From the NCBI GenBank assembly GCA_965223905.1, contig CBDCXV010000011.1, positions 864,001-928,000 on the forward strand: DNA of 64,000 bases, written 5' to 3'. Below the pieces are notes generated by a model that was given only the letters and a program-made list of their open reading frames with translations, had not been told where the DNA came from and did no database searches. This DNA comes from Candidatus Latescibacterota bacterium (GTDB taxonomy: Bacteria > Latescibacterota > UBA2968 > UBA8231). Positions 1-64,000 of this stretch are shown piece after piece. Made by a program: the position numbers and the translations under genes. Position 1 is the stretch's first letter; each line of letters opens with the position of its first letter.

Positions 1-742
1 CAGCGAACATGCCCTCTTTGTGGATGGAGTGTGAGCCGAGAATGCGGTGATTCTCCCGCGCTTTCTCGATGAACTCGGCCGTGCCGCACAACAGAGAGCC
101 GTAGGGTGCTCCGATTCCCTTGTTGAGGCTCAGACTCAGCGCATCCACGGGAGCGGCCAGGTCGCGCAGAGAAACGCCGAGTGCTACGGCGGCGTTGAAG
201 AAACGAGCCCCGTCGACGAACACGGCAGCATCGTGGTCGTGAGCAACCTGCGAGACCCGGGTCATGTAGTCCAGGGACAGGGCCGTGCCGCCCGCCACAT
301 TGTGCGTGTTTTCGAGACAGACGACAGCCGTGCGGGGATGAAAGCCGTAGGCAGAATCGCCGAGAGCAACCTCAATGTCGTCGATGGTCATTTCCCCGAG
401 CTTGTTTCCGCGGATGAGCCTGGGAACCGCGGCGGCGAGGGCGGCGATATTGCGTTCTTCCACCCACCAGAGATGGCACCGTTCCTCCATGATGGCCACG
501 TCGCCCCGGCGGCAGTACCCCATCATGCCGAGCAGGTTGGACACGTTCGTCGTCGGGCACAGAAGGGCCGCCTGTTTTCCCGTCATCGCCGCACCCATCT
601 CCTGCAGCTGGTTCACATACGGGTCCTCTCCCCAGGCGGGCCAGCCGAATTCGGCGGCCCGCATCGCCTCCCACATCGCTTCGGTGGGCGGCAGCAGGAA
701 TTCACCCCGAGTGTCGATTTCCGGTTTTCTGCGATCTGTCAC
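1..742 (-). CDS. Low-specificity threonine aldolase (LtaE)-family PLP enzyme, divergent; runs off the window edge
   Basis: Not in the ORF track; translated by hand from GTG at 742 (AGGAGG RBS upstream): MTDRRKPEIDTRGEFLLPPTEAMWEAM...GEDPYVNQL...GKQAALL...CLENTHNVAGG...VDGARFFNAAVALG...LSLNKGIGAPYGS. These are LtaE-family motifs, including the PLP lysine. Confidence 0.85.
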   Translation of the reverse strand, partial: MTDRRKPEIDTRGEFLLPPTEAMWEAMRAAEFGWPAWGEDPYVNQLQEMGAAMTGKQAALLCPTTNVSNLLGMMGYCRRGDVAIMEERCHLWWVEERNIAALAAAVPRLIRGNKLGEMTIDDIEVALGDSAYGFHPRTAVVCLENTHNVAGGTALSLDYMTRVSQVAHDHDAAVFVDGARFFNAAVALGVSLRDLAAPVDALSLSLNKGIGAPYGSLLCGTAEFIEKARENHRILGSHSIHKEGMFA

Positions 743-1139
743 GTGTACCTCCTTCGCTGGCCTGCCCGGGGCCGAGCGCAAGACCGATGGCGAGAATGTG
801 CTATTGTCGGCCGGAACACAATCCAACAGCGGGCTGCAACGGCCTCATGGCGCGGTGGCAGGTCGCCCAGGTGAACTCCACATTGCGGCGTTCCTCTCAT
901 TGAGCCCTGTTTTCCTATCTTCACGGCTACTTCACTATGCTGCGGGAAACCCGGTCCGGGCATAGAATCAAACCCGGATACAGCAACAAAGTCCAACGGC
1001 GATGGGGAAACAGGACAGCGCTGTTCAGCAGACGTATGACCACATCGAGTCCGCCTCGCCCCTGCTCTCGGAGCCGGGATCGAAGGCGTCGATCTCTCGC
1101 AGCCTCTGGCCGATGGCGTTGCCACCGTGACCCTTGAGA

Positions 1140-1904
1140 ATGAGAAGCTTCATGACCCTGATCAGCACTGAAGATGTCGAGCAGTTTCGCGACCTGGGTT
1201 TTTTCGTCACCGGCGTCGTTTTCTCTCCCGAAGAGCTCGAGCCGATGGCCGCGGAAATGGACCGGGTGTACTCCGATCATGTACGCGAGGCGGAGGCCCT
1301 TGGGGATGCCCCGGCGGTGGAAAGCGCTCGCGGACGCCGCTCCTTCAGCCAGTTTCACATCTTGAGCCCTGTGGCCTTCCAGTTCCTCAAGAAGCCGATT
1401 TACCTGGAAGCCTGCCGCCGCCTCATAGGGGAGGATGCCGATCTCTACTACAACCAAGCGACGACAAAAATGCCCGAGGGTCGCGGCAAGGTTTTCGACT
1501 GGCACCAGGATTCAGGTTATACGCCGACGGAACCCCTGGAATACATCACCTGCTGGACGGCGATCTCCGATTCCGACCTGGAGAACGGCTGCATTTGGAT
1601 CATACCCGGATCCCACAAGCGCGGTGTTCTGGAGCACGTGCAGGAAGAGGAGGACGAGCAACGCTACGCAGGCAGAAACGCCCGGGTGGATGACGACGGG
1701 GCGATTCCCGTGGAGATGCGCGCCGGCCAGGTGGCGGTGTTCTCCTCGCTGCTGCTGCATCGCAGCGGGCCCAATACCTCCAGGGACCGGCCGCGGCGGG
1801 CTTACGTGCCCCAGTATCACGTGCCCGACCTGATCCTGGTGCGCACCGGCGAGCCCTGGGGGGATCGGCTGCCGGTGCTGCGGGGCGGCGAGGCGGTGCC
1901 GTAG
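1140..1904 (+). CDS. PhyH-family Fe(II)/2-oxoglutarate dioxygenase
   Basis: WHQD (HxD), ENGCIWIIPGSHK and LLHRSGPNTS...R motifs. Start uncertain (1134/1140/1152). Confidence 0.9.
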   Translation: MRSFMTLISTEDVEQFRDLGFFVTGVVFSPEELEPMAAEMDRVYSDHVREAEALGDAPAVESARGRRSFSQFHILSPVAFQFLKKPIYLEACRRLIGEDADLYYNQATTKMPEGRGKVFDWHQDSGYTPTEPLEYITCWTAISDSDLENGCIWIIPGSHKRGVLEHVQEEEDEQRYAGRNARVDDDGAIPVEMRAGQVAVFSSLLLHRSGPNTSRDRPRRAYVPQYHVPDLILVRTGEPWGDRLPVLRGGEAVP

Positions 1905-2263
1905 CGGGAGGTGGTTGGCGCCAAGGGCCTGGCTCTAACTGCTTGAAACCTGAACCCCGGCATGTGAAACCGGGGTTGAAATCCATGTGCCGGAGCCCCT
2001 GCTCCGTCTCCGGCGGAAAAACGTTGGTGCCCCAAGGAGCTCGGAACTGCCGACGGGCACCTGTCCCCCTTCCCCTCGGGGTTTTCGCCCACGCCCGGTT
2101 TCCTCAAGCCTCCCGCGAACCACCTCCTCCAACGGCGCCGGTGCCATGCCACCTCACCTTCGAATGGCCCCAAGCCGTGTGACCAAAAGGCGGCCTTCCC
2201 GCGGGTCGATGGAGCCGAACCGGCAACCATCTTCACCATGGATCAGTTTGGAAAAAACCACGT

Positions 2264-4702
2264 ATGAGTGGGAATAGAGCAAGGATCCCAGTCTCCAGAC
2301 TCTGTCTGGTAGTATGCCTCGTACTGGGCTGCGCCCTGCGCTTTGCAGGGTTGACCCGGGGGGACAGCTCCTTCGTCCTGCCCGGACCTGACCAGTCGGC
2401 CGAGGGGATGGCGTTCTACCATTTCCATCCCGACGAAACCACTTTGGTCGGGGCTGCCCTGGGTCCCATCGACCCGTTCGCCCCAGAGCTGACCAGCTAC
2501 GGCACGCTTCCTGTCTACCTCTTGCGAGGCGTCCTCGAGCTGAACCGGATCGTCCTGGGCCGCGACTTCAAAACCCAGGAATCCCCGGAGGACGTCCGCT
2601 ATGTCTATCTCACCGCTCGCATCCTGGCGGTTCTGGTCTCCTGTCTGACGCTTTACCTGGTATGGCTGGCAGGTCTCCGCTGGTTCGGCGAGCTGACCGG
2701 GCTGCTAGGTGTCTTCATCGTTGCCGTAGCCCCGCTGGCGATCCAGCTCGCCCATTTCTATACCGTCGACGGGCTGTTCGCTCTGCTGGTCCTTGGGGCG
2801 GTTCACGCCCTTTTGAATGCACTCGAACAGGATGACAGGCGGTGGTTCATATGGGCCGGTGTGCTGATAGGACTCAGTGGCACTGTACGCATGATCGGCT
2901 TGACGGTGGGGCTCGCGCTGCTGGCCGGCCACTTCATTCGCCAACGGCAACTCAAGGCGGCCCTGTCTCCCCAGGTCTGGCTGGCAGGCCTCGCCGCGGG
3001 GCTGTCACTGCTCGCGCTCCAGCCGTTTCTCGTTACGGATTGGGAGCTGATTTTCCGGGAACGATCGGTATTCGACCTGGGCGGCGCCGTGGAAGTTGCC
3101 CAAGGGAAACGCCTCATGGGCTGGAGCCTGGTAGATGTCCACACCGTCCCGTACCTGCATCACTGGACCCACCTGTTGCCCTTGGGAGTGGGTTGGCCCC
3201 TTACCATCCTCTTCGTTCTCGGGATTTTCCTGGGCCTTTGGAAAAGAAACCGAAACAATGGACTGATCCTTCTTTGGGCGGGGATCTACTTCATCCTGAT
3301 CGGCGGATTGCATACAAAACCGATACGATATCTTCTGCCCCTGCTCCCCTTCCTCGCCCTGTTGGCAGCCGATTCCTGCGTCTGGATCATCCGCTCTACC
3401 CGCTTCACCCTGGTGCGCAAGCTCGCCGTCGGCATCTGCGCCGCGGTGTTCCTGTACAGCGCGCTGTACGGCGTCGCCTTTGCCAGCCTCTACACCCGGG
3501 AGGACAGCCGCATCCAGACTGCCCGCTGGATAGACGACAATGTCCCGGCCAACAGCAGTATCGGAGTCGAACGGGGCGCCTTCTCCATGCGGGGCATGAT
3601 CGATCCCGCAAAATTCCACATCGGTGCTTTCCAAACCTTGATGCTCTTCGAATTCCGCGGATTCGCGACCTGCAAAGGAGAGCTCTATTGGCTGAAGAGG
3701 CAGTTGGACGCTCTGGACTATATCGTCATTACCGACGTCAACCGCTACCAGCATTTCACCGCCGTCCCGGAGCTGATTCCGGGCGGGGCAGCATTTTACC
3801 AGGCGCTTGTGGAGGGCGATCTGGGGTTCGACCTGGTCCGCCGTTTCAAACATTACCCCTCCATCGGCGGCCTGGAATTCCGGGACGATGGAAGCGAACC
3901 GTCGTTCACCGGCTTCGACCACCCGGCTGTCATGGTCTTCAGAAAGGATGAAACAGTGTGGCAAGCAGCCTGGACGCATTTTCAGGAGCGGATGCCGACA
4001 AGCCCGAATTGTGCCGATCCTTTTCTGGAAACCGCGGCTTCTGCCCTTCGGGAAGGGGACCTCAACGCAAGCCTGCAGGCGATCTCAGAAGCGAAAAGGC
4101 AGTTGCCCCAGTCGAAGGTTGCCCATCTCGTCGAAGCAGAGGTTCTCAGGCGGATGGGGCAGTCAGACAAGGAGGCCACTGAACGGTACCAAACCGGGAC
4201 CGTGGATCGCTTCCGGTATCTTAATTTCTGGGCTAGTGGAATGAGTCTGGTCGAACTTGGCTTGCCCGGCTTGTCCTTTTCCGTACTCGAGGAAGGGGCT
4301 CGCAAAGCCTCTCAATCCACCAGCGATACATCCTGGTTGGCGAACCAATATTCAATTCTATCCCTGAATCTATACGACCGCGGAGCAAAGGTAACCGCCA
4401 CCGAACTTCTGTTGTTGTCAACCCGGATTCATCCACTTCCCAAGGCGTACAATTTCCTGTCACTTATCGCACTTCGCGAGAACAGCCAGGGGAAAGCTGC
4501 AGAGTTTCTCGAGCAGTCCTTGCAGTTGGACGACAAACAAGCGCGCGTGCACGGGGGTTTAGGGCAGATCTTGGCCCCCATCCCGAATCGTCGGGACAAG
4601 GCGTTGTTCCACCTCCAAAGAGCCATCGAGCTAGACCCCGGGCTGGAACCGGAACTGGCACAGTGGATCGAGGCATTGGAGGCAGGAAACACGGATTTGT
4701 AA
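2264..4702 (+). CDS. GT-C fold (ArnT/PMT-like) membrane glycosyltransferase with C-terminal TPRs
   Basis: FHPDE after the first TM helix, many hydrophobic segments, AHFYTVD, RYLLPLLP, C-terminal TPR-like helices (KALFHLQRAIELDP). Confidence 0.8.
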   Translation: MSGNRARIPVSRLCLVVCLVLGCALRFAGLTRGDSSFVLPGPDQSAEGMAFYHFHPDETTLVGAALGPIDPFAPELTSYGTLPVYLLRGVLELNRIVLGRDFKTQESPEDVRYVYLTARILAVLVSCLTLYLVWLAGLRWFGELTGLLGVFIVAVAPLAIQLAHFYTVDGLFALLVLGAVHALLNALEQDDRRWFIWAGVLIGLSGTVRMIGLTVGLALLAGHFIRQRQLKAALSPQVWLAGLAAGLSLLALQPFLVTDWELIFRERSVFDLGGAVEVAQGKRLMGWSLVDVHTVPYLHHWTHLLPLGVGWPLTILFVLGIFLGLWKRNRNNGLILLWAGIYFILIGGLHTKPIRYLLPLLPFLALLAADSCVWIIRSTRFTLVRKLAVGICAAVFLYSALYGVAFASLYTREDSRIQTARWIDDNVPANSSIGVERGAFSMRGMIDPAKFHIGAFQTLMLFEFRGFATCKGELYWLKRQLDALDYIVITDVNRYQHFTAVPELIPGGAAFYQALVEGDLGFDLVRRFKHYPSIGGLEFRDDGSEPSFTGFDHPAVMVFRKDETVWQAAWTHFQERMPTSPNCADPFLETAASALREGDLNASLQAISEAKRQLPQSKVAHLVEAEVLRRMGQSDKEATERYQTGTVDRFRYLNFWASGMSLVELGLPGLSFSVLEEGARKASQSTSDTSWLANQYSILSLNLYDRGAKVTATELLLLSTRIHPLPKAYNFLSLIALRENSQGKAAEFLEQSLQLDDKQARVHGGLGQILAPIPNRRDKALFHLQRAIELDPGLEPELAQWIEALEAGNTDL

Positions 4703-4971
4703 AGTCGTTCCCTCAGCCCTTCGCGGAACCTAAATCAGGACCCCCACTTGCAGTGCCCAGGACCTGAAAGGCCCTGGCTGAAATCGTCCGTTGTCGTCCT
4801 CCCGGGAGAGATGGTTGAGGTTGCAGGTCATCACCTCGACGTCTGCCGGACCGCACCTTCCCAGGGGATCGAGGACTCCGCTCGAAACTGCCGCCTGGAG
4901 GGATTGCACCCGTTCCGAAAGTCCGAGGCGCCCAGTGACCCGGCGCCGACAGGGCGAGCAGCGCAACACCC

Positions 4972-6153
4972 TCACGGCCTGCCGTCCTCCCGCTGGCCCG
5001 CAACCTTCAGGGAAGGGGCCGCTGTCTCGCCGCTCGGGGGCGGAAGGCAGGCGACCCGGTGGTACTCCTCGATCAGGCCGTCCAGAACCGCTTCCCAGCT
5101 TCGCCCCTCCGCCAGCGAGCGCGCCTTCGCCGACATCTCCCGGCGCCTCCCGAGGTCGTGGACCAGGCTGCGGACGCTGTCGCAGAATGCCTGCCGGCTG
5201 TGTGCTTCGAACAGGAAACCGGTTTCCCCGTTGCGGACGATGTCGACGACTCCTCCCGCTCTCGGGGCCACGACCGGAAGCCCGGAGGCCGCGGCTTCGA
5301 GTACGACGTTGCCGAAGGTCTCGCTGTCCGAAGGAAAGGCGAAGATGTCGGCGCTGGCGTAGGCGCTGGCTAGCTCCTCCCCCTGCAGGTATCCGGCGAA
5401 TACCGTCGGCGTTCCCGCGAAGGACCGCTCGAGCTCCTCCCGCGACGGGCCTCCGCCGACGATCGCCAGGCGCGCGCCGGGAAGCCCGGCGAGCAACGGG
5501 CGCAGCCAGTCGACGCGTTTCTCCGGGGCCAGTCTGCCGACGTAGAGGAGCAGAGGCGCCTGGGGATTGCCGCCCGTAAGACGATGGCGCCACTCCTGCG
5601 AGGCCTTGTCCGGGGAGAAGCGGTCCGCGTCGACGCCCCGCGTCCAGAGCTTGAGATGGGAGAATCCCCGCGCCTCGAGATCGGCAAGCGTCGCCGTGGA
5701 CGGACACAGGTTGAGCGCCGCCTTGTCGTGAACCCATCGCAGGTATCGCCACAGCGGCAGGGCCAGGGCGGGGAATCCGTAGGTGCGCGCGTACCCCGGC
5801 ACGTCGGTGTGATACGAGGCGACGACTGGAAAGCCCGACCTCTCCGCCCACCTGGTTCCGGCTACGCCGAGCAAGACCGGGTTGGCCACGTGTACGAGAT
5901 CGGGTCTGAAATCGAGCAGGGATGCACCGACGTCGGTGAAGGGGGAGACCACCCGCAGCTCTGGGTACATCGGCAGCCCGACTCCCCGGTGGTAGATCAC
6001 CCTGGCGGAAGCGAAGGTTTCCGGGCCCTTTCCCGGGGCGATGACGACCGCCTGATGCCCGCGTCTTTCCAGGTGCCGCAGGAGCTGGCAGAGGGTATTG
6101 ACCACCCCGTCGATCTTCGGCAGGAAGGTCTCCGTGAACAGCGCGATCTTCAT
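4972..6153 (-). CDS. GT4 glycosyltransferase (MgtA/SqdX/Agt-like)
   Basis: MKIALFTETFLPKIDGV start, VGRLAPEK, and the FAFPSDSETFGNVVLEAAASGLPVV signature. Confidence 0.9.
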   Translation of the reverse strand: MKIALFTETFLPKIDGVVNTLCQLLRHLERRGHQAVVIAPGKGPETFASARVIYHRGVGLPMYPELRVVSPFTDVGASLLDFRPDLVHVANPVLLGVAGTRWAERSGFPVVASYHTDVPGYARTYGFPALALPLWRYLRWVHDKAALNLCPSTATLADLEARGFSHLKLWTRGVDADRFSPDKASQEWRHRLTGGNPQAPLLLYVGRLAPEKRVDWLRPLLAGLPGARLAIVGGGPSREELERSFAGTPTVFAGYLQGEELASAYASADIFAFPSDSETFGNVVLEAAASGLPVVAPRAGGVVDIVRNGETGFLFEAHSRQAFCDSVRSLVHDLGRRREMSAKARSLAEGRSWEAVLDGLIEEYHRVACLPPPSGETAAPSLKVAGQREDGRP

Positions 6154-6165
6154 ATCCGGTTTCCG

Positions 6166-6615
6166 CTACCCCGCGGCGTCAAGATGATGAAAGGAGGGGG
6201 CAACCGCCGGCAGGTTCCCTCTCCTCTTCTTTTCAAGCGGATCAGGCCGACCCCGGAACCGGCTCGATCTCCGGCATCGGCAGGCGCGCGCCGGACCCCT
6301 GCGCCGGCGGGACCACCTGACCCAGTCCACGAGCTCGAGATTGCCCTCGAAATCCTCCAGGATCGCCGTGCAGCTTTCGACCCAGTCCCCGGTGTTGCAG
6401 TAGAGCACGTCGCCGCGGTTTTCCAGCGCAGCCATGGGGACGTGCCCGGCGAGGATGGCGTCGCATCTCCGGGCGGGGCCAGGCGGCACAGCTCCGCCAT
6501 GAAGCGTTCGACCGCTGCTCGGTTTCAACCTGTCCAGGAAGTCGTGAAGGAATTCCGTCTTGCAGTCCCTGGTTCCCAGGTGAAGGTCGGACAGAAACAG
6601 CGACCGGTAGGCCAT
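6166..6615 (-). pseudogene. Internally deleted LpxH2/PlcP-like metallophosphoesterase
   Basis: N-terminal YRSLFLSDLHLGTRDCK is joined almost directly to C-terminal DAILAGHV...LYCNTGDWVESCTAILED. The central GD and GNHD metal-binding motifs are absent. Confidence 0.8.
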
Positions 6616-6846
6616 TGCATTCTTCCTGGTTGCGGTGGCTGGCCGCGGTGGAGGATCGCCTGCCGCTGGGCGGGGGAAGCCTTGGGCTGGGGAGATGGCC
6701 TGGCGACCGCGCGTATCGCTCAAGTGGTATTGTCAAGATACCGGCCCATTCACACGAACGTGTTCTCGTACGGCTTCGAACTCGTCAACGTTATGTGACA
6801 GCCGGGCGCCGCCGGGGTTTCCGGGATTTTCGAACCGGTCGATGAG

Positions 6847-8001
6847 TCATTGCGGTTGCGATTCGGTCACCGCCACCAGTATCCGGCGCACCCGTTCGCA
6901 GACCAGGTCCCAGGTGAACCTCTCCTCCACCCTCGACCTGCCCTGCCGGCCGAGCCGGTCCGCGTAGTCGCGATCGTTCAGCAGCTTCCGCACCGCCGCG
7001 GCTGCCTGGTCGGCGTTTCCGGGTTCGACGAGGAGACCGGTGCGGCCGTGCTCGACAGCGTCCGGGATTCCCCCCGAGCGGGTGCCGAGCACCGGCCTGC
7101 CGCAGGCCGAGGCGTCGAGAAAGGCGATACCCAGGCCTTCGACGTCCGCCCCGTCCCTCCTCGACAGCATCGCGAACAGGTCGCAGGCCCTGTAGTAGTC
7201 CGCCACCTCCTTCTCGTCGACCTTGCCGAGGAAGCGAATGCGCTCCCCCACTCCCAGTTCCCCCGCCAGCCTTGCGAGACGCTCCCGGTCCGGCCCGGTT
7301 CCCCCCACCAGACAGAGGAGGCCCTGCATATCCCCGAGCCTGGCCACGGCGCGGATAACGGTGTCGATTCCCTTGTGGGGAGTCAGCCGGCAGAGAGTGA
7401 AGAGGAGGTGCCTGCCCTGAAGATCCAGGCGCCGTCGGGCAGCGGCCCGGTCACCTGGACGATAGCGGTCGGGATCGGTGCCGCAGCCGACCACGGCGAT
7501 GCGATCGGCCGCCACTCCGTCGTCTGCGAGCAACCTCGCGGTGAACCTGCTGTTGGCACAGAGGCGGTCGCTGTTCCTCAGGGTCCATCGGCGCAGCAGT
7601 CCGTAGACCCTCCTGGCGACCTTGCCCGGGACCGGTTCGTGGAGGAGCTCCCTTCCGTGCGCCATGACCACGATCCGCCGGGGACCGCCGCAGAGCGCCC
7701 GGATCAACAGCGAAGGGACCGCAACCTGCCACTGCATGTGAACGGCTACGTCGGCGCGCCGGAAGAGGGCGTACCGGATCAGCGCCGGCAGAACGGCGAC
7801 TGCCAGCCACTCGGGGGGGCAGCGGACTCTCGTCGTCGGTACGCCGCTGCTGCTGTCGAAGACGCGGTCGCCGGGATGCGCCGGGGCCAGCACCCTCAGG
7901 CCGGAACACCGGCTCCTCAGCCTGCCGGCCAGCTCGCGGGAAAAGGTCTGAATCCCGCCGACTGCCGGGGGGTAGTCCTGGGTTAACAGCAGTGCTCGCA
8001 C
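6847..8001 (-). CDS. GT4 glycosyltransferase (PimB-like)
   Basis: LLTQDYPPAVGGIQTF, RLTPHKGID, DVEGLGIAFLDASACGRPV. Confidence 0.9.
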   Translation of the reverse strand: MRALLLTQDYPPAVGGIQTFSRELAGRLRSRCSGLRVLAPAHPGDRVFDSSSGVPTTRVRCPPEWLAVAVLPALIRYALFRRADVAVHMQWQVAVPSLLIRALCGGPRRIVVMAHGRELLHEPVPGKVARRVYGLLRRWTLRNSDRLCANSRFTARLLADDGVAADRIAVVGCGTDPDRYRPGDRAAARRRLDLQGRHLLFTLCRLTPHKGIDTVIRAVARLGDMQGLLCLVGGTGPDRERLARLAGELGVGERIRFLGKVDEKEVADYYRACDLFAMLSRRDGADVEGLGIAFLDASACGRPVLGTRSGGIPDAVEHGRTGLLVEPGNADQAAAAVRKLLNDRDYADRLGRQGRSRVEERFTWDLVCERVRRILVAVTESQPQ

Positions 8002-8010
8002 GGTGTCCGA

Positions 8011-8904
8011 CTAGGCTGCGGCCGGCGGCGGAGTTTTACGGCCGTCGAACGCGGTGGACGCCACCCGTTCGAGCAGCGCCGGCACCGGAGTCCAGAGCAG
8101 CAGCAGGATGCAGACGAAGGCGTCGAAGCGGATGTTCATCGCCGCGGTGACCCCGAGGTGCATGGCGACGAGGGCGGGGATGACGGCCACCCGGGCGCGG
8201 GGCAGCCAGAGCAGCGGTCCGCTCAGCTCGGCGAGCAGCCCGAACGCCAGGATGGCTGTTCCGGCCAGGGTGTGCGAGTCGGCCAGTTGCTGCAGCAGGT
8301 TGGGGGCGAAGGCGCCGTTCGTCGACAGCAGATCGACTCCCCTTTCGGCGATCCACATGCGCAGGTGGACGCCGTCGGCCCACCCCGGACCGGAGGCGAC
8401 CAGCTTGCAGACCGCCGCGGAGCCGTACCCCAGGCCGATGAAGAACCAGAGCAGGCCGATGCCGGCCCGTCGCTGCAGGCGCTCCTCGCGGAAGAGCAGC
8501 GCCCCGGCACCGAGGCAGACCAGGCTCATGCCGGTCAGGTTCGATCCGTGCGAGATCTCCCCCAGGCAGTAGCGCGAGGCGTACTGCAGGTGCAGCAGCA
8601 GGGCGCAGGGCAGGTAGGCCGCCTTGTGGACGGCGAAGGCGACGGCACACAGGGAGGTGATCGCCGCGGCGTTCCACAGCGACAGTCCGTTCTCCGACAT
8701 GAAGGAGAGGTCGGCGTGCTGGGCGATCCCGAGCGGAAGAACCGCCGCTTCGATCCGCGGTATGTAGAGGCCCCAGCTCCACGCGAACCAGCATGCCCAA
8801 CCGGCGACAGCGAGCTCGAGAAGCCGGAAGCGGAACCTTTCTCCTGCTGTTTCGTCTGTATGGAAATCGAAAATGCCGGGTTTCCACCATTCACCTGTTA
8901 GCAT
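8011..8904 (-). CDS. HTTM-like polytopic membrane protein
   Basis: Hydrophobic; GEISH, YGSAAVCKL...WADG and HLGVTAAMNIRF resemble HTTM motifs. Confidence 0.6.
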   Translation of the reverse strand: MLTGEWWKPGIFDFHTDETAGERFRFRLLELAVAGWACWFAWSWGLYIPRIEAAVLPLGIAQHADLSFMSENGLSLWNAAAITSLCAVAFAVHKAAYLPCALLLHLQYASRYCLGEISHGSNLTGMSLVCLGAGALLFREERLQRRAGIGLLWFFIGLGYGSAAVCKLVASGPGWADGVHLRMWIAERGVDLLSTNGAFAPNLLQQLADSHTLAGTAILAFGLLAELSGPLLWLPRARVAVIPALVAMHLGVTAAMNIRFDAFVCILLLLWTPVPALLERVASTAFDGRKTPPPAAA

Positions 8905-9394
8905 CGTATCCGCCTCCCAATGCCGGATTCAGACGCGCCCCGTCCGCAGTGAGACAGAGGATGGGGGTCGCCGAGACCCGTGGATGTCTTCCGGCGATGC
9001 CGCCGTCCACCCGGTACAGGATCAGGTCGCGTCCCCCGAGGTCTACCGCCGCGAACATCGACGCCAGTCCCTCGACGCTGGCCTGGTTCCACCGCGCCGT
9101 CTTGGCCGTGTAGTTGGCGAGGTCGTTCTGGAATACGCCGATGTCGCGCAGCGCCACCTGCCGTCCCGGCAGGGCGCTTATCTCCCTGGCTGCCCACAGG
9201 GAGTCGGGAACCTGCTCCACCTCCCGTACGAGCGCCCGCGTCCATGGGTGCCCCGCCCTCGAGAACATCGGGTAGATGCTGAACGGCCAGAACTCTCCGG
9301 CGTGGGCCGCACAGGTCAGGACATAGAGACCCAGCAGAAACAGCAGGGCGCAACGGGCCCTCCTCGGGACGTGTAACGAAATCGCCATTGTCAT
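8891..9394 (-). CDS. Membrane-anchored protein with an EFWPFSIYPMFS motif (probable HTTM partner)
   Basis: 3' part of track ORF 8891..10510. ATG at 9394 with AGGGAG upstream; N-terminal hydrophobic helix; stop overlaps the start of the HTTM-like gene. Confidence 0.65.
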   Translation of the reverse strand: MTMAISLHVPRRARCALLFLLGLYVLTCAAHAGEFWPFSIYPMFSRAGHPWTRALVREVEQVPDSLWAAREISALPGRQVALRDIGVFQNDLANYTAKTARWNQASVEGLASMFAAVDLGGRDLILYRVDGGIAGRHPRVSATPILCLTADGARLNPALGGGYDANR

Positions 9395-9586
9395 CTCCCT
9401 GTCACGCCTCGTTAACGCCGTGTCGATACATACGGTTCCGGGGAGATTCCCCGGTTTCTCCTGACCGAGCGGGCTGAGGCAATCGCGGTTTCCAGGCTCA
9501 TCACCCCGGGACGCAGCTTCATCGATTCCTTCTGCCGCGGTCTGCGGCCTTTTTTCACACCGCTGAACATCCTCCTCACCCTGTCG

Positions 9587-10495
9587 ATGGGGAGCCTGCT
9601 GCTTTATCAGGTGCTGGAAATCGGCGCCGCCGAAGTGCTCGCATCGCTGCCGGACTCCCCCGCCTTCTACGCCATCTTCGCGGCGATGTTCGCGACCCTG
9701 CCGGCCTGCGAAGTCTGGATCTTCCGCATCCTGTGGGGACTTCCGGTGCGGCAGCTCGCTCCGGCCGCGGTGCGCCGCCGGATATTCAGCAGCCAGATTC
9801 TCGACTACTCCGGGGAGGCGTACGCGTACGTCTGGGCGAAGCGGAGGACCTCCCTTTCCGCGGCCGCCATCCTTCGCACTCTGAAGGACAACGTCCTTCT
9901 CTCCTCCATCGCCTCCACCCTGTTCGCCGTCGTCATCCTGGCGCTGCTCCTGGGAACCGGAGTCGTCGCTTCGCCCTGGTGGGGCTGGACCCCGTCCGGG
10001 ATCGAGGCGGCCGCGGCGGTCGCCGGCTCCGCGGGCCTCTCCCTCCTCCTCTGCCGCCGTTTTCTCAACCTCGGCTTCGGCACGGCGACCGCGGTGTTCG
10101 GCATTCACGCCCTCAGGCTCGTGCTCGTTCACGCCCTGCAGCTGCTGTTGTGGGTGTCCGCCGATCCCGGGGTGCCCCTTGAGTCCTGGATCTCCCTGCT
10201 CGCCGTGCAGATCGTCGTCGCCCGGATTCCCTTCCTGCCTGCCCGGGATCTGCTGTTTGCCAGTGCCGGGGTGTTCCTGGCCGCTCAGGTCGAAATCGCC
10301 TCCGCGGTGGTCGCTAGCGTCCTGCTGACCACGGTATTCCTCGACCGCGCGGTGAACCTGGTCGCCTGGTGCGCCCTGGCGATTCCCTTTCCCAGGCTGC
10401 TTCCGCAAGCGGCGCAGCCCGCCTCGCGGTTTCCGGCACGGGACCTCGAACCCGTGGAAGCGGCGCGCGAATGCCAGGTTGCTGCACGTCCGTAA
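9587..10495 (+). CDS. Flippase-like / LPG-synthase-TM-like membrane protein
   Basis: Multiple TM segments; the ILDYSGEAY motif resembles the xxGE motif of this family. Family call tentative. Confidence 0.5.
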   Translation: MGSLLLYQVLEIGAAEVLASLPDSPAFYAIFAAMFATLPACEVWIFRILWGLPVRQLAPAAVRRRIFSSQILDYSGEAYAYVWAKRRTSLSAAAILRTLKDNVLLSSIASTLFAVVILALLLGTGVVASPWWGWTPSGIEAAAAVAGSAGLSLLLCRRFLNLGFGTATAVFGIHALRLVLVHALQLLLWVSADPGVPLESWISLLAVQIVVARIPFLPARDLLFASAGVFLAAQVEIASAVVASVLLTTVFLDRAVNLVAWCALAIPFPRLLPQAAQPASRFPARDLEPVEAARECQVAARP

Positions 10496-10590
10496 GCTCC
10501 CCATACACATCCCGAGGCGATTTCCAGGTCCGGTCGCCGCTGGCGGCTCTCACAACCCGCCTCCCACACCTTCCCATCATCGGAGCCACC

Positions 10591-11821
10591 ATGCCTGCAG
10601 AAGAGATCGAACGCCACAAGCTCAAAGTGCTCTTCGTGTCGCACACCTTTCCTCCCGCGGACCGGCCCCTGGCCAACGTCGGCGGCATGCAACGCGTCGC
10701 CGTCGATCTGCACGGGGCCCTGGCGCACCACCCGGAGGTCGCGGTTCGCGACGTAGTGCTGCGCAGCTCGTGGCGCTGGATCTACGTGCGCACCCCCCCC
10801 CTACATGTTGCGCGCCTACCGCGCAATAGAGAACGCGGCCCGTTCCGGCGCCGTCGACGTCGTGTTGTTCTCGTCGATGATCCCGGCTACCCTCGCCGCC
10901 CCGCTGCAGGGCTTGCTGCGCGAATCCGGGGTCGCGACCCTGGCGATCGCCCACGGGCAGGACGTCACCTGGCCCTTCGCTCCGTACCAGCACGTTCTGC
11001 AGTCCGGCTTCGAGGCGCTCGACGGGGTCGTCGCGGTCAGCCGGGCAACCGGCGAGCAGTGTCTGGCCAGGGGACTTCCCCCCTCCAGGCTTCACGTCCT
11101 TCCCAACGGAATCCGCGAGGACCGCTTCCGCGGCGCTCAGTCTCCGCGTGTCGGCGACGAGTACGGCCGCCGGGAGCTGCTGCGCGCCCTTGGCTCTCCT
11201 CCGGACGGCGACTCCTTCCTGCTCTGCAGCGTCGGCAGGCAGGTCGAGCGCAAGGGCTTCAGCTGGTTCGTCGACGCCGTGATGCCGGAGCTTCCCGACA
11301 GCATTCACTACTGGCTGGCCGGCTCCGGGCCGGAAGAAAGCAACATCCGCGGAGCCGCCGCCCGGCGCGGACTGGAGGAGCGCGTCCGCCTTCTCGGAGC
11401 CGTGCCCGACGAGCACCTCCACAGTCTCTACTGCGGATCCGACCTGTTCATCATGCCCAACGTGCCGGTGCCGGGAACCATGGAGGGGTTCGGCGTGGTC
11501 ATGCTCGAAGCGGGACTGTGCGGGCTGCCGACGATCGCCTCGCGGCTCGAGGGTATTCAGGACGTCATTACCGAGGAGGAGAACGGGCACCTAGTCCGCA
11601 GCGGCCACGCCGGCGATTTCCGCGACGCCATACTCAGCTACTACACCGATCCCCGGAAGCTCGACGCGGCACGCATCCGTGCCTCCGAAAAGACGCGCCA
11701 GTTCCGCTGGCCGGTGATCGCCGACTGCTACGTGCGCCTGATGGAGCAGTTGGTCCACGATCTCAGGCCGGCTTCCCGGCCCGCTCCCGGAAGCGGCCGC
11801 TTGGTTCCTTCCGCGGGCTGA
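10591..11821 (+). pseudogene. GT4 glycosyltransferase frameshifted at a C9 tract
   Basis: N-terminal KVLFVSHTFPP...VGGMQR is in one frame; the rest (VGRQVERKGF, EGFGVVMLEAGLCG) is in another. The junction is the C run at 10793-10801. Confidence 0.8.
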
Positions 11822-14315
11822 AGCCGGGCAGCTGCCCGCGGTCGGACAGGAACTGCAGGATCGCCGGGGTCACCAGGAGGGCGGCCAGCCAGGTCGTCGC
11901 CAGGCCGGTGATGGCCAGCATCCCGATGGTCCGAAGACCAGGGTGGAAACTCAACAGGGGGCCGGCAAAGGCGATCGCCGTCGTCAGCGAGCCGACGGTG
12001 ATGTGCTCTCCCGTGGAGGCCAGCACCCGCCGTATGGAGCCGGGTCCTTCCTCCCGGTAGCGGTGGGCGAGATGGGCCCCGGCGTCGTTGCCGATCCCGA
12101 GAACCGCCGGCAGCACGATCATGTTGTAGAAGTTCAGGCGCAGGTCGAAGACGGCCATGGCGATCACCATCCACAGAACCCCGACGAACAGGGGCACGAG
12201 AGCGATCGCGGCCCAGCGCAGGGAGGTGAAGTTCAGCCACATCAGCAGCATCACCAGCGCCCCAGCGGAGGCGACCATCCAGGGGGATTCCCGGCGCACC
12301 AGCCTGAGAATCTCGGCCGCGGCCAGGGAGGGTGAGCCGGCGTGGAAAACCCTTCCGTCCGCGCTCTCCACGGTCCCCACATCCTCGAGGAAGGCGATGG
12401 AGTTGCGGCCGTCCGACAGTCCCACGGACGGGGAGATGCGCACGAAGTGGCCGATCTCCCCGGTGCTGGTGAGGAACGGATTCTTCAGGGAGGAGGGAAT
12501 CTCGTCCGGGGAGAGCGGGTCGCGGGTCTGCGCTGCGGCGCGCAGGCGCGTGAGCTGTTCCCCGCCCGCGGCCCGCAGCAACGGCTCCTCGAGGGTCGAC
12601 CTGATGGCGGCGATGCGCAGCAGCTTGGCCCGCTGTTCCGCTTCCTCCATCGGGAAGCGGTCCTGCAGGGTGACGACCCCGGCGATGGTCGGGGTCAGGG
12701 TGTCGGCCGCGGCGCGCGCGCTCACCGCCGCGGCCGCGGCGCGCGCTTCCGCCGGCGAATCCGCGACGATGTACGCCTGGTTGCGCCCGCCTCCCGGCGG
12801 AAAGACCTTCCTGATCTCGTCGCGGCGCTTGTTGTATTCGCCGTACACCGGCTCCAGCTCGCCGAACCGGTACTCGAACTCCGTTCCCGGAAACGCCAGG
12901 ACCCCGATCAGGACCGAGCCGAGCGCCCCTGCCGTCACCAGGCCGGCCAGGGGAAAACGGCCGTCGCCTGCCACCTGCGGCTCCACCGGTTTTCGGGGCG
13001 CAAGTGAGAGCAACCCGAGCCGCTCGCAGACCGCCACCAGCGCCGGCATCACCACCATCATGGCCAACAGCGCGAACGCGATTCCCACCGTGGCGATCAG
13101 CCCGAAGTGACTGAACCCCCTGAAATCTCCCAGCACCAGGACGGCGAGCCCGCCTGCGGTGGTCATGGCGCCGACCGCTATCGCCTGGCCGGTGCTGGCG
13201 AAGGTGACCTCGATGGCATCCGCCACCTCGAGGCCGTTGCCGCGCTCCTCGGCGTAGCGCGCGTAGAAGTGGATCCCGTAGTCGATTCCCAGCCCGAACA
13301 GCAGCAGGGCCAGGATCGAGGTCATCAGGTTGAGTCCGCCCAGCCACAGGTAGGTCACGGCAAAGGTCCAGCTCAGGCTCATCAGGAAGGGCAGACCGAT
13401 CACGACCGCCATGACCGGCATGCGCGCGCAGGCGGCCGCAAGGGTCGCCCCGCGCGACCGCGACCCTGAAGGGGCGTACGACTTGTAGGAGAAGTAGAGC
13501 ACCACCGTACAAAGGACGGCGAGCACCCCGGCTCCGAACGAACGCCCGACGTCGCTGGAAATCGCCCTGACCTCGTGGAACCGCCGCAGCAGGCGGCCGG
13601 CCGTGGTGACCTCCATGGCGGGGTGAAACCCCTCCGGCTGCAGGGCCGCGGCCAGGGAATCGAGGGCGGCGTACAGCTGCTGAATCCGGGCGAAGTTGGT
13701 CTGGGAAACTCCGGGGTGAAACTTCACCGCGAGCACCGTGCTGTCCGCCGACACCGGGTACTCCCCCTGGACCAGACGCGCGTAGATCTCCTCCAGGCGC
13801 CTGGACAGCGAGTCCTCCCCGGCCGCCTCCCTTTTTTCAAGGTCGAAATAGAGCGGGCTGGATTCGAGCCGCGCCCGCTCCAGCCGCCTGCCGAGGTACT
13901 CCTCCAGGGCATCGAGCTCTTCCCCGGTGGCGAAGTAGAGGGCGTTGCGCTCCAGGAACCCGGTGTCCCGGCGGAATTCGCAGCGGCTGAAGTACGGCTC
14001 ACCCCCTGGAGATTGCAGCTCCATGGCTGCGTCGATCAGGGATTCCGCGAAGGCTCGATTGGCGGCGAAATCCGGGCTCGATACGGCCACGGCGACATCG
14101 TCCTCGCCGCCGATCGTCTCGCGCAGCCGCTCGAGCGCCCGGATGGTGGGATACTCGGAGGGCAGCAGGTTGGAGAGCTCGGCGTCGATCTCCAGGCGCA
14201 GGGCCAGCGGCGCGCAGACGAGGGACAGCAGAAGGGCCGCAGCCAGTACGGCGTGGCCGTGGGTACCTGTATAGCGGACGAAGGGCCGCAGGCGCCGGAA
14301 GAGGGTAGTCAGCAA
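11763..14315 (-). CDS. MMPL/RND-superfamily lipid exporter
   Basis: Two repeated halves with GLGIDYGIH and GIGNDAGAH TM4 motifs and large extracytoplasmic loops; 850 aa. Confidence 0.9.
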   Translation of the reverse strand: MLTTLFRRLRPFVRYTGTHGHAVLAAALLLSLVCAPLALRLEIDAELSNLLPSEYPTIRALERLRETIGGEDDVAVAVSSPDFAANRAFAESLIDAAMELQSPGGEPYFSRCEFRRDTGFLERNALYFATGEELDALEEYLGRRLERARLESSPLYFDLEKREAAGEDSLSRRLEEIYARLVQGEYPVSADSTVLAVKFHPGVSQTNFARIQQLYAALDSLAAALQPEGFHPAMEVTTAGRLLRRFHEVRAISSDVGRSFGAGVLAVLCTVVLYFSYKSYAPSGSRSRGATLAAACARMPVMAVVIGLPFLMSLSWTFAVTYLWLGGLNLMTSILALLLFGLGIDYGIHFYARYAEERGNGLEVADAIEVTFASTGQAIAVGAMTTAGGLAVLVLGDFRGFSHFGLIATVGIAFALLAMMVVMPALVAVCERLGLLSLAPRKPVEPQVAGDGRFPLAGLVTAGALGSVLIGVLAFPGTEFEYRFGELEPVYGEYNKRRDEIRKVFPPGGGRNQAYIVADSPAEARAAAAAVSARAAADTLTPTIAGVVTLQDRFPMEEAEQRAKLLRIAAIRSTLEEPLLRAAGGEQLTRLRAAAQTRDPLSPDEIPSSLKNPFLTSTGEIGHFVRISPSVGLSDGRNSIAFLEDVGTVESADGRVFHAGSPSLAAAEILRLVRRESPWMVASAGALVMLLMWLNFTSLRWAAIALVPLFVGVLWMVIAMAVFDLRLNFYNMIVLPAVLGIGNDAGAHLAHRYREEGPGSIRRVLASTGEHITVGSLTTAIAFAGPLLSFHPGLRTIGMLAITGLATTWLAALLVTPAILQFLSDRGQLPGFSPRKEPSGRFRERAGKPA

Positions 14316-14318
14316 AGG

Positions 14319-15041
14319 TCAGCGCCCGGGAGGCAGCAACAGGATGTCGTCGAAGTCGCTTTCGGCGGCCAGCTGGGTCGAGTCGGAGTCGTTCCACAAG
14401 GCGATGGCGACCGGCTCGGAAGCCGGTGTCCCGCCGAACAGGGCCCGGTAGTCCTCGACGACGTCGCGCGCCACGGTCTGCCAGCGCCCCACTCCGTCCC
14501 GGGCGCTCGAGGCCACCAGAACCTTCAGGGTGCCGTACGACGCCGTCGATCCGACCGGCAGGGTCGAGCTGTAGGTGTACTTGATCGTCCGCGGGCGCCC
14601 GAGCCAGTCCCGGGACAGAGTGACGTAGAGGGCGGCGCCGGTGTCGTTGGGGCCGCGGCGGTCCTCCCGGGCGCCTTCGGGCAGGACGTGCGCCCTCCAG
14701 CGCCACTGCAGGCGAGGGTGACTGCCGAGTCGCCAGCGGTACCCGTCCCCGTTCGGCAGGATGATCCGGATCGCCTCCCCCGCGGTGTGGGAGCGGACGA
14801 AGGTGTTGTCGTCGCCATCCCTGGCGATAAGGAAGCGCTCGGCCGGGCGGTTGAACCTCGGACCGAACGGGACCAGCCTGCGCTCGTGCAGGTACTTCCA
14901 CCCGGAAGGATGCAGGCCCGGGGTCTGCGATTCGAAGTCGGCGACCACGATCGGCCCCGGGGCCTTCTCCGCCCGGGCGCCGTCGGCGACGAGGAGGCAA
15001 ACGGCAAGGCCGGCGCAGAATACCTTTCCGGACAGGCTCAA
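14319..15041 (-). CDS. DUF3047-family exported protein
   Basis: Probable TTG start at 15041 with a signal peptide; PRLQWRWRA, NDTGAALYV, IKYTYSS, RDVVEDYRALFG, NDSDST motifs. Confidence 0.75.
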   Translation of the reverse strand: MSLSGKVFCAGLAVCLLVADGARAEKAPGPIVVADFESQTPGLHPSGWKYLHERRLVPFGPRFNRPAERFLIARDGDDNTFVRSHTAGEAIRIILPNGDGYRWRLGSHPRLQWRWRAHVLPEGAREDRRGPNDTGAALYVTLSRDWLGRPRTIKYTYSSTLPVGSTASYGTLKVLVASSARDGVGRWQTVARDVVEDYRALFGGTPASEPVAIALWNDSDSTQLAAESDFDDILLLPPGR

Positions 15042-15093
15042 TCCCCAGCCTTGTCGGCGCCTTCCCTGCCGCGGGCCCGGGGCGGGGACGCTT

Positions 15094-15900
15094 TCAGACC
15101 TTCGCCTCCAGAACCGGTTTCCGTTGCCAGGGTTGCTCGCGAAGTTTGAGCTGATCGAGGCGGCGGCTCGCCAGCCTCGGCCCGAGGAAATCGTAGAAAT
15201 ACCAGTCCTGCAGGCGGTGCGGGACCAGGTGGTAGAGAGTGCGCTCGAACAGGTTCCAGCGCACCCGGCAGCGGTCGCCCCGCCGGTTCGAAGGCCGGCA
15301 CCAGAGGTCGACGTGATGAACGGCGTACCCGTATCGGAACATGCGGTTGAGGATTTCGTGATCGAGAAGGACGTAGCTCCAGTAGCGCGTAGAGAATCCT
15401 CCGGCGCGCTGCAGAACCTCCCTCCTGAGAATCTGGCCGTACCCGCCAACGAAACCCTGGCGGCGAAACAGCTTGGCAAGCATCACGACTGCTCTTCTGC
15501 GGAGCCGCGACGGCATTGTTTCGGCCTCGGCTGCAGGCAAGGCCATCAGCGACACGGCGCTTTCGGGATGGTCGTCCGCCAGCTCTTCGCACAGGGCGAG
15601 GTAATGAGGAGGGTACCAGGTATCGGCGTCCGCCAGCACCACGAAGGTCCCTGCCAGGTGAGCGCACCCGGCTTGCAGCGCGTGGATCTTGCCGGGGCGG
15701 TTTTCGGTCAGGTGGATGACTTCCCCTTCCCAGCCGGCCAGGGCTGAGCGGCATACCGATGGCGAGCGGTCGGTCGAGCCGTTGTCGACCGCGACGATCC
15801 GTTCCGGCGGGCGCGTCTGCGCTCGCCAGGAGGCGAGGGTCCGCTCGAGGAAAGCCTCCTCGTTGTAGTACGGTATCAGGACCGTGAAGGTCTGGGGCAT
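15094..15900 (-). CDS. GT2 glycosyltransferase
   Basis: VLIPYYNEE, VDNGSTD and LADAD (DxD) motifs. Confidence 0.9.
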   Translation of the reverse strand: MPQTFTVLIPYYNEEAFLERTLASWRAQTRPPERIVAVDNGSTDRSPSVCRSALAGWEGEVIHLTENRPGKIHALQAGCAHLAGTFVVLADADTWYPPHYLALCEELADDHPESAVSLMALPAAEAETMPSRLRRRAVVMLAKLFRRQGFVGGYGQILRREVLQRAGGFSTRYWSYVLLDHEILNRMFRYGYAVHHVDLWCRPSNRRGDRCRVRWNLFERTLYHLVPHRLQDWYFYDFLGPRLASRRLDQLKLREQPWQRKPVLEAKV

Positions 15901-16108
15901 GAAGGGGAACCCTGCCGGGGAGGTAGGGAACGGTTCTCGCGAGAACTTTCGTAGTAAAGGAATGCGTGTTACGGGCAGGTGAAGGTCTCTCGGCCGCGCG
16001 ACGCCGTCCCGTTACGGTTCCGAGACGCCGGGGCTTCGGTCACCCGCGTCGGGTAGCCGGGCACGCCCTGCGGGGTCGGCGGATGCACCGCAGCTCCGGA
16101 AGGAGCGG

Positions 16109-16300
16109 ATGGGGAGGATGACTGGGATCTTCATGCGCGCCCTGGGCAAGGAGGGAATCTGGAAAACGAGGATCACCCTGGAACCCGGAACTTGCGAGTA
16201 CCGTTTCGTCGTCGACGGACAATGGTGTAACGACCCAGGCCGCGCCGAGTTCCGCCAAAACCAATACGGCGACACCGACTGCGTAGTCAGGGCAGGTAGT
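16109..16300 (+). pseudogene. Remnant of a glycogen-binding (CBM48/AMPK-like) domain gene
   Basis: GIWKTRITLEPGTCEYRFVVDGQWCNDP...NQYG. The upstream DDWDLHARP segment is in another frame and the N-terminus is missing. Confidence 0.65.
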
Positions 16301-16392
16301 ATCGGGCCGCCCAGACGCCTTGAGGGCCGGGTTCCCCGGCCGCCCAAATGCTGCAATCTGTCCCCGGCAGGACACCGCTCTCGCGGAAAGCG

Positions 16393-17577
16393 TCACACCG
16401 GCCGCCATCTGATGAGCGCCCCTCCGTACGCGTAGTGCCCGTACGCGGTCAGCACCGAGCCGTCCCCCAGGGATACCGATGCCTGGTGCCCGTTGGCGCA
16501 GCCGTACCACATCTCTCCCGTCTCCCAGGTGACCGCGCCGAGCTCCTTGTGGTGCAGGTGCGGCCAGTCGTCGAGGATGTACATCCTGTCCGTATTCCAG
16601 GTCAGGCCGTGGTCCCCGCTGACCAGGGCGTCGCACCCCAGGCGGTAGCTTGCCAGCTCGCCCCCCCTTATATCGAGGCGCCGCACCGCGGTCAGGACGA
16701 GGTCGCCGTTCGCCAGGCGCAGCAGGTTGGCGTGGTGCCTGCCCGCCTCGAACACCTCTACGAGCCGCGACCAGGTCCGCCCGTTGTCGCGCGAGATCGA
16801 CACCCCGGTGCCCATGAAGCTGTCGTAGTGGTAGCGGATCCAGCGGGCCGGCACGTCCATCCGCTTGGCAGCGACGATCCAGCCGTTCGCCGCCCTCACC
16901 ATCGCCCCGTCGGAGCAGCTGCGCTCCCAGGTCGTTCCCTCGAAGCTGTCCGTCCACTTCCATTCCTCCGGATAGCTGTACTGCTCGCAGGTGCGGCCAC
17001 CGTCGAAGGACCAGCAGACGAAGGCGCGGCTGGGCCAGGTGCCGAACGGCTTCCCCTCGGCATCGTCGGGGCGATGGCCGCTGGTCCAGCCGATCAGGAC
17101 CGGGCGCCCGTCCCCGTCGAAGTCGACCAGGGCGTTGCCCTCGCTGCTCCACGGCTGTCCGTTCGGCGCCACCGGGAGGGGGTGCCGTTCCGGCCAGGTG
17201 CGGCCGTAGTCGTGGCTGAAGTACAGCCCCGGACCATCCGGCCCTTCTCCGTGCCGGTAGAGGCTGCCCCCGCCGAGACAGGTCAACCGTACGGGGGGAC
17301 CGAAGCCCGCGGTTTCGTACTCGCTCCAGGTAGCCCCGCGGTCGGCGCTTATGGACGCCACAGCCTCCCCGTACACCGACGGACCGCGTCCGGTCCTCGC
17401 CGCCCCCATCAGCAGGATCTCGCCGTTGTTCATGGCGGCCAGCCCGAAGGGGAGGACCTTCACCCCCCGGTAGCGGGGCACGAACCGGTACTGCGCCGGG
17501 TGAACGACGTATCCGCCCCTGCCGTCACCCCGAAGGACGCGATGCTCCTTCCAGGAGAATTCCGTTTCTTTTGGCAT
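16393..17577 (-). CDS. BNR/Asp-box beta-propeller (sialidase-like) protein
   Basis: Five Asp-boxes: SADRGATW, SHDYGRTW, SFDGGRTC, SRDNGRTW, SGDHGLTW. Confidence 0.85.
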   Translation of the reverse strand: MPKETEFSWKEHRVLRGDGRGGYVVHPAQYRFVPRYRGVKVLPFGLAAMNNGEILLMGAARTGRGPSVYGEAVASISADRGATWSEYETAGFGPPVRLTCLGGGSLYRHGEGPDGPGLYFSHDYGRTWPERHPLPVAPNGQPWSSEGNALVDFDGDGRPVLIGWTSGHRPDDAEGKPFGTWPSRAFVCWSFDGGRTCEQYSYPEEWKWTDSFEGTTWERSCSDGAMVRAANGWIVAAKRMDVPARWIRYHYDSFMGTGVSISRDNGRTWSRLVEVFEAGRHHANLLRLANGDLVLTAVRRLDIRGGELASYRLGCDALVSGDHGLTWNTDRMYILDDWPHLHHKELGAVTWETGEMWYGCANGHQASVSLGDGSVLTAYGHYAYGGALIRWRPV

Positions 17578-17642
17578 GAGAAACCATTCCAGTCGTTTCG
17601 TTCCGTTTGAAATCCGCTCTCCGATAGTGTAGTAGACCGATA

Positions 17643-19904
17643 TTGAGACAACTACCCCTGTCCTTGGCTTCCCGCACCGTCACCGGGTTTCTCGTCGCTG
17701 CCCTTGTTGCCGGATCGCTTCTCCGCCTGAACGGCATCGACTGGGGCACGGATCCGGTTACCGGCGAGTTTCACGCCTTTCACCCGGATGAAAGCACCAT
17801 TGTCAGGAACAGCCGCTGGGTAGGAACCGATCTGCGGCAGATCCAGATGCCGTACGGGTTCTTCCCCGCCTACTTCCTGTGGGGGGTCTCCAGCCTTGCC
17901 GGCGTCTCGCTCTCACCTGATAGCAACAGCGGACTTCGGGAAGCCCACCTTCTGGCCCGGTCGATCACCGCGGCGATGTCCGTCGCCAGTATCTGGGTGG
18001 TCTTTCTGATTGCGCGCACCCTCGGGGGAGGACTGACGGCCGCGCTCTCCGCAGTACTGTTGGCTTTCTGTTACGGGCACGTTCAGCAGGCTCACTACTA
18101 CACGGTCGATCCGCTGCTTACCGCGACCGCGGTTCTGTGCCTGTACCTGATTCTGCGCATGCCCAAGGCCGGCGCTGCGACGTACGTTGCCGCCGGCGCC
18201 CTCGTGGGAATTGCCGTCGGGACTCGCCTGGTCGGCGTGCTCCTCGTTGTCCCCTTCGTCGTCCAGCACCTGCCCCCCGACTGGTACCGGCGACCCGCCC
18301 GCGTCTTCCACGCCCTTGTATCGGTCCGCACCGGCCTGTTCCTCGCCGGCCTTTTTGCCATGGCCATTGCCTGCGAGCCGTTTTCCGTTCTGGAACCGAG
18401 CCGGTTTTTCGGCGACGACGACCTGCTCACCTGGAGGCGGAGCCTGGACGTTTCCCTCGGAGAGGTGGTTTTCGCGTGGTCGCTCTACGACATCGGAACG
18501 AAGCCGTTCCTTTTCCACCTCACCGATCTTCTCCCCTACTCGCTTGGCCTGCCGCTGTTCGCGGCCGCGGTCGCCGGATGCCTCCTGGCGGTAATCCTCC
18601 GAAACAGGACGGCACTGGTGCTGCTGTCCTGGGTAATCGTCTACTTCGCCGCGGTGGGAGGCCACCACCTGAAACCGGTCCGATACGTACTGCCGCTGCT
18701 GCCCCCCCTCGTCGTCCTTGCGGCCTGGGCGTGCGCCCTCTGTGTGCGCCGGGTGCCGTTCCGCCCTGTCGCGTACGGGGTGCCTGCCATCGTGATCTCG
18801 GCGTCGGTGGCCATCGGGCTCACCACTTGGAACATCTACCACAGGACCGACGCGCGGATCGATGCGGCGAAATGGATTGAGGCTCGCGTTCCCGGAGGAG
18901 AGAGGGTGCTGACCGAGGTCGGCGGATTCCCCACCCAATGGATGGTCTCACCCCCGCGCAGAAAACGGACGGTCAAGGCGAGCTATTTCATTCATACCAA
19001 GAACTGCGGCACCGAGCTCGCCCAGATTCAACACGTCAGGAGACTGCTGGAGGACGTTGGCTGGATCGCCCTGGTCGAGGAGAACCGGGAGCGGCAGTTC
19101 CTCGCCGCCGCGGGATCCTATCCGGTCGGGTATGGCTTGTACGCCCGCCTGAAATCCGGAGGTCTCGGGTTTTCCCCCGCGGCCAGGTTCAAGACGAATC
19201 CCGGGGTCGGTCCGGTCGAGTTCGGCAGACCGTACGACGAACCTACGATGACGGCATTCGACCACCCCACCGTGGTAATCCATCGCCGCGACGACGAAGC
19301 AGCCGTCGAGGAAGCCCTTGCGGAATGGGAAGGGCGCTGGAATAGCGAAGACGAAAGGCTTCTCATCGCAGGGGCAGAGGCGATCCGATCGGGACGCACC
19401 GAGGAAGCGCAGAACCATCTCCGTCTCTTCACCCGGCGCCGTCCCGATGTTCTGGTCGGGCAGTTCCTGTTGGGAAAGGCACACGGGAGCGGCAGCTCGT
19501 TGCAGATTAGAGGAGTTCCCTATCCCTCCTGCATGGAAGCGGTGCTGAATCAGCTGCTCGGATTGCGGATGCCGGAACTGGCTCTGGAGACGGCCGAGTT
19601 GTTCATCAGCCATGCTGCTTCCAGAATGCGAACTGCCCCCCTGGTCGACCTGTATCACTCGGCCGGGCTGCTCGCCAGGGACCTCGGAGAGCCGGAACGC
19701 GCCGCCGATCACTTCGAGAAGGCCTTTTCCCTGAATGGCCGGCACTGGGAATCGAGACTGGAGTACGCCCGCCTCTGCGTGAGGTTGGGCCGGCTGCGCG
19801 TGGCCGAGGCTGCCTTCGAGAAGGTTCTCCGCGCCAACCCCGGCAACACCGCGGCCATCAAGGGGCTCGCACAGTTGCGGACGGGAGCTGTCGAGCTCCC
19901 TTGA
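17643..19904 (+). CDS. GT-C fold membrane glycosyltransferase with C-terminal TPRs (paralogue of 2264..4702)
   Basis: FHPDE, AHYYTVD, RYVLPLLP, FDHP; TPR tail AEAAFEKVLRANPGN. Confidence 0.8.
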   Translation: MRQLPLSLASRTVTGFLVAALVAGSLLRLNGIDWGTDPVTGEFHAFHPDESTIVRNSRWVGTDLRQIQMPYGFFPAYFLWGVSSLAGVSLSPDSNSGLREAHLLARSITAAMSVASIWVVFLIARTLGGGLTAALSAVLLAFCYGHVQQAHYYTVDPLLTATAVLCLYLILRMPKAGAATYVAAGALVGIAVGTRLVGVLLVVPFVVQHLPPDWYRRPARVFHALVSVRTGLFLAGLFAMAIACEPFSVLEPSRFFGDDDLLTWRRSLDVSLGEVVFAWSLYDIGTKPFLFHLTDLLPYSLGLPLFAAAVAGCLLAVILRNRTALVLLSWVIVYFAAVGGHHLKPVRYVLPLLPPLVVLAAWACALCVRRVPFRPVAYGVPAIVISASVAIGLTTWNIYHRTDARIDAAKWIEARVPGGERVLTEVGGFPTQWMVSPPRRKRTVKASYFIHTKNCGTELAQIQHVRRLLEDVGWIALVEENRERQFLAAAGSYPVGYGLYARLKSGGLGFSPAARFKTNPGVGPVEFGRPYDEPTMTAFDHPTVVIHRRDDEAAVEEALAEWEGRWNSEDERLLIAGAEAIRSGRTEEAQNHLRLFTRRRPDVLVGQFLLGKAHGSGSSLQIRGVPYPSCMEAVLNQLLGLRMPELALETAELFISHAASRMRTAPLVDLYHSAGLLARDLGEPERAADHFEKAFSLNGRHWESRLEYARLCVRLGRLRVAEAAFEKVLRANPGNTAAIKGLAQLRTGAVELP

Positions 19905-20784
19905 CGATTCCCCACGTCCGGCGCTCGATCGCCGTGACGGCACCGGTCCCGCCCTCGAGGGCAGGATCGGGAACCCGGCTCGAGGCCAGAAAATGCAACT
20001 CGATATCTCTTTCCCCGCCCGCGATCGGGCCGAGGTAGGATGATTCGTTGAAGATGTGGTAGGTGAACGTCTCTACTCGAAGCGGGGGGCGCTCGCCCGG
20101 GCTTTCAGGCTGATACGGACAGATCCCCCTGTCGCTGCCAAATCCGAGCAGGCGCTGGCGCAGAAAATCCAGAAAACCGCGGTCGCTGAGGAATTGCATC
20201 GAATCCTTCAGCAAGGGAACTCTGGCATCCCAGGGCAACCTCCAGCTCCTCCTCGGTCATTTCCGCAACAGCAGGTGCGAACCTCGACAGGGTGTGGTAG
20301 ATGCCGTCGGTCACGAACACAATCGTCGCGGATGGCTCGAGATTCCCCGAGGTTCCGCGCAGGACATCTCGGAATGCCTCGCATAGGCAAAGGAGGAAGT
20401 TGCCTCCTGCCAGATAGACCGTCGACCCCTCCGGAAACTGGAGACGGTGCTCGCCGGATGGGCTGTTTACTATCAATCCCACGTCGTCGTCAGAGAGGAA
20501 GTAGTGGCGGGCGGACTCCCGCGCATTGAGGGGATCTTTGGCGAAGGGGCCGTCGTGGACCACCATGATCGCCTCTTCCGTGGCGACCGGTGGGCGAGAG
20601 CTTCAATTCCTGCCCGGGACTTCTCGCGCAGATCCCAGGTCGAGGTGGGGTGATTCAAAAGGAGGGCCCTGTCACCGGGCCATTCGTTGGGGTCCGACGC
20701 GCGAATATCCCAGCGCATCTGGGAAAATGCTGGTGACAGGGAAGCGGCCAGGACCGCAAGAGAAACGACACCGCTGCTCTTCAT
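19858..20784 (-). pseudogene. Frameshifted secreted protein with a C-terminal TAIERRTWGIVK motif
   Basis: Signal peptide MKSSGVVSLAVLAASLSPAFSQ. Three overlapping frames (20473..20784, 20105..20566, 19858..20238) can be joined by two frameshifts near 20590 and 20235. Confidence 0.55.
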
Positions 20785-21214
20785 GATCGGCCTCGCTGCC
20801 GGCAAGATAAGGAAAAAAACGACCTCCCCCACACGCCACTGACCTGCATCGGCAAACCTGATTTGCCCGGCGACAAAGCCATCGGTGCGGATCAATCCCC
20901 GCTGATCCCCGTGAGGATACCCATGCATCTTGACCTGCATTTTGTCCGCCGCTGGCAGAGCAGATTCGGTGGTCCATTCAGGTCTGCGGCCGGTCTCCCT
21001 CCAAAGCGACCCTCACCCCCGGAGCAACATGGTTTTTCGGGTCAACGCATTGCCGGACCGGCCCTGGCCAATGGCGGCGGAAGCGAACGGAGCCGCCTGG
21101 GGGGGAGCCGGTCGGCAGTAAGGCCGCGCCTGACTGGAGGCCATTGAGGACCCTCGTGCCCGACTTTGACGGTTCACCTCCAGCAGGAATACATTGACAG
21201 CAGCGGTGACGACC

Positions 21215-21526
21215 ATGCAGACCGGATACGACAGAGACCGTCGAGGGCTCGCGAATCTCGCGGTGTTCTGCTTTGCCGCCCTGCTGATCGGGCTTTTCCT
21301 CACTCTCCCGTCCAGCCATCAGCTGTTCCACGCAGGATCGACGGAGCCGGAAAACTGCCCGGTCCGCATGCTCGAGAGCAGCCTTGTGCTGCTCGTCGGC
21401 GTCATCCTTGCAACCGCCCTCCTGCTCGCCGGACCCCGCACCAGCCACGAGGTCATCTGGTCCGTCCCGCTGCCGCTTTTCTTCCGCGGCTATTCTTTCG
21501 GGAATCGCGCCCCACCCCGCACCTGA
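21215..21526 (+). CDS. DUF2946/CruR-like leader (arrest) peptide ending in RAPP
   Basis: TM helix, then HQLFH...NCPVR, a second hydrophobic stretch, and C-terminal GNRAPPRT*. Lies upstream of a TonB-dependent receptor operon. Confidence 0.75.
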   Translation: MQTGYDRDRRGLANLAVFCFAALLIGLFLTLPSSHQLFHAGSTEPENCPVRMLESSLVLLVGVILATALLLAGPRTSHEVIWSVPLPLFFRGYSFGNRAPPRT

Positions 21527-21749
21527 GCATCCGCACTCGCCTCACGTAGTCCTTCCCGCCATCCGGACGCCTCGGCCCAAGGGCTCGGCGCCCATCTGGA
21601 TCGGCGGTGTGCGGATGCGTTCTCCCTATCCCGGTCCGCCCAAGAACAAGCGGCAGGCCCACTGCCCCCTGCCTGTTCCGACCGGTATCACATTGATCAC
21701 AATCCCCGGGACCTCGGGTCACAGGGACATCAATCTGGAGAACCGTACC

Positions 21750-22265
21750 ATGCTCAAGATCATCTCGACAGCAGCACCAATTCTCCTGTCACTGCTCCTT
21801 GCCGGCTGTGGCGACGACGACAATCCCGTAGACCCCCATGAGGGGGAAGAGCACGCCGAGGCGTTCGGCTTGGTAATCCTCGGCAGCGGCGAGGAGCTCG
21901 TCCGCTTCGAGAACGGCGAGGTAGAGGGGGACATCGAAGTCGGGCACGGCCTGGAAACCTCCCTGCTGTCCGTGCGCTTCATCGACGAGGACGGCGACCA
22001 GTTCGTCCCGGACGCGGACGACGGCTATGCCCTGGATTGGGAAATCGCCGACGAGAGCATCGCCGAAGTCGAGCAGCACGAGGAAGACGGCCCCTGGGCC
22101 TTCCACATCGCCGGTCTGGAAGAAGGGCAGACCACCCTGGTGGTCAAGCTGAACCACAACGACCACGACGACTTCGTCTCGAAGGATATCGAAATCCACG
22201 TCGAAGAAGGGGGTCCGGGCTTCGAGGACTCCCACGCCGACGAGGATCACGACGAGGAAGGCTAG
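21750..22265 (+). CDS. Acidic His-rich lipoprotein, probably metal binding
   Basis: GGAG RBS; lipobox LLAG-C; HEGEEHAE, HNDHDD, HADEDHDEE. Confidence 0.8.
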   Translation: MLKIISTAAPILLSLLLAGCGDDDNPVDPHEGEEHAEAFGLVILGSGEELVRFENGEVEGDIEVGHGLETSLLSVRFIDEDGDQFVPDADDGYALDWEIADESIAEVEQHEEDGPWAFHIAGLEEGQTTLVVKLNHNDHDDFVSKDIEIHVEEGGPGFEDSHADEDHDEEG

Positions 22266-22271
22266 GAAGGG

Positions 22272-24476
22272 TTGATCCTCCGAGCGTTTGCTGTTGCGGC
22301 ATGCCTGCCGGCAGCGCCCTTGTACGCCGCTGCAACAGGGGCGCTCGCCGGGCACGTCGTAGACGCCGACAGCGGTGAACCTGTAGCCTGGGCCACCGTG
22401 GCTATCGAGGGGATCAACCATGGCCGCGTCAGCGACAGCAATGGATACTTTCTCTTCCCCGCCCTGACCCCGGGTGCATACATCCTGCAGACGCTGCACC
22501 TCGGGTACCGCGACGCCCGGTTCGAGGTGCGGGTCGAGCAGGGGGACACCACCCACGTCGATCTCAAGATCGGCCATGAAGCCCTGCACATGGATGAGAC
22601 CGTTGTCGAGGACGAGCACGAGCGGCCGGTTTCCCCGCTTCACAAACCGGAAGTCGTTTTCAGCGGCAGCAAGCTCCGTCAGAATCTCAGCCGCACCATC
22701 GCCGGGACCATCGACTACGAGCCCGGCGTGGCGCAACGCACCATGGGCCCGGCGCCCGCCCGTCCCGTAATGCGCGGACTGAGCGGCGACCGCCTGCTCG
22801 TGCTCGAGGACGGGGAGCGCACCGGCGATCTGTCGGCGTCGTCGTCGGACCACGCGGTGGCGATCGAACCAATGACCACCGAGCGCATCGAGGTGGTGCG
22901 GGGCCCGGGAACCCTGCTGTACGGTTCCAACGCGTTGGGAGGAGTCGTCAACGTCGTCCGCGGATACGTTCCTTCCGAACAGCCGCAGAAGCGAAGCGGT
23001 TCCTTCGCCTGGCAGGGGGAAAGCGTCACCGGCGGCCTTTCCGCCGGACTGGTATTCGAACAGCCGCTGGGACCGCTCGCCCTGCGTTTCGACAGCAGCC
23101 TGCGCCAAGCCGGGGATGTCTCGACCCCGCGAGGCACCCTTGCCAACACGGACATCCGCACCGGCAACGGATCGCTGGGAGTCAGCCTGGTGCGGCCGTG
23201 GGGCCACCTCGGCTTCTCCGGCAGCCTCTACGATTCCGAGTACGGCATCCCTCCCGACCCGATCGGCTCTCATCCGTCGGGGGTGTCGATCCTGCTCGAA
23301 CGCCAGCACCTGGAAACGCGCGCCGAGCTTCTTGCGGTTTCCGACCGGATCAGGCAGCTCGAGCTGCACCACACCTTCTCCCGCTACCAGCACGGCGAGT
23401 TCGAGGCCAGCGGATCGTTGGGAATGGAGTTCGGTGTCCTGACCCACCATCTCGCGAGCCTCGCCCGCCTGAACCCGGTGGGTCCTTTCGAGAACGGCGC
23501 CGCCGGGGTTTGGTATGAATACCGCAACTACGCCGCCGCCGGCCTCAACTTCACACCTCCGGCCACCGAGTACGCCGCCGCCTGCTTCACCTACCAGGAA
23601 TGGGAAAGCGGTTCCTGGGCCGCTAACGGGGCCGTGCGGTTAGACGTGCGCCGCGTTCAGCCGCGGGAGGAGCGGGATTCCCGGATGGTCGGCCGCATAC
23701 AGCGGCGGGACTTCGCGGGATTGTCGGGCGGCCTGTCCGCTCACTACCGCCCCATGGAAGCTTTGACCCTCGGCACTACCCTGATGCGCACCTTCCGGGC
23801 CCCGGGGATCGAAGAGCTGTTTTCCGAGGGGCCGCACCTGGCCGCCTACTCCTACGAAGTCGGCAACGGCTCCCTCGACAGCGAGCGCGGACGGGGGATC
23901 GAGCTTTTCGCCGACTACCACCACCCTCGGGGGCATCTCCACCTCGCCGTCTTCCGCAACGACATCGACGGCTTCATCTTCCCCAGAAACACCGGCGTGC
24001 TCAGTCAGCGGCGCGCCGACCTGTTCCTGTACCGGACGGTCGGGGAGCGCGCCCGCATGCTGGGCGCCGAGGTCGCCCTCGACTGGGACCTGTCGCGGAG
24101 CTGGAAAACCGCTGTCACCGCGAGCCAGGTGCGTGGTGTATTGAGTGACAGCGGAGACGAGCCGCTCCCCCGCCTTCCTCCGCTGCAGGGCCGCTTCAGC
24201 CTGACCGGCGAGAAGGAATCCCTGAGCGGCACGGTCGCGCTTCGCCTCGCCGCGGCCCAGAACCGTACCGGTGAATTCGAGGAACCGACCGACGGCTACG
24301 CCGTGCTCGATCTGTCCGGGCAATACCTCGTCCATTGGCGGGGGCGTCTGCACGCCTTTTCGGCGACCCTGGAAAACGCCACAAACGCGGTCTATCGCAG
24401 ACACCTCAACCGGGTCAAGGAGATCCTGCCCGAGCCTGGCCGCAACCTGCGGGTGCTGCACAAGCTGTATTTCTGA
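22272..24476 (+). CDS. TonB-dependent receptor, ZnuD-like, with an N-terminal carboxypeptidase-regulatory-like domain
   Basis: Plug motifs GPAPARPVMRGLSGDR, SSDHAV and ERIEVVRGPGTLLYGSNALGGVVN; C-terminal PGRNLRVLHKLYF. Confidence 0.9.
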   Translation: MILRAFAVAACLPAAPLYAAATGALAGHVVDADSGEPVAWATVAIEGINHGRVSDSNGYFLFPALTPGAYILQTLHLGYRDARFEVRVEQGDTTHVDLKIGHEALHMDETVVEDEHERPVSPLHKPEVVFSGSKLRQNLSRTIAGTIDYEPGVAQRTMGPAPARPVMRGLSGDRLLVLEDGERTGDLSASSSDHAVAIEPMTTERIEVVRGPGTLLYGSNALGGVVNVVRGYVPSEQPQKRSGSFAWQGESVTGGLSAGLVFEQPLGPLALRFDSSLRQAGDVSTPRGTLANTDIRTGNGSLGVSLVRPWGHLGFSGSLYDSEYGIPPDPIGSHPSGVSILLERQHLETRAELLAVSDRIRQLELHHTFSRYQHGEFEASGSLGMEFGVLTHHLASLARLNPVGPFENGAAGVWYEYRNYAAAGLNFTPPATEYAAACFTYQEWESGSWAANGAVRLDVRRVQPREERDSRMVGRIQRRDFAGLSGGLSAHYRPMEALTLGTTLMRTFRAPGIEELFSEGPHLAAYSYEVGNGSLDSERGRGIELFADYHHPRGHLHLAVFRNDIDGFIFPRNTGVLSQRRADLFLYRTVGERARMLGAEVALDWDLSRSWKTAVTASQVRGVLSDSGDEPLPRLPPLQGRFSLTGEKESLSGTVALRLAAAQNRTGEFEEPTDGYAVLDLSGQYLVHWRGRLHAFSATLENATNAVYRRHLNRVKEILPEPGRNLRVLHKLYF

Positions 24477-24506
24477 AACCGGCGGCCAAATCCGCCGCGG
24501 GCAGGA

Positions 24507-25445
24507 TCAACCCCTGACGATCGGATTGGACGAGAAGCAGAGCAAGGGACCTGAGGGTCGGAGACAACTCTTTCGCCTTTCCGCGGTGACCGTCGGCCGG
24601 AGGTCCGACCACCCCTTTATCCAGGAGCGGGAGAAGTAGCAGAGCACGGCCCGCCGGGCGCGGTCGGTCCTGTTCGGACCGGGCCTTTGCCAGGTGCTCG
24701 ACAACCAGATCGCCATCGAACCGGCGGGACCGGTAACGGCCTACCTCCCCGTCGAGCGGCTGGCGACCCATGGGGCCTTCTTGCGGCTCTTGTGGCTGCC
24801 CGGCACCACCCGTGTGGCCCCGTTCTCGGGGGTGAACCGTCGACCATCCAGACGATCTGCGTCGTCAGCGCGAATTCAGGCAACGGCTCGGGCAGCTGGC
24901 CCGGGGTTACGTCGACGTGCCAGGCGCCTCCATCGGTGTGGGGACCTATGCTGTTGCCACCGACGTCGGCGAGCACGCAATCCTCGTTCAGGACACCCCG
25001 GGCCAGCTTCAGCAGCACCGGGGCTTCGGCGAGGCGGGCGAAGATCGGGGCACGGGTCGCCAGCTCATGGAGGTACACCGTACGGCCGCCGTCCTCGATT
25101 GCAGGCCGGTGAAGGAAGTTCTTCAGCACCTTTGCGACCGGCAGGGGGAACGGCGTATCGTAGTTCTCGTGGCGGTATGCCGTACCAGACGCATGATGCG
25201 TCCGTACTCCTCCTCGGGACAGGTCGGGTAGGAGCTGCGGAAGAACGCCTCGATCTCCGCGTCGTCAGGGTGGGACGGAGCGGAATCGCCGGGATCCCAG
25301 GGGTCGTTCAGCGCCTGTTCGATCTCGCGGTCGGTCTCCGCTTGGAGCTCGGCCAGCTCCGCTTCCTCGAGCAGGCCTTCGACCACGGTGTATCCGGATT
25401 CCCGAGTTCATGCAAATGGCGGTCGATGTCGATTGAATCGATCAT
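24507..25445 (-). pseudogene. PhyH-family dioxygenase with multiple frameshifts
   Basis: Fragments in different frames: GYTVVEGLL, AWHVD, FTPENGATRVVPGSH, GPNRTDRARRAVL. Confidence 0.75.
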
Positions 25446-25604
25446 ACTTGCATCTTGGGAAGACCGCAGGTTTACAGAAGATCCGACCCATCGGTAGGCT
25501 GCCCTCCCGCTGGAACAAATTTATGGGAGGTATGTCTCCCTCTCGGCCTCCATGCGCACGAGGTTTCATCCACATCTTCGAATCGCACATCCACTGCCAT
25601 GGAA

Positions 25605-28600
25605 CTACTCCTTTGGCAAAGACTGGGAAGCTCGAAGCGCCGCCGTGTTCCGGCCAGCGGTCAGGTACTCCTCCCGCACCTCCGGAGGCAGGGTTCGCCA
25701 CACCAGAAAACGCTTGCGCAGCACGTCTAGAAAACCGGTGTTGAGCCGCCTCCACGAAGCCATGTCCCCGCTGATCCGCTGCAGGTGGATCTCGATCCGA
25801 TAGATCCCGGCAATATCCTCGGTGGGGACCATGCGCAGGGATACCTGCTGACTCACTCCCAGATCATAGGGCGCCAGCCAGACCATCAACTCGAGGCCGT
25901 AGTCCGGCTCTCCGGCAGCTCCGTCAAGGCGTAATTCCACGGTTTCGGTCATGAAATCGCCGACTGATCCTTCCCCATAGGACGAGAATACTCTGTGCAG
26001 ATAGCTGCATATCCCCACCGCGTCGCCGGCGCTGATCGCAAAAGGGAAATCGAAGTGCCAGTCATCCCCTTCGGGCTCTGGGAAGTGCCATCGCCGCGTC
26101 ACGTCGGGAACGGACATGGCGGCGGCTCTGCGCGCCGGGTACAGGGTTGAGATGACCACCACGCCCATGACTATACCCGTGGTGGAAATAGCCGAGAGAG
26201 ACGAATAGTTCAGAAACATGCCCCCCAGCAACCCGTAACGCGCCAGGGTCAGACTCACAGTCTGACCCACCAGGTAGCCGAAGACCGCTCCCACCGTGGC
26301 AAAGACCAGGGCTTCGGCGATAAACAGCGCGGCGATGTGATTGGGAGCCAGGCCCACGGAACTGTAGATCCCAATCTCCCGGTCGCGCTCGTACACCGCC
26401 CCCAGCATAGTATTGAGCACGATTAAGGCGGCGATGAGGAGTGGCACAAACAGGTTGCCCATCCCGGAAAGGGCAGCAGCGCCCATCGAGGTGTAGACCC
26501 GCACCCTTTCTCCCTCGCCCACAAAGAGCGGCACGGCCACGCGCGAGACAAACTCTTCGACCCGGTTGAGCATTGCGTTGGGTTCGGCAAAGCCCGCAAT
26601 GGCGATCGAGCGCAGGCTACCTCCCATGTCCACAACCTGCCGGTAGGGGAGCAGGACCACGTTGTTGGCCATCAAGTGCGCGAAGGATTCGATCGCGGCG
26701 CTATCCATCAGGCGGGGGTCCAGCTCGGCCATTTCCGCCATTTTCTGGGCTTCGGCCACCGTATCCACCGGCATTGGACTCTCGTTATCCAGATCGCGCA
26801 ATCTATCCGCTGCATCGCCGTCGAAAAGACCGATGACCCGATAGGCTCGCCCGAGGAGCCACACATCGGTCTGGCCCACCTCCGTGGGGTCTATGCCCAG
26901 GATCGAGGCCATGGCCTGCGGCAGGATGCACACAGTGTCCTCGCCGGGGAGAAACCAGCGACTCTGGACGCCTGTCAGCAGGCTGTCGATCCCCATCGTC
27001 CTATCTTCGGGCGTCAGTCCCAAGAACCCATTAGCAAAGCTGGCAAACGATCGGCCTGCTTCTTTTCGCTCCAGGTCGATGTAGGCCCGTTCTCCGATGA
27101 CCGGAGAGATATACCACGAGCGCGGCATTACCCGAGCGATCGCCCCGAAGGCGCTGCGGGCGTAGTCCAGAACGGATAGCTGCAGGCCTTTCCAGCCGGG
27201 ATCGCGCAGCAACACGCCCTGGTAGGAAGGGGTGTTCGGGCGCGGGATCTGGTAAAACTTCAGGTAGCTCTGCACCGAGGTGAAAGCCTGGGCGGTAAAG
27301 GTCAACAGGGTCAGTGTGACAACGGTGAGCAAGGTGCGCAGCTTGCGCTTGCGCAGATTGGAAATTCCCAGGGTTACGGCTGCAGCGGTGGCGCTCAGCC
27401 GTCCGATATCGGTTTCATGGACCCCTGCGGCCGCCCGCTTGCGGCTGCCCACGGCACGGATGAATCGCCCCAGAATCATGAACAGGGCGATGCTGCCGAT
27501 CGCGAAAATGACAAAGGCCAGGAAGATGATATAAGGAGAGGTGCTCAACTTGAAGGCCGGATGGATAAACCGCATGATCAGGAAAATGGCGGCAAAAAAT
27601 CCGGCCGCTCCCGCGACCTGTCGACGCACATCGGCAAATCCAAAAAAGAGGCGCTCGCAGAAGAACGAAAACGGCAACAGGAGCGCAAAGTAGAAGATCA
27701 CTCCGTAGACCGTGTCGTCGGCTGTGGCCTTTACGTTCGGGTATCCCCTCGCCTCCAGTCCCCAGGCTTTGCGAGTGGCTGCCTTGAACCCGCTGTACTC
27801 CTGTTTTTCGAGGTGGACGCGGGCTTGCTGCAGCGCCATCCGGGCCTCTTCGTGCAGGTGCGCGAACTTCTGGTTGTGGATCCCATAGCGGGCCAATTGT
27901 TTGATGCGGATATCGTCCAGAATCCACATGTCCCGGGCAGCCGCATAAGACGGCCACAAAACTCTGCCTTGGTCCACCGCGTATCCCCTGCCATGAGCTT
28001 GCCCGAGCACATCTTCGTCGATGTCCTGCGGCTGGACCGGATGCTCCAACCAGGCCTCGGGTGTATTGCTCAGCAGGTACCTCACCCCGAACAGGCTAGT
28101 ACTCATTAGGATCTTCGCCCGGGTGTGGGGCTTGGCATAGACCACCGCGGCTAGAGTGACCTTGCCTTCCTCATCGCGCTGGTTTTCGACGTAATCCGCC
28201 CCCCAGGACTGGGGTACGCCGTCCCGCTCATCCAGCACTTTCACATAGTCCAGAACCGAGAGATAGCGCGAGTCGACGATCTCGAAAAGGCTCAGAGCTC
28301 GACATTTGAACAAGACCTGCAGCATCTCGTTCTCCCACCAGCCCCAGGCATGCTGCATAGGATAGGTTTCGTCCCCTTCCGGCCCCATGTCCGGAGCCGA
28401 AACGATTTCACCCCAGGGATCGATTTCATAGGCCCTGATGGTGTTGCTCAACCTGTTTCGCATGATGTCGAAGTGAAAACGACCTTCGGTGTCCGCCTGC
28501 TGGACGATCAGGGTGCGCACCCCGCCGACACTGTTGGGGCCCAATTGCTGGTAGGTCACTAACGCCCGGGGTACCGGGGCCTTGGGGACAGCGAAATTCA

Positions 28601-30224
28601 CCTCCCGGTCAAACCAGTAGATCCCTCCTCCCAAACTGTGCCCGTAGTCTTCCAGTTCCAACTTGGTAGGCTTGAGCAGATCCGCATCCCGGACAGCCCA
28701 CAGGACCATGCCGGCAAGCGTCTCAATCTGTCGGGTCAAGTTGACCAGATCCACCTTCGCCGGTTCGTCCAGCGGTGTATCGACCCACCAACGCACATCG
28801 TTGGGAGTGGCCACCGCCAGGGCTTTTTGGCCTACAAAGGAGGCCGCCTCGCTGGCAAAGGCCAGGGGAGTGGGCATGTAATTCTTCCAAGTGCGCTTGG
28901 CCGGTGCCACCCCTTCGAGGTGGCGCGTGGTGTCCGCGAAGATCTCCTCTACGGCCAGGCTCAGACGCCTGGAGTAGGACGTCAGCATGTACTTGACATA
29001 ATTGTCCGTCTTCCACGTGGGATTGTAGAAGGTGCCCATGCCGAAAGTCGCGGTCCGGCTGTTGTGGCTCGACAAATCCAGGGAGAGCATCAAATCAAAG
29101 TCAATGCGCTCCCTTGCGGGTATGCGCTCGCGAAAATATTCGCTGCGCCGGCTGTGGCGGTAGAGGAAATCGTTGATCCCGGCCAGGCCTTCGAAATGCC
29201 CCGAAGTAGCCAGAAATAGCACCGAGTAGTAGGGACGGTAGCGCTGGAGAATCTCTGCGAGTTGCAGCAAGGCGACAATACCCGCGGCGCTCTCCGCCCC
29301 GGGAGCGAGAGCGGGCACCACGGAAATGGCGTCGTAGTAGGCCTGGAGAACGATGACCTGGTCTTTCCAATCCTGCGGTCTCTCGCGACTCTTGACCGGC
29401 AGCGGCGCTTCCCTTCCTGGTAGCCACCCGTAGATATTGCGGGCTTCCACCGCCTCCCAGTCCATCCGGGCCTTCAGGTTCACCTGGACCGGCCCCTGGC
29501 TGGAGCTGGCCAGCAGATCCTCGGCATCCTCCCGCTCGATCCAGAAGCGCGGAATATCGACGGATACCTTCAGGAATTTGTCCGCTGCCTGCTCCCGACT
29601 GACGAATCCATTATCAAAAAAGATGATGGCCTGGGCGCCCAGAGCAACTGGATTCAGGTAATTCTGGCCGCTGTCGAAGTCGAGCAGGACAATGCTGCCT
29701 TCCACCGGTTGCCCATCCAGTTCCTCCAGATCTCCCCTGCCGCCGTGGATCAGGGGGCCGCGCACCCCGCCCTGCGGTAGCGCAGGAGTGCGCACGCCGT
29801 TGGGCCACAAGCAGTAGAGTTTTTTTGACTCACCTCCTTCCACCACCAGTTCGGCCCCCCGGTCCAGGGGTACGGTCACCTCGAAGGTATCGGTGCGAAC
29901 ACCCTCCAAGCCCAATTCCTCGAAGCGCCTCCGGATGTAGTCGTAGGCCCGCTCAGCGCCTAGATAGCCCGGCACCCGAGAGTCCCAAGCGGCAAAAAGC
30001 TGGATCTGGCCTTCGATCTCGTCCCGGGAAATTCCAGCGGCTGCCAGGGCGCGGATTTCCCGCGCGCTATGCGCGGGCACGAGACGGGCTTCTTTGGGCT
30101 TGGGCGGGGTCCAGCCGAAGAGGGGGATTACCGCCTGGTTGATCTGAGCCGGGTCGAACACCCCTACCGCCGCGATCATCCCCAGAGCCAAGCTCAGGAA
30201 TAGAAGGCCTAAGACCTTGGACAT
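25605..30224 (-). CDS. Large fusion: PA domain + M28-like (pseudo)peptidase + polytopic segment + MacB/FtsX-like permease
   Basis: Probable start MSKVLG at 30224. PA-like GPLIHGGRG..VEGSIVLL; M28-like AYYD..APGAESAAG; NLRKRKLRTLLT and ERDREIGIYSSVGL FtsX motifs. Confidence 0.8.
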   Translation of the reverse strand: MSKVLGLLFLSLALGMIAAVGVFDPAQINQAVIPLFGWTPPKPKEARLVPAHSAREIRALAAAGISRDEIEGQIQLFAAWDSRVPGYLGAERAYDYIRRRFEELGLEGVRTDTFEVTVPLDRGAELVVEGGESKKLYCLWPNGVRTPALPQGGVRGPLIHGGRGDLEELDGQPVEGSIVLLDFDSGQNYLNPVALGAQAIIFFDNGFVSREQAADKFLKVSVDIPRFWIEREDAEDLLASSSQGPVQVNLKARMDWEAVEARNIYGWLPGREAPLPVKSRERPQDWKDQVIVLQAYYDAISVVPALAPGAESAAGIVALLQLAEILQRYRPYYSVLFLATSGHFEGLAGINDFLYRHSRRSEYFRERIPARERIDFDLMLSLDLSSHNSRTATFGMGTFYNPTWKTDNYVKYMLTSYSRRLSLAVEEIFADTTRHLEGVAPAKRTWKNYMPTPLAFASEAASFVGQKALAVATPNDVRWWVDTPLDEPAKVDLVNLTRQIETLAGMVLWAVRDADLLKPTKLELEDYGHSLGGGIYWFDREVNFAVPKAPVPRALVTYQQLGPNSVGGVRTLIVQQADTEGRFHFDIMRNRLSNTIRAYEIDPWGEIVSAPDMGPEGDETYPMQHAWGWWENEMLQVLFKCRALSLFEIVDSRYLSVLDYVKVLDERDGVPQSWGADYVENQRDEEGKVTLAAVVYAKPHTRAKILMSTSLFGVRYLLSNTPEAWLEHPVQPQDIDEDVLGQAHGRGYAVDQGRVLWPSYAAARDMWILDDIRIKQLARYGIHNQKFAHLHEEARMALQQARVHLEKQEYSGFKAATRKAWGLEARGYPNVKATADDTVYGVIFYFALLLPFSFFCERLFFGFADVRRQVAGAAGFFAAIFLIMRFIHPAFKLSTSPYIIFLAFVIFAIGSIALFMILGRFIRAVGSRKRAAAGVHETDIGRLSATAAAVTLGISNLRKRKLRTLLTVVTLTLLTFTAQAFTSVQSYLKFYQIPRPNTPSYQGVLLRDPGWKGLQLSVLDYARSAFGAIARVMPRSWYISPVIGERAYIDLERKEAGRSFASFANGFLGLTPEDRTMGIDSLLTGVQSRWFLPGEDTVCILPQAMASILGIDPTEVGQTDVWLLGRAYRVIGLFDGDAADRLRDLDNESPMPVDTVAEAQKMAEMAELDPRLMDSAAIESFAHLMANNVVLLPYRQVVDMGGSLRSIAIAGFAEPNAMLNRVEEFVSRVAVPLFVGEGERVRVYTSMGAAALSGMGNLFVPLLIAALIVLNTMLGAVYERDREIGIYSSVGLAPNHIAALFIAEALVFATVGAVFGYLVGQTVSLTLARYGLLGGMFLNYSSLSAISTTGIVMGVVVISTLYPARRAAAMSVPDVTRRWHFPEPEGDDWHFDFPFAISAGDAVGICSYLHRVFSSYGEGSVGDFMTETVELRLDGAAGEPDYGLELMVWLAPYDLGVSQQVSLRMVPTEDIAGIYRIEIHLQRISGDMASWRRLNTGFLDVLRKRFLVWRTLPPEVREEYLTAGRNTAALRASQSLPKE

Positions 30225-30235
30225 AGATGTGGGAA

Positions 30236-31114
30236 TCAGGCGTCTGGCCAGCGAAACATTTTCCTCGGCCGCGCGTCGGCTCTGGCTTCGTCCCAGGATC
30301 TGATCCAGGTCGCGTGATCCGGCAGGGGATTTTCGCGGCTGCGCACCAGCAAACCGGGGAGAGGCCGGCCCGATGGCTTGCGCGCATCGTGCCAGCGCAG
30401 GTCCAGACTCCAGCGCACCGCATCCGTGCGATTGGGCTGCGATCCGTGTGGGGTCCGGCAGTGGATGAAGATCAGGTCGCCTTTTCTCAATGACAGGGTA
30501 AGGGGTTCCCCTTCGGGCAGACATTCATCGGCAAGTCCCCAGCCGGAGATACATTTCACATGACGCCTGATTTCGCCTCTGTGCAGCCCGGGATAGACCT
30601 GCAGGGTCCCGTTTTCCGGCGTCGAGTCCACTAGGGGAATCCACGTAGTTATTACCAAGGTGTCATCCGCCTCCGGCAACAGCACGGCTGCGTCCTGGTG
30701 AAACGGGGATTCCTGGATCCAGTCGGTGGACACATCCTCCTCGGGGAGCTTGGGGCGCACGTGGTGGGTCGGGTTGCAGTAGATCTCGGGCCCGAGGAGG
30801 CCTTCGAGCATGTCCAGGAGGTTCTCGTTGTGGAGAAAATCGAAGAGGGGAGGGCGCAGGTTGGCCGGCAGGGAGACCCTGCCCTGCAGCGAGGAACCGG
30901 TTGCCCTGCTCAGGCAAGAGATGCGCCGTTCAAAAGGTTCGTCTTGGTACAGGTCGGCGATTTTACCCTCGGCATGGAGTTCCTGAGCCACCTCGCCTAC
31001 GAGAGCGTCCAGATCCTCGATCAGAGGCTCCAGGTCTTCGTCTCCCAAGCCCCCTTGCACCACCAGACAACCATCTGCGTGAAAGGCCTCTATTTGTCCC
31101 TGTGTTAGTCTCAT
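30236..31114 (-). CDS. PhyH-family dioxygenase
   Basis: GGAGGTG RBS; FHQD, ENGTLQVYPGLH, PHGSQPNRTDAVRWS. Confidence 0.9.
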   Translation of the reverse strand: MRLTQGQIEAFHADGCLVVQGGLGDEDLEPLIEDLDALVGEVAQELHAEGKIADLYQDEPFERRISCLSRATGSSLQGRVSLPANLRPPLFDFLHNENLLDMLEGLLGPEIYCNPTHHVRPKLPEEDVSTDWIQESPFHQDAAVLLPEADDTLVITTWIPLVDSTPENGTLQVYPGLHRGEIRRHVKCISGWGLADECLPEGEPLTLSLRKGDLIFIHCRTPHGSQPNRTDAVRWSLDLRWHDARKPSGRPLPGLLVRSRENPLPDHATWIRSWDEARADARPRKMFRWPDA

Positions 31115-31254
31115 GAGAAACACCTCCTTATCAGGCGTGCGAGCCGCTTGCGGAACAGCCCAGCAAGAGAAGAATTAATAAAGGATATACTCCATACCGC
31201 TACAGGCCGATCTCGCATCCGGACATATTGCCGGCCGGCCATCGACACGGCTTC

Positions 31255-33252
31255 TTAGAACACCACCTGAGAAACCGACTTGGAAATCAAGGCAATGGCA
31301 ATCGAGGTCATGCCGATCAAGCCCACCCCACACGAATAGCCAGCCAGCAGGATGGGCGCGTAAGCCCGCCAGCGCTCCATTCCGAACCGCTTTTGCAGGT
31401 AGAAACGACCCAATAGCGCCCCCATAAAATTGGGAATGACGAAGTGTGGCCACTGGCCCAAACCGGCGACAAAACCGTAAAAAATGGCCACGGGCGCATG
31501 CAGAGCCGCCAGTCCTCCGTAGAGTAGAGCACTAAACACCAAGCCCACGGAGATATAGTCCCAGCGGACGATCTGGGTCACCAGGCTCTTTCCAGCACCG
31601 GGCAGGGTCGATTTTGCCCAGAACGCCTGCATGGCGGCGTGAAAAGGCCAGAGCTTCTGCACATAGGGATAAGCCGAGGAGGGAATGACACCCAGCTTCC
31701 AGATCAGGGACCAGAACAAAAAGCTGCAGATGAACATGATCACCAGGGTCAGAGCCACCAGCCGCACCAGGCTGCCGAACCGGGTCCGGGTCAATTCCAG
31801 CTGCTTGAACAGCTGCACTTCGTGAGCCCACTGGAAGATGGGAACCGGAGCGAACCAGATGGCCGCTCCCTGATAACCCGACAGGTAAAAAGAACCCTCG
31901 CGGAGGTAGGGAAAGCTCACCCCTTGAGGGCTGCCCGTCAGCCCGATCATGCGGGCACCGATATAGGAATAGACAGGAGTCCACACAAACCCGAAGAACA
32001 GGGTGATCCACACTGGAAAATCAGGTGCGAGCCAATACACCATGACCACAAACCCCAAGGTGCTGAGGGTCCAGATGCCCAGCGCCGTCCCAATGCGAAT
32101 ATCCCCACGCTCTCGAGATGGCCCCTCCTCCGGCATCCGCCGCTCCTGGACCGCCTTGCGCATGGCCCTGCCCGCGGTCCAGAATCCCACCACTGCCACC
32201 ACAATGGCTCCGCCAATGGAAAAACTCAGCCAGAAATCGAAGGAGTTGGAGATCATGGTGGGAATAGCCGACATGCCAGGGGACCAGGTATGCAGAATCC
32301 CGGTGGTGTAGAGGATGGGGTTGGCCACTAGGTTGACCAGGATCGAGGAGGCAAAACTTCCCACCACCACCCAAAATGGCAGCACCAAACCGACGAGCAG
32401 GTGAAACAGATCGGTTGCCAGTCCCAGTACGGCTGCCGGTAGCACCGCTTTCAGGGGCACGGTGATATCTGCGAATGGAATCGGCAGAATGGACACGGTC
32501 TCGGTCAGGAAGACGCTCGAGAGCGTGGGCACGACCACGTAGATCCCCCCCCACACTGAACCGATAAAGGTGCCGGTGCTGAACACGTGCCAGCGCCAAC
32601 CCTCCTGCTTGGAAGAGGTCTCGGCCAGGGCCGTGGCGCCTCCGGCCTGGACATAGGCCATGGGAAAGGGCAGGCGTTCAATGTCGTGGGTGATCCTGAA
32701 GAGGAAATACCCCAGGGACAGCGCATTGATCCGCTGGAGCACGACCGCCAGAAGCAGGATGGCGATGGGTTCAATCCAGGCCTGGTGCAGGAAGGTGCGG
32801 TCCAACAGAGCTTCCGCCCCTCTGGGGGGTACGACCCAATCGGGTATGTACTGGTCCAGACCGTCGGCCTGGGGCGACTGGATCAGGTATTGATCCCAGA
32901 TCAAAACCCCAAAAGGTCCGCCAAACAGGTCGGCACCGGTCCCCAATTTGCCCCCCATCATCACCAGGCCGCCGGCCACCCAGTAGAGAATGATGATTTC
33001 CTGAGTGCGCAGGCGCACAAAGGTGCGCTTGGCGATCTCGATGAACAGAATAAGGGTCACCCACTCGGCCCCCCCAGCCATACTCTGACCGGTGACCAAG
33101 CCCAGGTAAATCGCTCCGGGGAGCATGACGAAGCCCACGAAGAGGGCCGCCCAGAGGGTTTTCACATTGAAACCCGGCTCAAAGGGAGCGTCCCCGGGCG
33201 CAATCTCGAAGCGCTCCTTAGTCTCCCTCCGATTCTGAAAAACCTCCCCCAA
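31255..33252 (-). CDS. OPT/YSL-like polytopic (peptide) transporter
   Basis: 665 aa, hydrophobic throughout; ERLPFP motif; TTG start with AAGGAG RBS. Confidence 0.65.
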   Translation of the reverse strand: MGEVFQNRRETKERFEIAPGDAPFEPGFNVKTLWAALFVGFVMLPGAIYLGLVTGQSMAGGAEWVTLILFIEIAKRTFVRLRTQEIIILYWVAGGLVMMGGKLGTGADLFGGPFGVLIWDQYLIQSPQADGLDQYIPDWVVPPRGAEALLDRTFLHQAWIEPIAILLLAVVLQRINALSLGYFLFRITHDIERLPFPMAYVQAGGATALAETSSKQEGWRWHVFSTGTFIGSVWGGIYVVVPTLSSVFLTETVSILPIPFADITVPLKAVLPAAVLGLATDLFHLLVGLVLPFWVVVGSFASSILVNLVANPILYTTGILHTWSPGMSAIPTMISNSFDFWLSFSIGGAIVVAVVGFWTAGRAMRKAVQERRMPEEGPSRERGDIRIGTALGIWTLSTLGFVVMVYWLAPDFPVWITLFFGFVWTPVYSYIGARMIGLTGSPQGVSFPYLREGSFYLSGYQGAAIWFAPVPIFQWAHEVQLFKQLELTRTRFGSLVRLVALTLVIMFICSFLFWSLIWKLGVIPSSAYPYVQKLWPFHAAMQAFWAKSTLPGAGKSLVTQIVRWDYISVGLVFSALLYGGLAALHAPVAIFYGFVAGLGQWPHFVIPNFMGALLGRFYLQKRFGMERWRAYAPILLAGYSCGVGLIGMTSIAIALISKSVSQVVF

Positions 33253-33281
33253 GAAAACTCCTTTTCTAAAGGATCAACCAG

Positions 33282-33357
33282 CAGGTCCAACAGACCTGGA
33301 ATATACAGTATCCCTCCTGAGCATTATATGCTTTTGACCAGATAAGCTTTTGACCAG
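33282..33357. promoter_or_regulatory. Candidate operator in the divergent promoter region
   Basis: Exact 12-bp direct repeat GCTTTTGACCAG at 33330-33341 and 33346-33357; inverted repeat CAGGTC-N5-GACCTG at 33282-33298. Confidence 0.4.
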
Positions 33358-33419
33358 CCTATTTTCCCCTTTGCCCAATCCTTATTTTTGCGCTTACATT
33401 TCGGATCTTGCTTTGCAAT

Positions 33420-35357
33420 ATGCAACAGGAAACCCCATCCTCACCCAAAGGCCTGACCTTTCGCTCCATGCTCCTGGGCATTGCCATGGTCCTCGTGGTG
33501 TGCGTGGGATCCCCGTATTCGATCTGGATCGTCGGCTCTTCCGAACCAACCTGGTCCTTCTTTCCCTGGGGTGTGGGTTTTCCCTTTGTCCTTCTCTACT
33601 TTGCCAATGCCCTGTGCCGGCGCCTGAAGCGGTCCTGGGCGCTCAGACCAGCCGAAGTGGTGACCATTATGACCATGGGGCTGGTGGTGAGCGGCATACC
33701 CATCTTCATGGTGGGGTGGGGCTTGGCCATTATCGCCAGTCCCTACTACGGAGCCACGCCGGAGAACAATTGGGCCGAATACTTCCACCCCTACCTGCCG
33801 GAGTGGGCCATTCCACAGGACGAAGCGGGGGCCATGCGTTGGTTTTACGAGGGGTTGCCGTCCGACCAGGGTTTCCCCTTTCAGATCTGGATCGGGCCGC
33901 TTTTCTGGTGGACCAGCCTGGTTCTGGCAGTCTATTTCGTCTCCTTCTGCCTGGTAGTTCTCTTCCGCAGACAGTGGATCGAGTACGAACGTCTGACCTT
34001 TCCGATGACCGAGCTGCCGCGCCTGATGGTAGAGGAAAGAGATGACGCTACCGTCCCCCTGCTGCACTCCCAGAGCTTCTGGATAGGATTTGGCCTAGCG
34101 CTGGGCATCATGCTGTTCAACATCATCAGCTATTTCCATCCCGGTTTTCCCCAGCTGGCCATCCACCGGGCAATGACGCTGCACATTACCCCGGACTTTC
34201 CACCCATCCACCTGATGATTTACCTGCCTGTTCTCGGTTTCATGTTCCTGGTCAGTGCCCATATTTCTTTTAGTATCTGGTTTTTCTATTTGCTGGCTAC
34301 CGTGCAGGAAGGCATCATCAATCGGATTGGCTATGATATAAGCTCTCCAGAACCCTTTGCCTGGGGTTTGCAGACCCTCAACTGGCAGGCATGGGGCGCT
34401 TTCACTGCCATGGTGTTGTGGAGTGTGTGGATGGGCCGCCGGCACCTGTCAGCGGTCTTTCTCCACGCCTTTAAAATCGGCGAGCGCATCGACGACCAGG
34501 AGGAGATGATATCCTACCGCGCCGCGGTTTACGGCACCCTTGCAGGACTGGTCTACGTAGTGTGGTGGCTGTGTCGCTCCGGCATGGATTTTCACGTGGC
34601 GCTTCTGGCGGTGTTCGGAGTTCTGGTGGCCTATATCGGCCTCACCCGCCTGGTCGTCCAGTCCGGACTCTACTACCTTACCATTCCGATTCCAGGTCAG
34701 TCGTTTGCCCTGGCTATAACCGGTACTGCCATTGCGCCCACCAATCTGGTGGCCGTATCAGTATCCTATTCCTGGTTCGGAGATGTGCAGTCCATTTTCA
34801 TGCCCTCGGCGGCCCACGGTGCCCGACTCAACGAATTGTACGGCCGGCACCGCCGTCTCTTGGGGATCGCCATGGGCCTGGCCGTCCTGATAGGGTTTAT
34901 TGCCTCCCTGTATTTCATCCTCTACATATGCTATCAGTACGGAAGTAGCAACTTGCGGGGCGCAGTGTGGCAAGCGGGTGGCGGGATAGCGTTCGGGGGG
35001 ATGCTCTACCACATCGACAATCCCGCGTCCACGAACTGGTGGAAATTGTTCCTGTTCGCCATCGGACTGGTGGTCTACTCGGTGCTGTCCTTTTGCCACT
35101 ACCGCTTTTCCTGGTGGCCCCTGCACCCAGTAGGCCTCACAGTATCTACCTTGTGGATGATCCGCAAAACGGTGGTTTCCGTATTCCTGGCCTGGGCCAT
35201 CAAGAGCGTGGTCATGTACTATGGGGGGGTCAATGGGTATCGCAAGATCCGCCCCTTCTTCCTGGGGCTGATAGTGGGTTATTTCCTGGGGATAGGGACT
35301 TCATTCACCGTGGACTGGGCGTGGTTCTTCGGCAAGGGGCATCCCATTCTCAACTAG
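33420..35357 (+). CDS. DUF6785/DUF6784-like polytopic membrane protein
   Basis: RRQWIEYERLTFP, WWPLHPVG and GYRKIRPFFLGLIVG motifs; many TM helices. Confidence 0.7.
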   Translation: MQQETPSSPKGLTFRSMLLGIAMVLVVCVGSPYSIWIVGSSEPTWSFFPWGVGFPFVLLYFANALCRRLKRSWALRPAEVVTIMTMGLVVSGIPIFMVGWGLAIIASPYYGATPENNWAEYFHPYLPEWAIPQDEAGAMRWFYEGLPSDQGFPFQIWIGPLFWWTSLVLAVYFVSFCLVVLFRRQWIEYERLTFPMTELPRLMVEERDDATVPLLHSQSFWIGFGLALGIMLFNIISYFHPGFPQLAIHRAMTLHITPDFPPIHLMIYLPVLGFMFLVSAHISFSIWFFYLLATVQEGIINRIGYDISSPEPFAWGLQTLNWQAWGAFTAMVLWSVWMGRRHLSAVFLHAFKIGERIDDQEEMISYRAAVYGTLAGLVYVVWWLCRSGMDFHVALLAVFGVLVAYIGLTRLVVQSGLYYLTIPIPGQSFALAITGTAIAPTNLVAVSVSYSWFGDVQSIFMPSAAHGARLNELYGRHRRLLGIAMGLAVLIGFIASLYFILYICYQYGSSNLRGAVWQAGGGIAFGGMLYHIDNPASTNWWKLFLFAIGLVVYSVLSFCHYRFSWWPLHPVGLTVSTLWMIRKTVVSVFLAWAIKSVVMYYGGVNGYRKIRPFFLGLIVGYFLGIGTSFTVDWAWFFGKGHPILN

Positions 35358-35411
35358 TGGCTACCCGAGCGCGGGCCCTGACCAACCGCTAACAAACTTC
35401 GGCCGCACTGG

Positions 35412-37139
35412 CTAGAGCCTTTTCACATTTCCCTCGTATACCTTTATGAGCTCAGCGTATTTTTTCCGCAGCTCCTCCAGGTAGTAATTGAAGATACTCC
35501 CCTCCTTCTCTTCCTTCACCGCTCTCACCACCATCCCCTGCACCCACTTGTTCGCTAGAGTGTCGAAACTCTCGGCATATCTGTGGAACACCTTGAAGAT
35601 CGAATATCCCCCCTTTGTCTCCACAGGTCCCTGCAACTCGTTCAGTGGAGCATTCATGGCGGTGTTCATCCACTCCTCTCCGTACAGGGGATGCTGTATA
35701 TCGAAGACCCTGAGGACGCCCTCCTCCACATTGTAGCGGCGAATACTGTACTGGCCTATCAGTTCGGACAGTTCGGCCCCTGTCTCGATCTGCCGGACCA
35801 GATCCCTGGCCTGGTCCGGATCTTCGACCAGCAGCTCCTGGAGGTGGGCCTGGGCGGGAATGCGAAAGCGCCGCTTGTGCGATTCGTAGTAGGCCGCCAG
35901 ATCCTCTTGGGCCACCAGCAACCTCTCTTCCAGGACCAAGTCGCGCAAGTGGACGAGCACGAGGTCTTCCTTCTCGGCTTGCAACAACCGGCGAAAAGCG
36001 TCGGTCTGATCCACCCCGCGTCCACGGCCATCGCATGCCATCACCTCGACAGGCAAAAGAGTTCTTTTTAGTTCGACAATTACTTCTTCCTGATTTATTT
36101 GTCGCAATTGCGCCTTTGCCGGCTCTACAGCCTCTATCACCTCTTCCACGCCCAGCACGACATCGCCGAAGGTATATACTGGCAAACGAAGCCGCTCCTC
36201 GGGTAGGGTACTGAGAGAACGTCCATCCTTCAAAACCTGGACGACCACCTCCATATTTTGTGGATGGGAGCGAAAATCGAGTTCTGTCCTGAGTCGCCTG
36301 AGATACCTCTCGCGCAGTATATCCACTTTGAGATCGTGCAAATAGGTTCTGATTTTGTCCCGCACCTCCTCGATTTTCACCCTGCGGCGCTCCCTGGCCC
36401 TGGCGATGACATGGCCTCCTCTGAGGGGGATGGGTCCGGTTGTTCCACCTTCCGGGAGCACGAAGACCCTGCGCACCACTGCCTTGGGGGCATCGTAGGG
36501 AGAGTAGGTGAAGTGATCGGACTTCCCCGAAGGCAGGCCCATCATGCGATCCACCGCGTGAAGACGAGCAACTTCGGCAAAATCCATTCCATTTTCCAAA
36601 AGATCCACCACCTTTTGGGCGGTCTCCTCATCGGGCACAAAGATTTCCTGGCTCACGACCTGTACCGACCAACCTGCCTGCTGGTAGGCCTGTTCGATCT
36701 CCTCCTCCTCTACGGAGACCTCGTCGTAGACTTCGAGCCGCATCATCTCATCGTGCAGCTTCCTCTTTTTCTCCTCTTCCAGCCGCTCTAAGACCTGTCG
36801 ATCCTCTTCCAAGCCTTGCGCCCGAGCTTCTGCGAGCAGTACCCGGCGATCGATCAAGGTCTGTAGATGGCTCCTGTACTCTTCTGCAGTCCGGGGACTG
36901 GAGGGCCGCCCGGAGACAAAAGCGCGCAGATCACCGGCCGTGATCCGGTCCTCGCCGACCTTGGCCAGGAAGGCGGAATCTTCCAGCGGCTGGGCGCATC
37001 CGCCGAGCAAGATCCCCCCCATCAGGAGCAACCACACAGCGAACCGCCGTCTTCTCAGATCCGGACATAAAGAACCAGGAGCCGGAATCCGCTTCCAGCT
37101 CCTGGTTGAAAAACGCCCCGATGCTGCAATTCTAAGCAC
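35412..37139 (-). CDS. SurA/PrsA-like peptidyl-prolyl isomerase (PpiC domains), probable lipoprotein
   Basis: Lipobox LLGG-C; LAKVGEDRIT, GMDFAEVARLHA, GPVETKGGYSIFKV; two parvulin-like regions. Start uncertain. Confidence 0.8.
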   Translation of the reverse strand: MLRIAASGRFSTRSWKRIPAPGSLCPDLRRRRFAVWLLLMGGILLGGCAQPLEDSAFLAKVGEDRITAGDLRAFVSGRPSSPRTAEEYRSHLQTLIDRRVLLAEARAQGLEEDRQVLERLEEEKKRKLHDEMMRLEVYDEVSVEEEEIEQAYQQAGWSVQVVSQEIFVPDEETAQKVVDLLENGMDFAEVARLHAVDRMMGLPSGKSDHFTYSPYDAPKAVVRRVFVLPEGGTTGPIPLRGGHVIARARERRRVKIEEVRDKIRTYLHDLKVDILRERYLRRLRTELDFRSHPQNMEVVVQVLKDGRSLSTLPEERLRLPVYTFGDVVLGVEEVIEAVEPAKAQLRQINQEEVIVELKRTLLPVEVMACDGRGRGVDQTDAFRRLLQAEKEDLVLVHLRDLVLEERLLVAQEDLAAYYESHKRRFRIPAQAHLQELLVEDPDQARDLVRQIETGAELSELIGQYSIRRYNVEEGVLRVFDIQHPLYGEEWMNTAMNAPLNELQGPVETKGGYSIFKVFHRYAESFDTLANKWVQGMVVRAVKEEKEGSIFNYYLEELRKKYAELIKVYEGNVKRL

Positions 37140-37905
37140 CCGATTGCTCCTCCGCCACCTTTATGACTCCCTGGTCCACCTTGAAGCGGAACTCGACATC
37201 GACGGTATTTTCCGGATTGCCGCTGGCGTCGAAGGAGAGGACAAATTCGTTCATTTTGACCACGATTTCCTGATTTCTCTCGGGCAGAGGATCGAAGACC
37301 AGAAAACCCGTGAACTGGCTTTCTTTGAAGATCGGACGGTGGCGGTGGTACACGGTCTTATAAACTACGCCCATGCGCTCCAGATTGAGTTCCTTTTCAT
37401 TGCCCGAAATGCCCAGCTCGGTCCTGTAGTATTCGCTGAAAGTGTTTCCCCCCAGGGGATTGGTCCCTTTGCGGCCGGGATCGTAATAGCGCAAGTTTTC
37501 CCCCGTATCAGTGATCAGGATTGATTTGGCCGGATCGAACTCGATCTTGGCATAGGTTTTGTTGATCACGGTCACCTGGAACACGGTAAAGCGCGGGGGG
37601 ATATACCCTTTGTCAGGGTCTTTCTTTTCGTGGGTATAGGGATTGACGTGCCGGGCATCGAACAAAGGCGGGAACCGCTGGTTGAGTTCGTCGTCGGTGA
37701 CGTGCTTTATTTTGATGAGGGTCCCTTCCTTGCTGAAGACCACGGAATTATCTTCCAGATCGATGTAGTAATCCCCGCGTCCCTCCGGCAGGAGGGGCTC
37801 CATGTGCATCTGGTATTTCAATTTAGGTGGAATCAGACCAGCACAACCACACGCGAACCCCACAGCCAACAAAACTAAGATCACAACCGCGCGATCTCGT
37901 CTCAT
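37132..37905 (-). CDS. Uncharacterised lipoprotein (paralogue of 50262..51059)
   Basis: Signal peptide ending FACG-C; GYIPPRFTVFQVTVINKT..IEFDP. Confidence 0.75.
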   Translation of the reverse strand: MRRDRAVVILVLLAVGFACGCAGLIPPKLKYQMHMEPLLPEGRGDYYIDLEDNSVVFSKEGTLIKIKHVTDDELNQRFPPLFDARHVNPYTHEKKDPDKGYIPPRFTVFQVTVINKTYAKIEFDPAKSILITDTGENLRYYDPGRKGTNPLGGNTFSEYYRTELGISGNEKELNLERMGVVYKTVYHRHRPIFKESQFTGFLVFDPLPERNQEIVVKMNEFVLSFDASGNPENTVDVEFRFKVDQGVIKVAEEQSGA

Positions 37906-37950
37906 GAACACAGCTCAATCCTCCTGGTCTCGATGGTGAAAAGATATGAT

Positions 37951-38418
37951 TTAGTTGGGATGGGAAAGCTGGACCTGACGAGCAGCTTTTTGCCTTTTGG
38001 TTTTGGCCGCATCTTCGGTCTCCACGTCGATCTTCTCGATCCCCGCCTGGACGGCTATTTCCATCGCATCTATGACGAAGCCGTGGGGCGTCTTGGCATC
38101 GGCAGTGATGATCAGGGTGGCAGAGCCTGTGCGGCTCTTCTCTCCCCGCAGCAACCCGGCCAATTCCCCCATGCCCACCAGGCGACTGTTGACTTCGAGC
38201 TGCCCTTCGGCCGAGATTCTCAGATTCAGTTTTTTCTCCGGCTTGAGCTTGTCGTAGTTCGTCGCCTCCGGCAACTCGATTTTAAGCTGGGTGGCCTTGA
38301 CAAATACCGTGGTCACCATGAAGAATATGAGCAACAGAAACACCGCATCAATCAGCGATGTCAGGTTCAATTCGACCTGGTTGGCTTCTTCGCTCAGCGA
38401 CCTCCTACCTCGGGCCAT
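37951..38418 (-). CDS. exbD: ExbD/TolR-family protein
   Basis: LNLTSLIDAVFLLLIFFMV with the conserved TM Asp; ADAKTPHG. Confidence 0.9.
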   Translation of the reverse strand: MARGRRSLSEEANQVELNLTSLIDAVFLLLIFFMVTTVFVKATQLKIELPEATNYDKLKPEKKLNLRISAEGQLEVNSRLVGMGELAGLLRGEKSRTGSATLIITADAKTPHGFVIDAMEIAVQAGIEKIDVETEDAAKTKRQKAARQVQLSHPN

Positions 38419-38424
38419 AGCGCA

Positions 38425-38847
38425 TCATCCTTCCCCGCCTTTGGCAAAGGCAACTCCTTCAATGCCCTGGCCGCGGGCTATGTCAGCGACCTTTACTACC
38501 TCCTGGTGGGGCACCGTCCGATCCGCTTCCAAGATTATGTTCTTGGAATTGTCGGTCTTCATCACCTGGCGTATCTTTTCAGCCAGCCTCGCCCTTTCGG
38601 TGACCTCGCCGTTGACCTGGATTACCCCACCCGGCTCCATTACGATGTTCATGTCCTTGGTCGCCCTAGATTCACTGCTCCCGCTGCCGGGCAGGTCCAC
38701 GCTAAGCCCTTTGGGGTTGACAAAGGTGGTGGCCACCATGAAGAAGACCAGCAGGAGAAACATGCAGTTGATCAAAGACGTCAGATCCGGATTTACGTTG
38801 GTCTCGAAGCGGGCCTTGGTCCTCGAAGAGCGCCTTCTTCGCGCCAT
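38425..38847 (-). CDS. exbD: ExbD/TolR-family protein with Asn at the TM Asp position
   Basis: DLTSLINCMFLLLVFFMV; ADRTVPHQEVVKVAD. Confidence 0.85.
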   Translation of the reverse strand: MARRRRSSRTKARFETNVNPDLTSLINCMFLLLVFFMVATTFVNPKGLSVDLPGSGSSESRATKDMNIVMEPGGVIQVNGEVTERARLAEKIRQVMKTDNSKNIILEADRTVPHQEVVKVADIARGQGIEGVAFAKGGEG

Positions 38848-38872
38848 TTCGCTCTCCTACGCTTGTCGTTGC

Positions 38873-40051
38873 GGGTGTAGCCGCGTCTTTACGCAGCCAT
38901 CGTGTAGGGTTGAGAGGTAGTCTTTTTAAGGTACCAGTTCCAGAAGGCCTCCCATCGTTTCGATTGCACGTGGACTCGTAAGTTGAGAATCTGCTGTCCG
39001 CCTTCGCGCGTCCAGCGCATGCCGCTTCGTTTGAGTCGATGACCGACCAGGGTCTTGGCGGCCGCCTCTACGGGACCACTGGAGAGGATCAACTCCGAAG
39101 CGTGATAGCCAGCGTAGTCCATTTTATCCCGGTTGGTGCGGAAGTAGCCCAGTTCGGTGGTCGCCTGACGATGGCGTTGTGATCCTTTTGGGAGTTGGGC
39201 GGCGTGATAGAAGTCGAGGATGCGGGTGAAGCCGCTGAACACCCGGTGTTCCTCCACGGTGCGCCAGATCTCGCGCTTGCCGTCTGCCAACACCACCCGG
39301 TGCGCATAGCTACCCTGCTGCAAGGCTCGACCTGTCTGGCTCACCAGGCCCTTGACCAGGGTTTTCATCTTCGCCTCGGGCATGCGCGCGGCATAGCGCT
39401 CGTCGACGCGTTGGAGCTCTTCGCCCTCGGGGTCCAGGGGCGTCAGGTAGGTGGCGACCATGCCCACGCCCGCCTCTTTCCAGGCAGTAGATAGTAGATG
39501 CGCTTTCGGTATCGCGGTCCATCGGTCGTTTGGGCGGTCGTCCGCGCTTGGGCGCCGGTTCCCGCAGGGGCACGGTGACGCCGTCCCAACTGACCACCAG
39601 GGTGTCGCCCTCGACATCCAGCGGCGCCGTCTCTTGCAATGCCAGCTCGAGCTGCTCGGCGTGGTCTTCGGCATACTGCCCTACGGTAGTCAACAGGTGT
39701 TGAATGGCGGTGCGCGAGGGCGGCTCGGGCAGCAATTCACTCAAGCTGTCCTCGACATCGGCCGGGACCATGCCGGCGCCAAGAAACGCGGTCAGGCGCT
39801 CCAACTCCGGGACCATGAATCGCTTGACCATGGCGCAACGCTCGTCCATAGGCACGCGGCTGGGGCCGCCGCGATCGGGCTGATACAGCCGCGGCGGCAT
39901 CACGACCTTGCCCCACAGGGTCATCCACTCCTTGTCGACCACCTGCTTGAATCGATACACCTTACCGTGGTGTACGAAGCGGTTTCCAACGCTTGGCTCA
40001 AGCTTGGGGTCTCTCTTTATTAAAGAAATGCGTAAAATGGAGGCTACACCC
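38873..40051 (-). mobile_element. Decayed ISKra4-like (IS256/Mutator superfamily) insertion sequence, 1179 bp
   Basis: 23-bp imperfect TIRs (GGGTGTAGCC-N5-TTTACGCA) at 38873-38895 and 40029-40051; 8-bp TSD GTCGTTGC at 38865-38872 and 40052-40059. Confidence 0.9.
38889..39960 (-). pseudogene. ISKra4-like transposase, frameshifted and apparently 5'-truncated
   Basis: SWDGV, LADG, LDFYHA, SGPVEAAAK..RLKRSGMRW motifs. Frameshift caused by tandem AGTAGAT at 39486-39499. Confidence 0.85.
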
Positions 40052-40718
40052 GTCGTTGCTGACCGGACTGGAAACGCACTAGCAGGGTATTTGCAAAAGC
40101 GTGACAGTAGAGCTCAACACTCTTGAAGATCTTATCCGCCCGCCTCGACAAATAGCGGTGGAAGAAGATGGTCGGAATTGCCACGATCAGACCGCTGGCC
40201 GTGGTGATGAGGGCTTCCGAGATCCCACTGGCCACCGCCGCAGGGTCCCCGGCACCCGCCCGAGAAATGGCGTCAAAAGCCCGGATCATCCCCATAATGG
40301 TCCCCAGCAAACCCATCAGCGGCGCCAGCACCCCGATCGTTCCCAAGGCATTGAGCCCGCGTCCCAAGTAGTCGACGCCGGATTCTTCAGTAACCAAGAT
40401 CAACTCCTGTCGCATATCCTCGATATCCGTGCGGTTCTCCAGAATCAGGGTATCGTAGCGCTTGAGCAAAGTGGCAAAAATGTAATTGAGCACTCCACTG
40501 CCCTGTCTGAAATGATCCACCGCCCCTTCTTCTCCCTGGGCTTTCAACGTCTCTTCGGCCGCATTCAGCTCCTCTTCCCCTTTTTGTTCGTCGGGTACCC
40601 GGAACAATCCCCAGAGCCTGTCGATGATAATCCCTACAGCTATCAGCGAACAGAGAAACAAGGGCCACATCATGGGGCCTCCCTTAAAGAATGAATCCAC
40701 CAGAAAATTCTGTGCCAT
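40044..40718 (-). CDS. exbB: MotA/TolQ/ExbB proton-channel protein
   Basis: GGPMMWPL, APLMGLLGTIMGMI, GISEALITTASGLIVAIP. Confidence 0.92.
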   Translation of the reverse strand: MAQNFLVDSFFKGGPMMWPLFLCSLIAVGIIIDRLWGLFRVPDEQKGEEELNAAEETLKAQGEEGAVDHFRQGSGVLNYIFATLLKRYDTLILENRTDIEDMRQELILVTEESGVDYLGRGLNALGTIGVLAPLMGLLGTIMGMIRAFDAISRAGAGDPAAVASGISEALITTASGLIVAIPTIFFHRYLSRRADKIFKSVELYCHAFANTLLVRFQSGQQRRV

Positions 40719-40785
40719 GTAATCCCTCCTAGAGGCTAAAATTAATGCGAATCAACTAAGAGATAGAATTCAAATATAGGACTCC

Positions 40786-43700
40786 TTAGAGCCTGTTCTC
40801 CACGATCCAGTCGTGGTGCTGCTTGGCAAAGCTCACGACATCGACATTTTCGGGACTGTCTTTTCCCTTTTCCAGGATTTTCTGGTAGTTCTCTGCTGCC
40901 TCCGACCACCTCCGCATGATTTCGTAGGACAGTCCCAGGTTGCAATAGGCTGCCAGCTCGGTATAAGTCCCCGGGTACTTCTCAACGATCTTCTCGAAGC
41001 CGGCTATGGCTTTGTCGTACTCTTTCGCCTCAAAGAACTTCATCACCTCACCGTAATCCAAACTGGCCTGGATCTCCCTCAGTTCTGCCACCAGGGCTTC
41101 GGCCTTGGGAGCCTCTGGGGAATCGGGGTATTTTTCCACCAAACGATTATAGGCCTCCAGCGCTGGCTCATAGGAGCGGATATTGTAGTAGTAATCGCCA
41201 ACGGAAAACTGCGCCTTTGCTGCGAACTCGCTCTGGGAGTGATACTGCACCACATTTTTCATGGCTGTCACCCCCTCTTCCATCTTTTCCTGCTCAAAAT
41301 AAGCCCACGCCAAGGCGTACTGAGCCGATGCGCTGTAGGTCCCCTGCGGATACTGCCTCAGCGACTCCTCGTAGGCCTTGGCCGCCCGTTCAAAATCGCG
41401 CTCATTGTAGTAGTTCTCACCGATCAAAAACAGCACCTCTTCCTCGTAGATGGAATCGGGATAGCGCTGAGCGAGGACTTCGAAAGCTGCCGCCGCCTTT
41501 TTGAACCAAGTCAGTGCCTGGTAGCTGTGGGCCAGATAGTAGTGGCCGTGGATGCGATTGGGGTCCTGCGGAAACCGCTCGATGTAACCCTCGAAACCCT
41601 TGGCTGATACTTCGTAGTCTTCGGCGTTAAACAGGGCAAAGGAGCTGGAAAAAGCCAGATTGGCACTTTCGCCGGATTGGGGATACCTCTGCAGCCCGGT
41701 GGCAAAGATCGATGCCGCTTCCCGATACTGCTTTTCCTGCAGGAGGGAATTGCCGATGATGGAATAAGCCCGTTCCTTGCGGAAGTACCCGGCTTTGTCG
41801 TCGTCCTCAAATTTCAGGTCGAGCAATTTCTGGGCGTGGTGCATGGCCTGGGCAAAATCCTCCATATCGTAGTATAGTTCGGTCAGCAACATCTGAAAGG
41901 TAGCTGCTTCATGAGGATCGTCGCTGGCGGCGATGAGTTCCTCGTAGTAGCGGGTAGCTTCCTCCTGCAGGTCCAGGCGAATCATGGTGGCTCCCAGCGT
42001 GCGAAAGGCGCTATCCTTGAGGCGGGGCGCTGGATCGAGCTGCAACAATTCCTTCATATCCCTCAGGGTGGCCTCGTAGTTGACTCGAGCGCTAGCCGTA
42101 TCACCGGCCGCATCCTGCTGCTTGGCCACTTCGTAATAGGCGCTGCCGCGGGCCAGGAGTCCACTTTCGGCGATATCCGCCGGCGGCGACTTTTCGAGCG
42201 CCCAGTTGAATTCGCGGATCGATGCCTCGTAGTCGGCCTGAGCAAAATGCACTCTGGCTTTTATATAGTGAAACTGGCTCTGTAGTTCCTTTTCTTTTTT
42301 TTGTCCCAGAGCCTGGCGCAGGACGGCCTCGGCCTGGGCGTAATTTTGTTGGCCTATGTATAATTCGGCCAGGTCGACCTGTAACTGGGTCCACTGGTCA
42401 AAACCCGGTTCCACGGCTTCAAACGAGCCGATCGCCGCTTCTATATTCCCCAACCTCTTGTAAGTGAGCCCCAGCTCCATGTGGGCAACATTGCGCTGGT
42501 CCGAGTCGGGATACTGCTCCAGAAGGGACTGGTAGAGGATATTGGCTTCCTGGTAGTTGCCGATCCCGTACTCGATTCGGGCCACCTGCATCAGGGCAGA
42601 GGGTGCGGCCCCATGTTCCGGGTAGCGCTCCACCAGTTGCTGGTAAAAAGGCTTGGCCTCAGCATTCTGGTCTTTCAGTTGCAGCGAAAAAGCCATGCCG
42701 AAGAGCACATCTGGAACCAAGTCGTTGTCACTGTACTCGTCCAGTAACTGACGGTAGAGGGAAACGGCTTGGTCCAGCGCTGCAACCGATCCTGCGGGAT
42801 CCTGTTTGCGCACCTGCTGTCCGTAGGACTGGTAGGACTGGGCAATGCGGAACAGGGTCTTGTCGCGGGAGAATCCAATCCTGACCGCCACGTCACTATA
42901 GGCGTTGAGATAGATCCGATACTCCTCCGCCGCCTTATCGTACTTTTCTTCATCGTAGAGCAAACGGGCCACAGTGAGCTGGGTCCGGGCCTGGAAGAGC
43001 TTGTCGTCTTCGACCTTTTCAATAGCGTTCTTGTAGGCGGCAATAGCAGCCGCAGTACCGCGTTGCTGGTGGATTAGCTCGGCTCCGCGGATATAGGCGT
43101 TCTGCACCAGGACGGGCTCGGCCGCGTACTCCTCGATCACCACAGAATAGGCCGCGAGCGCCTTTTCTATCTCGCCCTTCCCGGCGTAGATATCCCCCTT
43201 CTTCAACTGCGCCTTGGCCACCAGCTCGCGGGTAGTCTCCTTGACCACCCCTTTGAGCTTGAGGGTGCTCATCTCGATGAGCTCCTCTTCAGACATCTGG
43301 GAGAAGTCATAGCGGGCGATCAGGCGATCGAGAAAATTCAGGGCCATGTCGTACTGATCGAGCCGCTCGTAGCAATCGGCGATCTGAAAGATGGACCGGT
43401 CTGCGCTCGACCCTCTGGGCGCCAGGGTCAGCACCTGCTCGAAGTTCTCGATGGCCACCGGGTAGCGCTCCAGCTCAAAGTAGGACCAGGCCATATCGTA
43501 GTAGACCGCGGTCTCGTACACGTTGTTGGGGAAATCGCGCAGCAGTTTTTTTCCTTCCTGAATGACCTGCAGGTAGTCCTTCAACTGGTAGTTGGTCGTC
43601 AATGTCTGGTACTGAGCCATCACCCGGGTGCGCTCTTCGATATTTTCGTCTTCGATGATCTGGTGGAAATACTCCAGGCTGTGGTTGAGATCCTCCAGGG

Positions 43701-44061
43701 CCTCCTCGTAGCGCTCCTGGGCTTCTCGTTCTCTCTTCTCTTTCTTCAAAAACTCGGACCGGCGCAGTTTTTCGAGCCCTAATTTGTTGTAGGTATTGCC
43801 CAACTGGTAGGTGGCCGCCACCCGCACGGGAGAAATGAACTCGTCGACATCTACGGTCACTTCCCCAACCTCGATCATGGCGTTGCTCTCGATGGAGAGG
43901 ATGGCCTCGTAGTGTTTGATAGCCTTCTCGTAATCGCCCAGGGCATAGAGTTTTTGGCCTTTGCCGAAATTATCTTGCAATTGCTCGGGCGAAAAAAAGC
44001 GAGTACTCAAGCCTATGGCCGTACCCATCGCCGCGATGATCAGCAGGTTCACGAACAGCAT
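40786..44061 (-). CDS. Giant exported TPR protein (BamD/CpoB-like repeats)
   Basis: N-terminal hydrophobic segment, then many repeats of the type YQSLLEQYPDS and LVEKYPDSPEAPKA; 1091 aa. Confidence 0.85.
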   Translation of the reverse strand: MLFVNLLIIAAMGTAIGLSTRFFSPEQLQDNFGKGQKLYALGDYEKAIKHYEAILSIESNAMIEVGEVTVDVDEFISPVRVAATYQLGNTYNKLGLEKLRRSEFLKKEKREREAQERYEEALEDLNHSLEYFHQIIEDENIEERTRVMAQYQTLTTNYQLKDYLQVIQEGKKLLRDFPNNVYETAVYYDMAWSYFELERYPVAIENFEQVLTLAPRGSSADRSIFQIADCYERLDQYDMALNFLDRLIARYDFSQMSEEELIEMSTLKLKGVVKETTRELVAKAQLKKGDIYAGKGEIEKALAAYSVVIEEYAAEPVLVQNAYIRGAELIHQQRGTAAAIAAYKNAIEKVEDDKLFQARTQLTVARLLYDEEKYDKAAEEYRIYLNAYSDVAVRIGFSRDKTLFRIAQSYQSYGQQVRKQDPAGSVAALDQAVSLYRQLLDEYSDNDLVPDVLFGMAFSLQLKDQNAEAKPFYQQLVERYPEHGAAPSALMQVARIEYGIGNYQEANILYQSLLEQYPDSDQRNVAHMELGLTYKRLGNIEAAIGSFEAVEPGFDQWTQLQVDLAELYIGQQNYAQAEAVLRQALGQKKEKELQSQFHYIKARVHFAQADYEASIREFNWALEKSPPADIAESGLLARGSAYYEVAKQQDAAGDTASARVNYEATLRDMKELLQLDPAPRLKDSAFRTLGATMIRLDLQEEATRYYEELIAASDDPHEAATFQMLLTELYYDMEDFAQAMHHAQKLLDLKFEDDDKAGYFRKERAYSIIGNSLLQEKQYREAASIFATGLQRYPQSGESANLAFSSSFALFNAEDYEVSAKGFEGYIERFPQDPNRIHGHYYLAHSYQALTWFKKAAAAFEVLAQRYPDSIYEEEVLFLIGENYYNERDFERAAKAYEESLRQYPQGTYSASAQYALAWAYFEQEKMEEGVTAMKNVVQYHSQSEFAAKAQFSVGDYYYNIRSYEPALEAYNRLVEKYPDSPEAPKAEALVAELREIQASLDYGEVMKFFEAKEYDKAIAGFEKIVEKYPGTYTELAAYCNLGLSYEIMRRWSEAAENYQKILEKGKDSPENVDVVSFAKQHHDWIVENRL

Positions 44062-44092
44062 TTTTTGGTCTCCGTCACCTGATGGGTGGTAC

Positions 44093-47002
44093 CTAGAACC
44101 CAGCTATGATATCGAAGAAGAGAGCGGACGTGTCGAAGTCGTCTCCAGATCGCGACTCGTCGTCGTATTCCCTTGAAACCGTTAAAACGCCGAACTGAGA
44201 GGCCAGGTTGTAGCCGTAGTGGTCGGATTGATTGCTCACCATAAGCACCAGGTTCCACTCTTTGTAACCCTCGAGTTTGTCCGCCCGGTCCAACTTGCGA
44301 TAACGCCAGAATGGAAAGCCTTGAAAACCCAGTTGCAGGTTTGTTCTGGACGTCAGGTCGTAGCGGGTCCGCACCAAGGGCGTGTAGATCGAAAAGGACT
44401 CTTTGCTGCCCTTGCCGGTCTCCTCTTTTAGCTGGTCGGAGTGCTCCCGCAACAAGAGATGTTTGAACATGGGACGGACGGTCAGATTGCCGGCCCGCAG
44501 GGTATAGTCCACCTTGTTCACCAGGGTTATATGCGACAGGATATTGTCCTCCTGGGCCGTCCCATCGCCAAAATCCTCTTTTTGCTGGCTGTTGCGGATC
44601 CACTTGATGCTGTTGATGAGATTGAGACCCGTTATCTTTTTGTAATGGGACTGGAGGAACAGGGTATTGACCACACTCTTTCTCATGGTCAGCGGATCCC
44701 GATCCGGTGGCAGGATCTGGGTATTGAGATCCCGCTGGTCCATGAATTTGCCCGTCAAATGGGGGACCGGACTTTCGATCCGCAAGGTTGGTCCCACATT
44801 CCTCCAGATGTAGACAGGGTCGGGGATGCTGTCCTCGACCCATTTGATATCGTCGTTGATGCGGATTTTCCCGAAGAGAGGAAGAACGCGGTTGTACTCG
44901 TAGCGCAGGTAGTTTGCATTGGCCTCACCGCCGCCGGCCGGACTCTTCATGCGGTACGCGCCCACCGAGATCCATTCGCCAATGCGGCCGAGCCCGTCCT
45001 TGAGGACAAGGGCGTGCCACCCCTTGCGATCCCGGCGGTAGGGGTAGTCCGGCAAGGCGTCGTTCTCGCGGAAATCCACCACCCCATTGTTGTTGAAGTC
45101 GAGGCCGTAGATAAATTCCGGGGGCTCGGCGTCGTAGAAGAGGATGGGCTCTTGCCAGTCGGGAAGGCCATTGATGTTCTGATCGCTGTCCGGTACCAGA
45201 TCCTGGTTTTCGTCGAGCCCCGGAAAAATACCCGAGTCCCTCCGCTCCTGACTGGGGTTTTCATTGGTGTCCTCATCGCGCCACTGATCGTTGTCGTCGT
45301 TGTCCGCCATGACGAACATCTCCTGCATCACGGGACAAATCTGGCAGTCGTCGGAAAAGAAGGGAATTCCCCCGCGGGTACTATCGTAGTTGCCGCTGAA
45401 GTCGGGGTCGAGCTCGAAGACTTCGGCGCCCAGAGCCACCGGTCCCAGAGCCTTTTTTGCCGTGAGGAAATAAGCCCATCTGCGCTTGGAAAAACGATCG
45501 CCGGCATTACTGCCCACAGGGAAAATGAAGTACTGCGGGTTGGTGGCGAATTCTCCCCTTATGGTCAGATCTTTCAGGGTGATTTCGCCGTCGAGCCCGT
45601 AGAGCTCCTGGCCGGTGGGAATGCCGTAATTGATTTCGACAACCGTTCTGGCGGCGTCATTGCCCTTGGAGCGCAAGACCGTATAATGGACGTTTGCCGG
45701 ATCATCCCCCTGGTCCCACTTGTACTGCAGGAACGGATTGGTGGTGCCGACGAGGGGATCGGGAGCCGTGGGCCAGCGCTTGAAAATGTCTTCCCCAGCT
45801 TCCCGGGCCTCGATCGGGCTTAGCAACGCCCCATCCCCCTGGAGACCGGTGAAGGGATTGACGTATCTACTATCTCCTGGAGAGTACTCTTTGTCCACGT
45901 TTTTTTCGTGGACTCCCTCGTCGAAAAAGAGGTGGTCTTGCTTCACGCTAATGCGGTAATCTCCAGCCACATCGACCCTGAAGCGGGTCGATGTAATGGT
46001 CAAACCCGCAAGGGACTCATCCGGGTCGCTGGCATAATTCCCGGCGGGGGGCAGGGCGTACCCGGGCATCCGGAACTCAAAGAGCACCCGCTCTCCCCGC
46101 CCTGCTGCTTGGCGTCCTCCACCGGCAACGGACCTTCCTACCACACTCGGTCTCAGGCTCGGATCGAAGTCCGGATCTCCTTCGATGCTGGTCAGGCGCA
46201 CAGGCTCCCCCATGCGCTCCCCGACGATGATGATGTCCACACCGTAAACCGTAGCCGGGGTGCTCTCCACCTCCGGTGAGTCGTCTTCGATGACCACGGT
46301 GATATAGGAGGGCGGCAGCATACTGTAGGGCGTGTCCCCCTTGATAAAAGACCCCTTCTCATTGAAGGTGTCCGCCATGTGCTGATTGAAATAGGTAGTT
46401 CCCAACCTCAGGACACTGCCCACCTTGGTCTCCCAGTGACCTCCGAATATCAGGACTGGGGACCGCTCTTTGGTGGACTGGAAGGTGGAGAACTTAGGGT
46501 TCCTCAACTGGGCACCCCCCTGACTCAGGAGCAGAGTGAACCTGTTGTCCGGAGAAGCCCCGTCGAACTGGATGCCGAAGAAACGGGGATCTTTGAAGGT
46601 CAGATCCGTGAACTTGCTGCGGATATCTTCTCCCAGGGTTACAGCGTAGTTCCAGCCGCGGTAGGAATCGGAGAGAATCATCAGGTTGTTGAACCACCCC
46701 AAGTACTGTGCGGTTCGGGAATTGATCTCACTGAATCCGGGACGCTCGAACTCCCAAGTGAATACCCTGTATCCCCGCACCAGAAAATTGCCCAGTCGAT
46801 CGTAGCGGTTGCGTGCCGAAACCACCGTAGGGTATGGATCGTACTCCTTGCGTCCATAGTTCAGGTACGGCTCGGGCTGGCCCAGATTGAGGAAATCCCG
46901 GCTGCGCAAAAAAGTCTGGGCTTCGCCATTCCCACTCAAGCCCCCCCAACACAGCAGAGCCGTAAGCAAGGCCAGTACCGGGGTTTTTTTCTCGCATTTC
47001 AT
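44093..47002 (-). CDS. Uncharacterised large exported protein, putative outer-membrane protein (paralogue B)
   Basis: Signal peptide ending GEA-Q; alternating beta-strand-like stretches; Dx[DN]x[DN] cluster; terminal LFFDIIAGF. Start chosen at MKCEKK. Confidence 0.7.
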   Translation of the reverse strand: MKCEKKTPVLALLTALLCWGGLSGNGEAQTFLRSRDFLNLGQPEPYLNYGRKEYDPYPTVVSARNRYDRLGNFLVRGYRVFTWEFERPGFSEINSRTAQYLGWFNNLMILSDSYRGWNYAVTLGEDIRSKFTDLTFKDPRFFGIQFDGASPDNRFTLLLSQGGAQLRNPKFSTFQSTKERSPVLIFGGHWETKVGSVLRLGTTYFNQHMADTFNEKGSFIKGDTPYSMLPPSYITVVIEDDSPEVESTPATVYGVDIIIVGERMGEPVRLTSIEGDPDFDPSLRPSVVGRSVAGGGRQAAGRGERVLFEFRMPGYALPPAGNYASDPDESLAGLTITSTRFRVDVAGDYRISVKQDHLFFDEGVHEKNVDKEYSPGDSRYVNPFTGLQGDGALLSPIEAREAGEDIFKRWPTAPDPLVGTTNPFLQYKWDQGDDPANVHYTVLRSKGNDAARTVVEINYGIPTGQELYGLDGEITLKDLTIRGEFATNPQYFIFPVGSNAGDRFSKRRWAYFLTAKKALGPVALGAEVFELDPDFSGNYDSTRGGIPFFSDDCQICPVMQEMFVMADNDDNDQWRDEDTNENPSQERRDSGIFPGLDENQDLVPDSDQNINGLPDWQEPILFYDAEPPEFIYGLDFNNNGVVDFRENDALPDYPYRRDRKGWHALVLKDGLGRIGEWISVGAYRMKSPAGGGEANANYLRYEYNRVLPLFGKIRINDDIKWVEDSIPDPVYIWRNVGPTLRIESPVPHLTGKFMDQRDLNTQILPPDRDPLTMRKSVVNTLFLQSHYKKITGLNLINSIKWIRNSQQKEDFGDGTAQEDNILSHITLVNKVDYTLRAGNLTVRPMFKHLLLREHSDQLKEETGKGSKESFSIYTPLVRTRYDLTSRTNLQLGFQGFPFWRYRKLDRADKLEGYKEWNLVLMVSNQSDHYGYNLASQFGVLTVSREYDDESRSGDDFDTSALFFDIIAGF

Positions 47003-47073
47003 AATCGACATCCTCACCATGTGCAGTCTGATTAAACCAACTTTTTCTAGTGCGGCAAAGCTCTCCCTGCGGA

Positions 47074-47958
47074 TCAATGGGCGCGGTATGCGAATCCTGA
47101 CTGGTGAATGCCCCCCAGCCCGGTCGAGTGCAGGGGATAAGTATAGGCGTAGTCAAAATACCACAGTTTCCACCTGAACCCCAGACCCAGATCCACTTCC
47201 TTGGCCTCCCGGTCTGAGGAGAGCAAACGGCCACCCAGCCGCAAGGCAACCCCGCGCGCCCGGGAAGAAAGGGGGGTCTCATAACCGGCCCGCACCTCGG
47301 TGCGCCCCCCGCGCCGTTCGATATCGACCAGGACCTGCCGTCGATCCAGATTGACGCTGGCAGCCAGGACCACCCCTCTCGGGGTTTTGCCCGCCGGATG
47401 TCCGCTGGCGGCGATATTGGCGCGGTTGATATTGGTCAACATTAACCCCAGGCGCATATAGACCAGACGGTGAATCCAGCCCACTTTGTAGATCCCTCCC
47501 AGATCCGCGCTCCAGGCCCGATTCGACAATCCGCTGGTTTTCCAGCCGCTGTAGCGCAGGCTACTGCCCAAGGCCAAGCGCTGGTGCAAGACCCTTCCAT
47601 ACCCCACAATCCCCACCTGTTCGCGCCAATCTTCAACCCCCAGGCTCGACCACCCCAGCTGCAGGCTTCCACCGCCCATCGGCAGCACTGCTCCCAGTAC
47701 ATTCAGGCTCGGGCTTTCGTCCAATCCGGAATAGAGCTGAGCGTGAGCCGTGCCCACCCGGTATTTCTGGGCCCAGGCATTGGCGGCTGGATTGAACCAG
47801 ATGGCCTCCGCATCCACCCCGGCAGTAAATGCCGCCCCCATGCCCGAACTCCGGGCTCCCCCACCGGTGATTTCGAAAGCCGGATACGCCGGCCAGGCCA
47901 GGGCCATCAGCAACCAGCTAATACGCCACAACCAGTGTACCTGTGCGGCTGGTAGCAT
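47074..47958 (-). CDS. PorV/PorQ-like (FadL-fold) outer-membrane barrel
   Basis: GARSSGMGAAFTA...AIWFNPA N-terminal motif; C-terminal FDYAYTYP..LGGIH. Confidence 0.7.
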   Translation of the reverse strand: MLPAAQVHWLWRISWLLMALAWPAYPAFEITGGGARSSGMGAAFTAGVDAEAIWFNPAANAWAQKYRVGTAHAQLYSGLDESPSLNVLGAVLPMGGGSLQLGWSSLGVEDWREQVGIVGYGRVLHQRLALGSSLRYSGWKTSGLSNRAWSADLGGIYKVGWIHRLVYMRLGLMLTNINRANIAASGHPAGKTPRGVVLAASVNLDRRQVLVDIERRGGRTEVRAGYETPLSSRARGVALRLGGRLLSSDREAKEVDLGLGFRWKLWYFDYAYTYPLHSTGLGGIHQSGFAYRAH

Positions 47959-49597
47959 CGGCCCCGGCTCCCACCCGGATTTCGTAAAGGTAGAGCCCCG
48001 GATTCACGATCCGTCCATCCCGGTCGCGTCCGTCCCACTCAAAGTGATAGGCGCGGGCGCTCCCTTCCTGGCCCAAATGCCGCACCCGCTCGCCATCGAG
48101 GGTAAAGAGCCGCAGCACGACCCCTGTAACCTCCCGGATATTACCCACCACAAAGCGAAAATCCATGGTTTCTCGTTCCAGAGGAGAAAAAGGCCTCGGC
48201 TCGACCTTTACTTCGCTCAGCAGGCTAGGCGGTTCCCCCACAGCCAGGACGACCGAAGCCGCACCGGGTGCTTCCCGGCTGTTTTGCCAGTTCACGTACC
48301 CGTCCTGTCCCTCCTGTTCGCGGCAGCCTACCTGTAGTTCCACCCGGGTCCGATCTTGTAAAAACAGCGCCCTGCCGAAAATTTCCAGCCTGCCCGAATC
48401 CACGATGCGCTCGGCGGCGGCCAATTCGAAGAAGGTGCGCTCCTCGGTGGGGATACTGCGCCAGCGAAAACCCTGTTCCAGATTCTCGTCGTAGACCAGA
48501 ATCCTGCCGTTGTAGCGCAATTCGTCGACGGTCAGGGCTATGCCCTCCAGCCGCATCAGGTCAATGCCGTAATTCCCAGGTTCAAGTTCGAGCGCAGCCG
48601 TGTAAGTCAGGGTTGTCGGCTCCCCTTTTTGCGCTGTTTCCGGCGCCACTTCCCCCAGGATCTGCCGGGCTACCAGCACGGGATCGTAGTCCACCTCCAG
48701 GCGCTGGAGGAACGGCGTGTTGAAGGGCGCCCCGGTCTGCAATATTGCCTGGTACTGAAAGCGCCGGACCGGCTCGGCTCCGGCAAAGAGCTGCTCCCCC
48801 TCTCTATAGCTTTCCAGTTCCTCCCACTCCGGCAGATCGCGCTCTTCCTCCGCGCCCCGGAACTGCATTTGCACCTGGGTCTGAGGAGGGGTCTGGACCT
48901 GCCAGCGGATCCGCCCCGGGTTCACCGACTCGGGGCTGGTCCATGCGCCCGCGATCCGCCCTTTCTCGGCAAATCCCGTCCCGAACACCTCGATCTCCCC
49001 CAGGGCCACCCAGTTGCTGCGATCCTGGCGAATCAAGGTCAGGCGCACAAACCGTCCCAGCCGCGAAAGGGATTTACCTGTTGCGTCCAGGACCGACCAG
49101 GTCGAGTCGGCGCGGGTGTCTATATCCAGTAGGAAATTCTCCGCCTGTTCGGCAAGGAGCCGCCAGGTGTTTGGACTGTTCTGGGTCGCCGTCTCGATCC
49201 GGTAGCCGCGCACAAAGTACTCGGTCTGCAGTTGCGCCGACTCCCCGGCCAGAATCCGCACCCGGGTGATGGCTCTGTCCAGGCCCAGGTCCACAGTGAA
49301 GTTTCGCCCGAACACGTGGGGTGTGCCCGAAAGCCACTCGCTCCGTCCTATTTCGATGCTGCCGTCGGTCAACGGCACCTCCCTGTCCAACTCATTCACT
49401 GTCAAACGTCCCAGCGCCAGATTTTGGTCCCCGTCCAGGAAATTTAGGATCACCAGACTATCGGGATGCACCTGCACGTTCTCCAGATCGGCCAGTCCAA
49501 AGTCCTCTACCTTCCCGGCGGTCCAGCGGCGCAATTCTCCTTCAACGGGACTCCATTTCCCCCCCAGAATCATCAGACAGAGACCGATCAAGAGCAC
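47918..49597 (-). CDS. Secreted protein with a discoidin-like region and a C-terminal FlgD-Ig (T9SS-CTD-like) domain
   Basis: FTVDLG..RFVRL..LGEIEVFG; PRPFSP...LFTLDGERVR..WDGRDRDGRIVNPGLYLYEI. Confidence 0.75.
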   Translation of the reverse strand: MLLIGLCLMILGGKWSPVEGELRRWTAGKVEDFGLADLENVQVHPDSLVILNFLDGDQNLALGRLTVNELDREVPLTDGSIEIGRSEWLSGTPHVFGRNFTVDLGLDRAITRVRILAGESAQLQTEYFVRGYRIETATQNSPNTWRLLAEQAENFLLDIDTRADSTWSVLDATGKSLSRLGRFVRLTLIRQDRSNWVALGEIEVFGTGFAEKGRIAGAWTSPESVNPGRIRWQVQTPPQTQVQMQFRGAEEERDLPEWEELESYREGEQLFAGAEPVRRFQYQAILQTGAPFNTPFLQRLEVDYDPVLVARQILGEVAPETAQKGEPTTLTYTAALELEPGNYGIDLMRLEGIALTVDELRYNGRILVYDENLEQGFRWRSIPTEERTFFELAAAERIVDSGRLEIFGRALFLQDRTRVELQVGCREQEGQDGYVNWQNSREAPGAASVVLAVGEPPSLLSEVKVEPRPFSPLERETMDFRFVVGNIREVTGVVLRLFTLDGERVRHLGQEGSARAYHFEWDGRDRDGRIVNPGLYLYEIRVGAGADATSRTGTLVVAY

Positions 49598-49598
49598 C

Positions 49599-50261
49599 TT
49601 AAAACAGGATCTTCTGGGTCAGGTAGGTAACCACGGCTACGGCCATGGCCTCTTCCAGTTCTTTGGAGTTGAAAATCATCTCCATGCCCACCTGCAGCGG
49701 TTGCCTTTTCAAGCTCTTGCCACTTTTGAGGTCCTTGATTTCAACCTCTACCTCTATTTTGTTGGTCTTGCGCGAAAACTTCTTCTCGACCCTCTGACTT
49801 CGGAGAAGGGCCTTGCCGGTGATTTCCAGCTGCGCCTCTGCGGACCCGGCCAGGACCAGTTCAAATGGATTGTCGACCAGTCGCACATCCTCCAGGTCCT
49901 CTACCTTGTCCAACGCCACCAAGACCCGCACCTGCTCGCGGCGCAATTCGCGCAATACCGATCCGGACAGATCTTCGATGCGCGAGGGGCGGGAGATCGT
50001 GACCAGCTCGTTGCCCACCTGGGCCAGGGTATTGGTAACAGCCGTACCCGCGTTGGGATCGCCGCCCCCTATCGACGCCCGCGGATCAATGACGCTGGCC
50101 TTGCTCTCTACCTGGAACTCCTTGATGTAGATCTTGATGGGCTCTTTCGGGGGGTTGGCGAGGCTGGTACCCTTCAGCATTTCGTACTTCAGGCCCCCAC
50201 AACCGCCTAGGACGAGCCCTGCCAGCAGCCCCAGCCCCAGGCTCTTCAGCGCCCTTTCCAT
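49599..50261 (-). CDS. Uncharacterised lipoprotein
   Basis: Lipobox VLGG-C; tightly coupled to both neighbours. Confidence 0.75.
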   Translation of the reverse strand: MERALKSLGLGLLAGLVLGGCGGLKYEMLKGTSLANPPKEPIKIYIKEFQVESKASVIDPRASIGGGDPNAGTAVTNTLAQVGNELVTISRPSRIEDLSGSVLRELRREQVRVLVALDKVEDLEDVRLVDNPFELVLAGSAEAQLEITGKALLRSQRVEKKFSRKTNKIEVEVEIKDLKSGKSLKRQPLQVGMEMIFNSKELEEAMAVAVVTYLTQKILF

Positions 50262-51059
50262 CTACTCTTTCTCCATTGGCTTCACACCTTGGACCACATT
50301 GAAGTGGAAGGCCAGATCGGTCCATTCCACGGGATTGCCATACCCCACCTCATACCGGTCGAAGGCCAGGATGAAGTTGTTGATCTCCAGGGTAAAGGAC
50401 TTGCTCTCCGGCGGCAGCGGCGGAAAGGTCAGCTTGCCGGAGTACTTGGAGCCCTTGCGCACTGGTTTTTCCCGGAGGTATTCGCTCTTGCGCCAGATAT
50501 CGTTTCTGTCGTATTGAGCGTGGTAGTTGACCGCGCCGGCGTGGCTGCCCCACTTCAGGTAGCTGTAGTCGAAAAAATGGGGATAATCCTGCCATAACCC
50601 CTCGTTTCCCGGCCCCTTTCCCCCGGAACTGGGGACCGAACCTGTTTTTTGTCGGCAGTAGTAGAAGTTGCCATTGTCCAGGCGCAGAATCGCCTGGGTC
50701 GGATCCAGTTCAACCCGCTCCCGGGTGCGATTGATCAGGGTTATATCAAAAACCGTCCACAGCGGCGGGGCGTAGCCCAACTCGGGGTGGGTCCAGCCGG
50801 TCAGGGTATAGGGGCTGTAGCGCGGATCGTACTCGGCGTCCAGCATCTCGTCGTTGTAAAACTTGACCTTGACCTGTACTCCTTCCAGGCTCCACACCAG
50901 CGAACTGTCGACTGGATCGACATAGTAGGCATCAGACTCGGACAGAACCGGATCAGCCTCGACGTAGTACTGCAAACCGGGCGGAAAGGTCAGACTGCAT
51001 CCCCCCAGCCACAGCAGCGAGACGACGCATCCGAGCATCGATGTTCTGGTCCATTCCAT
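50262..51059 (-). CDS. Uncharacterised lipoprotein (paralogue of 37132..37905)
   Basis: ATG at 51059; lipobox WLGG-C; GYAPPLWTVFDITLINRT..VELDP. Confidence 0.75.
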   Translation of the reverse strand: MEWTRTSMLGCVVSLLWLGGCSLTFPPGLQYYVEADPVLSESDAYYVDPVDSSLVWSLEGVQVKVKFYNDEMLDAEYDPRYSPYTLTGWTHPELGYAPPLWTVFDITLINRTRERVELDPTQAILRLDNGNFYYCRQKTGSVPSSGGKGPGNEGLWQDYPHFFDYSYLKWGSHAGAVNYHAQYDRNDIWRKSEYLREKPVRKGSKYSGKLTFPPLPPESKSFTLEINNFILAFDRYEVGYGNPVEWTDLAFHFNVVQGVKPMEKE

Positions 51060-51066
51060 ACGCTTT

Positions 51067-54006
51067 TCAAAAAGGAGAGATGATTTCCACGAAAAGGACA
51101 TTCTGTTCCAGGTTCCGCTCTTCAAAGAGAGTGTAGTCCCGCCGGGTGCGCTGATAACCCATGAAAATGGTGGAAGCGCCCACCCCGAAGTAATCGGAGG
51201 TGATCCGCAACATGGCGGTATAGTCTCTCTGGCCGAAGGTGCGGTCTTTTTCGACGCGATCGTGGCGCTTGTAGGGCACTCCGGGAAAGCCCTGGGCCCC
51301 AACCAGGAAGTGGGTATTGCCGGTCAGTTTGTACTCCGCCATCACAATCGGAATGTACTCGGACGAGGAGAGTCGGGCATCCTCCTCGGTGTCCACGTCC
51401 TCGTACAACAGGCGGTGCTTGAATTTGGGACGCACCGTCAGGGCGCCCCTGATCCAGGTGTACTCGATTTTGTTGATCAGGGTGAAGCGCGTGCGGATAT
51501 CGTCTGGCTGCAGCAGGCCGCTGCCGTCTTCCAAGGCGATTTCGGCCTGGCTGTTGCGCACCCACAGCAGCGAATTGTTCAGATTTACATTGCGAAAACC
51601 CAGGTACTGCAAATCTACGTAGAAGGTGTTGACCCAGCTGTCGCGCATCAACAGGGGATCCGGAGTGGCAGGCCGGAAAAATCCGGGGTGCTCCGGCGGG
51701 CCATCCGGCTTGTTCAGCCAAGGTATGATATCCGCGTCGTCGGGCGGCAGGTGGAAGATATAGTTGTGGTCGGCGATATCGTCTTCGACTTTCTTCACAT
51801 CGTAGTTGATCTGCAACTCCCCCACCCCTCGCTGCTGAATTTCATAGGCATAGCGCAGGTATACGGCTTCGGCTTTGCCGCCGGCGGCGATTTCGCGGTT
51901 GGTGTACGCGCCCGCGGAAAGATTCGTCCCCAGGCCACCCAGACGGGAAACAGACAGAAAGAAGTGGCGCCCTTTCTGGTCGCGTCGATAGGGATAATCC
52001 GCCAGGTCGTCGTTTTCGCGGAAGTCCGGCAACCCATTGTTGTTGAAGTCGATGCCGTAGACAAACTCCGGGGGGTCGGCTGCGAACATCAAAAAGGGCT
52101 CTTCCCAATCCAGTTTGAAGTTCTCGTTCCGGTCCAGATCCGGAATGTTATCGAAGTTTGCGTCCAGTCCCGGGTACACGCTGGAGTTGCTCCAACCCGG
52201 GTACAAAACCCCTGAAGTGGGCACCTCGCTCAGGTCATCGTCCGGCCACTGATCATCGTCGTCGTTATCTTCCACCAAGTAGTATTCCTGGGTGCGCGAC
52301 TCCACCCGCTGCCCCGGGACAGGCTGCCGGTCTACGTGGAAGGCCATACCGCCACGGCGGCTGTCGTATCCGCCGCTGAAATCGGGCTCAAGGCGGAAAA
52401 TTTCGCCGCCGAGGTGAACACCCCAGAATAGTTCTTTGAGGCCTTTGAGCCAATAAGCCCAGGCTCTCTGGGTGCTGCGCTGGCCCTCGTTGTCGCCCAC
52501 TGGGAACATGTAGTTTTGCAGGTTGTGCGCCACCTCGCCTTCCAGACCTACGCCCACCAGATCGGCCTTCCAGTTGACCGAAGCCAGACTCTGTCCAGTG
52601 GGCATGCCGTAGTCGAAGGAAACCACGCGGCGGTTTCCCCCGGTAGCGGACCGCCCCTCTGATCTGAGGACGGTGTAATAAGGCTCTTCGGCTTCCCTGT
52701 CGATGTCCCACTTGAACGGGCGCTTGGTTCCCGCTTCGGTGCCCACAAAAGAGGCCGGCCACTCCCATTCCTCGGGCGCAATATTGCCGTTCCGATCAAT
52801 CTTGGGAAAATCGTGCTTCTGGCGCACCCCGATGCGGTAGTCGTCGGCCACCTCGGCGGTGAACCGGGCCGAGCGCACGGTGACATCGTCGGGCAGGCCG
52901 AACTCGTAGATCACGGTCTCCTTGCCCATGGCCTCGCGGCTCCCGTCGGCCTGCGACACCCCCCCCGCGACCACGGGCCGCAGCGAGGCATCGAAGTCGG
53001 GATCATCGGGGTCGCTGCTGAGCCGCACAGGCTCCCCGTCCCGTTCGCCCTCGACCACGATATCCAGGCCGTAGACCTTGCCGTTGAACTGTTCCTCCAG
53101 GGGAGAATCGTCGCCGATAAAGACCCGGATGACTCCGGGACCCAGCATAGCGTAGGGCAGGTCGCCCTTGAGGGCGCTGCTGTGGGGAGAAGACGGAAAA
53201 GACATGAGCTGGTTGAGGAAGGTGGAGCCCATACTGGCGTAGTCGCCTACTTGGTGCTGCCAGTGGAGGCCATAGACCAACACGGGTGCCAGATTGAAAG
53301 TCTCCCCCTGTGGTATGCCCCAGAAGGAAAACATCCCGTTCCGCCCACCGCGGCTATAGAACACGGTGGCGCGGTCCCGCCCGTTACCCGCGTCGAGATC
53401 CAGGCGGGCAATCCGCATGTGCCCCTGAGCCAGGGTCAGGGGCGTGAGGTAGGTGCGCACGTCCCGGCCGACCGTGGCGGACCAGTGCAGCCCCTTGTAG
53501 CTGTAGTGACCCAAGTGAAGGCTGCCCCCTCTCGGCGAGCCCCATCCCGCCCCCGATTTGTGGTCGATGAAACTGTACCCGGAATTATCCTTGCCGCTGC
53601 GCGCCTCCACGATTGAAAAAGACCGCTGGTAGTGCGGCCCCATGTAGTTGCCCAGACGGTCCCAGCGTATGTTTCTGTGCCACCAGGGCCGACCGGTATC
53701 CACGCCCCAGGGTATAGTTTCGCGCTGCCAGAGGATGTACCTTTCCTCGGCGTGATTCTGGTAGGGGACGTTGTCTCCAGTGACTAGAAAGAGCCGGTTT
53801 GGCCCTCGGCCGTAGCGGTCGAGCGGACCCCTGATGAAGGGGGGTCGCTGCTGCCACTCTGGCACCAGCCCGTAGGAAGGGTGGGGGCCGGCCGATTCTG
53901 GATGGCGCTGTGCCTCTACCCGGACGATAAGGCCGGCGCAGAGCAAGCAGAGGAGCAACGGCCATGCCCCGGGGCTATGACCTTTGCTTTTGGGCAGGTA
54001 GGACAT
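51067..54006 (-). CDS. Uncharacterised large exported protein, putative outer-membrane protein (paralogue A)
   Basis: Signal peptide ending VEA-Q; shares PPEF[VI]YG[IL]DFNNNG..DFREND...DYPYRRD with 44093..47002; terminal LFVEIISPF. Confidence 0.7.
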   Translation of the reverse strand: MSYLPKSKGHSPGAWPLLLCLLCAGLIVRVEAQRHPESAGPHPSYGLVPEWQQRPPFIRGPLDRYGRGPNRLFLVTGDNVPYQNHAEERYILWQRETIPWGVDTGRPWWHRNIRWDRLGNYMGPHYQRSFSIVEARSGKDNSGYSFIDHKSGAGWGSPRGGSLHLGHYSYKGLHWSATVGRDVRTYLTPLTLAQGHMRIARLDLDAGNGRDRATVFYSRGGRNGMFSFWGIPQGETFNLAPVLVYGLHWQHQVGDYASMGSTFLNQLMSFPSSPHSSALKGDLPYAMLGPGVIRVFIGDDSPLEEQFNGKVYGLDIVVEGERDGEPVRLSSDPDDPDFDASLRPVVAGGVSQADGSREAMGKETVIYEFGLPDDVTVRSARFTAEVADDYRIGVRQKHDFPKIDRNGNIAPEEWEWPASFVGTEAGTKRPFKWDIDREAEEPYYTVLRSEGRSATGGNRRVVSFDYGMPTGQSLASVNWKADLVGVGLEGEVAHNLQNYMFPVGDNEGQRSTQRAWAYWLKGLKELFWGVHLGGEIFRLEPDFSGGYDSRRGGMAFHVDRQPVPGQRVESRTQEYYLVEDNDDDDQWPDDDLSEVPTSGVLYPGWSNSSVYPGLDANFDNIPDLDRNENFKLDWEEPFLMFAADPPEFVYGIDFNNNGLPDFRENDDLADYPYRRDQKGRHFFLSVSRLGGLGTNLSAGAYTNREIAAGGKAEAVYLRYAYEIQQRGVGELQINYDVKKVEDDIADHNYIFHLPPDDADIIPWLNKPDGPPEHPGFFRPATPDPLLMRDSWVNTFYVDLQYLGFRNVNLNNSLLWVRNSQAEIALEDGSGLLQPDDIRTRFTLINKIEYTWIRGALTVRPKFKHRLLYEDVDTEEDARLSSSEYIPIVMAEYKLTGNTHFLVGAQGFPGVPYKRHDRVEKDRTFGQRDYTAMLRITSDYFGVGASTIFMGYQRTRRDYTLFEERNLEQNVLFVEIISPF

Positions 54007-54055
54007 CCTGACTCCCTCGTTTCCCACAATCCGACAGGGTACTTTAAGCATAAAA

Positions 54056-54086
54056 TTGGGGGACGGGCGCAGTGCCCGCCCCCCAA
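54056..54086 (-). terminator. Intrinsic terminator-like hairpin after the CBM9-like gene
   Basis: Minus strand TTGGGGGGCGGGC-ACTGC-GCCCGTCCCCCAA (13-bp stem with one G-U pair), followed by TTTTA. Confidence 0.6.
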
Positions 54087-54138
54087 AAGAGTCGAGATAC
54101 TTCAACCAGGTTGTACTTTAGGGAAACACCCTCTTTTC

Positions 54139-55086
54139 CTACTGGTTAAAAGTAGACTTGATCCGACCCCAGGAGTCCTTTTCGACCGCCGTCGCCGAAC
54201 CGGCCGGCGTGTCGGTAAAGACGATGGTCGTGTAATAGGACTGGTCGCCACCCGGAGCGCCATAGCACACCAGCTGACCGCCGTATCCATCGTTGTTGTC
54301 CGGATCGAGGATGAGCCAGTGGAGACCCATTTCCGTACCCGCCTCGGGAATGGCCGGCAGGTCGAATCTCAGCAGGGTCTCCCAGGCGACCTTGCCCTCA
54401 ATGACGTAGTCGGCCTCGCCGCCGAACTCGTCTCCGGCATCCCGGAAGCTGTATTCAAAGCCCTCTACCAGGTCGGGATCATGAGTTTGAGTGCGCAACC
54501 CTTCGACCAGGTATTCCCAGGTGATGTTCACCGCGCTGGCATCCATGGGAGCAGCCACGAAATTGATGATGTTCATGGTCGTGTGCTGGCCATCCGGACC
54601 ATAGGGCGCCTTGGAATTGGTCAGGTCCAGGTAGATGCAGGTGCTGTCGCGCTCCCACCAGCAGAATGGATTTCCTTCGTTTTCTACATCGCGGACATTG
54701 TCGCGCACGTGCGCAATGTACCACCACGCATCCTCGTCCCAGGCGTGCCAGCTGTTACTCCAGGAATCGGCATCCGTGCGGGCTACGCTGGCCTCTTCGC
54801 CTTCGCTCTGGTTGAGCTGGTTGCCGCTTACCAGGCTGATGCCGTTTTCCTGGTCGGCCCAGCCGAACTCGGCTCCTTCCGCATTAATCGAGGAGGGCGA
54901 GCAGGGAAGCTCCAGGGAACCGGCCCATTCTTCATCGCCCCTTACGCCATCCAGGGTGGGTGGGCTGGTGAATTGAGGCAACTCGAAAACGCGAATCAGA
55001 CTCGGATCGGCATTCTGTGCTTCGCCCGTGGTCGGAATGCCCAGGAGCGCTACGAGCGGCAGGAGCAGGAAGAGTGCTGTCTTCAT
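54139..55086 (-). CDS. Secreted CBM9/DOMON-like protein with a TAVEKDSWGRIK tail
   Basis: Signal peptide; PPTLDG...EW, AWDEDAWWYIAHVRD, WWERDST, YVIEGKVAW, ILDPD. Confidence 0.75.
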   Translation of the reverse strand: MKTALFLLLPLVALLGIPTTGEAQNADPSLIRVFELPQFTSPPTLDGVRGDEEWAGSLELPCSPSSINAEGAEFGWADQENGISLVSGNQLNQSEGEEASVARTDADSWSNSWHAWDEDAWWYIAHVRDNVRDVENEGNPFCWWERDSTCIYLDLTNSKAPYGPDGQHTTMNIINFVAAPMDASAVNITWEYLVEGLRTQTHDPDLVEGFEYSFRDAGDEFGGEADYVIEGKVAWETLLRFDLPAIPEAGTEMGLHWLILDPDNNDGYGGQLVCYGAPGGDQSYYTTIVFTDTPAGSATAVEKDSWGRIKSTFNQ

Positions 55087-55219
55087 TGTTTCCTCCATGA
55101 AGGAATGGCTTCGGGTTTGTTATTCGGAAAGGGAATGCGCCGCGATCTCTTCTGACAATGCCTCCTTTCTTCATAAATATGAGCTAACATGAACTCTACG
55201 ATTGGCGGGATCAATGGGC

Positions 55220-55248
55220 AATTTGTCATAAAATAGAATAGATGTCAA
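55220..55248 (-). promoter_or_regulatory. Candidate sigma70 promoter for the envelope operon
   Basis: Minus strand TTGACA-N17-CAAATT with TG at the extended -10 position and a T-rich tract upstream. Confidence 0.5.
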
Positions 55249-55483
55249 GAAAAAAATAGACTTGATCCTCTTTGCTTCTTTCGCCTAGTTTCACCAAGGA
55301 AGTCGAACCCACAAACTAGATGGCGGCCCTGTAAGTCTCTATTTTTCGGCAGATCTTTTTCTGGTAATGCGCTGTTTATTCGGAAGTTACGGCACAATTC
55401 CTGATCGATGTTGGCCAGAAAATAGCGACGCAGAATGGCCAAACTGGTAAACAAATGAGCACACTGTCCACTAATTGACAAAG

Positions 55484-56524
55484 ATGAAAATATCAATCTT
55501 CACCAGCCTGACGTCCATCTTCTGTGCCGCATTTTGTCCGGCTTTTCCCCAGCCGCAAATCCACACCATTGGACTCGCTATTACGGATTTGGTGGAACAG
55601 GAAGCCCTTCCCGCCCACTTGCGGCGTCAGCACCCTTTATTGATGGAGGCATTGCACCGGCAGATGGCGACCCTCTTCGAGGATCTGGGCCGTTTTCAGA
55701 CCTTCGATTGGCGGGTGAGCTCCGATCGGGACAGGTACCTTTATTACGGGAAAGAATCCGTCGATTTTGTGGCGCACGTAATCGTTCACAGACTTTACAG
55801 AGTCTATAGCAATAAGATCGTGTACGCCGGTCCCTTCGAAGCCCCGACCAACTTGAGCTTCCCCTCAGCCGAGACGCAGAATGTCGAAGTGCTGTCCTTT
55901 CCGCTGGTATCTGGACGGATTGAAATAAAGCTGGTGGATCCACTAAAAGACAAGATATTCTGGTCGGCGCAACGCGACAGCAGCAGCATCGTTCCACACG
56001 ATGAGTTCCGCTTTATATACAATCCCAGCAAGTATCCCGGGGTGACTTCCCCCACCCTGATCCAAGCCTATCTGGCCGATATTCTGCGTCTGCAGCATTC
56101 CAACCCCGTAGTAGAACGCGCCCTGTATGCATCGGATCGCTGGTACATCTCCGAACCCGAGGACGATGTGGAGACCGCCCGCGGGGTGCTGGCCGATCTG
56201 GTCCGGTCTTTTTACCCTGAACTCGATGGCAACCTGCCCCTCGAAGGCCGCATCGAAGCCCTTTTAACAAAAAAGAAAAAAGGCAAACCGACCTACTTAC
56301 TCAACATCGGTTCCAAGCATGGATTGGTGCCGCGCCTGCGCTTGGACGTGTGGCGCGACACCCCTAACGAAGAGAAGATAGGCCAGATCGAGATAGTCCA
56401 GTTGAACCCCACCAGCGCTATCGCCAAACTCCGCAAACTTGAGAAGAAGATCCGCAAGCGCGGTGAGACCCTGCAGCCGGGCGACCGGGTCATCTCCCGC
56501 AGGCGCGATTCCACCCGCAGGTAG
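55484..56524 (+). CDS. Exported protein with a FlgT-C-like terminal domain
   Basis: Signal-like N-terminus; LNIGSKHGL...EKIGQIEIV....SAIAK...LQPGDRV. Confidence 0.6.
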   Translation: MKISIFTSLTSIFCAAFCPAFPQPQIHTIGLAITDLVEQEALPAHLRRQHPLLMEALHRQMATLFEDLGRFQTFDWRVSSDRDRYLYYGKESVDFVAHVIVHRLYRVYSNKIVYAGPFEAPTNLSFPSAETQNVEVLSFPLVSGRIEIKLVDPLKDKIFWSAQRDSSSIVPHDEFRFIYNPSKYPGVTSPTLIQAYLADILRLQHSNPVVERALYASDRWYISEPEDDVETARGVLADLVRSFYPELDGNLPLEGRIEALLTKKKKGKPTYLLNIGSKHGLVPRLRLDVWRDTPNEEKIGQIEIVQLNPTSAIAKLRKLEKKIRKRGETLQPGDRVISRRRDSTRR

Positions 56525-56658
56525 GGCCTGGACCCGTTGTTATGTATCTAGTTGCGATTATTTTTATAGATGTATTAGGTTGTATTAAATTGATGGGTCG
56601 AGAATATATGAGATTGTGAGATTGCGGCGCATTATTCCAACACCCGAGAAAGTGAACC

Positions 56659-57825
56659 ATGTCCACCTTGCCCCCTGATTCCCGCTTTTCCAGCCCCACC
56701 TCCGGCCTGGATCCGGCGATCCTGCTGCGCCCATTGCGCAAGGTCTTCTTGCTGTCGCTGGGAGCGGCCCTGGCACTGCATCTGGCCATCGTCGCTATCA
56801 ACCCCTTCGAGCAGACCGCCCAAAAAGCCCCGCGGCCCCTGACCACCAAGTTCATCAAGCGCGAGCCGCGCCTGACCAAGCCGCTGGAACTGCGCAAGCT
56901 GCCCCAACCCAAACGCCAGATGGTCCGCCGCCAGGTGCAGCTGGCCCAGGCGCGCATGGATCAGGTCCAGGCCACGGCCACCTTCAACACCCGCGGTCTG
57001 ATCACCCAGGTGGCAACCGCCGCCCCCCAGGCGCGTCTGGGGCAGGCCGGTCCCAGCGCCACCCTGGCCTCGATGAACCTGGAGCCGAGGCTGTCGGCGG
57101 CGGCGGTGACCGGGGTGCGCTCGCCGGACAACAAGATAGACCTGGGTCTGGAGATGATGGATGTCAACAGCATGGACACCGGGCGCTACCGGGCGATGGT
57201 CATCCAGGACCCGGAGGACCCCCAGGCGCTGAAGGGTTTCGTCAAATTCGCCTCGGTCACCTCGGCCCGCTCCATCGACTTTGGCAGTGGGGGCGGTTTC
57301 GGTCAAGGGTCCATCGACAGAGCGCGGGATGCGCTCAACCAGTACACCGGCATTCAGTCCGAATACGTCGGGCTGATTACCTTCGACGACGAGCGGCTCC
57401 TCGAAGTGCCCATCATTTTCCAGGCCAATCCCGGCAACGAGAGCGAAAAGGAGCGTATGGTTCAGTACCTGCTGGCGGGCGGCTTTGTCTACGGCAGCGT
57501 GGGCCTCGGGGACAGCCTGGAGAAGTACGGCGGGCTGGTCAGGGGGAGGGATTTCTGGTCCGAACGGCTGCCGGACGATCATCCCATCTATTCGGCGTTT
57601 TTCGACCTGGAGCGAGGGGGTCCCCCGTCGCGGGGGGGAACGGCAAGCGGCAAAGCCGGCACCATCAGCTGGGCCGCGACGACCGGCTACTTTATCAAAG
57701 GCCGCCTGGCCGGCATCACCTTCTCCAGGGCGGGTTGGACTGAGTATTTGATAGTCAACATCATCGTCTACGCCCTGACCCAGGAAGGATCCATGACCCA
57801 GCGTCTCATGCACATGGTGAATTGA
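56659..57825 (+). CDS. DUF4159-domain protein with an N-terminal TM anchor and Pro/Lys-rich linker
   Basis: YLLAGGFV, LPDDHPIYSAFFD, GRLAGI, NIIVYALT. Confidence 0.75.
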   Translation: MSTLPPDSRFSSPTSGLDPAILLRPLRKVFLLSLGAALALHLAIVAINPFEQTAQKAPRPLTTKFIKREPRLTKPLELRKLPQPKRQMVRRQVQLAQARMDQVQATATFNTRGLITQVATAAPQARLGQAGPSATLASMNLEPRLSAAAVTGVRSPDNKIDLGLEMMDVNSMDTGRYRAMVIQDPEDPQALKGFVKFASVTSARSIDFGSGGGFGQGSIDRARDALNQYTGIQSEYVGLITFDDERLLEVPIIFQANPGNESEKERMVQYLLAGGFVYGSVGLGDSLEKYGGLVRGRDFWSERLPDDHPIYSAFFDLERGGPPSRGGTASGKAGTISWAATTGYFIKGRLAGITFSRAGWTEYLIVNIIVYALTQEGSMTQRLMHMVN

Positions 57826-59558
57826 TGCCGCCTGCAGCCTGTACTTGGGTCCTCTGCTTTTTTTTTGTCCTTCTGGTTCTGGCGCCGGCCTTGGCCGCCC
57901 AGCCGCAATTCACCGACCAGACCGAAGCCTCCGGCATCGCCTTCCACAACACCTTTGGCGACCCGGAAAAAAAGTACATCCTCGAAGCGCACGGCACCGG
58001 GGCCGCCTTTTTCGACTACAACAACGACGGCGACCTCGACCTCTACGTGGTCAATGGCTCCACCTTTGCCACCTACCAGCACAAGAGCGGCCCGGGCAAT
58101 GTCCTCTACGCCAACAGCGGGGACGGCACCTTTGTCAATGCCACTGCCCGGGCCGGCGTCGGTGACGCCGGTTGGGGTGCTGGTTGCGCCGTGGGCGACT
58201 ACGACAACGACAACGACCTCGACCTCTACGTGACCAACTACGGCCCCAACATCCTCTACCGCAACTACCGCAACAAAGGGGACGGCCGCTTTGCGGACAT
58301 CCGCGCCGGAGTCGGCGGCGACGACTACAGCGCCAGCGCTGTCTTTTTCGACTACGACAACGACGGCGACCTCGACCTCTACGTGACCAACTACGTGATC
58401 TTCGACGTCCACGATATGCCCGACGAGACCTTCCAGGAGGAACACTGTGTCTTCCTCGGCGGGATCCGGGTCTACTGCGGCCCCAAGGGTATGCCCGGTG
58501 CCGGAGATATCCTCTATCGCAACGATGGCAACGGGGTTTTTGCCGACGTCACGGCCTCCGCCGGTATCAGTGCGGCCAACGACTACTACGGTCTGGGCGT
58601 GGTGCCCGCAGACTACGACAACGACGGCGACCTCGACCTCTTTGTCGCCAATGATGAAACCCCCAATGTCCTTTTCCAGAACAACGGCGACGGCACCTTT
58701 GAGGATGTGGCCCTGCTCGCGGGAGTGGCCTACAATGCCGACGGCGACGAAGAGGCCGGCATGGGAGTCGATTTCGGGGACTTTGACAACGATGGAGACG
58801 AGGATCTCTACGTGACCAACTTTTTCAGAGAGACCAATACCCTCTACGAGAACGAAGGGCAGGGCACCTTTACGGATATCACTACCCTGGCCGGTCTGGC
58901 CGCGCCCACCCTGTCGCTATTGGGCTGGGGGACCCGATTTTTCGACTACGACAACGACGGCGATCTCGACCTCTTTGTCGCCAACGGCCATGTCTACCCC
59001 CAGGTCGATCAGGTGCCCGCAGGTAGTTCCTACCGACAGCCCAACCAGTTGTTCAGCAATCAGGGTAAGGGAGAATTTCTGGAAGTATCGGCCCAGTCGG
59101 GTCCGGGACTGAGCATCGAAAAGGTCAGCCGAGGCGCCAGCTTCGGAGATTACGACAACGATGGGGATGTAGACGTGTTCGTCGTCAATCTGAACGACGC
59201 ACCGAGCCTGCTGCGCAACGACGGAGGCAACAGCCACAACTGGCTCACTATCCAGGTCTTCGGCACTCGGGTGAACCGCGGCGGTGTCGGCGCCAGGATC
59301 CGCCTGGTGGCCGGTGGGAAACCCCAGTGGCGCACCATCAACGGCGCTTCCAGCTACCTCTCCCACAACGATATCCGGGCTCACTTCGGCCTGGGCAAAC
59401 AGGAGAGGGCAGATTTGATCGAGCTTACCTGGCCCGACGGCTCCACCCAGTCAGTAAGCAATGTGCCTGCCAACCACTTCCTGGTCGTCCGCCAGGGGGA
59501 AGGGCACGCCATCCTGAAAATGGGCGCCAGCCCCTACCGCCCTGAGCCGTTGCGTTGA
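57822..59558 (+). CDS. CRTAC1/ASPIC-UnbV family FG-GAP repeat protein
   Basis: Repeated DYDNDGDLDL[YF]V; C-terminal SYLSHNDIRAHFGLG...ELTWPDG. Confidence 0.92.
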   Translation: MMPPAACTWVLCFFFVLLVLAPALAAQPQFTDQTEASGIAFHNTFGDPEKKYILEAHGTGAAFFDYNNDGDLDLYVVNGSTFATYQHKSGPGNVLYANSGDGTFVNATARAGVGDAGWGAGCAVGDYDNDNDLDLYVTNYGPNILYRNYRNKGDGRFADIRAGVGGDDYSASAVFFDYDNDGDLDLYVTNYVIFDVHDMPDETFQEEHCVFLGGIRVYCGPKGMPGAGDILYRNDGNGVFADVTASAGISAANDYYGLGVVPADYDNDGDLDLFVANDETPNVLFQNNGDGTFEDVALLAGVAYNADGDEEAGMGVDFGDFDNDGDEDLYVTNFFRETNTLYENEGQGTFTDITTLAGLAAPTLSLLGWGTRFFDYDNDGDLDLFVANGHVYPQVDQVPAGSSYRQPNQLFSNQGKGEFLEVSAQSGPGLSIEKVSRGASFGDYDNDGDVDVFVVNLNDAPSLLRNDGGNSHNWLTIQVFGTRVNRGGVGARIRLVAGGKPQWRTINGASSYLSHNDIRAHFGLGKQERADLIELTWPDGSTQSVSNVPANHFLVVRQGEGHAILKMGASPYRPEPLR

Positions 59559-59565
59559 GGCGGTT

Positions 59566-60846
59566 CTAAGGCCCCTGCCCGAGCTGCTCTAGCTTTTCCC
59601 TGGCAGGAGCGAAGTTCGGATCCATTTTCAGAGCCTTTTCGAACAGCTCGCGGGCCCTCTGATTGCGTCGGTACTTGAAGTGGACCAGTCCCAGGGCATA
59701 AACCGCTTCTGCATCGCCCGGTCTGCGCTCAAGAGTCTGCTGCCGGGCCTTTTGTTCTTTTTCATATTGCTTCAAACCTTGAAAAACCTGCATCAGCTGA
59801 CGGCCTTCTTCCCGGCGTCCCTGCCTCAGGTAGAGCCGGGCAAGACTGTAGTAAGCCGCGGCGTGGTCGGGATCTATTTCAATGGTTTTCAAGTAGAGAG
59901 CGGGAGTCTCCGGGTCTCCCAGCATCTCCAGCACAACGCCCAGCCGGTAATAGGACTCGGCGTAGGTGGAATCTGCTTGTATGGCTTGCCGGTAGTAGAT
60001 CCTGGCTTCCTCCAGCCTGCCCTCCTGCTCGCTGATAAACCCCAGACCATAGTAGGACTCGAACCGTCCTTCCCCCAGCTCGAGGGTCCGCTGATAGGCT
60101 TGGCGCGCATGGGCATAATCGCCCAGATCCATGTAGCTTTTGGCCAGTTGCATCCGTACATACCCGTCTTCGGGCACCACCTCAAGCGCCCTTTTCAGTG
60201 CCTGAATAGCCTTGCCCGGCTTGTGTTGCAGGTTGTAGACCAGGCCCGTATTGCTCCAGGCCTGAAGAAAGTCTGGCTTCCGCTGCAACGCCTGCTCGTA
60301 CTGGTCGAGTGCTTTGTGGTAGAATCCTTCCTGCTGATATAGATATCCGAGGTTGTAATAGACCTCGGCAAAATGGGGTTTCAGCCGAATAGCCTGCTGG
60401 TAATTGGCCTTTGCCTGGGGAAAATTTCCCAGATGATCGTGGACGATGGCCAGACCGATGCGGGTCTCGAAGAGATCGGGATCCAACTCCAGCGCCCGGT
60501 CGAAATATTTCAGGGCCTGTCTGTACTGCTCCCGGGCGGTGTAGACCATCCCCAAATTGCTCCAGCCCTGGGCCAGATCCGGCCATTCCTCCACTGCTTG
60601 CCAGTAGTGGGGCTCAGCTTCGCCCAGCCTCCCCTGATCGCGCAGGATATTGCCCTGTGCATTGGCCGCTCGGGCCCGCTTTTGGGTCTGGTCAGCTTCC
60701 CAGCGGAACCACCCGTAGCCTCCCAGCACCAATAGCAGAAGCAATCCCAGGATGACCGGTGGAAATCGGCGGCCGCCTTTAGAGACTTTTTTGCCGATTG
60801 CCTCCTTGTGGTTTTGCTGTTTCTGGAGTCCACGATTGGAGTCCAT
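59566..60846 (-). CDS. Membrane-anchored TPR protein
   Basis: One TM helix, then tandem TPRs (AEVYYNLGYLY, AAYYSLARLY). Confidence 0.88.
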   Translation of the reverse strand: MDSNRGLQKQQNHKEAIGKKVSKGGRRFPPVILGLLLLLVLGGYGWFRWEADQTQKRARAANAQGNILRDQGRLGEAEPHYWQAVEEWPDLAQGWSNLGMVYTAREQYRQALKYFDRALELDPDLFETRIGLAIVHDHLGNFPQAKANYQQAIRLKPHFAEVYYNLGYLYQQEGFYHKALDQYEQALQRKPDFLQAWSNTGLVYNLQHKPGKAIQALKRALEVVPEDGYVRMQLAKSYMDLGDYAHARQAYQRTLELGEGRFESYYGLGFISEQEGRLEEARIYYRQAIQADSTYAESYYRLGVVLEMLGDPETPALYLKTIEIDPDHAAAYYSLARLYLRQGRREEGRQLMQVFQGLKQYEKEQKARQQTLERRPGDAEAVYALGLVHFKYRRNQRARELFEKALKMDPNFAPAREKLEQLGQGP

Positions 60847-60920
60847 ATTATTGATCCTTTACGTCGAGCAATAGCTTTACCCCCTCCTGACGTTCAAAAA
60901 GCGCAAAGGCTTCCCGCCAC

Positions 60921-61886
60921 TCATCCAGGGGGGACTTCCAGGGAGATCAGACTGGCGCTATCGATCTTGCCTCGCTCCATGAGCTTGAGCGCCCGCTTCC
61001 AGGCTGTGGGCTTCTGGCCCAAGGAGCCGGTGAATTCGAGTTCCTTAAAAGCCACCTGCTCCAGATCGACCTGGATCGGCCGTCCGAAGAAGCCCGTCTG
61101 GGTGTAGCTGCCCTGCTTGCGCACCAGCTCCAGCCCCAGGCTCACCCCTGCTTGCGCTCCGGAACACTCCAGGACGACGTCTGCACCGTAGCCTTCCGAC
61201 AGCTGCTTTATCTGCTCCACCGCGTCATCCCGTTCCACGTCGATGGCGTAGTCCGCACCGAGCTGACGGGCCAGTTCCAGCCGCTCCTCGTCCCGGCTAA
61301 GGCCGCAAACAAAGGCAACCCCCCCTAGGCCTTGACTACCTGGAGACAGAGAAGGCCCATGGTTCCGGGACCGACGATGGCTACCAGGTCCCCGCCCTTA
61401 TCCCGGTCAATTCGGTAACCGCATGGACGGCGCAGGCCAGGGGGTCGGTCAGGGCTCCGGTGCGAAAATCCACCACCTCTGGTAACCTCAGGACGCAGCG
61501 GCAGGTACCAAGCAGGTCCGGGCAAAGCTGCCGTCGTGCCAGTAGCCCATGGACTCTCGCTGGATGCAGAGGTTGTAGAACCCGGTCCGGCAGTAGCGGC
61601 AGGTCCCGCACACCCTCACGCTGGGCATAGCCGTGACCCGCTCCCCGACATCCACCTGCTCTACCTGATCCCCGATCTCCACTACTCTGCCGCTGAACTC
61701 GTGTCCCAGGACCACCGGGACCTGAATGGAGATCTTGATTTCGTCGTGAAAGATGTGGAGTTCCGAGCCGCAGATCCCCGTGGCCTCCACCTGGATCCGC
61801 ATCTCGTTGACGGTCAGCTGGCGCTCGGCTACCTGGCGTACCCCCATGTTGCCCTGGCCGCGGGCGTATTTCACCAGTGCTTTCAT
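60921..61886 (-). pseudogene. Zinc-dependent (threonine/sorbitol-type) dehydrogenase, disrupted
   Basis: GICGSE, GHEFSG, CGTCRYC..C, GPGTMGL and GADVVLECSG are spread over several frames, with a stop near 61325. Confidence 0.85.
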
Positions 61887-62239
61887 TTCTGCTGCCTCTC
61901 ACTCGCCAAATGTGGAGCGCCAGCCCGCACATCCGGCCTGCAGCGGTTTTGCGATGCTACTGAAAGTGTATAGGGTCCCCGGAGCCCGCAACAGAGCCTT
62001 TTCCGACGCTTCAACCCTCCTGGAAAATTTGCTCTGTTGAGCTTTTCTTTTTTAAATTCCTAGTCTGCCTTCGAAGCGCATTTTTCTTGGCCCTTTTGGG
62101 CTTGCTGACGCTTCCCGGGCGCGCTCCGGAATCCGAGCCTGTCCGCAAAGAAGTCGAGCTTGAGGACTGCGCCTCCAACCAGAGACACCGGCATCTCGAC
62201 GTCGATCAGGTTTTGCGTTTTGTGGAGGACGATTAAATT

Positions 62240-63502
62240 TTGGCTCCGGTTGCCAGATGCCTGATTTGCCTGGCCAGCTGGCTGGTTGGCTGCGCTTCGG
62301 AGCCTGCCGATTCGCTCAAAGATACGCCCGCCTCTGATCCCTCGCAGGCTCCGGAGCAATCCACAAACTACGCCAACCAGGCCACCGCCCATTTCCAGGC
62401 CGGCCGCTTCGATGCGGTCCTCGCCGTCTGTCGAGCCGGCTTGGAACTGGATTCGACGGCGGTTGCGCTCTACAACCTCCAGGCGGCGGTATACTCGGCT
62501 CAAGGACGCTATGCCTTGGCCATCGAAGCCCTGGAAAAGGCCGTGCATTTTCACCCTGACTACGCAACGGGCTATGTCAATCTGGGGGGTATCTATACCA
62601 CTTTGGGCCGCTATACAGAAGCAGAGGAAAATCTGCGACAGGCCCTCGCCCTGGAACCCGCCCACTCTGCAGTGCACCGCCGGCTGGGCGAAATTTACCT
62701 GGGAACGAGCCGGTACGGGGACGCTATCCGCGAGCTGGAGCAGGCCCTGTACGTCTATCCACAAGATGCTACGCTCTACTTTTTTCTGAGCCAAGCCCTC
62801 GAAGGAGACGGACAGGAGGAAGCTGCTCTCGAAGCCCTGGCCACCAGTACCCAGCTCGACATGGGCTTTGCCGAAGCCTACTACCGGGTGGCCGGACTGG
62901 CGCGCAAATTGGGTCGCCCCTCCCAGGCTCGATCCGCCCTGAAGCGCTTCCAGCACCTGCAGCAGATCGGGGACGGCGACCCGGATGTCCCCAAGCAGAT
63001 GGAGAAATTGCGCGACTCCATCCTGAATGCCCCGGAAAACCCCTTCTATCACTTTAGACTTGGCGCGTTCTTCTCTCGGCACGGCTATATCGACGAAGCG
63101 CTGAACAAATTTGACAAAGCGATCCGCCTGGATCCCGGCAACCTAATTCTGCTCAATCAGATAGCCAGCATCCTGATCAAGCAACAGCGCCTGGCCGAAG
63201 CCCTCCGCTACTGCGAGAAGGCCCTCGGCCACCAGCCGGACTTCTTCCCGGCCCTGATCAACGCCGGCAGCATCCTGAGCATGAGCCAGCGCCGCGAAGA
63301 AGCCCTCAATTACTTCCGCCAAGCGGTCGCCGCCTCACCACAGGATTCCAGAGGTTGGTACTACCTTGGCCGGGAACTGCTCCGCACCGAGCGCCAGAAA
63401 GAAGCCCGGGATGCGCTGCAGAAAGGATGGGATCTGAGTCCGTCCGATAGTCCCCTGCGCCAGCAGCTCGACGACCTTCTGGAAAGTCTGGAAGACGATT
63501 AG
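62240..63502 (+). CDS. TPR lipoprotein
   Basis: Lipobox LVG-C; tandem TPRs (GYVNLGGIY, ALINAGSIL). Confidence 0.85.
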   Translation: MAPVARCLICLASWLVGCASEPADSLKDTPASDPSQAPEQSTNYANQATAHFQAGRFDAVLAVCRAGLELDSTAVALYNLQAAVYSAQGRYALAIEALEKAVHFHPDYATGYVNLGGIYTTLGRYTEAEENLRQALALEPAHSAVHRRLGEIYLGTSRYGDAIRELEQALYVYPQDATLYFFLSQALEGDGQEEAALEALATSTQLDMGFAEAYYRVAGLARKLGRPSQARSALKRFQHLQQIGDGDPDVPKQMEKLRDSILNAPENPFYHFRLGAFFSRHGYIDEALNKFDKAIRLDPGNLILLNQIASILIKQQRLAEALRYCEKALGHQPDFFPALINAGSILSMSQRREEALNYFRQAVAASPQDSRGWYYLGRELLRTERQKEARDALQKGWDLSPSDSPLRQQLDDLLESLEDD

Positions 63503-63554
63503 AATGGATGTGAATTCCTTCGCGGAACCTTGAACGCGCCGCGCGACCTCGTAC

Positions 63555-63845
63555 CCCAAATCGCCCGGGCGAGCAGTGCCTCCTGAGTCGCTTCTTCCCG
63601 GTGAAACTCCCCGGCAATCCGGCCGGCCTTCAGCACGTAAACCAGGTCGCACTATCCCAGAATTTCGGGAAATTCCGAAGACATGACCACAAGGGCCAGT
63701 CCCTTGCAGGCCAGCTCGTCCAGAAGCGCGTAGATTTCGACTCTGGCTCCCTCGTCGATGTCCCGGGTGGGTTCGTCGACGAATAGAACCTCCAGATCCT
63801 CCTTCATCAGCCAGCGCGCGATCAACACTTTCTGCTGGGTTTGGC
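63555..63845 (-). pseudogene. C-terminal remnant of an RbsA/MglA-type sugar ABC ATPase
   Basis: [33 protein letters not shown], an in-frame TAG at 63652-63654, then CDLVYVLKAGRIAGEF..ATQEALL. Confidence 0.8.
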
Positions 63846-64000
63846 GATGCTCTGCTGCCTCGTAGGCGTCTGGATCGACAGTTGTTCGATCATCTCTCCG
63901 ACCCGTGCTGCTTCCTGTTTCTGGCGGATGCGGGCCCGGCGGCAAAATTGCCCCAACGAAGCGATGCTCATGTTGCGCCCAACACTAAGATGGGGGAAAT

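Follow-up and report, generated by a model that had tools for sequence, protein, structure and literature searches.

A conserved gene cluster of predicted outer-membrane barrels and an ExbB/ExbD motor in Latescibacterota, tentatively read as an energised capture and uptake system

The gene cluster described here lies in a window of 64,000 nucleotides, the whole stretch of DNA that was analysed, and encodes a conserved, uncharacterised, lineage-specific envelope system of Latescibacterota. Most likely this is no known transporter or secretion system but a novel type of energised machine for capturing and taking up nutrients, and we tentatively read it, at somewhat less than an even chance, as an ExbBD-energised surface capture and import system that resembles a polysaccharide utilisation locus (PUL). 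An earlier note on this DNA had listed 13 genes within 35412-55086, and all 13 were found at those places on the minus strand; an ISKra4-like insertion of 1.2 kb between exbB and the first exbD had been overlooked. The note had also called the cluster a candidate undescribed machine, which agrees with a literature search in which no paper describing it was found. The conserved unit exceeds 35412-55086, extending downstream to include an OPT-like membrane protein and upstream to include a divergent pair that includes a DUF4159 protein. The features are as follows.

31255-33252, minus: multipass membrane protein, OPT-like, better conserved than any other neighbour
33408-35357, plus: DUF6785/DUF6784 multipass membrane protein, OPT-related (Pfam 1e-111 and 1.4e-21)
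35412-37139, minus: SurA/PrsA-like peptidyl-prolyl isomerase (Rotamase_2 1.2e-15; lipobox LGGC)
37132-37911, minus: LIPO13-family lipoprotein, copy 2 (lipobox Cys)
37951-38418, minus: ExbD2, which keeps the Asp (Pfam ExbD 3.5e-30)
38425-38847, minus: ExbD1 (Pfam ExbD 4.6e-27)
38848-40043, no strand assigned: remnant of an ISKra4-like insertion with two interrupted reading frames (NF033572 5.4e-28, partial model match)
40044-40718, minus: ExbB/TolQ-type proton channel (Pfam MotA_ExbB 6.3e-30)
40786-44061, minus: TPR protein, 1091 aa, N-terminal membrane helix, matched by many TPR families
44093-47077, minus: reading frame of predicted big barrel B, probable start 47002, 969 aa with signal peptide
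47074-47958, minus: PorV/PorQ-like small outer-membrane barrel (NF033709 PorV_fam 4.7e-10)
47918-49597, minus: discoidin-like protein whose C-terminal domain (CTD) is of T9SS type, from sub-threshold profile matches
49599-50261, minus: second lipoprotein, 220 aa (lipobox LGGC)
50262-51059, minus: LIPO13-family lipoprotein, copy 1 (lipobox LGGC; aligned in A2)
51067-54105, minus: reading frame of predicted big barrel A, probable start Met at 54006, then signal peptide
54056-54086, minus: strong stem-loop (13 pairs, of which 10 are G-C) with T-rich tail, in the gap from the CBM9-like gene to barrel A
54139-55098, minus: CBM9-like secreted protein, 319 aa (Pfam CBM9_1 5.4e-11; tail TAVEKDSWGRIKSTFNQ)
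55475-56524, plus: conserved divergent neighbour, 349 aa, no family
56659-57825, plus: membrane protein with DUF4159 (3.1e-6), similar in layout to TonB

Conservation of gene order, on which the earlier proposal had been made to depend, extends across genera of Latescibacterota. An identical 15-gene order is present in G144, G104, G102 and G109, and in G161 as far as its contig end, all five being other genera-level genomes of the phylum. In distant families (G031 and G106) the core order of CTD, barrels, TPR, ExbB, ExbD and LIPO13 is retained, and the TPR protein of this recurring core is ~1100 aa long. Because other genomes of the phylum keep the same order, the operon stands far above chance. 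The CBM9-like protein has orthologs at the same position with 48-53% identity in G144, G102, G104, G161 and G109. The lipoprotein at 49599-50261, for which tblastn against its own genome returns only itself and no paralog, likewise has orthologs at the same position, with 48-60% identity. Orthologs of the protein at 55475-56524, which matched no family in the profile search, adjoin the operon in G144, G104, G161 and G109, and the DUF4159 ortholog of G161 occupies the same place with 57% identity. Contigs from three RNA libraries, which may contain DNA, cover most of the operon genes at 95-100% likeness. One of them, X10 (53773-54433), crosses the stem-loop, which may be an attenuator; taken together, terminator-like sites in the region are not above chance (27 found versus 20.8, sd 4.4). 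The insertion at 38848-40043 is a frameshifted ISKra4-type transposase remnant of 1196 nt that is specific to this genome, where five other ISKra4-like copies share 87-95% identity, and the exbB-exbD1 gap in orthologous loci is 19-28 nt.

The two large proteins, which the earlier note had listed as putative outer-membrane proteins, are on the evidence of structure prediction paralogous outer-membrane beta-barrels without a plug. Each is ~950 aa long, and they share 37% identity over ~990 aa. The AlphaFold2 model of barrel B (pLDDT 76, pTM 0.77) is nearly all beta, its top Foldseek match is Deinococcus SlpA (8ae1_A, E 1.4e-10), and all of its top VIA matches are outer-membrane barrels. In profile searches barrel A, which is included in alignment A1, matched no Pfam or NCBIfam family, and the sole Pfam signal of barrel B was a sub-threshold SlpA_C match (1e-4; 21.3 bits, cut-off 35). 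An alignment revealed a block of invariant acidic residues at positions 567-654 of barrel B. The same searches found no Plug or TonB-receptor domain and no SLH or other wall-binding domain in either barrel, and the family to which they belong has no characterised member.

The earlier note had seen no TonB, Tol-Pal, TonB-receptor or Gld/SprA part among the 13 genes, and a profile search with Plug, TonB_dep_Rec, TonB_C, TolB, Pal and Gld/SprA families likewise matched none. An ordinary TonB-dependent receptor or Tol-Pal locus, to which the presence of ExbB and ExbD might point, is therefore rejected for the cluster as highly improbable: the large proteins score neither Plug nor TonB_dep_Rec, both of which are matched by the real TonB receptor of the window at 22272-24476 (7.8e-17 and 1.2e-30), TolA, TolB and Pal are missing from the cluster, and the canonical exbB-exbD-exbD-tonB set of the genome is located at C1:234847-237005.

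The likeness to SlpA is also compatible with a structural envelope module, in which abundant SlpA-like barrels would serve as scaffold or tethers and a TolQ/TolR-like stator with a YbgF-like TPR protein would act in the manner of Tol to maintain the attachment and organisation of the outer membrane. ExbB and both ExbD proteins score best against TolQ/TolR models, below cut-offs (93.7 bits for ExbB against TolQ, its best NCBIfam model), the TPR protein shows YbgF/CpoB as well as BamD and PorW-like repeat matches, and no TolB exceeds the cut-off in the genome. We nevertheless consider such a module improbable, as a genome with 34 barrels and five or six motor modules has unusually many for a housekeeping tether, wall-binding domains are lacking in the barrels, the barrels are missing from 62 of the 168 genomes of the phylum, and their close linkage to permeases and to surface proteins with binding domains is at odds with such a role.

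This linkage is apparent from the genomic distribution of the big-barrel family, whose 34 genes in this genome are spread over 21 loci (as counted with our simple ORF caller and BLAST clustering). A CTD-family gene is found in 20 of the 21 loci, a CBM9-like tail gene in 15, a SurA-like isomerase in 11 and a DUF6785 gene within ~16 kb in 13, while the TPR and motor set accompanies only five. The barrels are thus tightly linked to type-B-like T9SS CTDs, SurA-like isomerases, CBM9-like proteins with the WGxIK tail and OPT-like permeases. Zones within 10 kb of barrel loci make up 6.8% of the genome, and they hold 37 of 46 above-threshold matches to CHU_C (type B CTD) and only 8 of 49 PorU-type CTD matches. 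Ten cassette CTD proteins were scanned; CHU_C was matched in eight, FlgD_ig in eight and F5/8 type C in six, and no enzyme family was matched in any of them. No glycoside hydrolase, peptidase or other enzyme is a fixed member of the cassettes. Of the 15 paralogs of the isomerase, 11 lie no more than 10 kb from a big-barrel locus; the earlier note had rightly described the isomerase as SurA/PrsA-like and had not listed its lipobox.

The CTD protein of the operon itself belongs to a family of 47 members in the genome, and its matches are all sub-threshold (F5_F8_type_C_2 3.8e-4, FlgD_ig 0.002, PorU C-terminal region 5.9e-6). The PorV/PorQ-like barrel likewise scores 39.6 bits against the NF033709 cut-off of 90, and has paralogs in related loci at C2:294808 and C2:361691. 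A canonical T9SS, whose presence elsewhere in the genome the earlier note had proposed to check, is represented outside the operon by SprA, PorU and PorV. Given this outer-membrane set, and the wider spread of SprA (167 of the phylum's 168 genomes) than of the barrels (106), the CTD protein is more likely an ordinary T9SS cargo.

These parts had led the earlier note to favour a secretion or surface-assembly machine. The big barrels would then be translocons or platforms that mount WGxIK-tail and/or CTD proteins on the surface, with the PorV/Q-like barrel as shuttle and the ExbBD, TPR and lipoprotein module as motor in the part played by GldLM/PorLM in the T9SS. The tail (...SWGRIKSTFNQ in the CBM9-like protein) behaves like a sorting or docking tag, ending 85 ORFs of the genome versus three for the reversed motif and being carried by 17 of 18 CBM9-like family members near barrels. 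A barrel-lacking locus (C2:356-369k) joins tail proteins to LIPO13, a PorV-like barrel, a TPR protein, ExbB, ExbD and DUF4159. The tight linkage of type-B-like CTD genes to barrels resembles the pairs of type B CTD and PorP/SprF described for Flavobacterium (PMC12618676, PMC9143113). No GldM (TIGR03517) exceeded the cut-off across the 168 genomes, neither of two GldM models matched this genome, and no GldK exceeded its cut-off, so these models point to no motor for the T9SS of the phylum, but the Gld models may be too narrow, as their controls gave matches in no genome. Of the 85 ORFs with the tail, however, only 24 are 20 kb or less from a barrel locus, and since SprA is far wider in distribution than the barrels or LIPO13 (104 of 168 genomes), the module cannot serve as T9SS motor for the phylum in general. 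To our knowledge, the driving of protein export by ExbB/ExbD-type stators has never been demonstrated. With a canonical T9SS elsewhere, the motor in so few barrel loci, TonB-like parts, and OPT-like importers in a conserved synteny ill-suited to an exporter, secretion is not the best supported reading, and we regard it as unlikely.

The TonB-like parts belong to the motor module. The LIPO13 copies of the operon are paralogous (30% identity) and lack TonB_C, and two LIPO13 paralogs in motor loci carry it at the C-terminus (C1:1488435, 8.1e-6; C10:2094763, 0.0028). All 26 aligned relatives keep the lipobox Cys; the model of copy 2 (pLDDT 88) predicts a beta-sandwich with a helical insert and has no significant PDB match. 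LIPO13 and the barrels have the same family-level distribution, both being missing from families f2, f3, f4 and f14. TonB has a His-bearing membrane helix, and the DUF4159 protein, as judged by eye, shows a His-containing membrane helix followed by a Pro/Lys/Arg-rich spacer; its paralogs lie inside four other TPR and motor loci. The genome has six TPR genes of this kind, and for five of these a big barrel lies 10 kb away or less. In the membrane helix of ExbD1, Asn replaces the usual Asp (LINCM in the window, G144 and G104; LINCI in G109), the other ExbD copies examined having LIDxV at this site.

One TolQ-like and two different TolR-like subunits, together with the ~1100-aa TPR protein, TonB_C-bearing partners in paralogous loci, and barrels accompanied by lipoproteins and adhesin-like discoidin proteins, could by analogy suggest Agl-Glt-type adhesin trafficking or gliding, in which the stator would push adhesin-carrying outer-membrane barrel complexes. 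PMC11761067 describes an AglR pentamer with an AglQ/AglS heterodimer, the GltD TPR protein, TonB-CTD-like domains in GltG and GltJ, and the GltABH barrels, a parts list that the cluster matches. The comparison drawn by the earlier note thus holds in outline, and such a machine is quite improbable here: the cluster showed no MglA, GltI or AglZ-like cytoplasmic platform genes, a single motility apparatus would not be expected to come in many paralogous cassettes, and OPT-like permeases do not fit.

These permeases bear on the energised importer, which the earlier note had offered as its alternative. The OPT-like protein at 31255-33252 directly follows the isomerase gene in G144, G104 and G109 with 77-82% identity, and its nearest named Atlas clusters are called 'peptide transporter' (score 0.97), with OPT present on 33% and 15% of their members. 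Downstream of the operon, G144 and G109 also have the DUF6785/DUF6784 protein, and G102 has four copies of it; DUF6785 genes are only moderately enriched within 10 kb of barrels (8 of 45 versus ~3 expected). An importer is favoured because the canonical T9SS outer-membrane set exists elsewhere, the barrels form a paralog family of which few loci have a motor, OPT-like inner-membrane permeases are in conserved synteny, and TonB-like parts belong to the module. The plug-less barrel fold, the PUL-style family expansion and the restriction of the scanned cassette CTD proteins to binding domains give further support. Against it speak the lack of a fixed enzyme in the cassettes and the modest DUF6785 enrichment; moreover, LIPO13 is a lipoprotein, unlike the membrane-helix build of TonB, and a second import system is not required in a genome already equipped with 27 Plug-domain receptors and, outside the cluster, the canonical exbB-exbD-exbD-tonB operon.

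In the energised importer that we tentatively prefer, proton-motive force would drive a system in which polymers are caught at the surface and their fragments imported. The canonical T9SS of the genome would export the CTD protein, which the PorV/Q-like barrel and/or a big barrel might then hold at the surface, by analogy with the retention of type B cargo by PorP/SprF in Bacteroidota, and the CBM9-like protein would dock via its tail. The big barrels would be the outer-membrane conduits, to which the ExbB/ExbD1-ExbD2 stator may pass energy through the TPR scaffold and TonB-like transducers, namely the DUF4159 protein and LIPO13 lipoproteins, which carry TonB_C in paralogous loci. The isomerase could chaperone the giant barrels or imported chains, and the OPT-like permeases would move products through the inner membrane. 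The remaining 20 barrel loci may be substrate-specific cassettes that use five or six common motor modules, and the cluster would correspond in function to a polysaccharide utilisation locus with its TonB system, assembled from different parts.

The operon at 35412-55098 consists of closely spaced genes, all on the minus strand, and every gene that the earlier note had listed was found in it.

Genes of the operon in order of transcription, with the insertion remnant that lies among them
54139-55098, minus strand: CBM9-like exported protein (Pfam CBM9_1, 5.4e-11), C-terminus TAVEKDSWGRIKSTFNQ
51067-54006, minus strand: barrel A, a large predicted outer-membrane barrel, second in transcription order
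50262-51059, minus strand: lipoprotein 1
49599-50261, minus strand: lipoprotein 2
47918-49597, minus strand: discoidin-like protein with a T9SS-type C-terminal domain (CTD protein; FlgD_ig, 18.5 bits against a cut-off of 27)
47074-47958, minus strand: PorV/PorQ-like small barrel (NF033709 PorV_fam, 4.7e-10, 39.6 bits against a cut-off of 90)
44093-47002, minus strand: barrel B, the second large predicted barrel (SlpA_C, 21.3 bits against a cut-off of 35)
40786-44061, minus strand: 1091-aa TPR protein with a single N-terminal membrane helix
40044-40718, minus strand: ExbB, a clear family member
38848-40043: ISKra4-like insertion remnant with broken frames, 1196 nt between exbB and exbD1
38425-38847, minus strand: ExbD1, a clear family member
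37951-38418, minus strand: ExbD2, a clear family member
37132-37911, minus strand: lipoprotein 3, of the lipoprotein family LIPO13
35412-37139, minus strand: SurA/PrsA-like isomerase, last gene of the operon

What the earlier note had overlooked is the ISKra4-like remnant inside the exbB-exbD1 gap, which measures only 19-28 nt in the orthologous loci. At least five further copies of this element are present in the source genome with 87-95% identity; a second DNA data set covers it about 15 times as deeply as its flanks. In the DNA data set X3 the contigs end at the repeat and none spans it. No Rfam family was found anywhere in the window, and a scan for promoters and terminators was overall not above shuffles.

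Contigs from three RNA libraries of one study, recorded as sponge metatranscriptomes, are 95-100% alike on pieces of most operon genes, and each run gives some cover in 20-22 of 30 bins. They span the stem-loop between the CBM9-like gene and barrel A and the junctions barrel B/TPR, lipoprotein 2/CTD, and ExbD2/lipoprotein 3, and the longest pieces (595-920 nt) fall on the CBM9-like gene. These contigs, which are unable to rank genes and come from libraries that can contain DNA, are only an indication of operon transcription, and the uncovered parts of the operon are uninformative. The runs that hold the window stretch include sponge metagenome and marine metagenome records.

The gene order, for which the earlier note had proposed a synteny check, proved to be conserved. 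Orthologous regions were taken from five other members of this family-level group (G144, G104, G102, G161, and G109) and annotated with our own ORF caller and BLAST against the window proteins, the ORFs of G109 being called by a length-only rule. Common to all five is the order CBM9-like protein, barrel A, lipoprotein 1, lipoprotein 2, CTD protein, PorV-like barrel, barrel B, TPR protein, ExbB, ExbD, ExbD, lipoprotein 3, and isomerase. The region of G161 stops at a contig edge, and the G+C content of G109 is only 43%. The conserved block extends downstream to a multipass membrane protein (31255-33252; 77-82% identical in G144, G104, and G109) and to DUF6785 proteins, and upstream it takes in a divergent gene without known function, plus a DUF4159 gene in G161. 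The core is kept in distant families of the phylum, as the CTD protein, three barrels, TPR protein, ExbB, two ExbD, and LIPO13 in G031; DUF4159, the CTD protein, two barrels, TPR protein, ExbB, ExbD, and LIPO13 in G106; the CTD protein, PorV-like barrel, and barrel in G007; and DUF4159, a barrel, and two tail-tagged CBM9-like genes in G008. Among 168 genomes of the phylum, where related genomes are non-independent samples, the barrel occurs in 106 and LIPO13 in 104, with the same families positive and the same family-level groups (f2, f3, f4, and f14) negative. The nearest named relative of barrel B, 66% identical, comes from a Candidatus Latescibacterota genome, and all named homologs of the barrel and of lipoprotein 3, the majority of them from Latescibacteria bins, are labeled 'hypothetical protein'.

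Barrels A and B are paralogous, with 37% identity across ~990 residues. The AlphaFold2 model of barrel B, made with a 45-sequence alignment (mean pLDDT 76, pTM 0.77), is nearly all beta-strand with a signal peptide in front. A Foldseek search against the PDB placed Deinococcus SlpA first (8ae1_A, E 1.4e-10, TM 0.18), followed by MtrB, LptD, and TonB-dependent receptors, and in two VIA-align runs the leading matches were all outer-membrane barrels, the porins reaching Z 13-14 over ~220-240 residues. Neither large protein matches Plug (PF07715) at E up to 0.01 or the TonB_dep_Rec barrel (PF00593), and the modeled barrel, best matched by SlpA, MtrB, and LptD, is larger than the 22-strand TonB_dep_Rec barrel. 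The large proteins are predicted beta-barrels, as the earlier note had supposed, and their identification as ordinary TonB-dependent receptors was rejected on the lack of Plug and TonB_dep_Rec matches. An ordinary receptor of this kind, with a CarboxypepD_reg domain, lies outside the operon at 22272-24476 and scores 7.8e-17 for Plug. Family scans gave no match to Plug, TonB_dep_Rec, TonB_C, TolB, Pal, SprA, or Gld families among the cluster genes, and a Tol-Pal identity was rejected because the cluster is without TolA, TolB, and Pal families; TolB was not found over the cut-off in the whole genome.

A structural module resembling SlpA and Tol is an improbable account of the operon. Deinococcus radiodurans SlpA (PDB codes: 8ae1, 8agd, and 7zgx) is of similar size and gives the best Foldseek match and the longest alignments (413-424 residues, Z 11.1-12.6), SlpA_C (PF21620) is weakly matched over 83 residues (1e-4), and some barrel homologs carry a precomputed PF21620 label. 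The likeness has its limits: the TM-scores are only 0.17-0.18, the Pfam match is below its cut-off, no SLH family was matched in the barrels at the N-terminus or elsewhere by Pfam, the gene context is different, and an invariant acidic insert is specific to the present barrel family. This acidic stretch (barrel B residues 567-654, with invariant Asp, Asn, and Gly) is the most conserved part of the family and by eye looks like calcium-binding loops, for which Pfam gives only a non-significant EF-hand match (E 1.4). With regard to a TonB box that would pair with TonB_C, the alignment displays a conserved aromatic-rich N-terminal segment. At E up to 1e-3 the barrel profile recovers 1204 of 1.84 billion representative clusters. 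It matches no PDB sequence, and none of the 30 nearest Atlas clusters has a name.

The best NCBIfam matches of ExbB and the two ExbD proteins are TolQ and TolR, below the cut-offs (93.7 against 221, 55.9 against 127.3, and 58.4 against 127.3 bits). ExbD1 has Asn at the membrane-helix position that is normally Asp, as it does in G144, G104, and G109, whereas ExbD2 keeps the Asp. The Asp is kept in all readable ExbD proteins of paralogous and distant motor loci, the copy at C10:2119255 not being among those read. Because ExbD1 and ExbD2 differ in this residue and the Asn is conserved in relatives, the stator probably contains ExbD1 and ExbD2 as a heterodimer within a ring of ExbB, by analogy with the AglQ/AglS heterodimer inside the AglR ring of Myxococcus described in PMC11761067. 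The likeness to the Agl-Glt system of that paper is in the parts list only and comprises one TolQ-like and two distinct TolR-like subunits (here MotA_ExbB and two ExbD differing at the membrane-helix Asp), a TPR protein of ~1100-1200 aa, TonB-CTD-like partners, and barrels of the outer membrane accompanied by lipoproteins and a surface adhesin. Trafficking of the Agl-Glt type is very unlikely here. GltA/B/H are small and porin-like, whereas the present barrels are ~950 aa and SlpA-like, the barrel cassettes are multi-copy, and no cytoplasmic components are seen. Latescibacterota, moreover, are another phylum with no known gliding.

LIPO13 has an invariant lipobox Cys and a beta-sandwich model (pLDDT 88), for which the fold search against the PDB found no match at E up to 1e-3; no function was assigned because the best matches, sandwiches like those of YjhA, MPT63, and ApaG, are non-significant. 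In two paralogous motor loci, LIPO13 carries a C-terminal TonB_C domain (8.1e-6 and 0.0028), and many relatives in other genomes sit in open frames of 410-470 aa. The DUF4159 proteins consist of a membrane helix, a Pro/Lys/Arg-rich spacer, and a DUF4159 head, with His in the helix of four of five readable sequences. We read this layout as TonB-like. The closest of the paralogous motor loci has, between its two exbD genes, a frame of 491 aa (C2:283271-284746) with a weak GldK/FGE-sulfatase-like match (2.0e-5); this frame overlaps exbD and the ORF call may be wrong.

The operon is one of many barrel loci. In the source genome (7.9 Mb, 11 contigs), 34 full-length barrel genes were counted in 21 loci, the locus and family counts resting on BLAST clustering of ORFs that were called in-house by length and third-position G+C bias.

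Genes accompanying the 21 barrel loci of the source genome
At least one gene of the 47-member CTD-protein family: 20 of 21
CBM9-like tail gene: 15 of 21
DUF6785 membrane protein within ~16 kb: 13 of 21
SurA-like isomerase: 11 of 21
TPR protein of ~1080-1112 aa with ExbB/ExbD, LIPO13, and DUF4159 neighbors: 5 of 21

Zones of 10 kb around the barrel loci make up 6.8% of the genome, and by tblastn they hold 11 of 15 isomerase paralogs, 9 of 10 LIPO13, 5 of 6 long TPR, 5 of 7 DUF4159, and 8 of 45 DUF6785 genes. Ten cassette CTD proteins were scanned, with matches to CHU_C, the type B T9SS signal, in eight and to FlgD_ig in eight (both at E up to 0.001, several above the 27-bit cut-off), to F5/8 type C in six, and to enzyme families in none. 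Of the 46 above-threshold CHU_C matches in the whole genome, 37 fall inside these 10-kb zones, compared with only 8 of 49 for the PorU-type C-terminal domain. Also scattered around the barrel loci are CRTAC1/ASPIC-UnbV FG-GAP proteins, which frequently have a TPR protein as partner; of about 50 copies, 25 are within 20 kb, and one lies at 57822-59558 in the window.

The barrel genes are therefore genetically linked to type-B-like CTD genes, a feature expected of PorP/SprF-type pairing. In PMC9143113 and PMC12618676, T9SS cargo with a type B CTD is associated with PorP/SprF shuttle or anchor barrels, and in Flavobacterium the type B cargo is held by PorP/SprF. Compared with that description and with PorV/PorQ, the present loci are alike in that CTD genes with CHU_C-type signals directly adjoin barrel genes, the next gene after the CTD gene of the window encodes a PorV/PorQ-like barrel, and SprA, PorU, and PorV are found in the genome. 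They are unlike it in that the linked barrels are three times larger and without a PorP_SprF match, a motor, TPR protein, and lipoproteins are attached, and GldK and GldM are not detected. PorP_SprF (PF11751) matched neither the big barrels nor the small barrel nor anything else in the genome, though the control was silent too. By analogy, the CTD proteins would be T9SS cargo held at the barrels, as PorP/SprF hold type B cargo, and the isomerases would act, through a presumed interaction, as dedicated chaperones. A complex prediction of barrel B (residues 66-969) with the window CTD (466-559), run without controls, scored 0.00 against a mark of 0.32, which speaks neither for nor against binding.

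The CBM9-like proteins share a conserved tail. Near barrels, 17 of 18 family members end in TAVExx(S/T)W(G/A)RIKAxFxx, that of the window protein being encoded at 54139-54190. A six-frame translation of the source genome has 85 open frames (minimum 150 aa) with (T/S)AVExx(S/T)W(G/A)RIKAxFxx at the C-terminus and three with the reversed motif. These frames often form tandem arrays (C1:172-175k, C6:2.5-6.7k, C11:86-89k, and C2:52-60k), and 24 of the 85 have a barrel locus no more than 20 kb away; some of the proteins have PD40/TolB-like propeller repeats and one an FGE-sulfatase-like domain. At C2:356-369k, without big barrels, tail proteins, LIPO13, a PorV-like barrel, a 1081-aa TPR protein, ExbB, ExbD, and DUF4159 stand in series.

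The check for a canonical T9SS elsewhere in the genome, suggested in the earlier note, located SprA (2065 aa, C10:1146986-1153183) and PorU followed by PorV on C2, all above the cut-offs and outside the cluster; the PorV beside PorU is the best of the genome (218.9 bits). GldM gave no match in the source genome with two models and none over the cut-off in the 168 phylum genomes, but controls never passed the cut-off either, so that this means 'not found with these models' rather than absence. No GldK match exceeded the cut-off in the source genome (best 92.5 against 350), the GldK-like matches being generic sulfatase-modifying-enzyme domains, and no gld-like genes flank sprA or porUV. The T9SS motor of the phylum may be too divergent for the GldM and GldK models. 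That the cluster motor is the universal T9SS motor of the phylum was rejected, as SprA is present in 167 of 168 genomes, compared with 104 for LIPO13 and 106 for the barrels. The literature was searched for type IX secretion in Latescibacteria/Latescibacter and for type IX secretion with Fibrobacterota, Gemmatimonadota, and GldM, and nothing was found; papers on the Latescibacterota outer membrane and polysaccharide, judged by title and abstract, contained none on this system.

The earlier note had preferred a secretion or surface-assembly machine and named an energized importer as the alternative. A secretion or display machine is in our view unlikely. The CTD, PorV/PorQ-like, and motor genes of the operon are the components it would use, but the T9SS outer-membrane set of the genome looks complete and, unlike this module, is universal in the phylum, and of the many barrel cassettes most lack a motor. 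With the separate T9SS set, the motor-less cassettes, and the OPT-like permeases taken together, it is less supported than the importer. A more elaborate version is decidedly doubtful, in which the barrels, PorV/Q-like barrel, LIPO13, TPR protein, and ExbB/ExbD1-ExbD2 would constitute a PMF-driven pathway of outer-membrane protein export and display, with the (T/S)AVExxSWGRIK tail on 85 proteins of the source genome as the address tag, and would also take on, in these bacteria, the part that GldLM/PorLM play for T9SS cargo in Bacteroidota.

The membrane protein at 31255-33252 belongs to no Pfam family and weakly resembles DUF6785. Its nearest named Atlas clusters are 'peptide transporter' (score 0.97), with OPT on 33% and 15% of members, and DUF6785 clusters come next. 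The neighboring protein at 33408-35357 is a DUF6785/DUF6784 protein (1e-111) with no match among the sequences of solved structures. About 45 DUF6785-like (OPT-related) genes are present in the source genome, two of which adjoin the canonical exbB-exbD-exbD-tonB operon on C1. The OPT-like gene is followed by genes for a protein of 1639 aa with one FtsX-like permease domain (25605-30524) and a PhyH-family dioxygenase (30236-31123); the position of the FtsX-like protein is taken by proteins of 1532 aa in G109 and 1539 aa in G104.

Our preferred reading, held tentatively and somewhat short of probable, is that the system is an energized uptake system; it is preferred because cassettes with binding-domain surface proteins are many, motors bearing TonB-like components are few, and the conserved synteny includes OPT-like permeases. 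It resembles ExbB-ExbD-TonB with TonB-dependent transporters and the SusC/SusD polysaccharide utilization loci (PULs) of Bacteroidota: an ExbB/ExbD stator stands beside large barrels of the outer membrane, paralogous modules of the source genome include TonB_C domains, numerous paralogous cassettes combine surface binding proteins with inner-membrane permeases nearby, and few motor sets are present for many barrels. It differs in that the Latescibacterota barrels have neither a plug nor a TonB_dep_Rec match and SusD is absent, the binding proteins are T9SS-type CTD and tail-tagged CBM9-like proteins instead of lipoproteins, and the module adds the 1091-aa TPR protein, LIPO13, and DUF4159, with no fixed enzymes or regulators seen. 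The source genome also encodes 27 Plug-domain receptors together with the canonical exbB-exbD-exbD-tonB set on C1.

Three results are new whatever the function: genes for type-B-like CTD cargo pair tightly with those of a new barrel family, 85 proteins share a C-terminal tag, and a T9SS outer-membrane set occurs without detectable GldM or GldK. Latescibacterota are uncultured and widespread. If the uptake reading is true, the system would be the phylum's own answer to the SusC/SusD and TonB design, built from plug-less, SlpA-like barrels of ~950 aa whose decoration would be T9SS-delivered binding proteins plus tail-docked CBM9-like proteins, with an ExbBD stator driving them via a giant TPR scaffold. 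It would then represent a new class of energized outer-membrane machine, give a function to the barrels, LIPO13, DUF4159, and DUF6785, families without a known role, and provide a genomic marker for substrate-specific loci in the phylum.
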